From Eubacteriales bacterium (GTDB taxonomy: Bacteria; Bacillota; Clostridia; Peptostreptococcales; Anaerovoracaceae), in contig JAQUJQ010000001.1 of assembly GCA_028680875.1 (NCBI GenBank), positions 1-49,165 on the forward strand: a stretch of DNA of 49,165 nt, in the 5' to 3' direction. The notes under the pieces were generated by a model, which saw nothing but the letters and a program-made list of their open reading frames with translations, was not told where the DNA came from and did no database searches. The position numbers were made by a program, and so were the translations under genes. Of this stretch, positions 1 through 49,165 are shown in pieces (position 1 is the stretch's first letter; the number at the start of each line of letters is the position of its first letter).

Positions 1-1
1 T

Positions 2-145
2 AATGGTGTGGAATTTATAGCCTGCCAGATGTCGATGGATGTGATGGGTGTGAAGAAAGAAGAACTGCTCGATTGTGTAACTGTAGGTGGCGTTGCTACT
101 TACATGGAACGCGCCGAAAATGCTAATGTAAACCTCTTTATATAA
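2..145 (+). CDS. C-terminal end of a DsrE/DsrF-like family protein (5' part outside window)
   Basis: The frame is open from the window edge to TAA at 143-145. The translation is ...FIACQMSMDVMGVKKEELLDCVTVGGVATYMERAENANVNLFI. The family call rests only on remembered similar C-termini. Confidence 0.3.
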   Translation, partial: NGVEFIACQMSMDVMGVKKEELLDCVTVGGVATYMERAENANVNLFI

Positions 146-152
146 TTATACG

Positions 153-626
153 ATGAAAAGATTAATAATTCTGATAGCTATGATGTCCGCTTTGAACTCT
201 TGTGCAAATGCCAATAATAATTCTGATACAACGGATAATACAAACAAATTAAACGATACGATAATGACAACAATTCATTTGACAAAACAACAATTTTTAG
301 AGAAAGTGGTGAATTATGAGACAAATCCCACTGAATGGAAATACCTTGGTGAGAAACCTGCAATAATAGACTTTTATGCTACATGGTGCGGTCCATGCAA
401 GATGCTTTCGCCTGTACTTGAAGAACTTGCGGCAGAATATGGGGACAAATTGGTAATCTACAAGATAGATACCGACAAAGAAAAGGAGCTTGCCGGAGCT
501 TTCGGCATTCGTTCAGTTCCGACACTTTTGTTCGTGCCTATGGAAGGACAACCTCAAATGGCTATGGGGGCACTTGGCAAGGCTGATTTGAAGAAGGCAA
601 TTGAGCAGGTCTTACTTGTAAAATAA
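153..626 (+). CDS. exported/lipoprotein thioredoxin
   Basis: 157 aa. It has an N-terminal signal with a lipobox-like ...ALNSC, the thioredoxin active site WCGPC, and a fold-typical ...SVPTLLF... segment. Confidence 0.85.
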   Translation: MKRLIILIAMMSALNSCANANNNSDTTDNTNKLNDTIMTTIHLTKQQFLEKVVNYETNPTEWKYLGEKPAIIDFYATWCGPCKMLSPVLEELAAEYGDKLVIYKIDTDKEKELAGAFGIRSVPTLLFVPMEGQPQMAMGALGKADLKKAIEQVLLVK

Positions 627-636
627 TAATCTGATC

Positions 637-975
637 ATGGAAAGACTTTGTAAAATCAGAGAAATCCAGCATAATATCGCAGCGTTTGAAAAGAGATTTG
701 TCGAACGCTACGGTATTTGCTTAAATGAGGGTATGATTCTCTGTTCTCTCTTAAAATCGGATCATGGCACTCTCACTTCAGGGGAGTTGAGCGAACTGCT
801 CGGTCTCTCTCATTCAAATACTTCAAAAGTTATTGCCTCTCTTGAAAATAAGTTACTGATTGAAAGGACTTTTTGTGAGAATGACAAACGGAAGATGTGC
901 TTTTCACTGACTTCTGAAGGGAGCCGTCTCATCCAATCTGTCAATTGCGACGAATTGGGAGAGCTGCCTCTCTGA
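637..975 (+). CDS. MarR-like winged-helix transcriptional regulator
   Basis: 112 aa. The segment ...LTSGELSELLGLSHSNTSKVIASLENKLLIER...DKRKMCFSLTSEG is a typical MarR wHTH plus wing. The gene starts 11 nt after the thioredoxin gene. Confidence 0.6.
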   Translation: MERLCKIREIQHNIAAFEKRFVERYGICLNEGMILCSLLKSDHGTLTSGELSELLGLSHSNTSKVIASLENKLLIERTFCENDKRKMCFSLTSEGSRLIQSVNCDELGELPL

Positions 976-1154
976 AAATAGAGCCTGACGGCCGGCGTGA
1001 TTGACCATCTTGGGTGTTGACAGTCGATGATAATCGTTAATGGCAGTCATTTGGAGTAATCCCGAACGGACTTTTCCGGTCAGACTTTATCGTACACTTG
1101 TTGTCAGCAGCCGGTACACGTGCATTTGTCACGTGCTGCATTCGGAAAAACCCG

Positions 1155-2522
1155 TCACCCACGTGTCGTTAGCAGCCGGTACATCTGTTCGAGCAGTGAT
1201 GTTACAAATGACTCTTTGAGTGATGGCTTCATGTATGCCGCGCAAAGAGTCATTTTGTTATGGAATGTGCTCACCGACAGCATAAACGATGGTGAAACGA
1301 ATGCAGGGGAGACCACATACATATCTTCGATGCGGCTGCTGCCGAACCGAGACGTGTCGCTGTCCTGCCGGTTTGTCGTGGCATTCGTGTCGCTGTCTGG
1401 TTGTCCTATCGGAGCATTATCGAGCCTACCGATGTTGGCAATCATAGGAGTGCAGAGCCCTGTGGTCTTGATACTCTCCCAATCGGCTTTGTAACAGTCG
1501 GCAAGAGAATTGTAGTCTGTTGACATCAATTCGCAGCCAAGTACTGTCTGTAGTATGATTTCAGGGTCTGTTACCTTGTCAATCGACTTTTTCGCCTCTC
1601 TGACAAGTTGTGCAAAATCACAGTGTGTAGGGAGCTGTATGTTGAACAGATTTGAGAGATTGCAAATGGTGTTCGGAATGGTTTGATCTGTGTATTTTCG
1701 CAGATTGGCTGAAAATTGGATCTCTTTCGTCTTGTCGGAAACCTTTAGCAATGAACATAGAACGCGGTGATAAACTGCTGTGACAACGGCATTTATCGAA
1801 CTGCCATGAGCCTTGGCAAATCTGAAGATATTGTCCACCTCTTCTTCGGAAAATCGGATAGTACGGTAGTCAAACTGCTGTTCTGCAGATAAATCTCCTA
1901 TCGTAGTTCCCCATGTGGCAGTCATATCGCCAAGCAGGGAAGGGTTGAATCTTGAAGCTTTGTCGGTAACGGCGAAATGGCGGTAAAATGATTCGGTTCC
2001 ACGGCGGGATGCAACCTCCTGCGGTCTGAAATCTGGATTCTTTTCAACTTCGCAATACATTTCGGCAAGCAGTCGTACAAATTCGAGTGCACCTCCTGCA
2101 TCACAAAGGGCGTGATGTGTCTTTATCACTAAAAATGTGTTGTTGCCGCTTTTGACCATTATCAGTTTGAGAGGGCAATCTCTTTCTGCATCAATCTTTT
2201 CTCCAAGGGCGAGCTTGATCTCTTTTTCAGAGTCATCGGATTCGATAGATCTGCATAATTGCTGAATATCGAATGGTTGTTCTTTCCATTGCGGGATGGT
2301 CTCGTTCTTGTCAAAAATACATCCCAGAATCGGCTCTCTTATTATACAGCAATTCAGTGCTTGTTGTAATGTATTTATACTAAGATTGTTATCTGTTTTC
2401 AGTACAAATTGGATCAGTGCATTGGAGTTGCACTCCCGGGCGACAAAATTGAACCAGTCAAAAGGAGTAGTGTCGAAATGAGCCATCTCTGTGATATTGT
2501 TTGTTAATCGTATTGTTTTCAA
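1155..2522 (-). CDS. condensation-domain / HHxxxDG acyltransferase family protein
   Basis: 455-aa uninterrupted ORF. It carries the catalytic-type motif THHALCDAGG (HHxxxDG) seen in NRPS C-domain and WS/DGAT-like acyltransferases. Confidence 0.55.
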   Translation of the reverse strand: MKTIRLTNNITEMAHFDTTPFDWFNFVARECNSNALIQFVLKTDNNLSINTLQQALNCCIIREPILGCIFDKNETIPQWKEQPFDIQQLCRSIESDDSEKEIKLALGEKIDAERDCPLKLIMVKSGNNTFLVIKTHHALCDAGGALEFVRLLAEMYCEVEKNPDFRPQEVASRRGTESFYRHFAVTDKASRFNPSLLGDMTATWGTTIGDLSAEQQFDYRTIRFSEEEVDNIFRFAKAHGSSINAVVTAVYHRVLCSLLKVSDKTKEIQFSANLRKYTDQTIPNTICNLSNLFNIQLPTHCDFAQLVREAKKSIDKVTDPEIILQTVLGCELMSTDYNSLADCYKADWESIKTTGLCTPMIANIGRLDNAPIGQPDSDTNATTNRQDSDTSRFGSSRIEDMYVVSPAFVSPSFMLSVSTFHNKMTLCAAYMKPSLKESFVTSLLEQMYRLLTTRG

Positions 2523-2652
2523 ATGTTAAGGTCCGTTTGTCCGAAAAGGGGTGCAAATTTAGCAAATAATATTGTATATGTAATAGCAAGTCGGTATATG
2601 CAAACAAATCGGGCTTTGCGGGCCCGATTCCTCTGTTTGAAGATGTGAAAAT

Positions 2653-4161
2653 TTATTTTTTGGTAGTAATTTCGACTATCGATTCTTTCTCTTTTTTGTT
2701 GACATTAATTGAAGAGATACTGTCCGGATCCATTGCCTGCATCTCCTTGTCGGTGATTTTTTTGCCATCAACGAAAATTTGTACGTTTTCATTATCCGAA
2801 CCTTCTGTGGCTTTGATTGTTACTGATCGAAAATCCCCTTTCAGGAGGTCCTTTCCGTCTTTGGTAACATTAATGGTAATAGTGGCATTATCATCTGAGC
2901 CATCGGAAGACGTTTTGATAGAAACGGATTTGCTTTCAGACATTTTGACTTTGTCGGACTTGTTGATTATAATAGTTTCTATTTCCGATGCATCAATTTT
3001 GTCGGACTTGTCGCCATAACTTATGACTTCGACATTTTGTGTCACCTTCACTTCAGGTTTGAGGTTGATGCGAACTTCTTTTCTGCCATTTGACTTATCA
3101 ACATTAATGTTTGATATCATGTTGTGGTTCAGAGCATCAACGATTCCTTTGGTGACCTTTACGTCATTGACATAATAGATAACAGAGTCTGCTGATGCGA
3201 TACCTGCTTCGGCTTCTTTGTTATATGAGGCTTCGGCATCCTTGTAGGTGGTTTTGGTCTTAGCGGAGGTCATAAGGGTTATCCCGATGACAGGAATGAT
3301 AAATAGCACTTTCCAAAGTGCTGCGGATGAAGATTTTTTAGATAACATCATTGTAATACGATTTTTAAGAACATTATGATTAAAACTGTTGGCAACTGAA
3401 TAGAAATTGTTTCCAACGGCCTTTTTGATTAATAACAGTTGGTATTGTCCGGCATTAATGCCGCTTTTAAGTACACGGTCATCTGCCTGATATTCATGGA
3501 TGGATCTCAGGTCGCTGCGAAGCATCCACATTGCAGGATTAAACCATTGGAAAGCGGTAAGAATGTCTGTAAATAGGATGTCGCATGAGTGTTTGAGTGC
3601 AATGTGGGCCTTCTCATGCAGGATTATTTCATCAAGCGCGGATTCGCTCAAGCCATCTGCCGAAGTTGCCATGCAATTTTCGGAAGAAAGGAAATCATTT
3701 TCAGAAATGACTATGTAGGACATCCTGCTGAAAGGGGAGACAGGCTCCGAAGTGACATATATTTCAGTGCCGTCTTTCCCGATTTCTTTGCGTGAGTGTC
3801 TGATGAGGGATAGTACCTTATGTATTGAACGGAAAGTCTTGAAAAGCACAAATATGGCTCCCATTGCAACGATTCCGAGTATGATTTCAGGCCAGAGGGA
3901 AGATTTTTCGGCTATTTTCGACACTGTGTCTGTTGCTGTTTCGGTTTGAGTTACGGCTTTAGAGATAGGAACTTCCACCACTTTTTCGATAGTGATGATG
4001 CAGAAGGGGAGGATGAATGACATTGCAGCTGTCGCGAGCAACACAATCCTGTTTACACGGTGAAATGTCTCCTTGCTGAGCAACAGGCGATAAAACATAT
4101 AGAAGACCGCCATTATGACAGCTGTTTTCAGCAGATAAATAAGTATGGCAAGTGCATTCAT
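2653..4161 (-). CDS. BlaR1/MecR1-type M56 metallopeptidase sensor
   Basis: 502 aa. It has N-terminal TM helices and the zinc motif HEKAH (...ILHEKAHIALKH). The gene is translationally coupled to the upstream BlaI-like gene, sharing nt 4161. Confidence 0.75.
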   Translation of the reverse strand: MNALAILIYLLKTAVIMAVFYMFYRLLLSKETFHRVNRIVLLATAAMSFILPFCIITIEKVVEVPISKAVTQTETATDTVSKIAEKSSLWPEIILGIVAMGAIFVLFKTFRSIHKVLSLIRHSRKEIGKDGTEIYVTSEPVSPFSRMSYIVISENDFLSSENCMATSADGLSESALDEIILHEKAHIALKHSCDILFTDILTAFQWFNPAMWMLRSDLRSIHEYQADDRVLKSGINAGQYQLLLIKKAVGNNFYSVANSFNHNVLKNRITMMLSKKSSSAALWKVLFIIPVIGITLMTSAKTKTTYKDAEASYNKEAEAGIASADSVIYYVNDVKVTKGIVDALNHNMISNINVDKSNGRKEVRINLKPEVKVTQNVEVISYGDKSDKIDASEIETIIINKSDKVKMSESKSVSIKTSSDGSDDNATITINVTKDGKDLLKGDFRSVTIKATEGSDNENVQIFVDGKKITDKEMQAMDPDSISSINVNKKEKESIVEITTKK

Positions 4162-4523
4162 TATTTTGAGGATGAGTTAACCTTGTTGATAAGTTCTTTG
4201 AGTTCGTCGATGGAGATTTTTTCCTCTTTGACAAGAGCGGAGACCGCATCAAGATAAGATCCGTCAAAGAAATTGGAAACCATGCTGCTGATGGCGTTTT
4301 TGCCGTATTCTTCCTTTGAAACGACAGAGTAGTACTGGTATGTGCTGCCATATACGTTGTGAGAAAGGTATCCATTGCTTTCAAGGATCCTTACCATTGT
4401 GGAAATGGTGTTGAAGTGTGGTTTGGGGTCGGGATACAAGGCTACCAGATCTTTGACGAACATCGGACCGGATTGCCAGAAAAATTCCATTATTTCACTC
4501 TCTTTATTAGTAAGTCTTTTCAT
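4161..4523 (-). CDS. BlaI/MecI/CopY family transcriptional repressor
   Basis: 120 aa. The sequence ...LTNKESEIMEFFWQSGPMFVKDLVALYPDPKPHFNTISTMVRILESNGYL... is typical of the penicillinase-repressor wHTH. It is paired with the M56 sensor. Confidence 0.8.
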   Translation of the reverse strand: MKRLTNKESEIMEFFWQSGPMFVKDLVALYPDPKPHFNTISTMVRILESNGYLSHNVYGSTYQYYSVVSKEEYGKNAISSMVSNFFDGSYLDAVSALVKEEKISIDELKELINKVNSSSK

Positions 4524-4935
4524 TGTATAAACGTTTTAACTTTCACGCTGCAAATGTAACTATATTTTTTAATTATGCAACTAAAAAATTTAATTACTTG
4601 ACTATAAATTTTAGTTAAAGAGCATAAATATTTGTAAATAAGCATATTATAAATAGTATATTTCATTATTAACAATCAGCATGATCTATATAACGATAGC
4701 TGAGCGACAGGTGGAAGAGGCATCCGGAGGGCGTTTTCGTTCGCAGACACTCAATGTAGTTATTGATAGCTTTTATCCATTTATGTATGTTGAAATTTAA
4801 ATACAAAGAGCTTTTATTGGACAAAGGGAATGGAATTTGTATCTTTACAAGTGGAAATTTAGTTAGCAGATTCGACAATGAATACAAAAATTGAAGATTG
4901 TCTTGTATGTAAATAAACCATCAAATTATATAAAT

Positions 4936-5781
4936 ATGAAAAAATCTTTGTCGTTTTTAGGAATCGTAGCAGTAACAAGTCTGTTACTTTGTTCGTGTGA
5001 TAAGCCTCAAGTGCAGTTTAAGACGCTTACGTGCAATGAGGTTTTCAAATCTGAAAAAGTTATCGAAAAGTTCCATCCTGCAGAAGATGCTGTGCACGGA
5101 ATTGGTTTCAATCTTCATTTTACGTACCCTGTTTCAGGGGTTGATGAGGCGCTGATACCTGTGATGCAGAATGCTCTGGTGGAGTCTTTCTTTAGTGGCA
5201 TGTATCCGGGAATGGAACCGGAGGCTGCTTTTGATACATTCATCCAGGCTAATCGCCAGGACTATTTGAATGAAATTGATGCATGTATCGGTGATTGTGA
5301 TGAAATGGTTGGAGGGCTGTTTTCATGGAAAATTTATATCGTAGATACGATCTGTTTTCAGAATGACAGATTAATCCAGTTTCAAACAGATGGTTATGGT
5401 TATACCGGGGGTGCTCATGGGACGACTTGGTACACGGGAGTATTGTTCGATCTGGAGCAGGGGAGGATGTTGACTTCTGATGATGTATTTGTATCTGATG
5501 CAGAACCGCTTAAAGATCTGCTGATTGAAGAATATCTGAAGACTAATGAAGAGTTGAGAAATAGTGATGATGCTTCGAATATTGCCGGAATCAGAAATAA
5601 CACATGGAATGGCCAGACACATTTTGCAATCACAGATGATGGTATTTATTTTATGTATGACTCTTATGCACTTGGTTATTATGCACTTGGCTCACCAAAA
5701 CTGTTTCTTTCATACGATCGGCTCAAAGGTCTGATCCGCGAAGACTCGCCGGTATATGACATTGCAAATGCGGTGAAATAA
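4936..5781 (+). CDS. lipoprotein with DUF3298/DUF4163 (RsiV-like) domains
   Basis: The start was moved from the track's TTG at 4891 to the ATG at 4936 (MKKSLSFLGIVAVTSLLLCSC lipobox). The YGYTGGAHG motif is typical of DUF3298. Confidence 0.55.
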   Translation: MKKSLSFLGIVAVTSLLLCSCDKPQVQFKTLTCNEVFKSEKVIEKFHPAEDAVHGIGFNLHFTYPVSGVDEALIPVMQNALVESFFSGMYPGMEPEAAFDTFIQANRQDYLNEIDACIGDCDEMVGGLFSWKIYIVDTICFQNDRLIQFQTDGYGYTGGAHGTTWYTGVLFDLEQGRMLTSDDVFVSDAEPLKDLLIEEYLKTNEELRNSDDASNIAGIRNNTWNGQTHFAITDDGIYFMYDSYALGYYALGSPKLFLSYDRLKGLIREDSPVYDIANAVK

Positions 5782-5823
5782 AACGGACCGGTAGTCGGAA
5801 ACGTATCTTTCTGAAAATAAATT

Positions 5824-5873
5824 AAATAGAGATTTAGTAACTCGCTGAGTTTTATCTAAATCTCTATTTTTTT
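5824..5873 (+). terminator. intrinsic terminator after the lipoprotein gene
   Basis: A 14-bp stem AAATAGAGATTTAG (5824-5837) pairs with CTAAATCTCTATTT (5856-5869) and is followed by a T-run. Confidence 0.6.
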
Positions 5874-5930
5874 GTCACATATAGGTAAAAATTAGAGGGA
5901 AAATCATATTAACCTGAGTATATTTTATCT

Positions 5931-6016
5931 AAAAAAGACGAGACAGCAAGCTGCCCCGTCTTAAATGTTTTCACAACGGAATAATCCTTATTGTGATTTG
6001 CTTAAAATTTGTTCTG
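5931..6016 (-). ncRNA. tracrRNA (type II-C), divergent from cas9; 5' end uncertain
   Basis: On the minus strand, 6012->5990 reads ACAAATTTTAAGCAAATCACAAT. This is complementary to nt 1-24 of the crRNA-sense repeat GTTGTGATTTGCTTTAAAATTTGT, with one bulged U and a G:U at nt 1. A stem region follows, then the terminator GACGGGGCAGCTTGCTGTCTCGTC (5960->5937) plus T6 (5936->5931). Confidence 0.7.
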
Positions 6017-6105
6017 CGAAGATAGGTATTTTTTATTAGTAATCAAATAATTCCGTAAAATAAATTTTTATTCTTAACTTTATAGTCTATTAAACAGAAT
6101 AGACT

Positions 6106-9100
6106 ATGAAAAAGATTTTAGGTCTCGACTTAGGTACCAACAGCATCGGATGGGCGGTGGTTAATGCGAATGAAGATGGAACTCCTACAACTATTGAAGG
6201 AATGGGTAGCCGGATTATCCCAATGGGAGCAGACAAAATTAGTTATGAAAAGGGAGCAGGCATAACAAAAAATGCCGATAGGCGAGCAAAACGTACTGCA
6301 CGCAAGGGAAATAAACGATACAAACAACGTCGGGATAAGTTGCTGTTTGTTTTAAATGAACTTGGAATGCTTCCTGAACAATTTATTGTGAGGCATAAGG
6401 TGCGTGATGAAAAAGGAAAGTTAACGGATGAATATGCCGATGGTTTTCCGGATTCTAACCATTTGCAGGATTTAGTATTAGAGCCTATAAAAAAGAATTC
6501 ACTACAACTAACTTCAAAAACATATTATGAAAAGCGAGTAAATGCTATACACAACAAAGTTGATAATTTAAGTGATTTGGGTAAAATTTTATACCAATTC
6601 AATCAATTACGCGGTTATGCAGGTGGAAATAGAAATGATGAAAAAAATAAAAAGGCTGAAAATGTTGAGGATGAAGAAAATAAAAAATACGAGGTGTTTA
6701 CTGCAAAATGTTTGATTACCGACATCGAAAAATCAGACTATATTTTTAAGGTTAAAGGTGGAATAAATAAGGGACAAGAATTACCAAAATATATTGTAAC
6801 ACTTATAAGTGATGATAAGGAATATAGAGGTGAAACAGAATTGCAGACATTGGAAAAAGATAAAGATGAAGAATTAGAAATAAGAATAAAAAGGACAAAA
6901 AAGGGAGAAACGATAACATTTGCATTGCCGCAAAAGACAAATTGGCGAAAGCAAATGGAAAAAACGGAAGAAACGTTAAATGAAAGGAACAAATACAAAC
7001 ATTATTATATCGGTGAATTGTTGTTAGATGATTTGAAAGAAAATCAATGGACAAAAATCAGAAATCGAGTAATTTTACGCAAGCGTTATCAAGAGGAATT
7101 TGACGCTATATGGGAAACTCAGTCTCAATATTTTGATGTCCTGAAATTATGTTCAAAAGAATCACTTCAACGTATCACAAACTATTTGTATCCCGGTAAT
7201 GGCGAAAATCAAATAAAACTGAGAAATGAAGCAATAGAAAAAGGCTTATACCACATAATAAGAAATCAAATAATTTATTATCAACGTCCGTTGAAACCAC
7301 AAACTGATTTAATTGCTAATTGCCAATTTGAAAAAGATGAAAAAGTTACGCCTGAATCAAATCCTATTTTTCAAGAATTTCGCTGCTGGCAACAAATCAA
7401 CAACCTTTATGTCACTTCAAAACAGAAAGTTTTTGATGAGCGTAAAAAGAAGGAAGTTTATAAATATAAAGATAGATACCTTACAGATGAACAAAGAGAG
7501 GCTCTTTATGATAAATTACAGATTCAGAAACAGTTGGGCTTTGGCGAAGTCGCCAAAATTGTTCAACTGAAAGATGACAAAACAGAATATTTGAATGGAC
7601 TTAATGTAAAAGCAAAGTTAAAAGGCTGTGATACCAATATTTCTATACGAAAGATTTTAGGTGCCTATGCCGAAGAATTAGAAAATAAAAATACTAATAT
7701 TATTAGTGAAATTTGGAATATACTTTATTACAAAACAGGGAATGAATATGATGTTGATAGTGATAATGTTAAATCGCTAATTAATACTTTGTGCCAATAT
7801 GTTGATAAACAAATTGCGACTGAATTATCTTTGAATCTGGCACAAAAAATAAGTTTTACCAAAAAATATAAAAGCCTATCTGTAAAGGCTATCAATAATA
7901 TTTTGCCTTTAATGAAAAGCGGCAAGTATTATTCCAATGAGAAATTATCTGCTGCTTCAATTGATAAATACAATAAAATAGTCAACACAATAAACACAGG
8001 AGAGATAGATGATTCAACCGAATTGTATATGGTTGATTATCTGTATAATAATTCGGACTTGATAGAAAAAGGTGGAATGATGTACGCTTTTGCAACTTCG
8101 TTGGTTTATGGCAGTCATTCAAATACGAAAATTAAACCTTCTATTACAAACTATCACGATATTGTTTACACCGAGCGAAATTTGCGGAACCCTATTGTTG
8201 AGCAAATTACAAATGAAACCATGCAAATAATAAAGGCTATTTGGAAACAATATAAATTTAATCCGCAGGAATTGGAAATACGTGTTGAGTTGGCTCGCGA
8301 GTTGAAAAATAGTGCCGTAGAGCGTGAGCGGATATATAAAAGTCAAATCAAAAATAAAAAGATAAACGACTCAATAAAGCAGCGTTTAATAGAGCTTAAT
8401 CAAGAAGCCTCTTCTACAAATATAGATAAATACAAATTGTGGAGTAAACAAAGTACCGAAGACTATCCTATATTTAAAGACATAAAATCACCTACCCAAG
8501 ATGAGATCCAACGTTTGAGAATATGGGAAGAGCAAAAGTGTGTCTCTCCTTATACAAACAAGCCTATTCCTCTGTCAAAACTGTTTGATACAAGAGAATA
8601 TGACATAGACCATATTATTCCAAAAGCCCGTTTTTTTGACGATTCAATGGCAAACAAAGTAATATGCGAATCAAATATAAACGAAGAAAAAAGTAATCGG
8701 ACTGCATGGGAATATATAACGCAACAAACGAGTAAACATAAAATCTTTGATGTAGAAGCATATATTAAGCATGTTAATGATAATTTTTTCGGGCAAAAGA
8801 AAAAGAATTTATTATTGGAAAAAATACCGACCGATTGCGTTACTCGTCAAATAAAAGACACACAATATATTTCGGTTGCAGTAAAAAGCGAATTAGCAAA
8901 AATTGTGGGGAGCGATAATGTCAAAAGTTCTACCGGCGAAATAACAAGTTTTTTGCGTAGCCATTGGGGATTGAAAAAATTGTTCATGGAATTGACGGAG
9001 TCCAGATTTAAGCAAATGGAATTATGGGATGAAACAAAAGAATGGGTAAAACGATATTATGATAAAGACAAAGGGAAAAATGTATATGAAATAGAAAATT

Positions 9101-10479
9101 GGAGTAAGCGTTATGACCACCGTCACCATTCAATTGACGCATTAGTTGTTGCAATGACAACTCAAAAACATATTCAGGCATTGAATAATCTGAATAAGGA
9201 AATGCAAGATTGGCTTAACGAAAACAAAGATGCCATAAAATTGGATGTGGCAGAAGGCGAATCGCTCATTGAAGCCTTTTTCAATTTGGAAGAAAAACGC
9301 AGAGAAGAAATTCAGAAAAAAATGCCAAGTTTTAGGAAGTTTGATTCTCCAATAAACAATTTAGTTTCTGAATCCAAAAAAATATTGGAAACAATGATTG
9401 TTTCTCAAAAGCCAAAGAACGCTTTGTCTGTCCAATATAGCGATAAAACAAAGAAAAAGGAGTTGCGAATACGAGGTGCTTTACATGAAGAAACTTATTA
9501 CGGCAAGCATAAAGGGCAAGACACGAAAATCGTTGATATATCTAATTTGTCAGCCAAAGATATTGATAAAATTCTTGATGTCACAAAAGGCGGATTAAAA
9601 GATGAAATAAATGCGCATAGAAATAAAAAAGATGAAAATGGAAAAGAAAAATACAATTCAATGAAAGAGGCTTTTTCCGGTGAGGGTTTAATTGATTTTA
9701 ATGAAACAAGAAAATTGAATGGGAAACCGCCTGTTTATAAAATAAAACTACGCTACAATACAAAAGAGAAAAAAGAGAGCGGATTGCAAGTATTGTATGA
9801 TGAGCATAAGGGAAAAAATCAAAAATTGAGTGTTGTTACAGGAAATAATTATTTGTTTGTTGTGATGGAAAAAACGAATAAAAAGGGAGAAACCGAGAGA
9901 TGTTTTGATATTGTTTCATTGTTTGATGCTGCAAAATATGCAAAAAATAATATGGACGGAAATTTTATAGACGATATTACAAGTGTTGTTTGTAAAGAGA
10001 ATAAAGCAAATAAAGTTTTGTTTACTTTGCAACAAAACGATTTGGTCTATTGTCCTGAATCCGTTGATGATTCAATTCTGCGTATGACTAACGAAGAATT
10101 AAAGAAATGCCTTGAAAACGATGACAATAAAAAAGCATTCGTTTCGAGAATCTATAAAGTTGTAAAATTTACAGGGAAAGATTGTTTCTTTATTCCAAAT
10201 AATTATGCAAACAGTATTAGCGTACAAAAAAAATTATCTGAGGAAGAAAAAGATTTTTTGAAGAAAGAAAAATATAAAGATAAAACCATTCCAAAAACAG
10301 AGTTGTTTATTGAAGAATTCGGTTCTTTTGGGAATTGTGTAAAAACTATTCCTAATGCTGACTTTGTTAAGCGTTTAAAGGCAAAAGCAAATGTTGAAGA
10401 TAAGATTATCAAGATACAAGATATTTGTGTAAAATTAAATATTGATTGGCTTGGTAATGTATCAATTATCAAAATGTAG
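6106..10479 (+). CDS. cas9: Cas9, type II-C (large Bacteroidota form, 1457 aa)
   Basis: RuvC-I is LGLDLGTNSIGWAV. HNH is DIDHIIPKARFFDDSMANKVICESNINEEKSNRTAWEY. RuvC-III is HHSIDALVVAMT. The gene is followed by cas1 and cas2, with no csn2 or cas4. Confidence 0.97.
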   Translation: MKKILGLDLGTNSIGWAVVNANEDGTPTTIEGMGSRIIPMGADKISYEKGAGITKNADRRAKRTARKGNKRYKQRRDKLLFVLNELGMLPEQFIVRHKVRDEKGKLTDEYADGFPDSNHLQDLVLEPIKKNSLQLTSKTYYEKRVNAIHNKVDNLSDLGKILYQFNQLRGYAGGNRNDEKNKKAENVEDEENKKYEVFTAKCLITDIEKSDYIFKVKGGINKGQELPKYIVTLISDDKEYRGETELQTLEKDKDEELEIRIKRTKKGETITFALPQKTNWRKQMEKTEETLNERNKYKHYYIGELLLDDLKENQWTKIRNRVILRKRYQEEFDAIWETQSQYFDVLKLCSKESLQRITNYLYPGNGENQIKLRNEAIEKGLYHIIRNQIIYYQRPLKPQTDLIANCQFEKDEKVTPESNPIFQEFRCWQQINNLYVTSKQKVFDERKKKEVYKYKDRYLTDEQREALYDKLQIQKQLGFGEVAKIVQLKDDKTEYLNGLNVKAKLKGCDTNISIRKILGAYAEELENKNTNIISEIWNILYYKTGNEYDVDSDNVKSLINTLCQYVDKQIATELSLNLAQKISFTKKYKSLSVKAINNILPLMKSGKYYSNEKLSAASIDKYNKIVNTINTGEIDDSTELYMVDYLYNNSDLIEKGGMMYAFATSLVYGSHSNTKIKPSITNYHDIVYTERNLRNPIVEQITNETMQIIKAIWKQYKFNPQELEIRVELARELKNSAVERERIYKSQIKNKKINDSIKQRLIELNQEASSTNIDKYKLWSKQSTEDYPIFKDIKSPTQDEIQRLRIWEEQKCVSPYTNKPIPLSKLFDTREYDIDHIIPKARFFDDSMANKVICESNINEEKSNRTAWEYITQQTSKHKIFDVEAYIKHVNDNFFGQKKKNLLLEKIPTDCVTRQIKDTQYISVAVKSELAKIVGSDNVKSSTGEITSFLRSHWGLKKLFMELTESRFKQMELWDETKEWVKRYYDKDKGKNVYEIENWSKRYDHRHHSIDALVVAMTTQKHIQALNNLNKEMQDWLNENKDAIKLDVAEGESLIEAFFNLEEKRREEIQKKMPSFRKFDSPINNLVSESKKILETMIVSQKPKNALSVQYSDKTKKKELRIRGALHEETYYGKHKGQDTKIVDISNLSAKDIDKILDVTKGGLKDEINAHRNKKDENGKEKYNSMKEAFSGEGLIDFNETRKLNGKPPVYKIKLRYNTKEKKESGLQVLYDEHKGKNQKLSVVTGNNYLFVVMEKTNKKGETERCFDIVSLFDAAKYAKNNMDGNFIDDITSVVCKENKANKVLFTLQQNDLVYCPESVDDSILRMTNEELKKCLENDDNKKAFVSRIYKVVKFTGKDCFFIPNNYANSISVQKKLSEEEKDFLKKEKYKDKTIPKTELFIEEFGSFGNCVKTIPNADFVKRLKAKANVEDKIIKIQDICVKLNIDWLGNVSIIKM

Positions 10480-10483
10480 TATT

Positions 10484-11314
10484 ATGAGCAACATAAAACT
10501 TTTTCAAGATAAGAAAATCAGAACATATCATGATGAAATTCGTGATCAATGGTATTTTTCTGTAGTTGATACAATTGCAGTATTGACCGATAGCACCATT
10601 CCAAAACGTTATTGGAGTGACCTGAAAAAGAAACTCACAAAAGAAGGAAGTCAGTTGTACGAAAAAATCGTACAACTGAAATTCGAAGCAAATGACGGAA
10701 AGAAATATGCAACAGATTGCTTGGAAACCTCTCATTTATTGCGTTTAATTCAATCCATTCCTTCGCCTAAGGCTGAACCATTTAAAGTGTGGTTGGCAAC
10801 GGTCGGCTATGAACGTTTGCAGGAGATTGAAAACCCAGAATTGGCTCAGGAACGCATGAAAACGTTATATGAGCAGAAAGGTTATCCCAAAGACTGGATC
10901 GACAAGCGACTGCGTGGTATCGCCATACGTCAGAACCTTACTGATGAGTGGAAGAAACGGGGCATTTCATCAGAACAAGATTATGCTATTCTCACAGCCG
11001 AAATTTCGAAAGCCACATTTGGACTTACACCCTCTCAATACAAAGATTTGAAAGGACTTACCAAGAAAAACCAGAATCTGCGTGACCACATGGATGATTT
11101 GGAATTGATTTTCACCATGCTCGGGGAACGAGTCACCACCGAAATCTCGGAAAAGGAACAGCCAGAAACCTTTGACGAGAATAAAAAGGTGGCAAAACGC
11201 GGTGGAAATGTGGCCGGAATAGCCAGAAAACAGACAGAGAAGGAGTTAGGACGTAGCGTGGTTTCACGTAAGAATTTCTTGCCAGATATTGAAGAAAATA
11301 AAGATACTCAATAA
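10484..11314 (+). CDS. Bro-N domain / DinD-like (DNA-damage-inducible protein D family) protein embedded in the cas operon
   Basis: The ATG at 10484 lies 5 nt after the cas9 stop. The stop lies 8 nt before the cas1 start. The N-terminus FQDKKIRTYHDEIRDQWYFSVVDTIAVL is Bro-N-like. The C-terminal segment KGLTKKNQNLRDHMDDLELIFTMLGE resembles E. coli DinD KGLKKNQKILDHMGSTELAANLF, as I recall that sequence. Confidence 0.65.
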   Translation: MSNIKLFQDKKIRTYHDEIRDQWYFSVVDTIAVLTDSTIPKRYWSDLKKKLTKEGSQLYEKIVQLKFEANDGKKYATDCLETSHLLRLIQSIPSPKAEPFKVWLATVGYERLQEIENPELAQERMKTLYEQKGYPKDWIDKRLRGIAIRQNLTDEWKKRGISSEQDYAILTAEISKATFGLTPSQYKDLKGLTKKNQNLRDHMDDLELIFTMLGERVTTEISEKEQPETFDENKKVAKRGGNVAGIARKQTEKELGRSVVSRKNFLPDIEENKDTQ

Positions 11315-11322
11315 TTGTACGA

Positions 11323-12586
<1,264 letters not shown>

Positions 12587-12691
12587 TAAATAAGTAAGCC
12601 TATCATAATGATAAGCTTACTCTTTATCGCTATTATTTGTTTTTTAATCCACACTATATATTGTTGATTTACAACAAATTACATCAAATGT

Positions 12692-13353
12692 GGTGTCTGC
12701 GATATATCAAAGATACAAATTTTAAAGCAAATCACAACACTCCCCTAAACCTATCGGAAATCTTCTTCGGTGTCTGCGATATATCAAAGATACAAATTTT
12801 AAAGCAAATCACAACCCATCATCTGAGAGCGTATATCGTAATAGTGGTGTCTGTGATATATCAAAGATACAAATTTTAAAGCAAATCACAACATAGGCGT
12901 AAACCTTATGCGAATAACTTGCGGTGTCTGCGATATATCAAAGATACAAATTTTAAAGCAAATCACAACTTGAACCTCGGTGAGCTTATCAAAGAACAGG
13001 GTGTCTGCGATATATCAAAGATACAAATTTTAAAGCAAATCACAACTGAGCCATGAGAGAGCTGTCAGATAGACACGGTGTCTGCGATATATCAAAGATA
13101 CAAATTTTAAAGCAAATCACAACACCCCCCTAAACCTATCGGAAATCTTCTTGGTGTCTGCGATATATCAAAGATACAAATTTTAAAGCAAATCACAACC
13201 TTATTGCGATTCTCTCTTTCTTAATGGGGGGTGTCTGCAATATATCAAAGATACAAATTTTAAAGCAAATCACAACATCGGTTTTTTCACTTTGATTTGC
13301 CGGTTCGGTGTCTGCGATATATCAAAGATACAAATTTGAAAGCTATTCACAAT
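12692..13353 (-). CRISPR. CRISPR array part A: 9 repeats and 8 spacers
   Basis: The 47-nt repeat on the plus strand is GGTGTCTGCGATATATCAAAGATACAAATTTTAAAGCAAATCACAAC. Repeats start at 12692, 12769, 12846, 12923, 13000, 13077, 13153, 13230 and 13307. Spacers are 29-30 nt. Repeats 3 and 8 each carry a 1-nt variant. Repeat 9 (13307-13353) is a hybrid: nt 1-31 are perfect and there are 4 changes in nt 32-47. Strand '-' is the crRNA sense inferred from tracrRNA complementarity. Confidence 0.95.
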
Positions 13354-13386
13354 AAATACTGATAGTCAATTAGTTACATTGCATTA

Positions 13387-13543
13387 AGAAACGGTTTAGA
13401 ACCACTTTGTACAAAAGAGGTTTTATTTTTGCAGTTGTAGCGTGTTTCTTTGCTATTCTTTTCCGTTGATTTCAATTTCAAGAAACAAAAAACCGTTTCT
13501 CAAACGTTTCTCGTCAGAAGATTTCCGTTTCTCAACCGTTTCT
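13387..13543. promoter_or_regulatory. cluster of putative integrase/Xis arm-type sites (left arm)
   Basis: AGAAACGGTTTAGAACC is at 13387-13403. AAACCGTTTCTCAAACGTTTCTC is at 13491-13512. CCGTTTCTCAACCGTTTCT is at 13525-13543. The last two are reverse complements of the dyad seen at the right end. Confidence 0.5.
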
Positions 13544-13560
13544 TGTGACAGCAAAAGTAC

Positions 13561-13588
13561 AAAAAATCCCGCACTTTCGGGCGGGATT
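13561..13588 (-). terminator. intrinsic terminator after the lysis cassette
   Basis: The minus strand reads AATCCCGCCCGAAAGTGCGGGATT followed by T6. The site lies 26 nt downstream of the spanin-like gene. Confidence 0.6.
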
Positions 13589-13613
13589 CAGTTGGTTGTA
13601 AATAGGATCGAGA

Positions 13614-13994
13614 TTATTTCAGCTTCCATACAAAATAAATGCAGACTAACAGCAGAGCAAAGAGAGCAATGCGACCGCACCAAATTTGGAAACTCTGCCA
13701 GCTTGTAAGCGGTACTTTTTCCTGTTTGACCACTTCCACCGGATAAGGAACTCGGATTGTGTCGTTGATAAAAACTGAGTCTTTGACAATGCGGTTTTTG
13801 TACAGGTATCTGAATTTTTCCAGAATCAAGGTATCGCCTTTATCCTTCACAAATACAGAATCGTAACGGAAAATTGAGTCTTTGACGAAATTATCCCGGT
13901 ACTCGATTTTTGTAGTTGCTACCGGAATGTATTTGACAGATTTGCAGGAATACAACAGAGTTGCTATTACTGCGAAAATAAGTATCTTTTTCAT
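13614..13994 (-). CDS. unimolecular-spanin-like lipoprotein
   Basis: 126 aa. It has an N-terminal lipobox (MKKILIFAVIATLLYSC) and a C-terminal TM helix (IALFALLLVCIYFVW). The gene overlaps the endolysin-like gene by 4 nt. This is the architecture of T1 gp11-type u-spanins. Confidence 0.45.
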   Translation of the reverse strand: MKKILIFAVIATLLYSCKSVKYIPVATTKIEYRDNFVKDSIFRYDSVFVKDKGDTLILEKFRYLYKNRIVKDSVFINDTIRVPYPVEVVKQEKVPLTSWQSFQIWCGRIALFALLLVCIYFVWKLK

Positions 13995-14401
13995 TGGATT
14001 TTGATTTTAGTTTGTAGTTTAAAACCTGCCTGTACTGCCGAAATATCGGCGTTTTGTCCGTTCTCAACAAAACTCATTGCTGCAACGATTAGAATATATT
14101 CAGAGCCATCCCGGGCGGTTAGTTTCTTGTTTCGGGGAACCCCCGACCATCTTTCAACATGGGCGATATAGCTTTCTGTATCGTTCTCGATTGACGGTGC
14201 CCAGTGGGCAATGATCTTTTCAATGGTGTTTATTCCCTGGGATAGGTACGTCCCAAGGATTACAAAGCCGGCACGATAGCCGTAAGGCATTGAAGAGAAA
14301 GTTTTGAAACTCTTGTCCCGGCCTTTAATTTCTCCCTGGAACTGTTCGGTATTTTTCCGGATATTCAACGGATTGTTGTTCCTAAGTCCTCTCGATTTCA
14401 T
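13991..14401 (-). CDS. putative endolysin (family often auto-annotated 'structural protein P5')
   Basis: 136 aa. It carries the motif RGLRNNNPLNIR...GYRAGFVILGTYL...IIAHWAPSIENDT. The gene sits between the holin and the spanin. Muralytic function is inferred from this position. Confidence 0.5.
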   Translation of the reverse strand: MKSRGLRNNNPLNIRKNTEQFQGEIKGRDKSFKTFSSMPYGYRAGFVILGTYLSQGINTIEKIIAHWAPSIENDTESYIAHVERWSGVPRNKKLTARDGSEYILIVAAMSFVENGQNADISAVQAGFKLQTKIKIQ

Positions 14402-14403
14402 AT

Positions 14404-14841
14404 TTATTCCTCCTGCTTTTTTGAGTTTAGAAATGAAATGAGGGTTTGAATTTCCTCTTTGTTTTCAAAGAGTTTGAGCAGGACCTTTTGAATTTCATCC
14501 ACGTTTTTGGTTTCCTGCCTCAGGTTCTCAAAAACGGACTTCGCTTCAACCAAGACAATCCCGATAGCTCCTATTACGGTGAAGTACGGCATATCGAAAA
14601 CCACGCTTGCCACAATATCAGCAATGGAAAGCATGATCATTAAACCGAAATAACTTGTCAGTTTGGTAATAGTGCGGCGATAGCCGAAACTGGTACGGAC
14701 GATTTTCAGGCGTTTTGCGCGCCTTACTCCGAAGAATAGGTCAATCAGCACGGACAGAAAAACACAAGTGTAGAGGACAGCCAAAACCGTGAGCAGGGCA
14801 TTCAGATTGCCCCAGTCTTTATTTATTATTAATCGTATCAT
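14404..14841 (-). CDS. phage holin-family membrane protein
   Basis: The start was moved to the ATG at 14841 because the track's start at 14883 is a TTG lying inside a terminator hairpin. About 145 aa with 3-4 predicted TM helices. It lies immediately upstream of the endolysin-like gene. Confidence 0.6.
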   Translation of the reverse strand: MIRLIINKDWGNLNALLTVLAVLYTCVFLSVLIDLFFGVRRAKRLKIVRTSFGYRRTITKLTSYFGLMIMLSIADIVASVVFDMPYFTVIGAIGIVLVEAKSVFENLRQETKNVDEIQKVLLKLFENKEEIQTLISFLNSKKQEE

Positions 14842-14881
14842 ATTTGTTTGAATTTTAATGTGTTGTTGATTTGGATTATTC

Positions 14882-14911
14882 AAAAAAATCCCGCTCTTTC
14901 GGGCGGGATTT
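14882..14911 (-). terminator. intrinsic terminator after the DUF6266-like gene
   Basis: The minus strand reads AAATCCCGCCCGAAAGAGCGGGATT followed by T7. The hairpin is nearly identical to the one at 13561-13588. Confidence 0.55.
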
Positions 14912-14941
14912 GAGCAAGAAAACGAATATTATTGCCTACGC

Positions 14942-15580
14942 TTAGGCAACTGTTACAGAACCCAGATAAACACTATTTGCAACCTCTTTAGCATCTGCGG
15001 AAATAAATCCCAAATACACTTGGACTTCTTCTCCCATCCAGTCGGCAGGCACAGAAACCGTTTGAGTTACGGTGGAGCGGGCTTCCCCTGCGGATACGGT
15101 TACCGCTTCGCCTTTGTCGGCATTCAGCACGGCAATCAGAGCTTTATCGGTTGCTTTGGCAGTACTTATGCCGGTGTTGTCGTCCCAGGTAACCGTAACG
15201 CTTCCACCTGCGGCGGTTGCTGCTCCATTGGTTGCCGAAGTTAACGAACCACGGGAAATGAGGGCAGAACCGAAGTTCAACTGATAATCGGGATAATCGC
15301 CCGAAATGGCATTTGCCAGCGTGTAAGACATTGCGGCATTGAAAGCCGTCTGTTTGTTGGCGTAAAGTTTGAAACCTGTACGCACAACGTCAGTCAACGG
15401 TTTGAGAAAGTCCAACGCAAGCGCAAATTTGCTTCGTTGGCTCAACTGTCCGTCCGTGCGCGGATTCTTTACACTTTGGGCTTGGCTACGCATATACGAA
15501 ATGCCTTTCCAACTCCCACCTATGACCGTTCCGACCTTGCCGGAAAAGCCACCTAAGATACCTTGTTTAATTGTTCCCAT
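14942..15580 (-). CDS. DUF6266-like protein (function unknown)
   Basis: 212 aa. The N-terminus MGTIKQGILGGFSGKVGTVIGGSWKGISYMRS...DGQLSQRSKFA matches my memory of the Bacteroidota DUF6266 family. GC content is higher than in neighbouring genes, by eye. Confidence 0.45.
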   Translation of the reverse strand: MGTIKQGILGGFSGKVGTVIGGSWKGISYMRSQAQSVKNPRTDGQLSQRSKFALALDFLKPLTDVVRTGFKLYANKQTAFNAAMSYTLANAISGDYPDYQLNFGSALISRGSLTSATNGAATAAGGSVTVTWDDNTGISTAKATDKALIAVLNADKGEAVTVSAGEARSTVTQTVSVPADWMGEEVQVYLGFISADAKEVANSVYLGSVTVA

Positions 15581-16972
15581 TTTACAACTTTTTTAAAGGG
15601 TTATTGATTCGATATTAACTTGGACTTGGTAATAAGCAAATACGGCTCAAACCTTATCCGAATGCAAATGTAATTAGAGGTAATTATCTGAATATCATAT
15701 TGGTTTCTTATGCTTTAGCTTGCTTTAACCTGCCGTTTCCCTCGCAAAAAAACACGAAAAGGAAAAAGAAAATGTAAACGCCATATTACTGCAAGAAAAA
15801 GCGAAGAGAAACGGAGCGTTGAGGCTGTCAAGGTTTTTCGGCGAAATACAACCCGAAGCGTAGCGGAGGTGTGGAGATTTTGGCGAAAACCCGCAGGGCT
15901 TGACCTTTACAGACTTATTTTCTTGCTGTTATCTTTGTGAACATTTTTTTTGTCGCTCTTTGATTACAGTGAAATCCTGCGTGGAACGCAAATGAAATAA
16001 TTTTATCAACTGCATTTCTTCAGGGGTGGGTGGTCGGGGGCTGTGTGTGGGCGAAGCAGGATTTAAACCGAAAACAGGTAAAGCAGCCTTGAGCCGGAAC
16101 GGAGCGGTGAAAAACAGGCGGAGCGATAGCGAAGTAGTTTTTTGCCAGCGTAGTGGAGAGGCGCGAGCCGTCTGCGAGTGGAGCGAGGGTGGCAGACGAG
16201 GGTAGCCCGGAACGCAGTGAGGGCTTCGACTGCCTACGGCTTTGCCGCAGGGCTGGCGGAGTTTTTGTTTGGAGCGTGCGTTGGAAAAGGCAAGGGCTGG
16301 ACGAAATGAGGAAGTAAAGTGTAACGGAACGGACGAATGGAGGACAGCTCTTGTGTGGGGTGGCTGTGCGGTGTGAATGACGGAATGGAGAGCAACGGAA
16401 TGACAAAATGAACACGGCAAAAGCCACATTGAAAGCGACTACAAAAACTGTGACAGCCCGATTAGCCCGAGCGACCCGCAGGCGAGCAAAACAATAAGTG
16501 GCGACTGCCCCCAATTATAAATCAAACTAATCCTTATTGGGGTTTTGGGGGCAGGTGCAGCCACGAATGAGGATTGAACGAGCGTGTGTAGCAAAACAAG
16601 CTGACACGCCACGAGGAGCACCTACCGGAGCGCAGGAGTGAGTGTGGAAGTATTAGCTGTCAAGGGCAGACGGAAAAACACTACCCGAAGTGAAACGGAG
16701 GTGTGGAGGTTTTTTCAGGCTGCTTGTTTTACCCTTGCAGCTATGTTTTTGCGAACAAAGTGAGTGATTGACGAATACCTTTTTACCTGTTCGATTTAAA
16801 ATCCTGCGTGGGCAGGTTAGACAAATAATTTATACCGCTTAAATTGAAAATTCCCCAAATCCCCAAAATGGGGATATGGGGAATTCTGGGGAAATTAATC
16901 TTAGCAGATCGTATATTTGCCTACTATTTTCTAATTGACCAATAATTGACCATATTGACTAATAAATGACTA
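15581..16972 (+). other. 1.39-kb ORF-poor, GC- and purine-rich (plus strand) region; candidate structured RNA(s) or replication origin
   Basis: Only low-complexity antisense ORFs are present. Two related ~185-nt units lie at 15824-16010 and 16656-16845. Promoter-like TATCTTTG and TATGTTTT boxes occur on the plus strand. A long-range pairing joins AAATCCTGC (15972-15980) with GCAGGATTT (16056-16064). Confidence 0.3.
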
Positions 16973-18295
16973 CTAATTGACTAATTCAAAATAGCTACCA
17001 GCCCCATATCCTTTATTAATCAGCAACTTAAACTCATTTACCAAATTGTGCAATTCATTGGTTGCCATCTGTCGGGATATTTCATTTATTTTCTGGTATT
17101 CGGCATTCGTAATCCTTCCGTTTTCTTTCACATACAGTACGGCTTTAATCTGTCTATCGTTCAGACCTAACTTGCTTAAATCCTCCTTGTTGTATTTGTC
17201 TCTGCGGAAAATAGTCCAAAAATCGTTGCCACTGCAAGAGATTTGAGGAGTGGGAATTTTTGCTTCCTGACATAAAATCCTCATTTTGTCCATTCCACGC
17301 CCCCAAGATTCGACATAACCACTACGGAAAAATGCAGTTGCAATATCAGGATTGTGAGGTTGAGAGGAATGTTTGTTCAGCAAATCTTCAACTGTCCAGT
17401 TTTCAGGCAGTTTCCCGTAATTCCAAATCATAATCTTATCGGGGTAAACGCTAATTTGAATCGGATAAGGACCTGTATAATCTTTGTGCGAAACCGCATT
17501 AAGCAGGGCTTCACGTAAAGCGTCTTCGGGGTATTCGTAAGTTTCAATACGGTTGAGCCCCTGATAAGTGATTAATGCCTTGCCGTATTTCGTTAGCAAA
17601 AGATCCATTGTTTTTTCGACTTGCTCAAACAAGTTGCCGTTGATCACGTCATGGAATAACAAGTCACTGTTGGTACGAAAAAAGCCGATTTTGATATATG
17701 CTCCTGACACAAATTTTTCAGGATCGGGGTGAAAAAGCAAGATTGCAGCACGTTTCAAATAACCGTTATCTGTGAGTTTCAGATTATTCAGTAAAACTTC
17801 ATTTGTATCTGTCAGCACACCGCTATCAAGCCTTTTACTCTTAATACCTTTATTGCGAAAAAAGTCGAATGTTTCGGATTTTAAATCGGCAACTGACACA
17901 TTGGGAATTGATACACCATCCCAGTGTTTGCCCTGCTTTTGGAGCAAAAATTTGTCTAATGCCATGCCTTTTAATTCTTGCTTGGTAGAACCGCTACGGA
18001 AATGGTACTCGCCCTTGTAGTTTACCGGATTAGGGTGTGACTCAACTATAATCTCGATATAATCGCCTTGTTCAGACTGGTACAGATTGACCGGGGCAAC
18101 GATTCCCAGAATGGTGGTTATCTTGTTGGGCAGGTCTTCCAATAATTTCTTAGCATTCTTTACTCCTACCACATTGCCGTTGTCGTCTTTACCAATGTAG
18201 AGTGTACCACCCTGAGCATTGGCAAAGCCACATATCCATTTCAGGTATTCGTCTTTCCAAACGGATTTGTATTCTATGTTTTGAGTTTCGGGCAT
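16973..18295 (-). CDS. AlbA_2 (Schlafen-like) DNA-binding + ATPase-like + wHTH protein ('RecG-like' regulator family)
   Basis: 440 aa. The N-terminus ETQNIEYKSVWKDEYLKWICGFANAQGGTLYIGKDDNGNVVGV is typical of the AlbA_2/divergent AAA-4 domain. The C-terminus has a wHTH (...RITNAEYQKINEISRQMATNEL...). Confidence 0.7.
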   Translation of the reverse strand: MPETQNIEYKSVWKDEYLKWICGFANAQGGTLYIGKDDNGNVVGVKNAKKLLEDLPNKITTILGIVAPVNLYQSEQGDYIEIIVESHPNPVNYKGEYHFRSGSTKQELKGMALDKFLLQKQGKHWDGVSIPNVSVADLKSETFDFFRNKGIKSKRLDSGVLTDTNEVLLNNLKLTDNGYLKRAAILLFHPDPEKFVSGAYIKIGFFRTNSDLLFHDVINGNLFEQVEKTMDLLLTKYGKALITYQGLNRIETYEYPEDALREALLNAVSHKDYTGPYPIQISVYPDKIMIWNYGKLPENWTVEDLLNKHSSQPHNPDIATAFFRSGYVESWGRGMDKMRILCQEAKIPTPQISCSGNDFWTIFRRDKYNKEDLSKLGLNDRQIKAVLYVKENGRITNAEYQKINEISRQMATNELHNLVNEFKLLINKGYGAGSYFELVN

Positions 18296-18303
18296 TGTGT
18301 TAT

Positions 18304-19014
18304 CTATTTTATTTGAGTTGATATGATTTTCCTAAAATTGGAAGCAATCTTCTTTTCTACTTCTATTTCTGACACATTCCATATATTAGAGAGATAAGTA
18401 TGTACAATTTTTATATTACTATTCTCAATATAGGGAGAATCTGTTTCGGTCAAAATCAAATCCTTTGGAATTTTGGATATAATCTTCTTTCCATTTTCAG
18501 ATTGTGTCATTGCAGAATTGATAGAAAAATAATATCCAGACTTTACAATCGACTCTAAAACAGATATTAATCCTGAATACCAATGAAATATTGCATTTTC
18601 AATTTTGTTGTCCAATAACATTTGTAATGTTTCTTTTTCTGCTCGCCTTGAATGTAAACTAACAATTTTGTTTTGACCTTTTATACAATTAAGGACATAT
18701 TCAAAACTTTTAATTTGGATATCTTTGGTGGAAATTCCCTCTCTTGAAAAATCTAAACCAACTTCTCCAATATATGAGGTATTATTCACATACTCTTTAA
18801 ATCTTAAGTACTCATTTGAATGTTCTTTAGCTAATAAAGGGTGAAGCCCCAAAGCTAATCGAATATATTTATACTGTCTCACATGGGAAAAGCCCATGGA
18901 GAAATGACTTGGCAAATTAGTCATTCCAATAGTAATGATTTTTTGTTGCTCATTGTTTGCGATATATTTTTCCGGATTCTGAACCATGTCGAAATGACAA
19001 TGCACATCAATCAT
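18304..19014 (-). CDS. qatD: QatD, TatD-family DNase
   Basis: 236 aa. It has the TatD metal motif MIDVHCHFD, ...LGLHP... and ...FHWYSG.... The gene overlaps qatC by 4 nt. Confidence 0.85.
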   Translation of the reverse strand: MIDVHCHFDMVQNPEKYIANNEQQKIITIGMTNLPSHFSMGFSHVRQYKYIRLALGLHPLLAKEHSNEYLRFKEYVNNTSYIGEVGLDFSREGISTKDIQIKSFEYVLNCIKGQNKIVSLHSRRAEKETLQMLLDNKIENAIFHWYSGLISVLESIVKSGYYFSINSAMTQSENGKKIISKIPKDLILTETDSPYIENSNIKIVHTYLSNIWNVSEIEVEKKIASNFRKIISTQIK

Positions 19015-20378
19015 AATAAACCTGCTTTTTTCTTTATAATATCATCTCCATACATATATACATATTTCTTCAACTCAGCTCTTGTTCTTACAACGACCTC
19101 AACATAATCATCTATTTTTGTCAGATCAGTTATACCTGCTACAAGAAGTTCTTCTTTTATTTCCTCCTTATTCAAATCTCTATTTAAAAAGTTAAAACAA
19201 GCACTTATATCTTGCCCTTGCTTAGTGAGCAAAAAAGGAGTAAACTTTTTTCTACCTGATAATTTTTTGTTAATTGAATTTCCATATGTTGTTGCATCAT
19301 CAATTGACAACAAAGCAGCACGTCTATATGTACAAGGCATACAGATACCACAGTGACTGGCAGTTTTGTTTTCCCAATTAACCCTATGTCCTCTTTTTCC
19401 ACATGAATTTGAGATTTGCACAATTTCTTTTAAGAAATCTATATTCTCACAATTTACAACCATCTCACCTTTAGTAAACAGTTCATAAGGATTTGATATA
19501 TCTGTCATAATCCCCAATTTATTCCATAATTTGCGCAAAATGGATATAAAGGTTGGGTGTGTTGTGCGTGTACTGCAAGCACTTCGCCGAGAAGAGCTTA
19601 AAGGGTAATTCAATGAGACTGATCCATTTTCAGGTACAATTAATGGCGTTGATTTAGTTTGAGCAACAAGAAGTGCAATTCCAATAAAAAGTATTGAGCG
19701 ACTTCTGAAAGTACTTTCTTTCTCTTCCGTCGATTCTAACAAGGTTACATCTATTGAGTCTATATGCACAAATTGACCTTTATACTTCATTTCCAATTTT
19801 TCCAAAAGCTTTATTTGCTCTGTTCGTGCGCTCAATTCTGGGTCATAATGAGAAGTAAGCAATAATTTTTCATCAGGTTTAGCCTCAAGAAAATTTATAG
19901 CCCCTATCAATGAATCAAGTCCCCCAGAGAATAAATTTACCTGAGAAAAGGAATCTTCCAATTCCTTCGGCAATTTTTGTTGTGGATATTCAAACTTTGT
20001 TTTATAAAAGCACACATGCCAATAATCACCTGTCAAGAATGAAAATAGTGCTTCCAATTCACCTTCTACTCCAAGCCATTTATCTACATCTGTTACAGGT
20101 AATTCTACCGTCAATTCTCTTGACCATCCATCAACGGAATAAGATTTGCGTTCTACAAATCTGTCAATACCATATGCACATGCTGAAATTATAAAAAAAT
20201 CAACAACCTCCGAAGAAACTTTGCTTGCAAATGGTATCAATGGCTGAAAACCAATTTTTATAATCGCCGTTGTTTCATTTTCCGACTTTAACTTGATAGT
20301 TACACTCTTAGTAGAACTATCATAAATAGGTGTTTCAACTTTAATTTTCATCGCAAATGATATTAATGATTGATTCAA
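19011..20378 (-). CDS. qatC: QatC, QueC-like PP-loop ATPase
   Basis: 455 aa. It has the PP-loop motif FSGGLDSL and a C-terminal Cys cluster (CGKRG...HCGICMPC), as in QueC-like proteins. Confidence 0.85.
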   Translation of the reverse strand: MNQSLISFAMKIKVETPIYDSSTKSVTIKLKSENETTAIIKIGFQPLIPFASKVSSEVVDFFIISACAYGIDRFVERKSYSVDGWSRELTVELPVTDVDKWLGVEGELEALFSFLTGDYWHVCFYKTKFEYPQQKLPKELEDSFSQVNLFSGGLDSLIGAINFLEAKPDEKLLLTSHYDPELSARTEQIKLLEKLEMKYKGQFVHIDSIDVTLLESTEEKESTFRSRSILFIGIALLVAQTKSTPLIVPENGSVSLNYPLSSSRRSACSTRTTHPTFISILRKLWNKLGIMTDISNPYELFTKGEMVVNCENIDFLKEIVQISNSCGKRGHRVNWENKTASHCGICMPCTYRRAALLSIDDATTYGNSINKKLSGRKKFTPFLLTKQGQDISACFNFLNRDLNKEEIKEELLVAGITDLTKIDDYVEVVVRTRAELKKYVYMYGDDIIKKKAGLL

Positions 20379-21162
20379 AAATTGACTCTATTGTGTTTTT
20401 ACCTTCTTGCCCTCTCCAGTTAATCTTTACGACAGGCTTATCTTGATTTAATAATTTGATTCTGCCCAGTATATCATCTTTTATTGTTCTAAAAGTTTCT
20501 CTACTTACAGATTCACCCCTTTGTTGTGTAATTTTTTCTTGAAATCTTTGAGACAAGTGTTCAAAGATATAATTACCCCAAAATAGGCAAAGTAAATCAG
20601 ACAGCCCATTTCCATCGGCGTAGGTCTTTAATAGTTGCTCAAATTTTTCATAGTCATTCCCCACTTCATTTTCGATTTCTTTAAAAACTTCAGAAGAAGC
20701 TTTGTTTGCAGCAGTCTCATCTAAGCCTGTTGTTATGTCAGAGCAATATACAATAAGGAAATCAATAATACTTCCTACCGTCTTTCCTTCGAGACTTCCA
20801 AAGCCTATTTTTTCTAATGTCTGTTGCAAGCCATCTGAACTGACACCAGAAAAGAAGTTTACTATCTTTCCAGTGGTTTTTAATCCAGCTTTACCTATTG
20901 AGGAAGACTTTCCTTTACTCACATTAGAAGAACCACCTCCTGTTTTTATCAAGTTTCTGAAAGCTGATTTTATATGATTGTGTCTTCTTTCCAGCAGTTT
21001 TTTGTATTCTTTAGCCGCAACTTCAGGTTGTTTTTGTTCTTCACTCTGCTCTAATTCAGATTCTTTCTCTACAGTTTTTGCTATATTCGTAATAGAACTA
21101 TTTAGTTCTTTCCAATTGGGTTGATTTTTAACCCCAGGAGAAATTCGTTGAGTTGTACCCAT
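20341..21162 (-). CDS. qatB: QatB (uncharacterised Qat component)
   Basis: 273 aa with no motif I recognise. It occupies the position between the KAP NTPase and the QueC-like gene, as in QatABCD. The call is by synteny. Confidence 0.6.
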   Translation of the reverse strand: MGTTQRISPGVKNQPNWKELNSSITNIAKTVEKESELEQSEEQKQPEVAAKEYKKLLERRHNHIKSAFRNLIKTGGGSSNVSKGKSSSIGKAGLKTTGKIVNFFSGVSSDGLQQTLEKIGFGSLEGKTVGSIIDFLIVYCSDITTGLDETAANKASSEVFKEIENEVGNDYEKFEQLLKTYADGNGLSDLLCLFWGNYIFEHLSQRFQEKITQQRGESVSRETFRTIKDDILGRIKLLNQDKPVVKINWRGQEGKNTIESIFESIINIICDEN

Positions 21163-21164
21163 CT

Positions 21165-23054
21165 TTATTTTGTTTTAGGATTTAAGGCTTTATATATTTG
21201 AGATTTATTATCAAAAATAGCATATAAACTTTCTATCTCAGGATTTTGTTTCGCAGCTAATTTAAAATCATTATGTAAGCTGAAAGAAATTTTGGTGTTA
21301 TCTACCTGTTGAATGATTCTTTTGTATGATTCAAAACAATTTACCTTCTTAGACATCAACTCTACAAACACTTTGTGTATATTGTCATTCTCTGGCGCTT
21401 TTAATAATTCTTTTCCAAGCAAGGATAAAAGATTTTCTAAATTATTGTCATCCAACTTCCCAGCAACTTCTTTTTCAACAATATTTACTAATATAGAACC
21501 TGAACCTGCGTCTAAAAGAGATTTACATAATTTGCGAATCTGAATAGGGATTAATGACGACCCACTAATGGATTTTTCTAATTGATCCCTCGAAATCCAA
21601 AAATAATCTTTCAAGTCTATACCCGATAGCTTAGGCTCAATATTCAGCCATTTTATAATTTCATCTGATCCCCAATCTGTTTTATATTTTTTAATTCCCT
21701 CTTTGTCTTTAGTTGCTGCTAACTTTTCTAATTCTATAATTTCCTTAGGTTCTCCATTTTGATTAACTTGCCATTCATACACATCTTGAAAAAGACTAAG
21801 AGCTGAATATTCCAAAACCATTAATTTAATTAGAATTTCTATTTTAAAATCTGGAATATTTGCAATATCAACCAATCTTTTTCTTAAGGTGAATGTATTT
21901 AGGAATCGCTTTATCTGTCTTGGATTTCCATTTAATCCATCTGTAATAATTGGAGATAGAGAAGCTATCAACGATACGCTCTTACTTAGTTTATTTTTAT
22001 CATCTTCGGATAATAACCCTTCAATACTCTGAATGTCTCCTAAACCAAATGCTCCGTATCGATTAGCTGCTCTGTTTTTGTAAAATTCTATCAGTATTTT
22101 ATCAAAGGCCTGTTGTCCTATTTCCTTTTTACAAAACAGTAAAGTCATATATGTTTCAACTTCCCGATCAGATAGTTTGGGCAGGTTGTATGGAACTTGA
22201 ATTAATTTTTCTAAGTAATCACTTACAATTCTCTTGTTTCTGCTTTCAGGATCAATCGAGTTCTTTATGTCATCTGTCTTGTATCTAAATTCTATTGCTC
22301 TACGCACAATTCGAGGATCAGCACCTATTATAAATGCCGTCTTATCTACATTCAAGAATAATTTTACTGCTTCGAGGTTTTCGATAATTCTATCTGGAGT
22401 ACACCTATCCAAATCATCAATCATTACAACAAGTCTTTTAATCTTAGACTTATCCATCATTATCTTGAAGTCATTGCGGAAATCTCGAATTAAAGAAGTT
22501 TCTTCTATCTCTTTTTTCTTCAATAAATCTTTTAGAAATTCCTCAGCGTCACTTCCAGTTAATTTATCAGATAATTCTTTTGCATTAAACTGAGAAAATT
22601 CTTGCAATAAAAATGGGACTAAAGAAAGACCTCCTGTAAAATATGCTGTTGCTGTCGGCAAAATAATTTTTTTAAAACTTAAGCCTAATACACGCATCCA
22701 ATTGACTGATTTTAAGAGATTGACAGTTTCATCCTTTACTTTGTCTTTTAGTTGTTTGTGCCTTCCAAATTGTTCAATTATAGATTCCAATAATGCTGCT
22801 TTTGCATCGTCATATCCTTCAAAGACCCAACCATTGAAATATAGGACAAGAGTATCATCTTTCAGTGTATCATCATCTTCACTTTTCAATTCTTTGTGAA
22901 TGATTTTGAGAATACTTGATTTTCCACTACCCCAATCACCAAATACCCCAATTGAAATAGGAAGAACAGATTCATCTTTTATCACATCAATAAGTAAATC
23001 TGCGTGTACTTTAAAACCTAATAAGTCTTCTGTTGTTTCATTATCTGACCACAT
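21165..23054 (-). CDS. qatA: QatA, KAP-family P-loop NTPase
   Basis: 629 aa. Walker A is GVFGDWGSGKSS. Walker B with the KAP signature is RLVVMIDDLDRC. Confidence 0.85.
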   Translation of the reverse strand: MWSDNETTEDLLGFKVHADLLIDVIKDESVLPISIGVFGDWGSGKSSILKIIHKELKSEDDDTLKDDTLVLYFNGWVFEGYDDAKAALLESIIEQFGRHKQLKDKVKDETVNLLKSVNWMRVLGLSFKKIILPTATAYFTGGLSLVPFLLQEFSQFNAKELSDKLTGSDAEEFLKDLLKKKEIEETSLIRDFRNDFKIMMDKSKIKRLVVMIDDLDRCTPDRIIENLEAVKLFLNVDKTAFIIGADPRIVRRAIEFRYKTDDIKNSIDPESRNKRIVSDYLEKLIQVPYNLPKLSDREVETYMTLLFCKKEIGQQAFDKILIEFYKNRAANRYGAFGLGDIQSIEGLLSEDDKNKLSKSVSLIASLSPIITDGLNGNPRQIKRFLNTFTLRKRLVDIANIPDFKIEILIKLMVLEYSALSLFQDVYEWQVNQNGEPKEIIELEKLAATKDKEGIKKYKTDWGSDEIIKWLNIEPKLSGIDLKDYFWISRDQLEKSISGSSLIPIQIRKLCKSLLDAGSGSILVNIVEKEVAGKLDDNNLENLLSLLGKELLKAPENDNIHKVFVELMSKKVNCFESYKRIIQQVDNTKISFSLHNDFKLAAKQNPEIESLYAIFDNKSQIYKALNPKTK

Positions 23055-23186
23055 AATTTTATCTTATTTTAAATCTATTTTTTTGAATATGATAAATTCT
23101 ATATCTATATATTCATTTGTTATGTACCATATTGTGCAATGAAGTTCTTCCTCTTGTTTTTTCTATTGTGAAGTATTTATTTCATA

Positions 23187-25208
23187 TTATATATCAACAT
23201 CAAACTCTTTTTGTTTAAACCAGTTCTTGCTAATCTCGTTATTATCGCTCTTAGGCTTTGGATCAGCTGTATTTACTTTAAAAGTAGTAGGTAGATTTAC
23301 AGCGTGACCAAATATCAACGCGTGTTGCGTAGGAATTGAAGGCAACCGTTTTAAGATAGTTTCCGAAATATGGGGCGTGATTTGCCGTATATGCGATAAA
23401 TCCTCAGGGTTTTGTATTCGGTGAACTATAAAATTACTACATTGAGATAATACAGTTCTTGATAATTCACTTGGTCGTTGTGAAGAAATTAATAGAAACA
23501 TACCGTATTTGCGACCTTCCTTAGCAATTCTTTCAAAGATTTTGTTGGCATCACCAAAAACTTTTCCCGATTCGGTAGAAATGTATCGATGTGCTTCTTC
23601 CAAAACGAGATTGACCGGGAATTTGTTTCTGTCTTTTGCTTTTCGCAATTTTTCAAAAATCATTCTTGACAACACGCAAGAAACGACTTCAACGGCTTCA
23701 TCATTAGCAGAATTCAAATCAATTGTCGCTATTTGTGATTTTTTTACACCTTTGTCTATACCGATAAATTGATTTATGAAATCAGAATAATCTATTTCTG
23801 AATCGTTTTTTGTTAGGAAATTGAAATCAGCTCTATCTTTTACACTCTTAAATCTTGTAATCAGAGAAGAACAATAATCTCTTATTTGCCTGTTTCCGTA
23901 TGATTCTTCAAAGAGAATGGCAATATCCAAGGCTTCTTCTAATTTACCAAAAGAAAACTTTTGGTTAGGTTGATATGAGGGTAAACTAAAATTATCAGAC
24001 AAGAATTTATAACTGCCGTCATCTGTTCTTTGTTCTAAATAATTGTGTAAAAATTGTATCCCTTTCATTTCTCCATAATGGATAAAAAGACAATTTTCAA
24101 TTGAACTATCAACATAAGCAACTCCATTATGAAATTGATTGTTATTGCATCTTATCGATAAATTGATTTGTGATGTATTAAATTTTTGAAGAATAGATTT
24201 TATCCTGTCTTTTTTTGAAGGACTACTTGTTTCGTCTCTTAGAATTTGGGTAATACAAGTTGCAAGAATGTGATTTTTTATGTCATCAATATCATCATCT
24301 TTACTGAATAAAACAGCTAAAGCCAATGCATTTCGTAATATAGGTAATTGCGTTCTCTCGCTTGCCTGTAATAATAATGCCCATTCATCAATATCCAAAA
24401 ACCAATGTGGTAAAATAAATTTTTTTACCTGTTCTTTGTCCTCATCTGATATTTCATCTATTGTAAAATTATTAACTTCTACATTATCATTATTCTCCGA
24501 AATTTTGCTAAACGCCTGACGATATTCCCCATTTACATCAAAAAAAATGAAGGTACTGCCTGTTGCACTATAATCTTTTAGTTTATAAAGAGTTTGCAAC
24601 ATTGAAGCAATGGTACAAGATTTTCCACTACCTGTATTTCCTAAAACAGCAGAATGACTTCCAAAAAATTTATCAATATCTATTTTTACCTCGTAATCCG
24701 GGAATATACTTGATTTACCGATGGGCAAAGAAGTATATTGTTTTCGAGTGCAGTCGTCTTTATCTTTACAATCAATAGCATACTTACAATCGTTTTCAAA
24801 AGTCTTATTGGTTTTAAAGATGATATCTAACTCTTCCTCTTTAATGTATAAGACATCTGAATATAAGGTTGGATATACACTTACACCAAAATCAAAGTTT
24901 TTATTATTGATTGTTCCAATAGGAATGACTTCCAAAAATTTACCGGTTTGTATTTTACTTAAAATTTGCTCTGTTGGGTTGGAAAATGGCACATTCAAAT
25001 CTTTTTCTCTAACGCCTGAAACTTCAGCAACTAAATAGTAATTTTGATATGGAACAATCACATAACTATTCAGCTGAGCAAAATAATGTATGTCGTCAAA
25101 CCCGCTAACATTAAAGTTTTCTAATCCACTTAATAGTTCAACAGTAAAACGATCGGAGTTAATACCTACAACCTTACCAATAACTCGCTGTTTATCTTCT
25201 TTCGTCAT
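23187..25208 (-). CDS. herA: HerA-like ATPase/helicase of a SIR2-HerA defence pair
   Basis: 673 aa. The N-terminus is HAS-barrel-like. Walker A is GNTGSGKS. Walker B is PVNLVLEEAHRY. There is a 4-nt overlap with the SIR2 gene. Confidence 0.85.
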   Translation of the reverse strand: MTKEDKQRVIGKVVGINSDRFTVELLSGLENFNVSGFDDIHYFAQLNSYVIVPYQNYYLVAEVSGVREKDLNVPFSNPTEQILSKIQTGKFLEVIPIGTINNKNFDFGVSVYPTLYSDVLYIKEEELDIIFKTNKTFENDCKYAIDCKDKDDCTRKQYTSLPIGKSSIFPDYEVKIDIDKFFGSHSAVLGNTGSGKSCTIASMLQTLYKLKDYSATGSTFIFFDVNGEYRQAFSKISENNDNVEVNNFTIDEISDEDKEQVKKFILPHWFLDIDEWALLLQASERTQLPILRNALALAVLFSKDDDIDDIKNHILATCITQILRDETSSPSKKDRIKSILQKFNTSQINLSIRCNNNQFHNGVAYVDSSIENCLFIHYGEMKGIQFLHNYLEQRTDDGSYKFLSDNFSLPSYQPNQKFSFGKLEEALDIAILFEESYGNRQIRDYCSSLITRFKSVKDRADFNFLTKNDSEIDYSDFINQFIGIDKGVKKSQIATIDLNSANDEAVEVVSCVLSRMIFEKLRKAKDRNKFPVNLVLEEAHRYISTESGKVFGDANKIFERIAKEGRKYGMFLLISSQRPSELSRTVLSQCSNFIVHRIQNPEDLSHIRQITPHISETILKRLPSIPTQHALIFGHAVNLPTTFKVNTADPKPKSDNNEISKNWFKQKEFDVDI

Positions 25209-26479
25209 TTAAGTAAATCCTTTAAGTTATTGATAGTTGTTTCCATTTTCTTATCTAAATCTTCATTCGTTAAGTCAGGAAGAATCTCATTAACAAATCT
25301 TTCAAAATAGTGCAGAGGTTGTTTATCGCTTTCGATACTGCCGATTATCCAAATTCGTGGGTCGTCCAATTTCTGTAATTCGCCAATTTTGTTTTTATCT
25401 GTTGGCTCTCCGATAATTATTAATCTAAAAGAAGGAATTGTGAATGCCTGAAATATTAAATTGTTGATATGCTCATCATTAAAACTGTATCCAATCGTAA
25501 CAAGTATATTGTTGTTTACCATCAGTTTTCGCTGAAATTCACGGAATAAATCAGAATAAGGACTACCAAAACTTGCATTATATTTTAATGGCGTTGGATA
25601 AATCATTATCTCTTTCCCACAGCTCTTTAAATTTTCAAAAGTCGGATCCTGTATTTCTTTGACTTTAAACAATTTGTTTTCTCCATCTTCTTCAATCCAG
25701 TTAACAGAACCGTGTATTTTGTATAAATAAAAGAAATTATCAATGACACTCCATTTGGATTGCGATAAATCCATCTTCTCAGCAAGAGCATAATTAAAAA
25801 TAGTGGGATTAAAAAATTTACTAATTCCGCCTGTAAATCCATTTGCATAGTGAATTCCTAACAAATCCATTGCTTTTTCGGAATACAAATCATAGTTTGT
25901 TGTGAAAATATTTAATCTAGGTAATGTAGAATTTCGTGATAAAAGTTTTCTATAAAATTGCTTATAGATATCAAGTAATAGCTTATCTGATTTGTTTTTT
26001 ATATTGTCTTCGTTAAGTATTTTCTTCAATAGAAAATTTCTTGTTTCTTTTATGATTAAACTAATTTTATCAAGTATTTCAGCGTCTGTTACAGTATCAT
26101 CCTTGATCTTAGAATGATAAAAAGATAAACTATGTAAAGTCGAAAGAAATACTTCAAGATTTGTTTTGAATGTGTCATTCTCCACATCAATTTGCAAGTT
26201 ATCTTTAAGCCATTGCTTATTTGTTTTAAAATCTTCTGAATTATAATATTCTTCAGCTAATGGATACATTACAGGAATACCGATTTGTGTCTCTTTTTTA
26301 TGAAACTCTTTTTCATAAGATGAACAGCCACTTCCTAATAAAAATGATAAATTTTTATTATCGAGTACCTTTAAAAAAGCATCCTGAATTTTCTTTATTT
26401 CAGAGTTATTGTCTTCGGACGTTTGTTTTTTATCTGAAGTGAGTATATTTTCTTTACCTTTATAAAAAAATGTATCCAT
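25205..26479 (-). CDS. SIR2-family (SIR2_2) NADase-type effector of a SIR2-HerA pair
   Basis: 424 aa. Motifs present are FLLGSGCS, IFTTNYDLYSE and YKIHGSVNW, the hallmarks of defence-associated SIR2 domains. Confidence 0.85.
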   Translation of the reverse strand: MDTFFYKGKENILTSDKKQTSEDNNSEIKKIQDAFLKVLDNKNLSFLLGSGCSSYEKEFHKKETQIGIPVMYPLAEEYYNSEDFKTNKQWLKDNLQIDVENDTFKTNLEVFLSTLHSLSFYHSKIKDDTVTDAEILDKISLIIKETRNFLLKKILNEDNIKNKSDKLLLDIYKQFYRKLLSRNSTLPRLNIFTTNYDLYSEKAMDLLGIHYANGFTGGISKFFNPTIFNYALAEKMDLSQSKWSVIDNFFYLYKIHGSVNWIEEDGENKLFKVKEIQDPTFENLKSCGKEIMIYPTPLKYNASFGSPYSDLFREFQRKLMVNNNILVTIGYSFNDEHINNLIFQAFTIPSFRLIIIGEPTDKNKIGELQKLDDPRIWIIGSIESDKQPLHYFERFVNEILPDLTNEDLDKKMETTINNLKDLLK

Positions 26480-26483
26480 ATCG

Positions 26484-26768
26484 TTACTCTTTTAATTTTT
26501 GTTTTGCGTTGTCCAAAACTTTATCTGATATTTCTTTGTCCTTTTCCAACACTTCTATCACTTTGTCTGCCAACCAAAGAATAAGCAGTTCTTCGGGATC
26601 GGCTTGTAAAATTTCTGCTATCATAGGAATTTGCTCTCTTTTAGCTCGACGGTCGCCTTTTTCAATTTTACAATACATGGCATTATCCATATCAAGGGCG
26701 GCTGATATATGACGTTGCAACATTTGCTTGCTTTCTCGTAATTCTTTAATTTTATTTGCGAACAGCAT
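26484..26768 (-). CDS. XRE-family HTH protein
   Basis: The start was moved to the ATG at 26768 (MLFANKIKELRESKQMLQRHISAALDMDNAMYCKIEKGDR...). The gene ends 4 nt before the SIR2 start codon. Confidence 0.7.
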   Translation of the reverse strand: MLFANKIKELRESKQMLQRHISAALDMDNAMYCKIEKGDRRAKREQIPMIAEILQADPEELLILWLADKVIEVLEKDKEISDKVLDNAKQKLKE

Positions 26769-26866
26769 TCTTGTGTGTTTTATACTTGACAATATCAGAC
26801 AAATATACGACATCTTTTGGAATTGATAAAGAAAAGAAAGAAATTATAAACAACAAACAATGGAAG

Positions 26867-28693
26867 TTAATCCTCTTTTTTTGAATAACTTCCGTGAGCT
26901 TTTCTAACCAATAAACCGGCATTAATAAACCGAGTAATTTGTTTCTCGGCAGTCTTGTCCGGGATATTCAAATTCTTAGCAACGGCAAGATAAGTCTGAC
27001 GGTCAAATTCAGAAGGAAGAGCATCCAATAACTGCCGTTTGTGATTTAATGGCTGCGCTGTTGCGGTGTCTTTTGGCAGTTGTTCAAAAATGTATGCAGC
27101 ATGTAATACAAGCACTTTTACTATTTCCATCACCGTATTGAAATCACTATCATTACAGACAAGTACAGACGAAACTTCGCCCGTATCTATGATTCTGAGA
27201 GCTGTCATAATCATTGCCAAACGAAATGCTATTAACCCCAATCGGCGAATACTCCCCACATAATCATCTCCGCAAAGTTCAAGATACTGAAGCTGTGTTT
27301 GTTCAAAGTAGGCGTTGAACGCTTTTTGTTGACTGCTTGAGAAAGCAAACCTGAACCGGACTGGTTGCTGACGAAGAAAAAGATTGAAACCCAGAAACTC
27401 CTTTCCGTAAACATCAAATTTGTGTTCAAGCGGCTGCTCATCATCTCCTGCAAACACATCTTTCCATATCGGGCGAAGGTTCATAAAGTAGAACATGAAA
27501 CGGCTGAACAATCCGTTTTCGGCGTTCGGAATCAATGAAGATACCTGCTTGGGCGTACCAGACAAAAGAGCTGACAATTGAGGGCTTGCCAGTTCAACAA
27601 ATTCCCGGTCTTTGCGACGGTTATAGGAAATTGTTTCGTGGTGAAACGCTTTGCGGAAACCATCGGAATAATTTCCGTGTTCGGACTTAAACGTCTGTGC
27701 AAGAGTATCTCCTTCGGTTTCAAAAATTAGTCCTTTTTCGTTATTCTCTTTGAGTAATTGAAACAATCCTGTTGCACTGTTATTCGCCGGAATAATCAAC
27801 GTTCTGAGTGGTGGTTCTTCGGGTTTTTCTTCGTGTGCTTTATCGCTGCTGGCGTTGTATTGTGTGAGTTTCAATTTGTATTCTTCCTGCTCTGCCTTAC
27901 ATTGCTGGCGCATCATTTGGTGAATGGGTTCTACCAGACGACGGCAAAGGGAAAGCCGGCCTTTGCCCGCTGAGGCTTTGGCTGTAACAAAAAGGAATAG
28001 GTTTGGAAATACTTCATGCTGACCATACACTCCATACACATTGGGCATACATGCACTGAAAACAGTCAATGAACCCAATAAAAGTAAATCGGCATCTTCG
28101 GGAGAATCGGCATTTGACGTAATTGTCTGGAGTAATCCTGGCAATGATTCAAATATTTCTTTTGGGAAAGCTGGCAACTGCTTTTCCTGATTCCCCATTT
28201 CCTCCATTTCCCCATTTTGGGGAATTGGAGAATTGTCGTCTAAACTGTGATTTTTTTGATTGTCTTGATTATTATGATTTCCCTTTGGGGAAGCTATCGA
28301 ATTAGTTTGAGCTTTAATTGCAATGTCTATTCCTGCAGACTTAGCAAGGTGGTAAAGGGTTTTGATTGTAACGCCGTGGCCGTGCGAAGCGAGGCAAGCG
28401 GAATATTGTTTGTCGGTTTCGCTTTGCGAATAAGACGGATAAAATCGGCTTAGGCGGTGGTAGTAATTACGACCGCTTTCGCCCAAAGCATCTGCGAGGG
28501 CAAAGCCCAGGTCTCGCCAATCGGCATAATTTGGGGCGATATCTATGGAAGCGGATTCGATACGGGTTACAACCAACTCTAAATCAGAAGCCCCTCCAAC
28601 CTCCCCGAAGGGGAGGCTTTGAGCTGGCAATGAAATTTGTTTTGCAGGTTCTACCGGTTGCCAATTGGCTGGGTTGAATGTTTTCTTGCTCAT
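26867..28693 (-). CDS. PriCT-2-like + DUF3987 (helicase-like) replication protein
   Basis: 608 aa. The N-terminal segment IAPNYADWRDLGFALADALGESGRNYYHRLSRFYPSY is primase-C-terminal-like. The large C-terminal region resembles DUF3987 proteins of Bacteroidota integrative elements. A His/Asn/Gln low-complexity linker is present. Confidence 0.65.
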   Translation of the reverse strand: MSKKTFNPANWQPVEPAKQISLPAQSLPFGEVGGASDLELVVTRIESASIDIAPNYADWRDLGFALADALGESGRNYYHRLSRFYPSYSQSETDKQYSACLASHGHGVTIKTLYHLAKSAGIDIAIKAQTNSIASPKGNHNNQDNQKNHSLDDNSPIPQNGEMEEMGNQEKQLPAFPKEIFESLPGLLQTITSNADSPEDADLLLLGSLTVFSACMPNVYGVYGQHEVFPNLFLFVTAKASAGKGRLSLCRRLVEPIHQMMRQQCKAEQEEYKLKLTQYNASSDKAHEEKPEEPPLRTLIIPANNSATGLFQLLKENNEKGLIFETEGDTLAQTFKSEHGNYSDGFRKAFHHETISYNRRKDREFVELASPQLSALLSGTPKQVSSLIPNAENGLFSRFMFYFMNLRPIWKDVFAGDDEQPLEHKFDVYGKEFLGFNLFLRQQPVRFRFAFSSSQQKAFNAYFEQTQLQYLELCGDDYVGSIRRLGLIAFRLAMIMTALRIIDTGEVSSVLVCNDSDFNTVMEIVKVLVLHAAYIFEQLPKDTATAQPLNHKRQLLDALPSEFDRQTYLAVAKNLNIPDKTAEKQITRFINAGLLVRKAHGSYSKKED

Positions 28694-28695
28694 AT

Positions 28696-29676
28696 TTATT
28701 TCAAATAAACAGGGTTGATAAATGCCTGTGGATCGTGTGGCAAAAAGCAGGCGCGGGATATGTCCCGCCCTGATTTATCGACTTCAACACCGTAGGTTTG
28801 TAGAATGTAGTTTGCAACCGCAGCAAAATAGTTGCTGTGTGTTGTTCGTTTGGTATCAATTGGGATTATCCATTTAAGCCCATCGCCGGAAGGACTAACG
28901 AAAAGCATTTGCGTGTCAAAGTATTCATCCTGCAAAAGTTGCTTGCGAAGCAGATCAACGTTTTGCAAATGGTCAAAATCAATACACAATAATCCAGAAT
29001 GGCTTATGAGTGCTTTATCGTTCCTGGTTTGAAACATTCCTGAAAAAGTACAGTAATCGAAAGTTGAGGCTTTGAATTGCCGGGCTTGCTTAGGGTCTTT
29101 TATGCTTCTCAGTTTTTCAGTTCGTTGTTTTGCATAATCGCCGACAATGTAATTGTAGGCGTCAAGCAAGGAAATGGACTTGTGAGGAATGGTATTCCGA
29201 ACGGGAGCTTTGAAGAATGAAAAATGCCTCACCACAATGTCTGAACTGTGATTTGTTTGATTGTTGTGATTATTCTGATTTTGAATTTCAGTATTCGAAA
29301 TTCGGTTTTTGTAAAAATTGAATTTCTCACCAATATGCAGGTTCATTTCTTTATTTAGCGTTTGCAGCAACTCAGTTCCTGACTGTTTGTAATGAAGTTC
29401 AGCAAAGTCGAACGCATCACCGGCAGGAATAGCGTTTTCGCTATCCAAATGCCGAGCGAGTTCTTTATCCCAAGCATTGCCCAATATATTCTCTTTCTCA
29501 ATGAAGATATTCAATGTCGGCTTGTCGGCATTTAATGGGTTTTTTGCAGGTGAACAAGTCCTTCCCGAAAGGGAGAGGACTGTTTGACCCGGATAATACA
29601 ATTCCAAAATATGGGCATAGATTCCAATACCATAGTGCGTTTTGGATAATATCGCCTGTTTATTTATCTCTCCCAT
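28696..29676 (-). CDS. BT4734-like / VirE-N-type primase-related protein
   Basis: 326 aa. The C-terminal segments ...LLCIDFDHL...FVSPSGDGLKWIIP...RACFLPHD resemble the AEP-type primase-like domain found upstream of DUF3987 genes. Confidence 0.5.
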   Translation of the reverse strand: MGEINKQAILSKTHYGIGIYAHILELYYPGQTVLSLSGRTCSPAKNPLNADKPTLNIFIEKENILGNAWDKELARHLDSENAIPAGDAFDFAELHYKQSGTELLQTLNKEMNLHIGEKFNFYKNRISNTEIQNQNNHNNQTNHSSDIVVRHFSFFKAPVRNTIPHKSISLLDAYNYIVGDYAKQRTEKLRSIKDPKQARQFKASTFDYCTFSGMFQTRNDKALISHSGLLCIDFDHLQNVDLLRKQLLQDEYFDTQMLFVSPSGDGLKWIIPIDTKRTTHSNYFAAVANYILQTYGVEVDKSGRDISRACFLPHDPQAFINPVYLK

Positions 29677-30004
29677 AATTCCGAATTTTACGCATTGTAT
29701 AGTTGTCGGATAGGATTTTTATAATGTCCTGACGGCGATAGAATAGTTTATTGCCAAGACGTGAAAATGGCAATGTGCCGTTTGAGCGCAAAGTTTGCAA
29801 TGTACGTGGGCTGATATGCAGAATTTGCATCACATCCTGATTGTCGAGCCAATCAGAAAGGGGAGTATCCCCAACCCCTTCCAAGGGAGAGCTACTTTTG
29901 AGCATTCGCATACAAGGCAGTTGAGATAATGCCTTTTCAAATCCATTTTGTGGATTTTCCGCCATTTCTCGCAAAAACAGGACGCTATGTTTTGACTTTT
30001 TCAT
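29660..30004 (-). CDS. excisionase/MerR-like HTH DNA-binding protein
   Basis: 114 aa. The segment ...DVMQILHISPRTLQTLRSNGTLPFSRLGNKLFYRRQDI... is typical of HTH_17/Xis-like proteins. Confidence 0.6.
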   Translation of the reverse strand: MKKSKHSVLFLREMAENPQNGFEKALSQLPCMRMLKSSSPLEGVGDTPLSDWLDNQDVMQILHISPRTLQTLRSNGTLPFSRLGNKLFYRRQDIIKILSDNYTMRKIRNYGRDK

Positions 30005-30306
30005 CGCTTTGCCCTCCTTCCTTTACCGCTAATGTAGTCGGCTGCTTTTTGCTCCACATCAACAACGGAAGCGGAGCGATTGCGGGTTAACCATAAATTC
30101 AGTTCAGAGCGGCGGAAATAGAGTTTCTTCCCTTGCGGGCAATAGCACGGAATTGTATTACTACTTGTTAGCTTATACAAATGACTGCTGCTTAAATCGA
30201 GATACAAGCAGGCTTCAGCAAAAGTGAAGATTTCTTTTTGGAGAAGGTTCTGTTCCATCAATCGGCGTTCGATTGATGTGAGTTTGTTCAAAATATTCTC
30301 TTGCAT
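30001..30306 (-). CDS. excisionase/MerR-like HTH DNA-binding protein
   Basis: 101 aa. It carries ...FAEACLYLDLSSSHLYKLTSSNTIPCYCPQGKKLYFRRSELNLWL... and overlaps the next HTH gene by 4 nt. Confidence 0.6.
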   Translation of the reverse strand: MQENILNKLTSIERRLMEQNLLQKEIFTFAEACLYLDLSSSHLYKLTSSNTIPCYCPQGKKLYFRRSELNLWLTRNRSASVVDVEQKAADYISGKGRRAKR

Positions 30307-30448
30307 AGTTTTAAAAATTCGCCTTGATTTTATGCTTCTCGATTGTGGCGACTTTCAAAAGAAAAGCCGCAACTCCCATTGTGGGGATTGCAGCTACAAA
30401 AGAATAGTCAAAACAACAGTGTAACGGGTTACTGTAACCGGTTATAAA

Positions 30449-30838
30449 TTATCTTTTATTATTGTATGATACAGATATGTTTATATTTAGCTCATTAAAT
30501 ATCTTGTTAATGTTTTCCACTTCATCTTTGTGGTATGAGGTTAATTCGTCTGGATTCGAGAGGCGTTGGCGGATTTTTTCTTCGGAAAAATCAGTCAAAT
30601 AGCCAATTAAACGGGCTATTTTCGCTTTATCGTCTGACATCGTAGAAATGCCCGCTTTTTGCAAAATCAGCATTAAAACATCAGTAGTTACTTTTTGAGT
30701 ACGTTTTGCCTTACTCTTTTCTGGATTATCTATAACATTATTGAATGTTACAAGTATTTTAAGATCTTTCCCTATATCTATTAAAATATCAGAAAGTCGT
30801 TCCATCCATTTTTCAAAGTCTTCATTATTGATATACAT
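30449..30838 (-). CDS. hypothetical protein
   Basis: 129-aa ORF with normal composition. I recognise no motif. Confidence 0.4.
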   Translation of the reverse strand: MYINNEDFEKWMERLSDILIDIGKDLKILVTFNNVIDNPEKSKAKRTQKVTTDVLMLILQKAGISTMSDDKAKIARLIGYLTDFSEEKIRQRLSNPDELTSYHKDEVENINKIFNELNINISVSYNNKR

Positions 30839-31078
30839 ACTGCTTCTTTCAAAGATTAATACTGATTAATGCATTGACAGGGCAAAGTTCAACAGAATGG
30901 AGCAAAAAAATAAGGGGAATAGGTGTACTATTCCCCGATAAATAAATTGCAACAAATTATAATTCAGAGATATTTACATTGCATTTTTTGATTCTCCTGT
31001 TACAGAAGTAATATTGAAATTCACACAATATCTATTTATCTAATTAATAATCGACGTATTAATTAAAATGCTTCAGAT

Positions 31079-31708
31079 TTATCTATAACCTCTATTTTTA
31101 CTCTCAATTTTTATTGCGACAATCAGTTCGTTTAAAAATTCTGTAAGTTTAGTTGTCTTTCGTTTGAATACATCATCTCGTTTTTTATAAATATCAGCAA
31201 ACTGAAAATTCAAACCTTTCTCAAATACTCGCGTCAAGTCGGAAAAGTTAACAGCATGGCCTGCTCTGTTTCTTACAGAATGTGAATAAAATAATCCGCA
31301 TATTATTTCCATTATATCAATAAAATCAACATCCTCTGCCAAATAAACATTTGAGACAAATTCATTTTCTTGATTTTTAAAAAAAATATCAGGATTTTCC
31401 AACCGAAATCTTACAATTCGATATGTTGACTCCAAAATATCCAGAATTTTCATAAAAAAGATGTGTAAATCGGTTGTTCTACTATCAGATTTTATTTCTA
31501 GTTGCATATTGAGGCTCTTTAATTCTGTCACTGTATAGTTTATGGTAAAATATAAGAGAATTATATCCTGTTCTTCATGACAGAAATCGAGTAATTGATA
31601 AACAAAATCATCATAAGCATTCGATAATTCAGTGTAGTAAACGCTTTCGCGCTCTTTAACAGAACAAGAAAGCAGGTCAAATAACTTTGTATTCAGGAAC
31701 CGTTTCAT
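31079..31708 (-). CDS. RteC-like regulatory protein
   Basis: 209 aa. The C-terminal pattern ...FYSHSVRNRAGHAVNFSDLTRVFEKGLNFQFADIYKKRDDVFKRKTTKLTEFLNEL resembles the RteC winged-helix end, from memory of CTnDOT-type RteC. Confidence 0.45.
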   Translation of the reverse strand: MKRFLNTKLFDLLSCSVKERESVYYTELSNAYDDFVYQLLDFCHEEQDIILLYFTINYTVTELKSLNMQLEIKSDSRTTDLHIFFMKILDILESTYRIVRFRLENPDIFFKNQENEFVSNVYLAEDVDFIDIMEIICGLFYSHSVRNRAGHAVNFSDLTRVFEKGLNFQFADIYKKRDDVFKRKTTKLTEFLNELIVAIKIESKNRGYR

Positions 31709-31714
31709 ACATTA

Positions 31715-33325
31715 CTAAATTGAATCGTTCCTAATTTCTAACGATATATTTTTTGTTATTCCAATTTCACTGATAAAATGTTTGTCATGGGAAATAACAA
31801 GAACTGTTCCTTGATAATTTTTAATAGTACTAATGAGAATGGAAAGACTTGATATATCAAGATTGTTAGTTGGCTCGTCAAGAACAAACATATCAGGAAT
31901 ATGGTTGGAAATCATTAGACAACATAAGTAAAGCCTCATTCGTTCTCCTCCGCTTAGCGTTTGGCAATTTTTACCCCATGCTTCTTTTGGAAATAAGGCT
32001 CTGTTTAATCTTAATCGGATTTCATGTTCTTGCAGATTATTGGAATTATACTCATGTGCTAATTCAAGAACCGTAACGTTTTTATCTACTTGGACATATT
32101 GTTGGTCAAGATATATGTATGAAAAATCTGCTTTTCTAATTTCTCCTTTTAATGGGTTTAGTTCACCAATAAGCAATCTTATCAGAGTTGTTTTTCCTAC
32201 TCCGTTATCGCCTATGATGTGAATCCGTTCTCCGCTTCGTACTTCAATATTCAGTGGAGTTTTCCAAATCAGTTTTGTATCAATATATCCGAAATTTGCA
32301 TTTACGACTTCAACCAATAATTTTCCATTATGTAATTGTGCATTGTCAAAATCAATTTTAATTTTGTTGTTTATTTGCTGTCTCTGTCGTAAATCGGCGA
32401 GTCTTTGTTGACTGTCGCTTATGGCAGAAGCTTGTTTTTCCTTTAGTTTTGCCGAACTATTCTCGGCCAAAGCACCACGAGCATGCAGTAATATTCGAGG
32501 TTCACCGCCTTTCTGCTTATTTCGTTCTCCCTGTGATGACCGCTTTTCCTGGCTTTCTCGAATATCCTGTGCTTTTTTACGAGCTGTACGAAGAACTATT
32601 TGTTCCGCATCGATTTGCTGTTCCAAAGCTCTATCTTCAACTACTTTCTGTTCTCTGTAAAAAGAATAATTTCCACCATACGTTTTGATTCCCTTTTCTG
32701 ATAATTCGTATGTAGTGTCGAGTAGATTAAGGAGGGTAATGTCGTGGCTTACGACTATAATTGTGGCCTTGCAGGTAGAGATATAAGCGTATAGTTTTTC
32801 TCTACTTATTTGATCCAAATGATTGGTTGGTTCATCAAGCAGAATGATATCAGGTTTGTGGATCAACAACCCTGCGAGAAAAATTTTGCTTTTTTCTCCA
32901 CCACTTAACGAGTCTAAAGGAGATGTCAATTCAACATCCTTCAAACCCCAATAATCAAGTGCTGACTTGCAACGAGATTCAATATCCCAATCATCCTCCA
33001 ACAAATCATAATACGCATAATCATTACTGCCGTTATTAATGGCATGTAAAGCATTGATTTTTTCATCAACAACAAGAGCATCGGATATGCTTTGTCTTGT
33101 TATGCTGTTTTGTTGTGGAATATAATAAGGTTGAGAAGAGCATTGAATAGCTCCGAAAGAAGGTTTCAGTTTCCCTGCAAGCAATTTCAACAGGGTGGAT
33201 TTACCTGTCCCATTATTGCCAATAATGGACACCTTTCTGTTCGACGAAACAGAAAAACTAATATGTTCTAATAATGCTTGTTGATTGGAATAGTGATAGG
33301 AAATATCACTAATGATAATACTCAT
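31715..33325 (-). CDS. ABC-F family tandem-NBD ATPase (possible ribosome-protection/ARE type)
   Basis: The start was moved to MSIIISDISY at 33325. There are two Walker A motifs (GNNGTGKST, GDNGVGKTT), two signature motifs (LSGGEKS, LSGGERM) and no TM domain. A basic inter-NBD linker of about 80 aa is present. Confidence 0.85.
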   Translation of the reverse strand: MSIIISDISYHYSNQQALLEHISFSVSSNRKVSIIGNNGTGKSTLLKLLAGKLKPSFGAIQCSSQPYYIPQQNSITRQSISDALVVDEKINALHAINNGSNDYAYYDLLEDDWDIESRCKSALDYWGLKDVELTSPLDSLSGGEKSKIFLAGLLIHKPDIILLDEPTNHLDQISREKLYAYISTCKATIIVVSHDITLLNLLDTTYELSEKGIKTYGGNYSFYREQKVVEDRALEQQIDAEQIVLRTARKKAQDIRESQEKRSSQGERNKQKGGEPRILLHARGALAENSSAKLKEKQASAISDSQQRLADLRQRQQINNKIKIDFDNAQLHNGKLLVEVVNANFGYIDTKLIWKTPLNIEVRSGERIHIIGDNGVGKTTLIRLLIGELNPLKGEIRKADFSYIYLDQQYVQVDKNVTVLELAHEYNSNNLQEHEIRLRLNRALFPKEAWGKNCQTLSGGERMRLYLCCLMISNHIPDMFVLDEPTNNLDISSLSILISTIKNYQGTVLVISHDKHFISEIGITKNISLEIRNDSI

Positions 33326-33618
33326 TTTATTACAATTAATAGGGGTCTTAAACAAGACCAAATTAAACCGATAACTATTTACAAACTCACGGCGTCGGTT
33401 TAACCAAACCAACTATTAATTGTTAACTTTCATTGGAGTATTTTTAAATTCAAGTGCAAAGATAATGGTATTCATCAAAATAACAAAATATTTTCCCCAG
33501 TTTTCCTGAGAATGAGTTTGATAGTTGGAATATCTTTACTTTTGGAAATAAGCGATAATCTTGCATTTAATTGTATTGAATCGATGAAAAATCGCCTTTG
33601 GATTTGTGTAGATTGCCG

Positions 33619-33801
33619 AATTCAAGTAATAAATGCAACCCCTTTTTATATGCTAATTTTCAAGAATTTGCTTGTTGAAATTAGAATAACTTTAGTGTAA
33701 ATTATTGGATTAAAGTTATTTTCAATCCCAACAAGCCATCATTTTCATCATAACAAATTGTTTTATTGAACAATATTGGGGTTGCATTTATTACTTGAAT
33801 T
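33619..33801. repeat. 183-bp nested palindrome / long imperfect hairpin
   Basis: The outer 24-bp arms are at 33619-33642 and 33778-33801, with a perfect reverse complement. Inner arms are GCTTGTTG (33670-33677)/CAACAAGC (33729-33736) and AATAACTTTA (33685-33694)/TAAAGTTATT (33711-33720). Confidence 0.8.
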
Positions 33802-33847
33802 TAGGATTCTTAATCTTCATGCGTACTTAAATATGTTTATAAAGGGA

Positions 33848-34918
33848 TTATATTTTTATTTCTGGGAAACTGTCGATTGCTTCGCGTGCGCCTTTATCGG
33901 TAATGTTTGCGTAATGTTTAATGGTTGTTTGAACGGATTTATGCCCAAGTAATTTGCTGACCTTGTAAATATCAACGCCGCTTTCGAGGAGAATAACGCC
34001 AAACGAATGTCGGGCAATGTGGAAATGGAGTGTTTTTTTGAGCTCTAATTTGGTGGCTATATTTTTCAGTGCTTTATCACACGCCTGTTGCGTGGGAACG
34101 CTGAAAACCTTGTAATCATCTGCTTTGCGTTCGCCAAGCAAAGCGATTGCTTGGGGATTCATAGGCAAATAGGTTACGCCTGTTTGCTTGCCGTTTTTGG
34201 TCTGTGTTTTTTGCTGTGAGAATTTCAGTCGGAAGTCTTCTGTGATATTTCCCCAAGTGAGGTTTTTAATGTCGGAATAACGCATCCCACAAAAGCAGGA
34301 AAACAGGAATACGGTTTTCACTTTCGGGTTGAGGCTGCTTTGTGCTATCCGGGCAATTTCATCGGTTGTAAGGAAACTTACAATCGTTTCTTGTTTCTCG
34401 GGGGCTTCTATATCCAACAGGGTATCGGAAGCAACAATACTTTCGGTAATGGCTCTTTTGATAAACGAACGGAATTTGGAAAAATAGGCGTTAGCCGTAT
34501 TTCCGTGAAGATTGCTTGCTAGATAATCGGCAAAGCCCTGTACAAACTCCCGCTTTACCTCCTGCATTTGGAGCGATTTATTGGGCATATATTCTTTGAG
34601 GTGGTCAACAACCTGCATACTAACTTTGGTTGTTGCCTGGGCTTCGCAGTAGGCAAGAACTGACTGTTTACGCTTGTGTGCAGGTGTGATTCCGTTCGGA
34701 CTGGCGATAAGTTGGTTCTCCCGCTGGTTGCGGATTTGCTGGGCGAGTTTCAGAGATTCCTTGTTGGCTTCCCTCTCTTCCTTGGTGGGGCGATCGGATA
34801 GTACGGTATAGATTTTCAGGTATTCATAATGGCGTTTCCCATTCTGAAACCAGTCGAGATAATAACTTCCGTTTCCGTCGGCGAGCTTCTTAACTCGCAG
34901 TTTGACTGTTGTTTTCAT
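33848..34918 (-). CDS. int: tyrosine site-specific integrase
   Basis: The start was moved to the ATG at 34918 (MKTTVKLRVKKLADGNGSYYLDWFQNGKRHYEYLK, an Arm-DNA-binding-type N-terminus). Catalytic-region motifs are ...MRYSDI..., HIARHSFG and LLGHKSVQTTIKHYA. Confidence 0.9.
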   Translation of the reverse strand: MKTTVKLRVKKLADGNGSYYLDWFQNGKRHYEYLKIYTVLSDRPTKEEREANKESLKLAQQIRNQRENQLIASPNGITPAHKRKQSVLAYCEAQATTKVSMQVVDHLKEYMPNKSLQMQEVKREFVQGFADYLASNLHGNTANAYFSKFRSFIKRAITESIVASDTLLDIEAPEKQETIVSFLTTDEIARIAQSSLNPKVKTVFLFSCFCGMRYSDIKNLTWGNITEDFRLKFSQQKTQTKNGKQTGVTYLPMNPQAIALLGERKADDYKVFSVPTQQACDKALKNIATKLELKKTLHFHIARHSFGVILLESGVDIYKVSKLLGHKSVQTTIKHYANITDKGAREAIDSFPEIKI

Positions 34919-34920
34919 AT

Positions 34921-34971
34921 CCGTTTCTTTGAAACAAAGATACAAAAAAGAAACGGTTTGAGAAACGGTTT
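34921..34971. promoter_or_regulatory. putative arm-type sites (right arm)
   Basis: AGAAACGGTTTGAGAAACGGTTT is at 34949-34971, and an inverted half-site CCGTTTCTTT is at 34921-34930. Both lie directly upstream of the integrase start. Confidence 0.5.
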
Positions 34972-35092
34972 TATGCAAAAAAGAACAAATATGAGCAAAA
35001 AAGAAGAGTATTTCGGGAGGTAGTCAAATTTATAATTATCTAATATATAGATTATTATTAGTTTTTGCTTGTTCTTGTTTTCTGTGAAAATG

Positions 35093-35500
35093 TGGTATGT
35101 GATTCTTAAAGCAAATCACAACAGTAATATGGAATGGACAACAGAATAAAAAGGTGTCTGCGATATATCAAAGATACAAATTTTAAAGCAAATCACAACT
35201 GAACTTGTTTCTATCAGTGAAATCTATCTGGTGTCTGCGATATATCAAAGATACAAATTTTAAAGCAAATCACAACACCATAACGGCAGAGTAACTACGA
35301 ATCTTTGGTGTCTGCGATATATCAAAGATACAAATTTTAAAGCAAATCACAACTCCGCGGATGTTGCATTCATCTTTAGACAGGTGTCTGCGATATATCA
35401 AAGATACAAATTTTAAAGCAAATCACAACTGTAAGCGCGATATTACTTCTTCAATTGTCGGTGTCTGCGATATATCAAAGATACAAATTTTAAAGCAAAT
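35093..35500 (-). CRISPR. CRISPR array part B: hybrid partial repeat, 4 full repeats, 1 truncated repeat, 5 spacers
   Basis: The last 17 nt of the repeat lie at 35106-35122. They are preceded by GGTATGTGATTC, which is not repeat sequence. Full repeats start at 35153, 35230, 35307 and 35383. The final repeat (35460-35500) lacks its last 6 nt. Spacers are 29-30 nt. Confidence 0.9.
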
Positions 35501-35609
35501 GAAGATATGTGCTTATTGTGAAGGAGGGTTTGAATTGTCGACTCTTTGTCGACGGTTCAAATAGCAAACTATACGAGTTGCACGGTGAGCCCCAATGTGG
35601 AGGAGATAC

Positions 35610-35892
35610 GCATGAGGGTACTGACTCCACAATTACCATCTCAGTTATCCAATCACCAATGCAAAAATAAATAATGGAGATGATAAATCAAGAGGAGGTT
35701 TATGGTATCTGGGTGGGTATGCTCCGAAATAGCCAACTTGTAAGGATTTCTTACAAGTTTGCCAAGAGGGTTCTTGTCTGGTAATAAGCAATGTACATTA
35801 TAATTTGAACATGATTAGAACATTAGGCTATCTATTGAAAATCGAACTCACAAGTAATTCTTATAAGTTCAAACTGAGGGTGCTCGTCAAGT
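35610..35892. repeat. inverted-repeat copy A of a ~270-280-bp noncoding element
   Basis: It is the reverse complement of 48423-48692, about 95 percent identical by eye, with a 13-nt insertion (TACCATCTCAGTT) in copy A. It contains the hairpin ACTTGTAAGGATTTCTTACAAGT. Confidence 0.85.
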
Positions 35893-35931
35893 GATATTGG
35901 CCGACAATGCTATGATTCACGCATTTGCCGA

Positions 35932-36047
35932 GATGCAAAAGATAATATACGCTCTCCGAGCGATTCCGCAAGCAGCGAGAAGTTCTGCGAAGCAGGACGC
36001 CACGAGCAATGAGGACTAGCGAAAGAGCGTATATTATCTTTTGCATC
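35932..36047. repeat. perfect 24-bp stem with a 68-nt GC/purine-rich loop
   Basis: GATGCAAAAGATAATATACGCTCT (35932-35955) pairs with AGAGCGTATATTATCTTTTGCATC (36024-36047). Confidence 0.8.
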
Positions 36048-36129
36048 GTAAAGGACAAAATTATTTTCAAAAAACAAATCTGATTAAGCCGGGCCTGAAC
36101 ATCTGCAAATCGATATAACATATATCTTC

Positions 36130-37230
36130 TTATCGGCTGATATTGCGTATTATTTCGGCGATGGCTGTGGCACATTCGGCGACGCGTTCGTAATTGACAA
36201 TCTCGAGGTTGTCGTCAGGTGTGTGGGTCAATTCCTGACATTCCATATTTTCAATGAGCCATTGTGAACTGACGGCGATGGCAGGGCATCCTTGCTGCAG
36301 AAATACGCTGTGGTCACCTTGATACCATGGCACTCCTTCGACAAGTTCTGCGGTATCGCTGACTACTTTATTGACGATTGCGGCAAGATCTTCCGGTAAT
36401 TCCATAGAAGAAAAGCATGAAAGCCCTTCTTTGTGGCCTGCTCCGTCAATATTGATATTCAGAAGGATATCGTCAAAATGCCCTGAATTCTGATTGATGT
36501 ATTCGACCTGTCCGGATGCTCCGTAATAGTCTTCTCCGTTGAAAAAGACCAGTTCAATAGGATATTTTAAGTGTTTATCTTTAAGAAGTTCTGCAAGAAG
36601 AAGAAGGACAGTGACTCCGGTAGCATTGTCTATGGCGCCCGGGATTCCCGGCTTAGTGTCGACGTGGGCGGTTATGACAACACGTTTCGTAGTGTCGTCA
36701 CCAGGCAGTCGTCCGATGACATTATAGGCGGTTTCAGGAATACGTTCAGCCATGGATATCAGTGTAACGCTCTCTCCGGCGTGCTGCAGTAATCGTTCAC
36801 CCTCTGTATCTTTCATATAGACAGAAGGAATATCGAAGTTTCCGTATTCAAACAGTGGAAAAGGGTAGACCCCGCCGGCTGTTGCCGCATTGCGTTCTGT
36901 TGCGCAGATCAAGGCTTTCGGATGTCCCTGTTCCAATAGGGAAATCAGATGCTGGTGCTCTTCAGGATTCCAGAACGGGAAGTTTTTGGGGGCTATCTGC
37001 TGAGAAGCGATTTCGCCGTATAGGAGAACAATGCTGTCGCGGATATCGGTTTTTTCAAGTAATGAAACAGTGTTGACAGGAATTAATGAACCTTCTGCGT
37101 GACATCCTATCGAATAATGTGACGAAAATACTTCAAAATGTTGGTTGTTACAGATCAGTTCTGCCCCTTTTGTCTGCCAGTCAATGACTGAAAGAGAAGT
37201 GTTTTCACTTTTCCAGCCATATTCTTTCAA
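36130..37230 (-). CDS. M28-family (aminopeptidase-like) metallopeptidase
   Basis: 366 aa. The segments ...VVITAHVDTKPGIPGAIDNATGV... and ...FFNGEDYYGASG... are M28 zinc-ligand regions. Confidence 0.65.
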   Translation of the reverse strand: MKEYGWKSENTSLSVIDWQTKGAELICNNQHFEVFSSHYSIGCHAEGSLIPVNTVSLLEKTDIRDSIVLLYGEIASQQIAPKNFPFWNPEEHQHLISLLEQGHPKALICATERNAATAGGVYPFPLFEYGNFDIPSVYMKDTEGERLLQHAGESVTLISMAERIPETAYNVIGRLPGDDTTKRVVITAHVDTKPGIPGAIDNATGVTVLLLLAELLKDKHLKYPIELVFFNGEDYYGASGQVEYINQNSGHFDDILLNINIDGAGHKEGLSCFSSMELPEDLAAIVNKVVSDTAELVEGVPWYQGDHSVFLQQGCPAIAVSSQWLIENMECQELTHTPDDNLEIVNYERVAECATAIAEIIRNISR

Positions 37231-37526
37231 CTTTTCTTCGATATAAGAGGTCGCTTTACGGTTGCTGATGCTTCCTACTCGGCGTTCTCATATCTCGGAA
37301 CACAATACATGCAGATGCGTCTTGCCCGCAAGTTTGACAATTTGTTCTTTCATGAATAATATCTTCTACTTGTTTCTGCAAAGATACATTTTTATTGCAT
37401 CTATCCGCTTTTATCGTTATATTTGTAATCGGCAAAAACATAAACTTGAACAAGTCGGACTGGACTCTATTGGCTCCATGACCGGACTACATCGCTACGT
37501 ATTTTTTATTTGACAAACTATTAAGT

Positions 37527-38594
37527 ATGAACGATTTTGAAGATTATATAAGACAAGGTGAACCTGATAAAAAAGAAAAAGGTTATGCTTGGCAAACTGC
37601 TATAGGTTTGCAGGCTGTTGATGATTTAAAAACATCTGATTATCTCATACAGACAGCACGTCAGCACATTGAAGGAGATATTACAATTGAAGAAGCTAAA
37701 CAACTTATTGATAGGTATTACCATTCAAAGACAGTGAGAGCCGAAGCAGAAGACCGAACAGAAGAAGCTGATAAGGTTTCGGCACGAATTGCCGAAATTC
37801 TATCGGAGAATTCGTTCACATTTTCTCCTGTGGAATACATAAACATTCATCGTCGTCTCTTCAAGGATATCTATAAGTATGCTGGCAAGATAAGAGATTA
37901 TAATATTACTAAAAAAGAATGGGTGCTGGAAGGAGAAACTGTGTTGTACTCTAGTGCTGATACCATTCGCGAAACTCTTGAGTACGACTTTGTTCAGGAG
38001 AAGAATTTTAGTTATAAGAACCTTAATATAAACGATGCGATTACACATATAGTAAGATTTATTTCTGGTGTTTGGCAAATACATGCTTTTGGCGAAGGTA
38101 ATACTCGAACCACAGCTGTGTTTACCATCAAATATTTGCGCACATTCGGTTTCGATATCAGCAACGAATCATTTGCCAATCATTCGTGGTTTTTCCGAAA
38201 CGCGTTGGTACGAGCCAATTATAACAATTTGAACAAAGGTATTTATGCCACAACAGACTATCTTGAGGCGTTTTTCAGGAACCTGATATTATCCGAAAAC
38301 AACGAATTGAAGAACAGATCTATACTTGTATCAAGACAGAACGCCACAGAACTTAAAAGTAAAATTTCTTTTTCAAAGTGCAATATTTGCACTTTGAGTT
38401 GCACTTTAGAAGAAATAGCCGTGCTTAACTTCTTACGAGAACAGCCTAAGGCTACACAAAAAGAAATTGCAGCACATATAGGCAAATCTGAGAGAACTGT
38501 AAAAACCATTACTGTCAATTTAGCCGAAAAGGGTATTATAGAAAGAAAAAACGGCAAAAGAAATGGTTTTTGGGAGATTAAAAACAATGATTAA
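37527..38594 (+). CDS. Fic/DOC-family protein with C-terminal wHTH
   Basis: 355 aa. The Fic-like motif HAFGEGNTRTTA (38082-38117) is a variant of HxFx(D/E)GNGRxxR. The C-terminus has ...FLREQPKATQKEIAAHIGKSERTVKTITVNLAEKGIIERK. Confidence 0.75.
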   Translation: MNDFEDYIRQGEPDKKEKGYAWQTAIGLQAVDDLKTSDYLIQTARQHIEGDITIEEAKQLIDRYYHSKTVRAEAEDRTEEADKVSARIAEILSENSFTFSPVEYINIHRRLFKDIYKYAGKIRDYNITKKEWVLEGETVLYSSADTIRETLEYDFVQEKNFSYKNLNINDAITHIVRFISGVWQIHAFGEGNTRTTAVFTIKYLRTFGFDISNESFANHSWFFRNALVRANYNNLNKGIYATTDYLEAFFRNLILSENNELKNRSILVSRQNATELKSKISFSKCNICTLSCTLEEIAVLNFLREQPKATQKEIAAHIGKSERTVKTITVNLAEKGIIERKNGKRNGFWEIKNND

Positions 38595-38622
38595 ATCGGC
38601 AAATTCTAATTATATATCCATT

Positions 38623-39435
38623 ATGAGACGTCTCTATATTACATTTTCAGTATTACTCGCGGCATTTGCTCTGGCCGGCTGTTATCACAAACATTCAACC
38701 GTGTATGAGACAGACGAATACGGTGTAGTTACACGTATAAATCCATCAGAAAAGAGCGTATATCTTGTATTTACAGCTCATTTTAGTACAAATGACAATG
38801 GGGCTTTTGAAAATTTTGACGGAATAGTGCCGGTGCTCGACACCCTTGCAAGCCGTGGAGTAAAAGGCTCATTTTTCCCTACAGGCAATTGTTTCAGAGT
38901 TGAACGCTATAAAGAGCCTATACAGAGAATAATAGATGAAGGCCATTATCTGTCGGCCCATTCCAACCACCATCTGCTACTGTGTTCATACGCAAATCGG
39001 GATTCATCCCTTGTCACAGCCGATTCAATCCGCACCGACATCAAAGGTATGGAAGCAGAACTCCGACAATTCGGACTCACAAAAGAGCAATTCAACTGGA
39101 TGATACCACCTTACGAATATTACAATCAATTTTCGGCGGATGTACTTCGTGAACTCGGATATAATCTTGCAAATCCTACCGAAGGTCTTGAGACAAGCAT
39201 GGATTGGATGGGGCCCGAATCTCCGGATTATTGTTCTGCGCAGAATCTTGTCGAAAATATCTGGAAATATGATAATGAGCATACTCTCAGTGGCGTTATA
39301 CTTCTTATCCATGCCATGAATTACCCTGATCGTACAGATGCCGATCGCACATATCTTCACTTGGGAGAAATCATCGACGGAATCAGAGCCGGAGGCTACG
39401 ATTTCAAGACATTTGCAGACATCCCGAAGCAGTAG
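38623..39435 (+). CDS. polysaccharide deacetylase (NodB-like) lipoprotein
   Basis: The start was moved to MRRLYITFSVLLAAFALAGC (lipobox). The segments ...VYLVFTAHFSTNDNG..., ...HYLSAHSNHH... and ...LLIHAM... are NodB-like. The assignment is moderate. Confidence 0.5.
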   Translation: MRRLYITFSVLLAAFALAGCYHKHSTVYETDEYGVVTRINPSEKSVYLVFTAHFSTNDNGAFENFDGIVPVLDTLASRGVKGSFFPTGNCFRVERYKEPIQRIIDEGHYLSAHSNHHLLLCSYANRDSSLVTADSIRTDIKGMEAELRQFGLTKEQFNWMIPPYEYYNQFSADVLRELGYNLANPTEGLETSMDWMGPESPDYCSAQNLVENIWKYDNEHTLSGVILLIHAMNYPDRTDADRTYLHLGEIIDGIRAGGYDFKTFADIPKQ

Positions 39436-39746
39436 GGGAGACTCCACCCGCTTCAGCCACGACTTCCGAGGCAACGTAGTACGAGAATGCTACAGATGTT
39501 TCCTCGCCACTGTTACTGCATTTTCAGACAAAGTTAGGATTATCAAATTATTAAATGTACCTTTGCCGCTGATAAACATCAAGTTTATACTGAATTCTTC
39601 TTTTGCAGAACTATTTCCGACCTCTCAATCGGACATTCTATAATAAAACAAGATCTCATTATCGGCTTACTTGTTAAATAATAACAGTCGCGGGTTTGTC
39701 CAAACGAAACATTCCGACGTGACACAATTTGATTGTACAAAACATT

Positions 39747-40874
39747 ATGACATTTAACGAATTACACATTTCCGAATCCGTATTGAAAGCTCTCGGAGAA
39801 AAGAACTATATCACACCTACACCCATTCAGGCAAAGGCCATTCCGCCGGCATTGGATGGAACGGACATCATAGGTATCGCCCAGACAGGCACAGGCAAGA
39901 CAGCAGCATTTGCGATACCCATTATCGAACACTTAAATCATGCGCAACACTCAAGCAACTCAAAAAGAGAAATTAAAGCGCTTATCCTGACGCCGACACG
40001 AGAACTCGCCATTCAGATCAACGATACATTTACCGACTACGGAAAATATACAAATCTGAAACATACTGTAATATTTGGCGGTGTCAATCAGAATCCGCAG
40101 GTCAGAACATTGAAAAGCGGAGTTGACATATTGATCGCCACCCCCGGAAGACTGCTGGATTTGTTGTCTCAAAAAGCATTGTCACTCAACAATATAACCC
40201 ATTTTGTACTCGACGAGGCAGACCGTATGCTCGACATGGGATTTATTCACGATATCAAACGCCTGCTACCTATGTTGCCTAAAAACAGACAGACCATGCT
40301 ATTCTCGGCCACAATGCCGGATGAGATAGTAAACATCACTAAAACTATTCTTTGCAGACCGGTCAGAGTCGAAGTAAATCCTGTCTCATCAGTTGTAGAT
40401 GTAATCAGGCAAAACGTATTTTTTGTTGAGAAACCGCAGAAAATCTCACTTCTGATAACACTTTTAAGAGAACAGACCAATAAGACGGCCCTCATCTTTT
40501 CGCGTACAAAACATGGAGCCGACAGGATTGCCAAAACACTTAACAGTCGTAATATCAGATGCGAGGCCATCCACGGCAATAAATCTCAAAATGCACGTCA
40601 GACTGCATTACAGAATTTCAAAAGCGGAAAGTGCCGCATAATCGTTGCAACAGACATAGCCGCCAGAGGTATTGATATACAGAATCTTGGTGTCGTGATA
40701 AACTACGATATGCCCGACGTGGCGGAAACATACGTCCACCGCATAGGTCGAACCGGAAGAGCCGGCAATGGCGGAGTTGCATACACATTCTGCTCTCAAG
40801 AAGAGCATACAATGATCAACAGCATACAGAAACTCACTAAAAAAAGATTGATTCCTGTATCATTACCGGCATAA
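39747..40874 (+). CDS. DEAD-box ATP-dependent RNA helicase
   Basis: The start was moved to the ATG at 39747. Motifs present are AQTGTGKT, PTRELA, DEAD, SAT and HRIGRTGRAG. Confidence 0.92.
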   Translation: MTFNELHISESVLKALGEKNYITPTPIQAKAIPPALDGTDIIGIAQTGTGKTAAFAIPIIEHLNHAQHSSNSKREIKALILTPTRELAIQINDTFTDYGKYTNLKHTVIFGGVNQNPQVRTLKSGVDILIATPGRLLDLLSQKALSLNNITHFVLDEADRMLDMGFIHDIKRLLPMLPKNRQTMLFSATMPDEIVNITKTILCRPVRVEVNPVSSVVDVIRQNVFFVEKPQKISLLITLLREQTNKTALIFSRTKHGADRIAKTLNSRNIRCEAIHGNKSQNARQTALQNFKSGKCRIIVATDIAARGIDIQNLGVVINYDMPDVAETYVHRIGRTGRAGNGGVAYTFCSQEEHTMINSIQKLTKKRLIPVSLPA

Positions 40875-40889
40875 GATAACAACAAGGCA

Positions 40890-41441
40890 TCATTCTGACG
40901 GCACCAACTCCACTACTCGGAATGTTCGCCCCGTATATCTCTGAAATTCATTGATAATACACTCCGTGCGAACTTTCATATAACCTGTGGTGGTGCTATC
41001 GCTACAGCCGTAAAATTCTTCGGAAAGAACCTCGTTATCAATTATAATCCTCACATTTTCAGAACTTTGTAGAAGAGCGCTAAAAATAGTTGCCGCACCT
41101 CTTTCGGTTCCGAGGAGGTCGGTCATCTGCTGTTCTGAAGCAAAGGATACTCGCGATATTCCGAGAGAATGTCCGAAATCTTTGGTACTGAACGGCTTAT
41201 GCCCGCATGTGACAAATAGATAGAATGAGGTCTGCTGCCGGTTGCACACAAGGAGTGTCTTTACCATTTTAGTGCCTAAAAATGAGTCGATTGTATCGCA
41301 ATCCTCCATCGTGATAGCAGGGTCGGTGTCAACTCTGACATAATCAATCCCCAGCAAATCAAGTGTCCGATACACTTTTTCTTGAAGAGGAGTTTTGAAT
41401 GTAAGGGGAGGTGTACTATATGGCTTACTGACGTATATCAT
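40890..41441 (-). CDS. YbaK/ProX-type aminoacyl-tRNA deacylase domain protein
   Basis: 183 aa. The overall pattern ...KTLLVCNRQQTSFYLFVTCGHKPFSTKDF...LGTERGAATIFS... resembles the prolyl-tRNA-synthetase-associated editing domain. Confidence 0.55.
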   Translation of the reverse strand: MIYVSKPYSTPPLTFKTPLQEKVYRTLDLLGIDYVRVDTDPAITMEDCDTIDSFLGTKMVKTLLVCNRQQTSFYLFVTCGHKPFSTKDFGHSLGISRVSFASEQQMTDLLGTERGAATIFSALLQSSENVRIIIDNEVLSEEFYGCSDSTTTGYMKVRTECIINEFQRYTGRTFRVVELVPSE

Positions 41442-41446
41442 GATTT

Positions 41447-42106
41447 TTATGATTTTGCAAACTGTAAAATTTCAGCTTCAAGCAATAAAAATACCTTTGA
41501 AATAAGGTAGCCATCAGCTACTGCATGGTTCATTCTGACACTCACCGGCATCAAATATCTATCTCCTTCCTGCCTGTATTTACCCCAATTGACAATAGGC
41601 TGAAAATACAGATGCCCGTCAGGCAGCTCTATATTTAAAGAATCATAAGAAATCCATGAAATATACGATGCATCAAACCAATTTGGGTGGTTAATCATGT
41701 CAAAGCCGTATTGGCGGGTAGCCTTGGCATCGTCAATATCTTTTACACAGTCTTCGTAAAAATGGCTGTATTCCGGATAGTATATTGTATATACAGGGGT
41801 ACAAGTCTCTGTGTCATTGTGAAATACGTATTGACACGGATTAATTTGATCAAAAAGTACAAGCTTATCTTCCCGCCAAAGATATGCCATTTTGTAATCA
41901 TCTCTCGAGTTCATGACTTTAGCAAGCAAATAGAGGAAATTTATATAAAATTTTGTGCCTGTCCGCTTGGAATATTCTATCAATGGAGTTACATCTATTT
42001 TGTGAGTAATTGATACAGAGCATTTTGCTATCTCTGTAAATCGTTTGTAAGGTCCTTTTCTGTAGTAATCGTCAAGGTCTATGACTGTATAATGAGAATT
42101 GTTCAT
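41447..42106 (-). CDS. cat: type A chloramphenicol O-acetyltransferase family protein
   Basis: 219 aa, the CAT length. The catalytic region VRMNHAVADGYLISKVF corresponds to the canonical HHAVCDGYH. Confidence 0.75.
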   Translation of the reverse strand: MNNSHYTVIDLDDYYRKGPYKRFTEIAKCSVSITHKIDVTPLIEYSKRTGTKFYINFLYLLAKVMNSRDDYKMAYLWREDKLVLFDQINPCQYVFHNDTETCTPVYTIYYPEYSHFYEDCVKDIDDAKATRQYGFDMINHPNWFDASYISWISYDSLNIELPDGHLYFQPIVNWGKYRQEGDRYLMPVSVRMNHAVADGYLISKVFLLLEAEILQFAKS

Positions 42107-42207
42107 GATTTATGTGTATTTGTACGCAAATATACATTAGAATACCTAATTATCCGGTTTTTTCTAAAAATAGCTTACTTTTGCCGTGTATAAACGTTTA
42201 TTATTAG

Positions 42208-42840
42208 ATGAAACATTTAAAAACGCTTTTTTTAATCATGTTTTTTACAGTATGTTCAATAACTTCAAGTGGGCAGAAATTAAAATACAGAGGATTTTCG
42301 GGAGGGATGATGATACACTCCGGATATGTATCGAGTGAGAGCTATTCACTAATCAATTCGACAGGTGATCTCGTTTCAAGACACAATATGCACGGCACTC
42401 CGTTTGGAATAGGAGGGAGCATCAAAATCCATCTTTCCGACCATTTCAGGCTTGGTTCAGAGGGTTACGTCTCAACTTTATCATATGACAATAATGGCAG
42501 TTTTGCTTCTGTCGGTTGGGGTGGAATCCTTGCCGACCGGATATGGCAACTTGACAAAATCGCTCCGTTTATCGGGATTTGCATAGGTGGAGGTTCTTTT
42601 AAAAATCTGACTCTCAATTCCAACTACGGAGATGATTATATTGTGGAGAGTAATCTCTCCTACCGCAAATATTCATTTATGGCTGTCACACCGTTTGTTG
42701 GGATGGAATATGCCATCACGGATAAGGTAAGACTTGTTTTTAAAGCAGATTATCTGATGAATGTTTCCAATTTTCAGAAAGATTTTTTAAGAGGCATCCG
42801 TCTCTTCGCAGGATTTTCTTTTTATAGGTTAAAGGATTGA
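42208..42840 (+). CDS. small outer-membrane beta-barrel protein
   Basis: 210 aa with a signal peptide, alternating beta-strand pattern and a C-terminal ...FAGFSFYRL aromatic end. Confidence 0.45.
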   Translation: MKHLKTLFLIMFFTVCSITSSGQKLKYRGFSGGMMIHSGYVSSESYSLINSTGDLVSRHNMHGTPFGIGGSIKIHLSDHFRLGSEGYVSTLSYDNNGSFASVGWGGILADRIWQLDKIAPFIGICIGGGSFKNLTLNSNYGDDYIVESNLSYRKYSFMAVTPFVGMEYAITDKVRLVFKADYLMNVSNFQKDFLRGIRLFAGFSFYRLKD

Positions 42841-43472
42841 GAAATAGGGGATATAGGGTGCCGTATAACGGTCTTCCACTTTTCCGGAGCCACTTTGCGG
42901 GCATCCGACATATAGATTTCATGATGAAGTCTCTCCTCTGAAAAATCATTTCTATATCCTTGATTTGCAATATATTCGTCCATCAGTGCCACGGTTGCAG
43001 GCTCATCGTCGAAAGGGCCGATATGCATACATTGGACACAAAGCCCTTCATTAACAGTCAGAAATTCCACTTTGCCTAAATCCTGTTTCTTCTTTGCGGT
43101 TGCTTCGGCCACAGCCCAGTCAAAATCTTTCCTTGTAACAAAATCGGGGAGACGTATGACACTTGTCCAGCAAAATTTCTCTTTGCTGCCATAATCGAAA
43201 CCATCGACTCCAGCCTGCCACCAGAATCCTTCAAGAGGAGGAACCACATAATCAAAATAGCCATCAATGCGATGGTCTCCCTTCTTACTCATCTTGATGG
43301 TAAAAGCGACTGCGTACAACATTCCGATGGAGTGTTTGTAGGCTCCGTCTTCATCGTTTGGGTTGCCGGATCCGCGAACAGCGATATAATTCATTGAAGG
43401 AATGGTGATTATCTGTGGTTTACTGCCGGGGAGATAAAATTCTTTATACTCTTTCTTGTAGTCAAAAGCCAT
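42822..43472 (-). CDS. GyrI-like small-molecule-binding domain protein
   Basis: 216 aa. It carries MAFDYKKEYKEFYLPGSKPQIITIPSMNYIAVRGSGNPN...PPLEGFWWQ, typical of the GyrI-like/YdeE-type family. Confidence 0.65.
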   Translation of the reverse strand: MAFDYKKEYKEFYLPGSKPQIITIPSMNYIAVRGSGNPNDEDGAYKHSIGMLYAVAFTIKMSKKGDHRIDGYFDYVVPPLEGFWWQAGVDGFDYGSKEKFCWTSVIRLPDFVTRKDFDWAVAEATAKKKQDLGKVEFLTVNEGLCVQCMHIGPFDDEPATVALMDEYIANQGYRNDFSEERLHHEIYMSDARKVAPEKWKTVIRHPISPISQSFNL

Positions 43473-43547
43473 AATACAATACCTTTATTTATTATTCTAT
43501 TCACAAAGATATACATTCGAGACGATTTTGCTGCCTTTGCGCAAGAT

Positions 43548-44744
43548 TTACCGCAATTTGTTTTTCAGAAATGATTTGCGGGCATACGCAAAGAAAAATA
43601 TTACTCCGAGCAGGTTGACGATGAAAGCAAGCCAAAAGGCGGACGAATACCCTCCGATATTTTCAGCAACAGCACCTCCTCCGATAATCCCGATTCCAAC
43701 CCCCAAATCCCATGAAGTGAGAATAGTAGAATTGGCCGTACCGCGCTGTTCATTCGGGGCAATATTCAAAAACATAGACTGCATGGCAGGATACATGTGG
43801 CCATTTCCGAGACCGATGATAAAAGCGGCGGCATAATAGCCGTATTCATTCGGCACGGCCACAAATAGCAGATACCCGAACAGCGACACAACTATCCCGA
43901 CCGAAGCATTTTTAGCTATCAAGCCCTTTCTCAATGATTTACCTCCTATAAGCCTTGAAATAATCAGGCCGAGAGCTAAAAGGAGAAAAAATGTGCCTGA
44001 GCCTGCCTTCATATTAAGCACTTCCTGACTGTAAATGGCGACGTAAGTTGACAATACTCCAAATGAAAATGCAACTGCGGCAATGCATACGCCTTGACTC
44101 CAGCCTTTTAGGAGAATAAATCTGTCGAGGGACAGCTTCTGCTTGTTAGGAACTATATCTCTCTCCTGACATTTTAAGGTAGAATTGATAACAAGACCTA
44201 CAAGACCGAAAATCAGTGAAATAGAGAACAATATGTCGTAGCTTCCCACCACTTCGTGCAAAATAAGACCTATAGAAGGACCGACCGCCATCGCAATATT
44301 ATTGCTAAGTCCGTAATAACCAATTCCTTCTGCACGCCTCTGCGAATGCAGCACATCAATTGCCATAGTGCTTGCCGCAACGGTTGTGGCTCCGAAAGGG
44401 GCTCCATGCAGAGTTCTGATAAGAGCAAACAGGGCAAGAGAAGCCGTTATGTAATATCCTGCAAAGAACAAAGCAAATGCGGCATAACATATCAGAAGGA
44501 CCTTTTTTCGAGGGTAACTATCTACAATATATCCGCTGAACAATCTGATTATCAGGGCAGTGACAGTATAACCGCTTAGCACTATCCCTATCATAGCCTT
44601 GTCTGACCCGAATGTATCCCTCAAAAATAGCGGCAGGAGAGGGGCTATCAGATAAAACGCAAAATACATCATGAAATTGGCAATCCACACCTTCAGGTAA
44701 TTGCTGTTCCACAACTTCGGAAGAACTTCTGCATCTGCTTTCAT
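43548..44744 (-). CDS. MFS transporter
   Basis: 398 aa with about 12 TM helices. An MFS loop motif (...DSYPRKKVLL...) is present. Confidence 0.85.
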   Translation of the reverse strand: MKADAEVLPKLWNSNYLKVWIANFMMYFAFYLIAPLLPLFLRDTFGSDKAMIGIVLSGYTVTALIIRLFSGYIVDSYPRKKVLLICYAAFALFFAGYYITASLALFALIRTLHGAPFGATTVAASTMAIDVLHSQRRAEGIGYYGLSNNIAMAVGPSIGLILHEVVGSYDILFSISLIFGLVGLVINSTLKCQERDIVPNKQKLSLDRFILLKGWSQGVCIAAVAFSFGVLSTYVAIYSQEVLNMKAGSGTFFLLLALGLIISRLIGGKSLRKGLIAKNASVGIVVSLFGYLLFVAVPNEYGYYAAAFIIGLGNGHMYPAMQSMFLNIAPNEQRGTANSTILTSWDLGVGIGIIGGGAVAENIGGYSSAFWLAFIVNLLGVIFFFAYARKSFLKNKLR

Positions 44745-45167
44745 TATTACTAAAAATCGAAACCTGATTACATTATTGCGTCAATATTGCCTGAGTAATT
44801 CCCATGCTTTTGACGTATCTTTCATGCCGTCAAAACCCCATTCGTCGATATTCTTCAGATAGCCGCTCTCAGTTCCATTGTCTCCTTTTCTCGGATAAAT
44901 CAATCTCGGATTCATATAAATAAGATTAATAGTGCAAAAGTAACGTTTTTATGCAGTTTATTGAACATCACACTACCACAAATCACCCTTTTATCATTCC
45001 ACTCCATGATAAAGAAATTATTGCGCGGGGCAGAGCGTTTCGATTTAATGGGCTATATATCAGATATTTTAGTACGCAACAGGCGCAACTTGCATCCGAT
45101 GCCGTCACAGAAGTGTATTTTCTTGATATTTGTTTATATTTTTGCAAGGACAAAAAGAACAACTATC

Positions 45168-45824
45168 ATGGCATTCAATCAAATTCTTTCCGCTGTAAAC
45201 GGGACACTCCTGCCGGAACAAGACTCTTTAGGCAGGTATCTATATAATGGTGAGTATTACGACCTGCCGGCAAGCATAATAAAGTTGTCGGAACTCGAAA
45301 GAGAAAAGACCATCCTGATTATTGCAATAATCGCCGTATCAATAGTTGTCGTCATGGCCTGCATATATACCTTCTATATATTGAGGAAAAGAAAACGTGA
45401 ACTTGACAACACATCATTGCAAAATCAGCTGCTCAAGCACTCTGCCGAGATGCTTCCAAAGTTTACAGACAAAGTAAATACCCTCTCGAACAAAAGCCTG
45501 AGACTCTCCGAAGAGTTGTTTGACGAATTTCAGGAGGCCATCGACCAGGTAAAAACGACACAGAAACAGAATCTCTCGGTTATCGTCAATGACAAGGAAT
45601 TTCAGACAAAATATCCGTTCATAAACGACTTCCCGTCACTCACAAACCTTGAAAAGACCATATTTGTCCTCTACGAACAACAGTTCAAGACACAGGAAAT
45701 AGCTCTGATCCTGAATATTACCGACAATAATGTCAGAGCCGTAAAAGCTAAAATAAAGAATAAGATACTGCAGACCAAGGCGCCGGACAAGCAGTCTTAT
45801 AATAATTACAAAATATTCAAATAA
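45168..45824 (+). CDS. membrane-anchored LuxR/GerE-type HTH regulator
   Basis: The start was moved to the ATG at 45168 (MAFNQIL...). It has one TM helix (ILIIAIIAVSIVVVMACIYTFYIL) and a C-terminal LuxR HTH (LTNLEKTIFVLYEQQFKTQEIALILNITDNNVRAVKAKI). Confidence 0.6.
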   Translation: MAFNQILSAVNGTLLPEQDSLGRYLYNGEYYDLPASIIKLSELEREKTILIIAIIAVSIVVVMACIYTFYILRKRKRELDNTSLQNQLLKHSAEMLPKFTDKVNTLSNKSLRLSEELFDEFQEAIDQVKTTQKQNLSVIVNDKEFQTKYPFINDFPSLTNLEKTIFVLYEQQFKTQEIALILNITDNNVRAVKAKIKNKILQTKAPDKQSYNNYKIFK

Positions 45825-45831
45825 TCGTACC

Positions 45832-46236
45832 ATGAAACACAAGATTTTATTAGTAACGCTCCTGCTTTTGATTGCATCTGCAGGATATGCACAACAACAA
45901 GACAATAAAGATGAGGTAATTCCATTTGCCCTGGTGGAAGATAAGCCAAGCTTTATGGGTGGAAACGCAAATGAATTCTCAAAATGGGTGAGCACTCAGT
46001 TGAAGTATCCCAAAGAGGCCAAAGAAGCCAAACAAGCAGGCAGAGTGACATTGCAATTCACAGTTGACGTTGACGGCTCTGTCATAGACGTCCAGCTTCT
46101 CAGGGGCACCAGAAGCAAAGCTCTCAATGACGAAGCCATAAGAGTTACCAAAAGTTCTCCAAAATGGACCCCGGGTAAACACAAAGGCAAAGTAGTAAAA
46201 GTCACATACGTCTTTCCTGTCATATTCCAACTATAA
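45832..46236 (+). CDS. TonB C-terminal-domain protein
   Basis: 134 aa with a signal peptide. The TonB_C pattern is ...PSFMGGNANEFSKWVSTQLKYPKEAKEAKQAGRVTLQFTVDVDGSV...AIRVTKSSPKWTPGKHKGKVVKV. Confidence 0.8.
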   Translation: MKHKILLVTLLLLIASAGYAQQQDNKDEVIPFALVEDKPSFMGGNANEFSKWVSTQLKYPKEAKEAKQAGRVTLQFTVDVDGSVIDVQLLRGTRSKALNDEAIRVTKSSPKWTPGKHKGKVVKVTYVFPVIFQL

Positions 46237-46290
46237 CAGACTGAAAAACTACTATCTATCCTGTCCGTTCTCTCCTGCGTAACCGTATCT

Positions 46291-47529
46291 TTGTATGGTC
46301 AGGAACTTGAATCTGCAATCAATGGCTACAACTTTCAAAAGGCTGTAGCCATTATTGACACCCTTCTGTCCGATAATCCCACTCTCGATTCGGCCAAAGT
46401 CCGCTCACTCAGCCTCCAAAAGGTAAAATGTCTGAAAAAGCTCTACAAATACAATGATGCCATCACAACCATATCTTCCTTAATGGGTCCGGCACCTGAC
46501 AACGAGTTGTTGAACGAACTCGCAGAGTGTCATACACTTAACGGTAATCTTGAGGATGCAGTCTCCTGCTATTCCCTGTTGAGCATCACCAATCCTGACA
46601 ATCTGTACTACCAGATTCAGAAATGCGGTCTGCTCTACAAGATGGATAACTACAACGAAGCCATAGACATCGGAAAAGAAATAATTGCAAAGGATTCGAT
46701 TCCGGCCATTGTATCAATAGTTGCAAACAGCTATAATCTCGCCGACCAACCGGATTCAGCAGTGGTCTATTACTATAAATTACTGTCACTCACCCCTTTC
46801 AATGACAAGGTAATCAGTAAACTTTCCAACCTGCTTCTATTGGACAAACAATACGACACTGTCATCAATCTGACACAACAATATTTGGAGCAAGACTCTA
46901 CAAATCTTATAATCAATCCGATATATGGTCTTGCACTTCATTTGAAGGGGAACTATCCACTGTCACATGAAGTATTTACTAAGCAATTGGAGCTTGACGG
47001 AGACTCTTTCATGACCTATTATTATCTCGGGATGAACAACTTCCTGATGAACAATATGTTTAAAGCCGAAAAAGAATTTGAGAAAGCATACCTGATAGAT
47101 TCGTTAAACGTCAATGTAATCTATCATCTTGCATACTCCAAAGGGTGGCAGAAATACAAATTTGACGAAGAGGCCAAAAGACTGTACGACAAAGCGCTAT
47201 CCATGCTTCAACCGGACAGTTTGATGGTAAGCAAGATTTACACCGGATATGCCGTGGCTTATTTCGGCAGTCGCCAGTACAAAGATGCCATTACATACTA
47301 CAAACTTGGTTATCAATACGACAACACTTCTATAACTAACTTATCTACAATAGGTTACTGTTACAAACAGCTCAAGGATTACAAATCTGCCATCGATTAT
47401 TACAAACGTTTCCTCTCAAAAGCAAAACCCGGGACAAAATCATACCAATTTGTGGAAAAAAGTATTGAGCTTGTCAACGGCAAACTCTTTATGGAAGAGC
47501 CTCCAGAGCCCAAAGCCGTCAAAAAATAA
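46291..47529 (+). CDS. TPR-repeat protein
   Basis: 412 aa with repeated 34-aa units rich in A/Y/L (...AIDYYKRFL..., ...AITYYKLGY...). The track start is a non-ATG codon and the exact start is uncertain. Confidence 0.6.
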   Translation: MYGQELESAINGYNFQKAVAIIDTLLSDNPTLDSAKVRSLSLQKVKCLKKLYKYNDAITTISSLMGPAPDNELLNELAECHTLNGNLEDAVSCYSLLSITNPDNLYYQIQKCGLLYKMDNYNEAIDIGKEIIAKDSIPAIVSIVANSYNLADQPDSAVVYYYKLLSLTPFNDKVISKLSNLLLLDKQYDTVINLTQQYLEQDSTNLIINPIYGLALHLKGNYPLSHEVFTKQLELDGDSFMTYYYLGMNNFLMNNMFKAEKEFEKAYLIDSLNVNVIYHLAYSKGWQKYKFDEEAKRLYDKALSMLQPDSLMVSKIYTGYAVAYFGSRQYKDAITYYKLGYQYDNTSITNLSTIGYCYKQLKDYKSAIDYYKRFLSKAKPGTKSYQFVEKSIELVNGKLFMEEPPEPKAVKK

Positions 47530-47638
47530 TCAGGCCGGTTTGAAACTATCATCTCCCTCATTTTAAGCCAAAAATGAGAGAGATGCTCTTTGCGAGTCAA
47601 CTATTTTCAGGACAAGACAGGTTGCTATTTGGTACGTA

Positions 47639-47770
47639 ATGAAAAAAAATCATCCATGGTGGTACAGCCCTATAACCGGTAATGAGTTCCAGACCAGTTA
47701 TCACAAGAGCGAAGAGGTTAAAAATGGAACAAGATTATCAATCAGTAAAATATCAGGGGTTAAACTCTAA
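47639..47770 (+). pseudogene. possible HicA-like toxin remnant (43 codons)
   Basis: The ATG at 47639 gives MKKNHPWWYSPITGNEFQTSYHKSEEVKNGTRLSISKISGVKL. The end resembles the HicA C-terminus (...GT...I.KQAGL). The ORF lies 20 nt upstream of the HicB-like gene and is too short for a full HicA. Confidence 0.25.
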
Positions 47771-47790
47771 CCCCTGAAAAAGGAGTAAAT

Positions 47791-48201
47791 ATGATTATTA
47801 AAGCAATTATCGAAAGAGGAACAGATGGGTCTTATGATATTCACTTTGATTCAGAAGAAGCATCAGTTGTCCCTTTCTCTCTGTTGGGACAGGGAAAGAG
47901 TGTAAAAGAAGCTATTCGGGATTTTTATGAGAGTAGAGATGAATTGAAAAATCATTATAATGAACTAAATAGGGAATTTCCGGACATTGAATTCCATTTT
48001 AAATACGATATGGCTTCATTTTTGGAATATTATTCGGGAGTTCTCACATTGGCCGGATTGGAAAGATTGACAGGGATAAATCAGGGTCAGTTGAGCCATT
48101 ATGTAACAGGTCATCGCAAGCCGAGCGCCAAAACGGTATTGAAGATTGAACAATCAATCCATTCGTTCAGCAAAGAATTAAGCCAAGTGAATTTTGTTTG
48201 A
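47791..48201 (+). CDS. HicB-like antitoxin with C-terminal XRE-type HTH
   Basis: 136 aa. The N-terminus MIIKAIIERGTDGSYDIHFD... is HicB-fold-like. The C-terminus has LERLTGINQGQLSHYVTGHRKPSAKTVLKI. Confidence 0.55.
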   Translation: MIIKAIIERGTDGSYDIHFDSEEASVVPFSLLGQGKSVKEAIRDFYESRDELKNHYNELNREFPDIEFHFKYDMASFLEYYSGVLTLAGLERLTGINQGQLSHYVTGHRKPSAKTVLKIEQSIHSFSKELSQVNFV

Positions 48202-48388
48202 TTAACGCTCAACAATAATTTGGCAGGAGGATGGCTGTTTGTCAGTCATCCTCTTTTTAACATCCTCCATGCAATCATCAGTACAGCGAGGATAAGGCCG
48301 GCAATACCTGTCCACATTAACGCTTCCTGCCACCATTTCATAATACCTGATTGCGTATAATTACCTCTTTTTCGGACGTGGCTGCTGT

Positions 48389-48424
48389 CCTTCATTTTCA
48401 TCCCAAATTACAATGATTAAGGAC
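48389..48424. repeat. 34-36-bp direct repeat, copy 1
   Basis: CCTTCATTTTCATCCCAAATTACAATGATTAAGGAC. Confidence 0.9.
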
Positions 48425-48692
48425 TTGACGAGCACCTCAGTTTGAACTTATAAGAATTACTTGTGAGTTCGATTTTCCAATAGATAGCCTAATGTTCTAA
48501 TCATGTTCAAATTATAATGTACATTGCTTATTACCAGACAAGAACCTTCTTGGCGAACTTGTAAGAAATCCTTACAAGTTGGCTATTTCGGAGCATTACC
48601 ACCCAAATACCATAAACCTCCTCTTGATTTATCATCTCCATTATTTATTTTTGCATTGGTGATTGGATATTGTGAGGCAAGTACCATCATGC
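48423..48692. repeat. inverted-repeat copy B of the ~270-280-bp element
   Basis: It is the reverse complement of 35610-35892. It is flanked on both sides by the 34-36-bp direct repeat. Confidence 0.85.
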
Positions 48693-48708
48693 TCTGTCAC
48701 GTATTGAC

Positions 48709-48742
48709 CCTTCATTTTTATCCCAAATTACAATGATTAAGG
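48709..48742. repeat. 34-36-bp direct repeat, copy 2
   Basis: CCTTCATTTTTATCCCAAATTACAATGATTAAGG. Confidence 0.9.
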
Positions 48743-49004
48743 CAAATCCCTTGTAGGACAGTGAGTTGGTTAAAGAAGCATTGTATGGTGGATTGTATGT
48801 TCCCGAATATACAAGGTCGTCTTTGTTCAGTTCGCTATATTTCAAGGTCTCGCTGCCATCGGCCCTGATTGCAATAGGAGCACCTTTTTCGCTCAGTCCT
48901 TTGTATTTTACACTGAATAATGCATCCATAGGATAGCCTTCTCTATTATTTAAGCCACTCCAATAACTGCTTGCAGATTCACTTGTGGTTTCAATCTTGG
49001 TAAT
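48743..49004 (-). pseudogene. internal fragment of a SusC/RagA-type TonB-dependent receptor
   Basis: The open frame reads ITKIETTSESASSYWSGLNNREGYPMDALFSVKYKGLSEKGAPI...YSGTYNPPYNASLTNSLSYKGFA. The segments ...YKGF and REGYP..ALF are typical SusC barrel segments. The frame is bounded exactly by repeat copies 2 and 3. Confidence 0.5.
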
Positions 49005-49040
49005 CCTTCATTTTTATCCCAAATTACAATGATTAAGGAC
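49005..49040. repeat. 34-36-bp direct repeat, copy 3
   Basis: CCTTCATTTTTATCCCAAATTACAATGATTAAGGAC. Confidence 0.9.
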
Positions 49041-49165
49041 ATCGTGGATTTATCATTATTGAGGGTAAATTGTCTTGAAGATGTAGGGACGGTTACTGTA
49101 TCTGTAAGGAACACATCCACAGGTGATGTGATTACCGATTCGTTCAACTCCGTTAGCGGGCAGGC
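49041..49165 (-). pseudogene. upstream fragment of the same or another surface-protein ORF (runs off the window)
   Basis: The open frame reads ...LTELNESVITSPVDVFLTDTVTVPTSSRQFTLNNDKST up to repeat copy 3. It is out of frame with the downstream SusC-like fragment unless about 35 nt are removed. Confidence 0.3.

Follow-up and report, generated by a model that had tools for sequence, protein, structure and literature searches.

A PDC-S13 family gene with a Bro-N and a DinD-like domain between cas9 and cas1 of a type II-C CRISPR-Cas locus: recurrence behind nuclease genes and a candidate role at DNA breaks

Canonical operons of CRISPR-Cas type II-C consist of cas9, cas1 and cas2 only. What becomes of DNA ends after cleavage by class 2 effectors, the effectors on which genome-editing work has centred, is poorly understood, especially in II-C systems, which have neither Csn2 nor Cas4. 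Escherichia coli DinD is an SOS-induced inhibitor of RecA filaments, encoded by a solitary chromosomal gene. DdrC of Deinococcus radiodurans (PDB 7qvb, 7udi, 8u0g) is a dimer, induced by DNA damage, which binds at nicks and double-strand breaks and links two lesions to each other; it has been described as restricted to Deinococcus (PMC11347143). The PDC families are candidates, selected because their genes lie within BREX, DISARM or type I restriction-modification (R-M) operons; CRISPR is absent from the main text of the report (Payne et al. 2024, bioRxiv 10.1101/2024.01.29.577857). Such guilt-by-embedding, so far used on Hma, BREX, DISARM and RM-I systems, is extended here to CRISPR-Cas operons.

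The window, i.e. the whole stretch of DNA that was analysed, comprises 49,165 nucleotides from an assembly named Eubacteriales bacterium (GCA_028680875.1 JAQUJQ010000001.1:1-49165). It contains a CRISPR-Cas locus classed as type II-C by its cas9, cas1 and cas2 genes with an adjacent array and by the absence of csn2 and cas4. A tracrRNA was not located for this locus. A gene for a protein of 276 aa, called X here, lies between cas9 and cas1. The features are listed in Table 1. Every repeat of the first array part holds TATCTTTG on the minus strand, and an insertion of 21.8 kb splits this part from the second.

Table 1. Features of the type II-C locus, with positions counted from the first letter of the window
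Feature	Coordinates	Strand	Evidence or description
cas9, type II-C effector nuclease, 1457 aa	6106..10479	+	TIGR01865, 442 bits; HNH_4 and RuvC_III domains
X, Bro-N and DinD-C-like, 276 aa	10484..11314	+	PDC-S13 (PDLC04920, E 1.2e-120); PHROG 15286
Bro-N domain of X, residues 11-105, alpha/beta, predicted DNA-binding	10514..10798	+	PF02498, E 2.1e-9
All-helical C-terminal domain of X, residues ~118-255	10835..11248	+	Homologous to the C-domain of E. coli DinD
cas1, type II, 309 aa	11323..12252	+	TIGR03639, 304 bits
cas2, 110 aa	12254..12586	+	TIGR01573 and PF09827
Palindromic hairpin directly 3' of cas2	12592..12622		Likely operon end
CRISPR array, part 1	12692..13353		9 repeats of 47 nt, 77-nt period
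CRISPR array, part 2	35153..35506		5 copies, repeat identical to part 1

The reading frame of X runs from an ATG at 10484 to a TAA at 11312-11314. A longer frame with a TTG start at 10442 is present, but the ATG is taken as the start because all homologues begin at the conserved MSNIKLF. The spacer between the cas9 stop codon (TAG, 10477-10479) and this ATG is 4 nt, the ATG beginning at the fifth base past the stop, and 8 nt separate X from the cas1 ATG at 11323. All three genes lie on the plus strand. The tight operonic packing of a 276-codon frame, already described from the sequence alone, is borne out. No terminator-like hairpin was found on the plus strand from cas9 to cas2. The tiny spacers, the lack of an internal terminator and the hairpin behind cas2 are consistent with co-transcription of X with the cas genes. 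One metatranscriptome yielded short contigs within X (10960-11218, 259 nt) and within cas1 only, which is too thin to prove co-transcription. A scan for sigma-70 promoters performed no better than on shuffled sequence. The Bacteroidetes motif TAnnTTTG was not enriched across the whole window and gave nothing for X, being informative only for the CRISPR repeats.

As a gene, X is genuine and under strong purifying selection, and its product has two domains in a Bro-N plus DinD-C architecture. The Bro-N domain that had been proposed for the N-terminus was recovered by HMM search (PF02498, 38.3 bits against a cutoff of 25.6), and the BFVD structure database gave structural matches to Bro-N/KilA-N proteins. 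The C-domain carries two near-invariant motifs, KGLxKKNQNLRDHMxDLEL and KRGGxVAGxAR. A profile of 79 diverse family members aligned residues 146-271 of X collinearly with residues 136-263 of E. coli DinD at 29.7 bits (the E-value of 2e-11 is that of a single-target search); hhalign with a shallow profile gave an E-value of only 0.003. The C-terminal domains of both proteins are regarded as homologous because the profile alignment is collinear and includes the common motif KGLxKKNQxLxDHMxxxEL. X and DinD are also similar in size (276 and 274 aa) and have the motif KGLKKNQxxLDHMxxxEL in common; their N-terminal halves, however, do not align, and X is embedded in defence operons whereas dinD is not. 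Against the NCBIfam DinD equivalog (NF008573) X reached 21.1 bits, the aligned part covering only residues 147-225, while the cutoff is 242, so X is not an orthologue of DinD. The earlier statement that the C-terminal half resembles DinD therefore holds as remote homology of one domain, and does not extend to orthology.

The PADLOC HMM for PDC-S13 covers X over its full length (residues 2-274), as does PHROG 15286 (E 3.5e-98). By these matches X is assigned to a known candidate family, which the sequence-only reading had missed. The family is thus already catalogued and the embedding concept published. Like other PDC-S13 genes, X is single and lies, co-oriented with its neighbours, within a defence operon of several genes, here between cas9 and cas1; its host operons differ, being CRISPR-Cas of type II-C, and of types V-A and I-B in relatives, rather than BREX, DISARM or RM-I. 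More than 8000 homologues were found, and the family comprises 9458 representatives of 50%-identity clusters at E<=1e-3. Identity of about 70% is kept across Bacteroidales, Geobacter, Leptospiraceae, Rickettsiales and members of the candidate phyla radiation (CPR). Homology between X and RhuM was considered and was not significant (hhalign E 0.08, probability 0.7%).

Two AlphaFold (AF2) models of X, computed from different alignments, have pLDDT values of 80 and 84. Both predict an alpha/beta N-domain (strands at 14-17, 22-26, 63-68 and 74-81, plus helices), a C-domain made of helices only and, around residues 107-117, a linker that is flexible. The pLDDT is 90-98 across residues 205-255. Searches of the PDB with Foldseek returned six DdrC chains as the only significant matches of both models (E 8e-5 to 3e-3, probability 1.00; TM 0.31-0.50 over ~235-259 aligned columns), the next match having E>0.5. 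The match extends along the full length, and in the models the domain order appears to be that of DdrC, with a winged-helix-like N-terminal domain followed by a helical bundle. Searches of the PDB by sequence, with X alone and with the family profile, gave no match, and sequence similarity between X and DdrC was not detectable by either kind of search. As sequence lends it no support, the likeness to DdrC is treated as a reproducible lead and not as a family membership; the TM-scores are modest. A tie to DNA damage may be a further trait in common; DdrC is not embedded in defence systems, and X is.

The distribution of X was surveyed with one genome per species. Of 539 relatives returned, the closest 80 were analysed, their loci being read by tblastn with the Cas proteins of the window and by clustering of neighbours. 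The order cas9-X occurs in 37 of the 80 species, all of them Bacteroidales-like, and the full order cas9-X-cas1(-cas2) in 34 of these; the gaps around X are mostly between -8 and +30 nt. In another 11 species X stands in a type V order, cas12a-X-(cas4-cas1-cas2), in Treponema and other Spirochaetota, Prolixibacteraceae, Bacteroidales and Leptospiraceae; one of these loci (L044) was identified by NCBIfam models as encoding Cas12a (1165 bits) and the type V Cas4, Cas1 and Cas2. In another locus (L046) the protein of 1166 aa encoded upstream of X had no NCBIfam match and only weak similarity to the RuvC region of Cas12a. A plasmid of Arcobacter cloacae carries the order cas7-cas5-cas3-ATPase-cas4-X-cas1b-cas2, with an X that is 51% identical to that of the window. 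When relatives were retrieved with the Arcobacter protein as query, type I-B loci with cas3-X were found in four of four look-ups, all belonging to a Campylobacterota subfamily, and three of them, including Sulfurospirillum multivorans and Aliarcobacter, read cas6-cas8-cas7-cas5-cas3-X-cas4-cas1-cas2. Recurrent location inside cas operons, as looked for in CRISPR-ancillary genes, thus amounts to 37 II-C and 11 V-A-type loci among the 80 and at least five I-B loci, the Arcobacter plasmid included. The share of CRISPR-linked members, 60%, is biased upwards, the 80 genomes having been picked by similarity to a CRISPR-linked query, and many members of the family stand in R-M, polA/uvrB or other contexts. 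The sequence-only reading had called for such a survey and had held out the prospect of homologues that are never associated with cas genes elsewhere; this is decisively contradicted, and a one-off insertion is rejected, as homologues lie inside cas operons in dozens of species, which represent three CRISPR types (I-B, II-C and V-A).

X stays with the nuclease gene, not with cas1 or the other adaptation genes. In Sulfurimonas a long array comes straight after cas3-X, and adaptation genes are lacking; in Bacteroidales UBA6267 arrays come directly after cas12a-X; and one locus of the survey (L032) has cas9-X without cas1. Outside CRISPR, X was found as hsdS-X-hsdM in an R-M operon (L024), and it abuts MmeI/Eco57I-like type IIG enzymes and SNF2 helicases in three further loci (L031, L037, L045). 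X is not a Cas9-specific partner, being placed directly after the genes of Cas9, Cas12a, Cas3, and type I and IIG restriction enzymes. Relatives also neighbour RhuM, AbiH, Schlafen-like and some housekeeping genes. In three Chitinophagaceae genomes X is solitary between polA and uvrB, and one family member lies within a hydrogenase operon.

A less biased view of the junction was obtained from a metagenome scan seeded with Cas1, which gave 67 loci with a 65-73% identical Cas1 and with enough upstream sequence. X is present in 4 of these related II-C loci (6%). About 10 of the 67 hold other small genes at exactly the place of X, and in the rest cas9 abuts cas1. These other tenants are RhuM/PDC-S05 (4 loci), DUF6155 (5), UPF0158 (2) and a DUF3223/HamC-like gene (1), the remainder being unassigned. 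In this II-C lineage the cas9|cas1 junction is therefore a slot for variable cargo, with X among its recurrent tenants. X can be missing from close II-C relatives and is not a core cas gene. X and RhuM stand side by side in four loci, namely L002 (cas9-RhuM-X-cas1), L027, L038 and L077. Neither the slot nor the preference of X for the nuclease gene had been noticed from the window alone. The contents of the slot fit passive hitch-hiking and functional coupling equally well.

Across loci X is 70-90% identical while Cas9 is only 27-57% identical. Mean pairwise identity is 0.81 for X and 0.68 for Cas1, and for the same pairs of loci dN of X is about one third of the Cas1 value, i.e. X evolves about 3-fold more slowly. 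An omega of ~0.02 was obtained from only three pairs of X with measurable dS; synonymous sites are saturated in most pairs, which makes dN/dS unusable there. Pairwise identities of X and Cas1 are correlated (Mantel r 0.30, reached by 0 of 2000 permutations), a modest effect, and in a Cas1 tree of X-positive and X-negative loci the X-positive ones form two blocks. Both observations indicate that X has been co-inherited with its locus over long periods, and they amount to a modest degree of co-evolution with the core cas genes. In a neighbour-joining tree of X, for which no bootstrap was computed, the II-C-linked copies form essentially one clade, and the V-A-linked copies form one main clade and two separate instances. 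Among 50,697 phage records the family was matched by four unannotated fragments of 5 kb. An origin of X from a phage antirepressor was rejected on account of this near-absence.

A near-invariant protein that stands beside effectors sharing no sequence with each other likely acts on what these have in common, the cleaved DNA or the recombination machinery of the host. Its placement right after the nuclease genes of three CRISPR types and of R-M systems suggests action on the DNA that those enzymes cut, and its target is most likely neither the effector protein nor an operator specific to one operon. X is therefore proposed as a candidate embedded cargo gene whose product would act, downstream of nuclease-based immunity, on breaks in DNA or on intermediates of recombination; a probability of roughly 0.4 is given to this reading. 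As cargo probably expressed together with the cas9-cas1-cas2 operon, X would bind DNA at or near breaks, or the recombination intermediates created by the nucleases. It would then block or channel RecA-dependent repair of the cleaved invader DNA, or else stabilise breaks, so that DNA-cutting immunity would become more effective or its cost in self-damage lower. The action of DinD on RecA as a precedent, the DdrC-like predicted fold and the polA/uvrB neighbourhood may all be taken to point to an activity at DNA breaks or on RecA; its direction could be either, against repair of the invader or towards break stabilisation for the host. Of the roles suggested in the sequence-only reading, a link between DNA damage and CRISPR comes closest to this and is viable. 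The modest TM-scores with DdrC, which have no sequence counterpart, count against the break reading, as do the restriction of the DinD homology to the C-terminal domain, the presence of X in 4 of 67 related II-C loci with unrelated cargo in the same slot, and members in contexts that are neither defence nor repair, such as the hydrogenase operon. A broader proposal is more speculative and somewhat doubtful: the DinD/PDC-S13 family as a whole would form a class of break-binding proteins, associated with CRISPR and restriction systems across types and remotely homologous to DdrC. Set right behind the nuclease genes of I-B, II-C, V-A and R-M systems, these proteins would determine what becomes of the DNA after cleavage: they would block the recombinational rescue of invaders, protect the host from self-cuts or supply fragments for adaptation.

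Several other roles have to be weighed against action on breaks. X might be an autonomous single-gene anti-phage module, PDC-S13, lodged in defence operons, in line with the 'genomic sink' or guilt-by-embedding idea, for the sake of shared expression and horizontal transfer. It would have no interplay with cleavage by Cas9, and might serve as a sensor or an abortive-infection backup as PrrC does in EcoprrI. This account is the main rival, though a less probable one than action on breaks. It draws on the definition of PDC-S13 from genes embedded in RM-I, BREX and DISARM systems, on a cas9|cas1 slot with at least five unrelated cargo families in which only 6% of related loci have X, on the occurrence of the same protein in R-M operons and in solitary contexts, and on the joint presence of X and RhuM (PDC-S05) in four loci. 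With PrrC and RhuM X shares the logic of R-M embedding, as in hsdS-X-hsdM, and with RhuM also the slot, yet it has neither the ATPase nor the anticodon-nuclease domain of PrrC. Neither Pfam, NCBIfam nor the model revealed an effector domain of toxin-like or enzymatic kind in X. Extreme conservation across phyla would moreover be unusual for a phage sensor in an arms race, three CRISPR types agree in placing X immediately behind the nuclease gene, and the conserved polA/uvrB location speaks for DNA metabolism, not for phage sensing. An accessory function in adaptation, analogous to that of Csn2, is an unlikely alternative: X would bind the DNA ends produced by interference and pass fragments to (Cas4-)Cas1-Cas2. 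X does lie at the boundary of effector and adaptation genes, adjoining cas1 or cas4, in all three CRISPR types, and in this it resembles csn2 of type II-A and cas4 of types II-B, V-A and I-B, a function related to DNA ends being plausible. II-C loci otherwise have no fourth adaptation gene, X and Cas1 co-diverge weakly but significantly, and the DdrC-like predicted fold would suit the binding of breaks or ends. Nevertheless X is kept beside effector and array where adaptation genes are absent (Sulfurimonas, UBA6267, L032), the same protein occurs in R-M operons, which lack an adaptation stage, and X is missing from 63 of 67 related II-C loci. Neither structure nor sequence has any similarity to Csn2; X is homologous neither to Csn2 nor to Cas4, occurs alongside Cas4 in the V-A and I-B loci, and in contrast to both is optional among close II-C relatives and found outside CRISPR loci.

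Two roles named in the sequence-only reading fare worse, and X is probably neither a Cas9 regulator nor an anti-CRISPR. As a transcriptional regulator X would control the cas operon through its Bro-N domain, possibly in response to damage or phage; Bro-N domains are known in phage regulators and antirepressors, and DinD belongs to the SOS regulon. This is now quite improbable. A protein about 70% identical sits mid-operon, neither at an edge nor divergently oriented, in unrelated II-C, V-A and R-M operons, near-invariant in spite of their unrelated promoters and different effectors; most sister loci (63 of 67) have no X; and nothing resembling operator repeats was seen in the spacers of 4 and 8 nt. 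As an anti-CRISPR, or as another selfish insertion directed against defence, X would disable its locus or live on it as a parasite; such a role would agree with a place within a defence operon and with 'antirepressor' as a frequent annotation of Bro-N proteins, but it is the least credible of the roles considered, with hardly any weight left to it. Anti-CRISPR proteins are encoded by phages or mobile elements and are typically small and fast-evolving, while X is large (276 aa, omega ~0.02), evolves about 3-fold more slowly than Cas1 and is virtually absent from the phage records. It is long-lived, and in dozens of species it has been inherited together with cas9, cas1, cas2 and arrays that are intact.

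In the searchable literature an association of this family with CRISPR was not found described, nor were its recurrence in three types, the position behind the nuclease, the II-C cargo slot or the DdrC-like predicted fold. In at least three phyla X follows Cas9, Cas12a, Cas3 and restriction nucleases; as a single and extremely conserved protein it is a testable candidate for a shared step after cleavage. If the link to DdrC and DinD is true, it would provide a functional context for two long-orphan DNA-damage proteins. If X is only a hitch-hiker, there is still a point for annotation, as many 'II-C' loci would carry non-cas cargo between cas9 and cas1; the junction of Bacteroidales II-C loci is in any case described here as a cargo slot.

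The G+C content of X had been judged by eye to exceed that of cas9 and cas1, and measurement proved this correct. The GC and GC3 values are 0.404 and 0.397 for X, 0.319 and 0.273 for cas9, 0.357 and 0.274 for cas1, and 0.342 and 0.261 for cas2, with a mean GC of 0.378 for the window. GC as a mark of a recent foreign origin of X was rejected, X being near the window average and its GC3 higher than that of cas1 in only 9 of 41 X-containing loci, so that the contrast is local. X is close to the genome average, and it is the cas genes that are AT-rich.

In related type II-C loci from a metagenome scan seeded with Cas1, the place of X, the 276-aa Bro-N/DinD-like protein encoded between cas9 and cas1 in the window, is taken by other small genes, at times two of them in tandem. 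These loci (L101, L102, L103, L104, L108, L117, L126, L140, L147 and L148) carry the junction upstream of cas1, at about 4400-6000 in each. The tenants are RhuM (PDC-S05), DUF6155, UPF0158, DUF3223 (HamC-like) and unknowns. DUF6155 and UPF0158 gave no match in PADLOC, and may be further embedded candidates.

A RhuM-family gene directly adjoins X in four loci of X relatives (L002, L027, L038 and L077), with the gene order cas9-RhuM-X-cas1 in L002. The adjacency is found in CRISPR and non-CRISPR loci alike, which hints that X and RhuM, both embedded families, travel or work together. No significant homology between the two was detected with hhalign.

Homologues of X also occur outside defence operons. 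A solitary copy occupies a conserved chromosomal position in three Chitinophagaceae (Puia-like) genomes, with polA divergent from it in all three and uvrB convergent with it in two; this neighbourhood is one of DNA repair rather than a defence island. Another homologue (L178) is embedded in a NiFe-hydrogenase/complex-I-like operon, co-oriented with the surrounding genes, which shows that the family is able to lodge in non-defence operons too.

In a Leptospiraceae MAG (L046), X-cas4-cas1-cas2 is preceded by a gene for a 1166-aa protein, and the Cas4 and Cas1 are type V-type. No NCBIfam model matched the large protein, which resembles Cas12a only weakly, in the RuvC region (30% over 86 aa). It is possibly a divergent effector of type V.

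Coordinates of the features discussed
Feature	Sequence	Position	Strand
X homologue	L175, L177, L179 (each)	6001-6831	
X homologue	L178	6001-6807	
1166-aa protein	L046	1660-5160	
Array, first half	window	12692-13353	
Spacer 1	window	12739-12768	
Spacer 6	window	13124-13152	
Mobile element	window	13354-35152	
Tyrosine integrase	window	33851-34978	minus
Array, second half	window	35153-35506	

The cas9-X-cas1 stretch of the window (9800-12300) was recovered with a word share of 0.96-1.00 in nine independent metagenome runs (X1-X9; 2019-2025). Most of these came from bioreactors, the others from landfill, wastewater, soil and manure. Both the organism and the arrangement are thus widespread across engineered and waste settings of this kind.

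A mobile element, about 21.8 kb long, interrupts the CRISPR array of the window. A sister contig with an identical X protein (L082) has an unbroken array of 14 repeats and is collinear with the window on both sides of the insert (94.9% over 10476-13352 and 99.4% over 35153-43081). The insert contains a tyrosine integrase gene, a DUF3987/PriCT_2 primase-like gene, SIR2 plus HerA, QatABCD, a Schlafen/AlbA_2 ATPase, an ABC ATPase and DUF6266. Because of this integrase, primase-like and defence gene content and the uninterrupted array of the sister contig, it looks like an integrative element carrying a defence island, with the array as its landing site.

Every repeat of both array halves contains, on the minus strand, TATCTTTG, a match to the Bacteroidetes -7 promoter consensus TAnnTTTG. 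Its presence in each repeat suggests that crRNAs are transcribed from promoters inside the repeats, antisense to the cas operon; repeat-internal crRNA promoters are known in some II-C systems. The tracrRNA of the window's II-C locus was not located. Within the first array half, spacers 1 and 6 have almost the same sequence (actcccctaaacctatcggaaatcttcttc vs accccccctaaacctatcggaaatcttctt).

What the first reader, a model, noticed from the sequence alone, without database searches (positions are those of the whole stretch)
13307..35122. Integrase-bearing 21.8-kb element sits inside a CRISPR repeat and appears to use the repeat as its attachment site
**Seen in the sequence**
- Array part A ends with a repeat (13307-13353) whose first 31 nt are perfect. 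Its last 16 nt carry 4 substitutions (...CAAATTTgAAAGCtAtTCACAAt).
- 21.7 kb further on, array part B begins with only the last 17 nt of the repeat (TTAAAGCAAATCACAAC, 35106-35122). GGTATGTGATTC, which is not repeat sequence, precedes it.
- The perfect left part and perfect right part overlap at T(T/G)AAAGC. Together they rebuild exactly one 47-nt repeat, the attL/attR signature of a single site-specific recombination.
- A tyrosine integrase gene ends its 5' region about 190 bp inside the right junction.
- AGAAACGGTTTGAGAAACGG-type dyads occur near both junctions, at 13387-13543 and 34921-34971, with copies in both orientations, as arm-type sites would.

**Inference**
- The deduced attP is ...GGTATGTGATTC-TTAAAGC-TATTCACAAT.... 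It looks like a shortened CRISPR repeat, with GGTaTgTG at one end and tAtTCACAAt at the other.
- The repeat is therefore probably the preferred attB rather than a random hit.

**Established knowledge**
- As I recall, a Streptococcus pyogenes prophage integrates into a type II-A repeat (Varble et al. 2021).
- I know of no described case for Bacteroidota or type II-C.
Basis: partly seen in the sequence, partly recalled or inferred. Interest (0 to 1): 0.9.

Follow-up and report, generated by a model that had tools for sequence, protein, structure and literature searches.

The report
Defence island that integrates into CRISPR repeats
A 21.8-kb mobile element carrying anti-phage genes has inserted precisely inside one repeat of a type II-C CRISPR array, and its relatives do the same in at least 21 different arrays, so this element family uses the CRISPR repeat as its docking site.

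Summary

- **Junctions.** One cas9-cas1-cas2 array is split at 13337-13343 and 35106-35112 by a 21.8-kb element. The two junctions rebuild exactly one 47-nt repeat.
- **Empty locus.** A related contig (L002) has the same flanks and one uninterrupted array.
- **Integrase.** The element encodes a tyrosine integrase with an arm-binding domain. All six matches to the arm motif in the window lie at the element ends.
- **Core site.** Inverted core sites TGTGAWTT flank a 7-bp overlap, GCTTTCA.
- **Survey.** About 39 distinct integrase-side junctions were informative (integrase at least 73% identical). 29 abut a spacer plus a II-C repeat, across 21 distinct repeat sequences. One host is a cultured Parabacteroides isolate.
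- **Joined ends.** One contig (L133) shows the two element ends joined as an attP-type junction.
- **Multiple occupancy.** One array holds two elements (L113).
- **Backbone and cargo.** The backbone is conserved: integrase, excisionase-like genes, primase and lysis-like genes. The cargo varies and is defence: SIR2-HerA plus QatABCD here; pAgo, Dnd/Pbe-like genes and a type I restriction-modification methyltransferase elsewhere.
- **Outgroup.** A clade at 41% identity targets a different site.

The closest precedents are phage PhiAP1.1 in Streptococcus II-A repeats and cyanobacterial Tn7-like elements. I found no Bacteroidota or II-C case in the literature searched. I rate it a new variant of a known kind, of high interest.

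The parts
5990..6015 (-). Candidate tracrRNA anti-repeat (AGAACAAATTTTAAGCAAATCACAAT) just upstream of cas9
   Evidence: Complementarity scan: 21 of 26 positions pair in an ungapped comparison; a one-base gap extends the match. The strand of transcription was not determined.
6106..10479 (+). cas9 (1457 aa)
   Evidence: Pfam RuvC_III, HNH_4 and Cas9_a
10484..11314 (+). Bro-N domain ORF between cas9 and cas1. It belongs to the host locus, not the element.
   Evidence: Pfam Bro-N. Present in every contig long enough to show that position among those encoding the identical Cas2 (L001-L007).
11323..12586 (+). cas1 (11323-12252) and cas2 (12254-12586). No csn2 or cas4, so the gene content is type II-C.
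   Evidence: Pfam Cas_Cas1 and CRISPR_Cas2
12692..13306 (.). Array part A: 8 intact repeats and 8 spacers on the cas2-proximal, variable side
   Evidence: Spacer 3 is shared with L004 and L006.
13307..13353 (.). Hybrid repeat (attL in window orientation): repeat-derived B' part 13307-13336, 7-bp overlap TGAAAGC 13337-13343, element-derived core site TATTCACAAT 13344-13353
   Evidence: The same P arm, ATTGTGAATAGCTTTCA, is joined to a different repeat in L084 and L113.
13386..13544 (.). Arm-type integrase-binding sites of the far (P) arm: four matches to GAGAAACGGTT, plus one weaker copy at 13523-13533
   Evidence: The layout is conserved in L084, L133 and L139.
13564..13589 (-). Intrinsic-terminator-like hairpin after the last element gene
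13614..15580 (-). Conserved end module: 126-aa ORF, endolysin-like 136-aa ORF, holin-like 159-aa ORF, DUF6266 protein
   Evidence: Pfam and PHROGs. Homologous in L084, L113, L133 and L139.
15600..16950 (.). G-rich stretch with no family hit for its two ORFs, apparently non-coding, conserved in related elements
   Evidence: No Rfam match.
16973..18295 (-). Schlafen/AlbA_2 plus HATPase_c_4 protein (cargo)
   Evidence: Pfam
18304..23054 (-). QatABCD defence system: QatD 18304-19014, QatC 19011-20378, QatB 20341-21162, QatA 21165-23054
   Evidence: PADLOC: QatA 1.5e-105, QatC 9.5e-88, QatD 1.3e-57, QatB 2e-5
23187..26479 (-). SIR2-HerA defence system: HerA 23187-25208, SIR2 25205-26479
   Evidence: PADLOC: HerA 2e-256, SIR2 2e-136
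26484..30306 (-). Backbone: HTH_3 regulator; DUF3987/PriCT_2 primase-helicase (26867-28693); BT4734-like_N protein (28696-29676); two HTH_17 excisionase-like ORFs (29660-30306)
   Evidence: Pfam and PHROGs. Conserved in relatives.
31079..33412 (-). Double-ABC ATPase (31715-33412) and a 209-aa ORF of unknown function
   Evidence: Pfam. The same genes are in L102.
33848..34918 (-). Tyrosine integrase (356 aa) with an N-terminal arm-binding domain
   Evidence: Pfam. Motifs GMRYSD, HIARHSF, LLGH and HYANI are visible in the translation.
34921..34970 (.). Arm-type sites of the integrase-side (P') arm, flanking the integrase promoter region
   Evidence: Invariant in the alignment of relatives.
35094..35122 (.). 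attR in window orientation: element core site 35094-35105 (inverted core TGTGATTC at 35098-35105), overlap TTAAAGC 35106-35112, repeat-derived B arm AAATCACAAC 35113-35122
   Evidence: The junction table shows the same architecture in the 39 distinct junctions it could parse. The junction folds as an 8-bp hairpin, z = -3.5.
35123..35500 (.). Array part B: 5 spacers and 5 repeats, the last one truncated. This is the old, trailer end.
   Evidence: The trailer spacer and truncated repeat are identical in L002.

Best explanation
The segment from about 13337 to 35105 is an integrative element. It entered the chromosome by site-specific recombination between its own attachment site and one repeat of the host's type II-C CRISPR array. 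The repeat is the family's preferred attB.

**Shown**
- The element encodes a tyrosine integrase with an arm-binding domain.
- Clusters of the arm motif GAGAAACGGTT lie at both element ends.
- Strand exchange falls inside a 7-bp overlap, GCTTT(C/A)A, which is repeat positions 11-17 when the repeat is read GTTGTG...
- That overlap is flanked by inverted core sites, TGTGAWTT and its complement.
- The element's far-end core site, ATTGTGAATA, imitates the first 10 nt of the repeat, so a full-length hybrid repeat is left behind.
- Relatives with the same backbone sit in many different II-C arrays, always in the same orientation relative to the repeat.

**Inferred**
- Recognition rests mainly on the first 17 nt of the repeat. 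They vary little among the host arrays sampled, which would let the element enter many species and any repeat of an array.
- The one mismatch in the overlap (A in the host repeat, C in the element) was tolerated, as in IntDOT of CTnDOT. It was then sorted between the two junctions by replication.
- The HTH_17 proteins direct excision, and the primase-helicase replicates the excised circle.
- The holin- and lysin-like genes, and the lack of capsid, terminase, relaxase or conjugation genes, suggest a satellite-like lifestyle.
- II-C repeats are thought to carry their own promoters. 18 of the 21 host repeats hold a TAnnTTTG motif, which stays in the part kept in the hybrid repeat. Insertion should therefore cost at most the one spacer next to the integrase-side junction.
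- On that reading the array is a safe, multi-copy landing pad for a defence-gene carrier, not a target to be silenced.
For: **Junction anatomy and repeat reconstruction.**

**Empty locus.** L002 has identical flanks and trailer spacer.

**Integrase and arm motif.** Integrase domains and catalytic motifs are present. The arm motif is enriched and confined to the element ends.

**Survey of integrase relatives in genomes and metagenomes.**
- 29 of about 39 informative distinct junctions are inside arrays.
- The host arrays have 21 distinct repeat sequences. Positions 1-17 are 94% identical pairwise, positions 18-46 only 75%.
- The arrays always end about 185 nt upstream of the integrase start, in one orientation.

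**Position of the exchange.**
- Host and element sequences differ at repeat positions 1, 8, 10, 16 and from 18 onward.
- The integrase-side junction is host-type at 1-16 and element-type from 18. The far junction is the reverse.

**Joined ends and further junctions.**
- L133 joins the two element ends as TGTGAATT-GCTTTCA-AATTCACA, a perfect 8-bp inverted repeat around 7 bp.
- L084 and L113 join the same P arm to another repeat.
- L113 has two elements in one array.

**Mobility.** L102 carries the same element (92-97% nt identity over about 10 kb) in a different repeat type. L145 is an insertion in a cultured Parabacteroides isolate.

**Outgroup.** A clade at 41% identity targets the end of LRR_5 genes and has a different arm motif.

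**IntDOT precedent.** IntDOT has a 7-base overlap that begins with GC, is cleaved between T and G, and tolerates heterology (PMC2817482).

**Cargo.** The cargo is defence genes here and in relatives.
Against: - **No wet evidence.** There is no experimental evidence of excision or integration.
- **L133 is ambiguous.** The L133 junction could come from tandem copies rather than a free circle.
- **No exact empty site.** Spacer 8, one repeat and spacer 9 were not found contiguous.
- **Non-array junctions.** Nine or ten junctions are not demonstrably in arrays.
  - Five (L018, L021, L022, L120, L132) keep a perfect or near-perfect 17-nt repeat start next to non-repeat DNA. That may mean insertion in the trailer-most repeat, but their far ends were out of reach.
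  - Four (L016, L111, L116, L119) are clearly other sites.
- **Untested steps.** The exact cleavage positions, the tolerance of the overlap mismatch, the role of the HTH_17 proteins, the repeat-internal promoters, the direction of array transcription and the neutrality of insertion for immunity all rest on analogy or my own knowledge.
- **L024 mismatch.** Its junction has T at position 8 while the neighbouring repeats have A. This is unexplained and may be a repeat variant.
- **Biased conservation figure.** Arrays were collected with a pattern that matches positions 1-17, so the conservation of those positions is biased upward.
Confidence: 0.9

Rival explanations
1. Anti-CRISPR reading. The insertion mechanism is the same, but its selected function is to disable or edit host immunity, as proposed for phage PhiAP1.1, not to use a harmless landing pad.
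For: - The precedent exists (bioRxiv 10.1101/2020.10.09.333658).
- The spacer next to the integrase-side junction keeps only 17 nt of its repeat handle. That handle can fold back on the element core site as an 8-bp hairpin of -7.3 kcal/mol.
- Repeated integration and excision across repeats could delete or move spacers. L139 shows a repeat-spacer unit between two element ends.
Against: - Arrays on both sides stay long. Up to about 55 repeats lie on the integrase side in L126, and the window has 8 and 5 spacers either side.
- cas9, cas1 and cas2 are intact.
- 18 of 21 repeat types carry a TAnnTTTG promoter-like motif in the part retained after insertion (list, read by eye).
- No anti-CRISPR gene was identified, although small ORFs were not screened.
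Confidence: 0.15
2. Homologous-recombination reading. The element carries a repeat-like stretch or a mini-array and entered by RecA-type recombination with the host array, not by its integrase.
For: The far-end core resembles the repeat (13 of 17 nt). L139 has a whole repeat-spacer unit between element ends.
Against: - Shared identity at the junction is only 5-7 nt, far too short for RecA-type recombination.
- The exchange point is the same 7 bp in all junctions across 21 repeat types.
- Arm sites, inverted core sites and a fixed orientation are the anatomy of a tyrosine-recombinase site.
- Secondary sites share only the core (L016, L111, L116).
Confidence: 0.03
3. Two-arrays reading. These are two independent arrays separated by a fixed chromosomal island that happens to hold an integrase, and there is no mobility.
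For: None beyond the bare arrangement in the window.
Against: - L002 has one continuous array between the same flanks.
- The two partial repeats complement each other exactly.
- A near-identical element lies in a different array type in L102.
Confidence: 0.01
4. Cas1-Cas2 reading. The DNA was inserted by the adaptation machinery, like an over-long spacer or a casposon.
For: The location is inside an array, next to intact cas1 and cas2.
Against: - There is no repeat duplication.
- The break is inside the repeat at positions 11-17, not at a repeat border.
- Insertions occur at many positions along arrays, far from the leader.
- The element has its own integrase and attachment sites.
Confidence: 0.01

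Closest known systems
Temperate phage PhiAP1.1 of Streptococcus pyogenes (Varble et al.; bioRxiv 10.1101/2020.10.09.333658, later Nat Microbiol 2021)
   Same: It is a mobile element whose attP shares a short core with the CRISPR repeat (8 bp there, 7 bp here). It can enter any repeat of an array and splits the array in two. Excision across repeats can carry repeat-spacer units; L139 may be the counterpart here.
   Different: - **Host and CRISPR type.** PhiAP1.1 is in Firmicutes and type II-A; this family is in Bacteroidales and type II-C.
- **Element type.** PhiAP1.1 is a complete cos phage with an anti-CRISPR. Here no structural genes or anti-CRISPR were detected, and the element carries defence systems.
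- **Integrase.** This one is of the Bacteroidetes arm-binding type (Arm-DNA-bind_5).
- **Effect on the array.** The II-A array has one leader promoter, so insertion silences downstream spacers. Here repeat-internal promoters are expected to keep both halves expressed (inferred).
- **Breadth.** PhiAP1.1 was found mostly in a single degenerate terminal repeat of one species. This family is in long arrays of 21 repeat types.
Array-targeting Tn7-like transposons of cyanobacteria (PMC11837452)
   Same: A family of mobile elements that evolved to insert preferentially in CRISPR repeats, with occasional non-CRISPR sites.
   Different: They use a transposition mechanism (TnsABC plus TnsD/TniQ) with target-site duplication, not site-specific recombination. 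They are minimal elements without cargo, in a different phylum and with different CRISPR types.
IntDOT/CTnDOT-type integration in Bacteroides (PMC2817482, PMC2034462)
   Same: - A tyrosine integrase with an arm-binding domain.
- A 7-base overlap that starts with GC, directly after a T-run of a conserved left core site.
- A conserved B site, a variable B' site, and tolerance of mismatches in the last five overlap bases.
- All of these fit the junctions here.
   Different: No close relative among phage or plasmid records (at most 36% amino-acid identity); identity to IntDOT itself was not measured. No conjugation or mobilisation genes were detected. The target is a CRISPR repeat, not scattered GTANNTTTGC-type sites (that consensus is from my own memory).
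Phage satellites and small integrative islands with defence hotspots (P4-like elements, PICIs; from my own knowledge, not checked here)
   Same: An integrase, an excisionase-like regulator and a primase-helicase replication module, no capsid genes, and one variable slot filled with different anti-phage systems in different copies.
   Different: No helper phage or packaging signal is known, and the proteins are unrelated. The attachment site is a CRISPR repeat instead of a tRNA or other gene.

Membership tests
Type II-C CRISPR-Cas locus | cas9, cas1 and cas2 present, with no csn2 or cas4 | tested here: met
   Pfam. The only extra ORF between cas9 and cas1 is a Bro-N protein.
Type II-C CRISPR-Cas locus | A tracrRNA with an anti-repeat complementary to the repeat | tested here: inconclusive
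   A candidate anti-repeat lies at 5990-6015, upstream of cas9. There is no expression data, and no Rfam family matched.
Heterobivalent tyrosine integrases (lambda Int / IntDOT type) | A catalytic domain with the R...HxxR...H/W...Y residues | tested here: met
   Pfam Phage_integrase 2e-21. GMRYSD, HIARHSF, LLGH and HYANI are visible and align with the IntI4 and XerC-like structures.
Heterobivalent tyrosine integrases (lambda Int / IntDOT type) | An N-terminal arm-binding domain, and arm-type sites distant from the core on both arms | tested here: met
   Pfam Arm-DNA-bind_5. Six motif copies against 0.99 expected, all at the element ends, conserved in relatives. Binding itself was not tested.
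Heterobivalent tyrosine integrases (lambda Int / IntDOT type) | Inverted core-type sites flanking a 6-8 bp overlap in which exchange occurs | tested here: met
   L133: TGTGAATT-GCTTTCA-AATTCACA. Host-type and element-type bases switch between positions 10 and 18 at both junctions.
Heterobivalent tyrosine integrases (lambda Int / IntDOT type) | Demonstrated recombination activity and dependence on an excisionase | not testable with these tools
   Two HTH_17 ORFs are present. Their function is unknown.
Mobile elements that use a CRISPR repeat as attB (PhiAP1.1-like behaviour) | attL and attR rebuild one repeat, and attP shares a short core with the repeat | tested here: met
Mobile elements that use a CRISPR repeat as attB (PhiAP1.1-like behaviour) | Recurrent, independent insertions in repeats of different arrays and at different positions | tested here: met
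   29 junctions in arrays and 21 repeat types. Between 1 and about 55 repeats lie on the integrase side.
Mobile elements that use a CRISPR repeat as attB (PhiAP1.1-like behaviour) | A complete temperate phage with structural genes and an anti-CRISPR | tested here: not met
   No capsid, terminase, portal or tail family was found by Pfam (21 element ORFs) or by PHROGs (10 of them). Anti-CRISPR genes were not screened for.
Integrative conjugative or mobilisable elements of Bacteroides (CTnDOT, NBU) | Relaxase/mobilisation genes or type IV secretion genes | tested here: not met
   None among the 21 ORFs of at least 90 aa. Three ORFs remain without any family.
Phage satellites with a defence hotspot | Integrase, replication module, no structural genes, and variable defence cargo at a fixed position | tested here: met
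Phage satellites with a defence hotspot | Induction and packaging by a helper phage | not testable with these tools
   No helper is known. One related fragment is listed in IMG/VR (L084), which is weak evidence.

The most novel reading that the evidence does not exclude
A widespread family of satellite-like defence-gene carriers in Bacteroidales has shaped its attachment site to copy the first 17 nt of II-C CRISPR repeats. That is the segment pairing with the candidate tracrRNA anti-repeat, and it varies little among the host arrays sampled. Every repeat in every such array across genera becomes a docking site, and one array can hold several elements.

Because II-C repeats carry their own promoters, docking costs at most one spacer, so the host keeps its adaptive immunity and gains innate systems at the same locus. 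Excision between different repeats would let elements pick up repeat-spacer units and carry acquired immunity between strains.
Probability: 0.45. Interest if true: 0.85.

Novelty: new variant of a known kind. Interest (0 to 1): 0.8.

Why it matters
**A second, independent case**
- Until now one phage in one Streptococcus species, described by its authors as unique, and one group of cargo-less cyanobacterial transposons were known to aim at CRISPR repeats.
- This case is independently evolved and much broader. It involves a different phylum, a different CRISPR subtype and a different type of element, with dozens of insertions across 21 repeat variants.

**Three wider points**
- CRISPR repeats may be a general class of attachment site, chosen for the same reasons as tRNA genes: they are conserved, multi-copy and tolerant of insertion.
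- The family physically links adaptive immunity (CRISPR) with innate immunity (SIR2-HerA, Qat, pAgo, Dnd-like genes and restriction-modification) at one locus. That bears on how defence islands form.
- Split arrays in Bacteroidales genomes and metagenome-assembled genomes should not be annotated as separate loci, and array-based strain typing must allow for 10-25 kb inserts.

**Practical uses**
- The integrase and its 17-nt target could serve as an integration tool for Bacteroidales that carry II-C systems.
- A cultured carrier, Parabacteroides sp. FAFU027, makes the questions testable.

Tried and rejected
- **Viral contig scans.** I scanned IMG/VR with the P-arm 16-mer. Of 68 hits, 67 were chance matches and one (L084) was a true junction. 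The P'-arm pattern gave nothing. An arm-region 19-mer found only L084 again.
- **Left-end protein.** Looking up the 126-aa end protein returned only the source contig.
- **Exact empty site.** I compared spacers in all contigs encoding the identical Cas2. They share spacers 3 and 13 with the window but not the spacer 8-spacer 9 pair.
- **Spacers against the element.** None of 212 unique spacers from all held arrays matched any held element sequence.
- **Rfam.** There was no match at gathering score for the whole window. Only chance-level hits appeared in the G-rich stretch, and none in the integrase leader insert.
- **Known phages and plasmids.** Best identity to the integrase was 36%, so the clade is not in described phages or plasmids.
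- **Far ends of relatives.** None lay within the 10 kb of flank available, so both junctions of one insertion are seen only in the window.
- **Explanations rejected.** Two independent arrays, Cas1-Cas2 insertion and assembly artefact; the reasons are under the rival explanations and the observation check.

Full report
**1. The observation**

The window holds cas9 (6106-10479), a Bro-N ORF, cas1 (11323-12252) and cas2 (12254-12586). A CRISPR array of 47-nt repeats follows.

- The ninth repeat (13307-13353) is perfect for 31 nt and then differs at four positions.
- 21.7 kb further on, the last 17 nt of a repeat (35106-35122) appear after non-repeat sequence. Five more repeats follow; the last is truncated.
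- Read in the orientation GTTGTGATTTGCTTTAAAATTTGTATCTTTGATATATCGCAGACACC, the integrase-side junction is GTTGTGATTT-GCTTTAA-GAATCACATACC.
- The far junction is ATTGTGAATA-GCTTTCA-AATTTGTATC...
- Together the two junctions contain exactly one repeat.
- The source contig is JAQVXY010000005.1 of the assembly GCA_028708885.1.

**2. One array, not two**

- Contig L002 encodes the identical Cas2 and has the same right flank (M28 peptidase, Fic and so on; 99.2% identity over 9.2 kb).
- It has a single uninterrupted array of 14 repeats. That array ends with the same last spacer and the same truncated repeat as the window.
- Other contigs with the same Cas2 share the window's spacer 3. So the cas2-proximal side is the variable, growing end and the far side is old.
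- The exact spacer 8-repeat-spacer 9 join was not found.

**3. What the insert is**

All 21 ORFs of at least 90 aa lie on the minus strand. In order they are:

- a tyrosine integrase (Arm-DNA-bind_5, SAM_5 and catalytic domain; motifs R, HxxR, H and Y visible);
- a double-ABC ATPase and two unknown ORFs;
- two HTH_17 excisionase-like proteins;
- a BT4734-like_N protein and a DUF3987/PriCT_2 primase-helicase;
- an HTH_3 regulator;
- SIR2-HerA and QatABCD;
- a Schlafen/AlbA_2 protein;
- a 1.3-kb G-rich stretch that appears to be non-coding;
- DUF6266, then holin-like, endolysin-like and 126-aa ORFs, and a terminator.

No capsid, terminase, relaxase or secretion genes were detected.

**4. Attachment-site anatomy**

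- **Arm sites.** GAGAAACGGTT with at most 1 mismatch occurs six times in the window against 0.99 expected. All copies lie within 250 bp of the two ends, in both orientations. The two copies upstream of the integrase flank its promoter region and are invariant in relatives.
- **Position of the exchange.** Host repeat and element differ at positions 1, 8, 10, 16 and from 18 onward.
  - The integrase-side junction is host-type through position 16 and element-type from 18. The far junction is the reverse.
  - The exchange therefore lies between positions 10 and 18, that is within GCTTT(C/A)A.
- **Joined ends.** In L133 the two ends of a related element are joined directly: arm sites, then ATTGTGAATT-GCTTTCA-AATTCACACC, then the integrase. 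That is a perfect 8-bp inverted repeat around 7 bp, the classic core of a tyrosine recombinase site. It represents either an excised circle or tandem copies.
- **IntDOT parallel.** IntDOT of Bacteroides has a seven-base overlap that starts with a conserved GC, is cut between T and G, and tolerates mismatches in the other five bases (PMC2817482).
  - Here the overlap GC also follows a T-run.
  - The single mismatch (position 16) is in the tolerant part.
  - The pattern seen (host-type at the integrase side, element-type at the far side) is what one daughter chromosome inherits when a heteroduplex overlap is resolved by replication. This last step is inference.

**5. Is the repeat the preferred site?**

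I searched one genome per species and JGI metagenomes with the integrase. I added look-ups by exact protein.

- **In arrays.** Integrases at least 73% identical gave about 39 distinct junctions with enough upstream sequence.
  - 29 have the 17-nt repeat start preceded by a spacer of about 30 nt and a further II-C repeat or repeats.
  - The arrays always stop about 185 nt before the integrase start and always have the same orientation.
- **Repeat diversity.** 28 loci hold two or more full repeats, and these have 21 distinct repeat sequences.
  - Positions 1-17 are nearly invariant, apart from A or T at position 8; the rest is only 75% identical.
  - This figure is biased upward, because the search pattern matched positions 1-17.
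- **Position in the array.** It ranges from the first repeat at the old end to about 55 repeats in.
- **Possible terminal-repeat insertions.** Five further junctions (L018, L021, L022, L120, L132) have a perfect or near-perfect 17-mer next to non-repeat DNA. That is expected for insertion in the outermost repeat, but I could not verify it.
- **Secondary sites.** Four junctions (L016, L111/L135, L116, L119) are secondary sites with partial core matches.
- **Far-end junctions.** In L084 and L113 the same ATTGTGAATAGCTTTCA is joined to a different repeat. In L084 two more repeats, a leader, cas2 and cas1 follow.
- **Two elements in one array.** L113 has the far end of one element, seven repeats, and then the integrase of a second element.
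- **Repeat-spacer unit between ends.** L139 has a hybrid repeat, one spacer and a partial repeat between two element ends. This is either neighbouring insertions or a captured repeat-spacer unit.
- **Same element, different array.** L102 carries essentially the window's element (92-97% nt identity over about 10 kb) in another repeat type.
- **Cultured host.** L145 is an insertion in Parabacteroides sp. FAFU027.
- **Outgroup.** The next integrase clade (41% identity) has a different arm motif and sits at the end of LRR_5 genes.
- **Known records.** No phage or plasmid record holds a relative above 36% identity.

**6. Backbone and cargo**

- Integrase, HTH_17 genes, primase and the lysis-like end module are shared across the family.
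- The region after the primase differs between elements and holds defence genes:
  - SIR2-HerA plus QatABCD in the window;
  - pAgo plus PDC-S49 in L024;
  - DndC and PbeC/DndD-like genes in L108;
  - a type I restriction-modification methyltransferase in L114;
  - MzaE/AbiU-like genes in L015.

**7. Likely consequences for CRISPR (inferred)**

- From my own knowledge, II-C arrays in Neisseria and Campylobacter are transcribed from promoters inside each repeat, and the Bacteroidetes promoter consensus is TAnnTTTG.
- 18 of the 21 host repeats have TAnnTTTG at positions 24-31. That lies in the part retained in the hybrid repeat (list).
- The spacer next to the far junction should therefore still be expressed with a normal handle.
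- Only the spacer next to the integrase-side junction has a shortened 17-nt handle, and that handle can fold into an 8-bp hairpin with the element core.
- cas genes are intact, arrays stay long, and no spacer targets the elements.
- This argues for a harmless landing pad rather than immune sabotage. It needs RNA and interference data.

**8. Comparison and novelty**

- Phage PhiAP1.1 integrates in S. pyogenes II-A repeats through an 8-bp core and was described as unique.
- Tn7-like transposons target CRISPR repeats in cyanobacteria (PMC11837452).
- Five full-text searches found no report for Bacteroidota, type II-C, or a defence-carrying integrative element.
- The behaviour is of a known kind. 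The element type, integrase lineage, host phylum, CRISPR subtype, breadth and probable neutrality are new.

**Verdict**

- It is a new variant of a known kind.
- Interest is 0.8.

Noticed in passing
window 10484-11314 (+): A 276-aa Bro-N domain ORF sits between cas9 and cas1. It is present in every contig long enough to show that position among those encoding the identical Cas2 (L001-L007). This is an unusual extra gene for a II-C operon, and its role is unknown.
   Followed up: partly
window 12739-12768 and 13124-13152: Spacers 1 and 6 of the array are nearly identical (ACTCCCCTAAACCTATCGGAAATCTTCTTC against ACCCCCCTAAACCTATCGGAAATCTTCTT). The same target, or a variant of it, seems to have been acquired twice.
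   Followed up: no
window 15600-16950: A 1.3-kb G-rich stretch lies inside the element; its two overlapping ORFs have no family hit. It contains a 58-nt direct repeat 832 nt apart (15824-15881 and 16656-16713). It is conserved at 75-78% in L113 and L133 and has no Rfam match. It could be a replication or packaging site, or an RNA gene.
   Followed up: partly
window 16849-16985: A 17-nt near-perfect palindrome (16849-16885) and five tandem copies of TAATTGACTAA (16932-16985) lie just downstream of the Schlafen-like gene.
   Followed up: no
window 35460-35500; L002 3269-3309: The last repeat of the array lacks its final 6 nt (CACAAC on the plus strand). It is followed by identical sequence in the window and in L002, so the truncation is an old, fixed trailer end and not a second insertion.
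   Followed up: yes
L020 9930-9995; also L022, L119, L133 (L023 diverged): An insert of about 65 nt (TTCCGATTAAGCGAGTGAAAATCAAACT...GGAATTTATG) lies between the arm sites and the integrase start codon in some elements of both sub-clades. It is absent from the window. It has no Rfam match and may be a regulatory leader or a small mobile insert.
   Followed up: partly
L139 6451-6547 (QMCD01004640.1): An element far end, a hybrid repeat, one 31-nt spacer, a partial repeat and then an integrase. Both core copies start with A rather than G. This is either two elements in adjacent repeats or an element that has captured a repeat-spacer unit.
   Followed up: partly
L113 3755-4498 (Ga0302272_1002146): Two elements occupy one CRISPR array, separated by seven repeats.
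   Followed up: partly
L013 9635-9690; L015 8170-8225: The outermost, degenerate repeat of these arrays carries a small hairpin insertion (CCCGATAA..TCGGG) in place of the A/T-rich middle of the repeat.
   Followed up: no
L146-L150, about 200 nt upstream of the integrase: The neighbouring integrase clade (41% identity) has the same primase and HTH_17 backbone. It is inserted at the 3' end of different LRR_5 genes and has a different arm motif (GTTTCTCGTTTTGTTTCTCG).
   Followed up: partly
L024 9796-9812: The partial repeat at the junction reads GTTGTGATTT, while all nine neighbouring repeats read GTTGTGAATT. The simple exchange model does not explain this one-base difference in the B arm.
   Followed up: no
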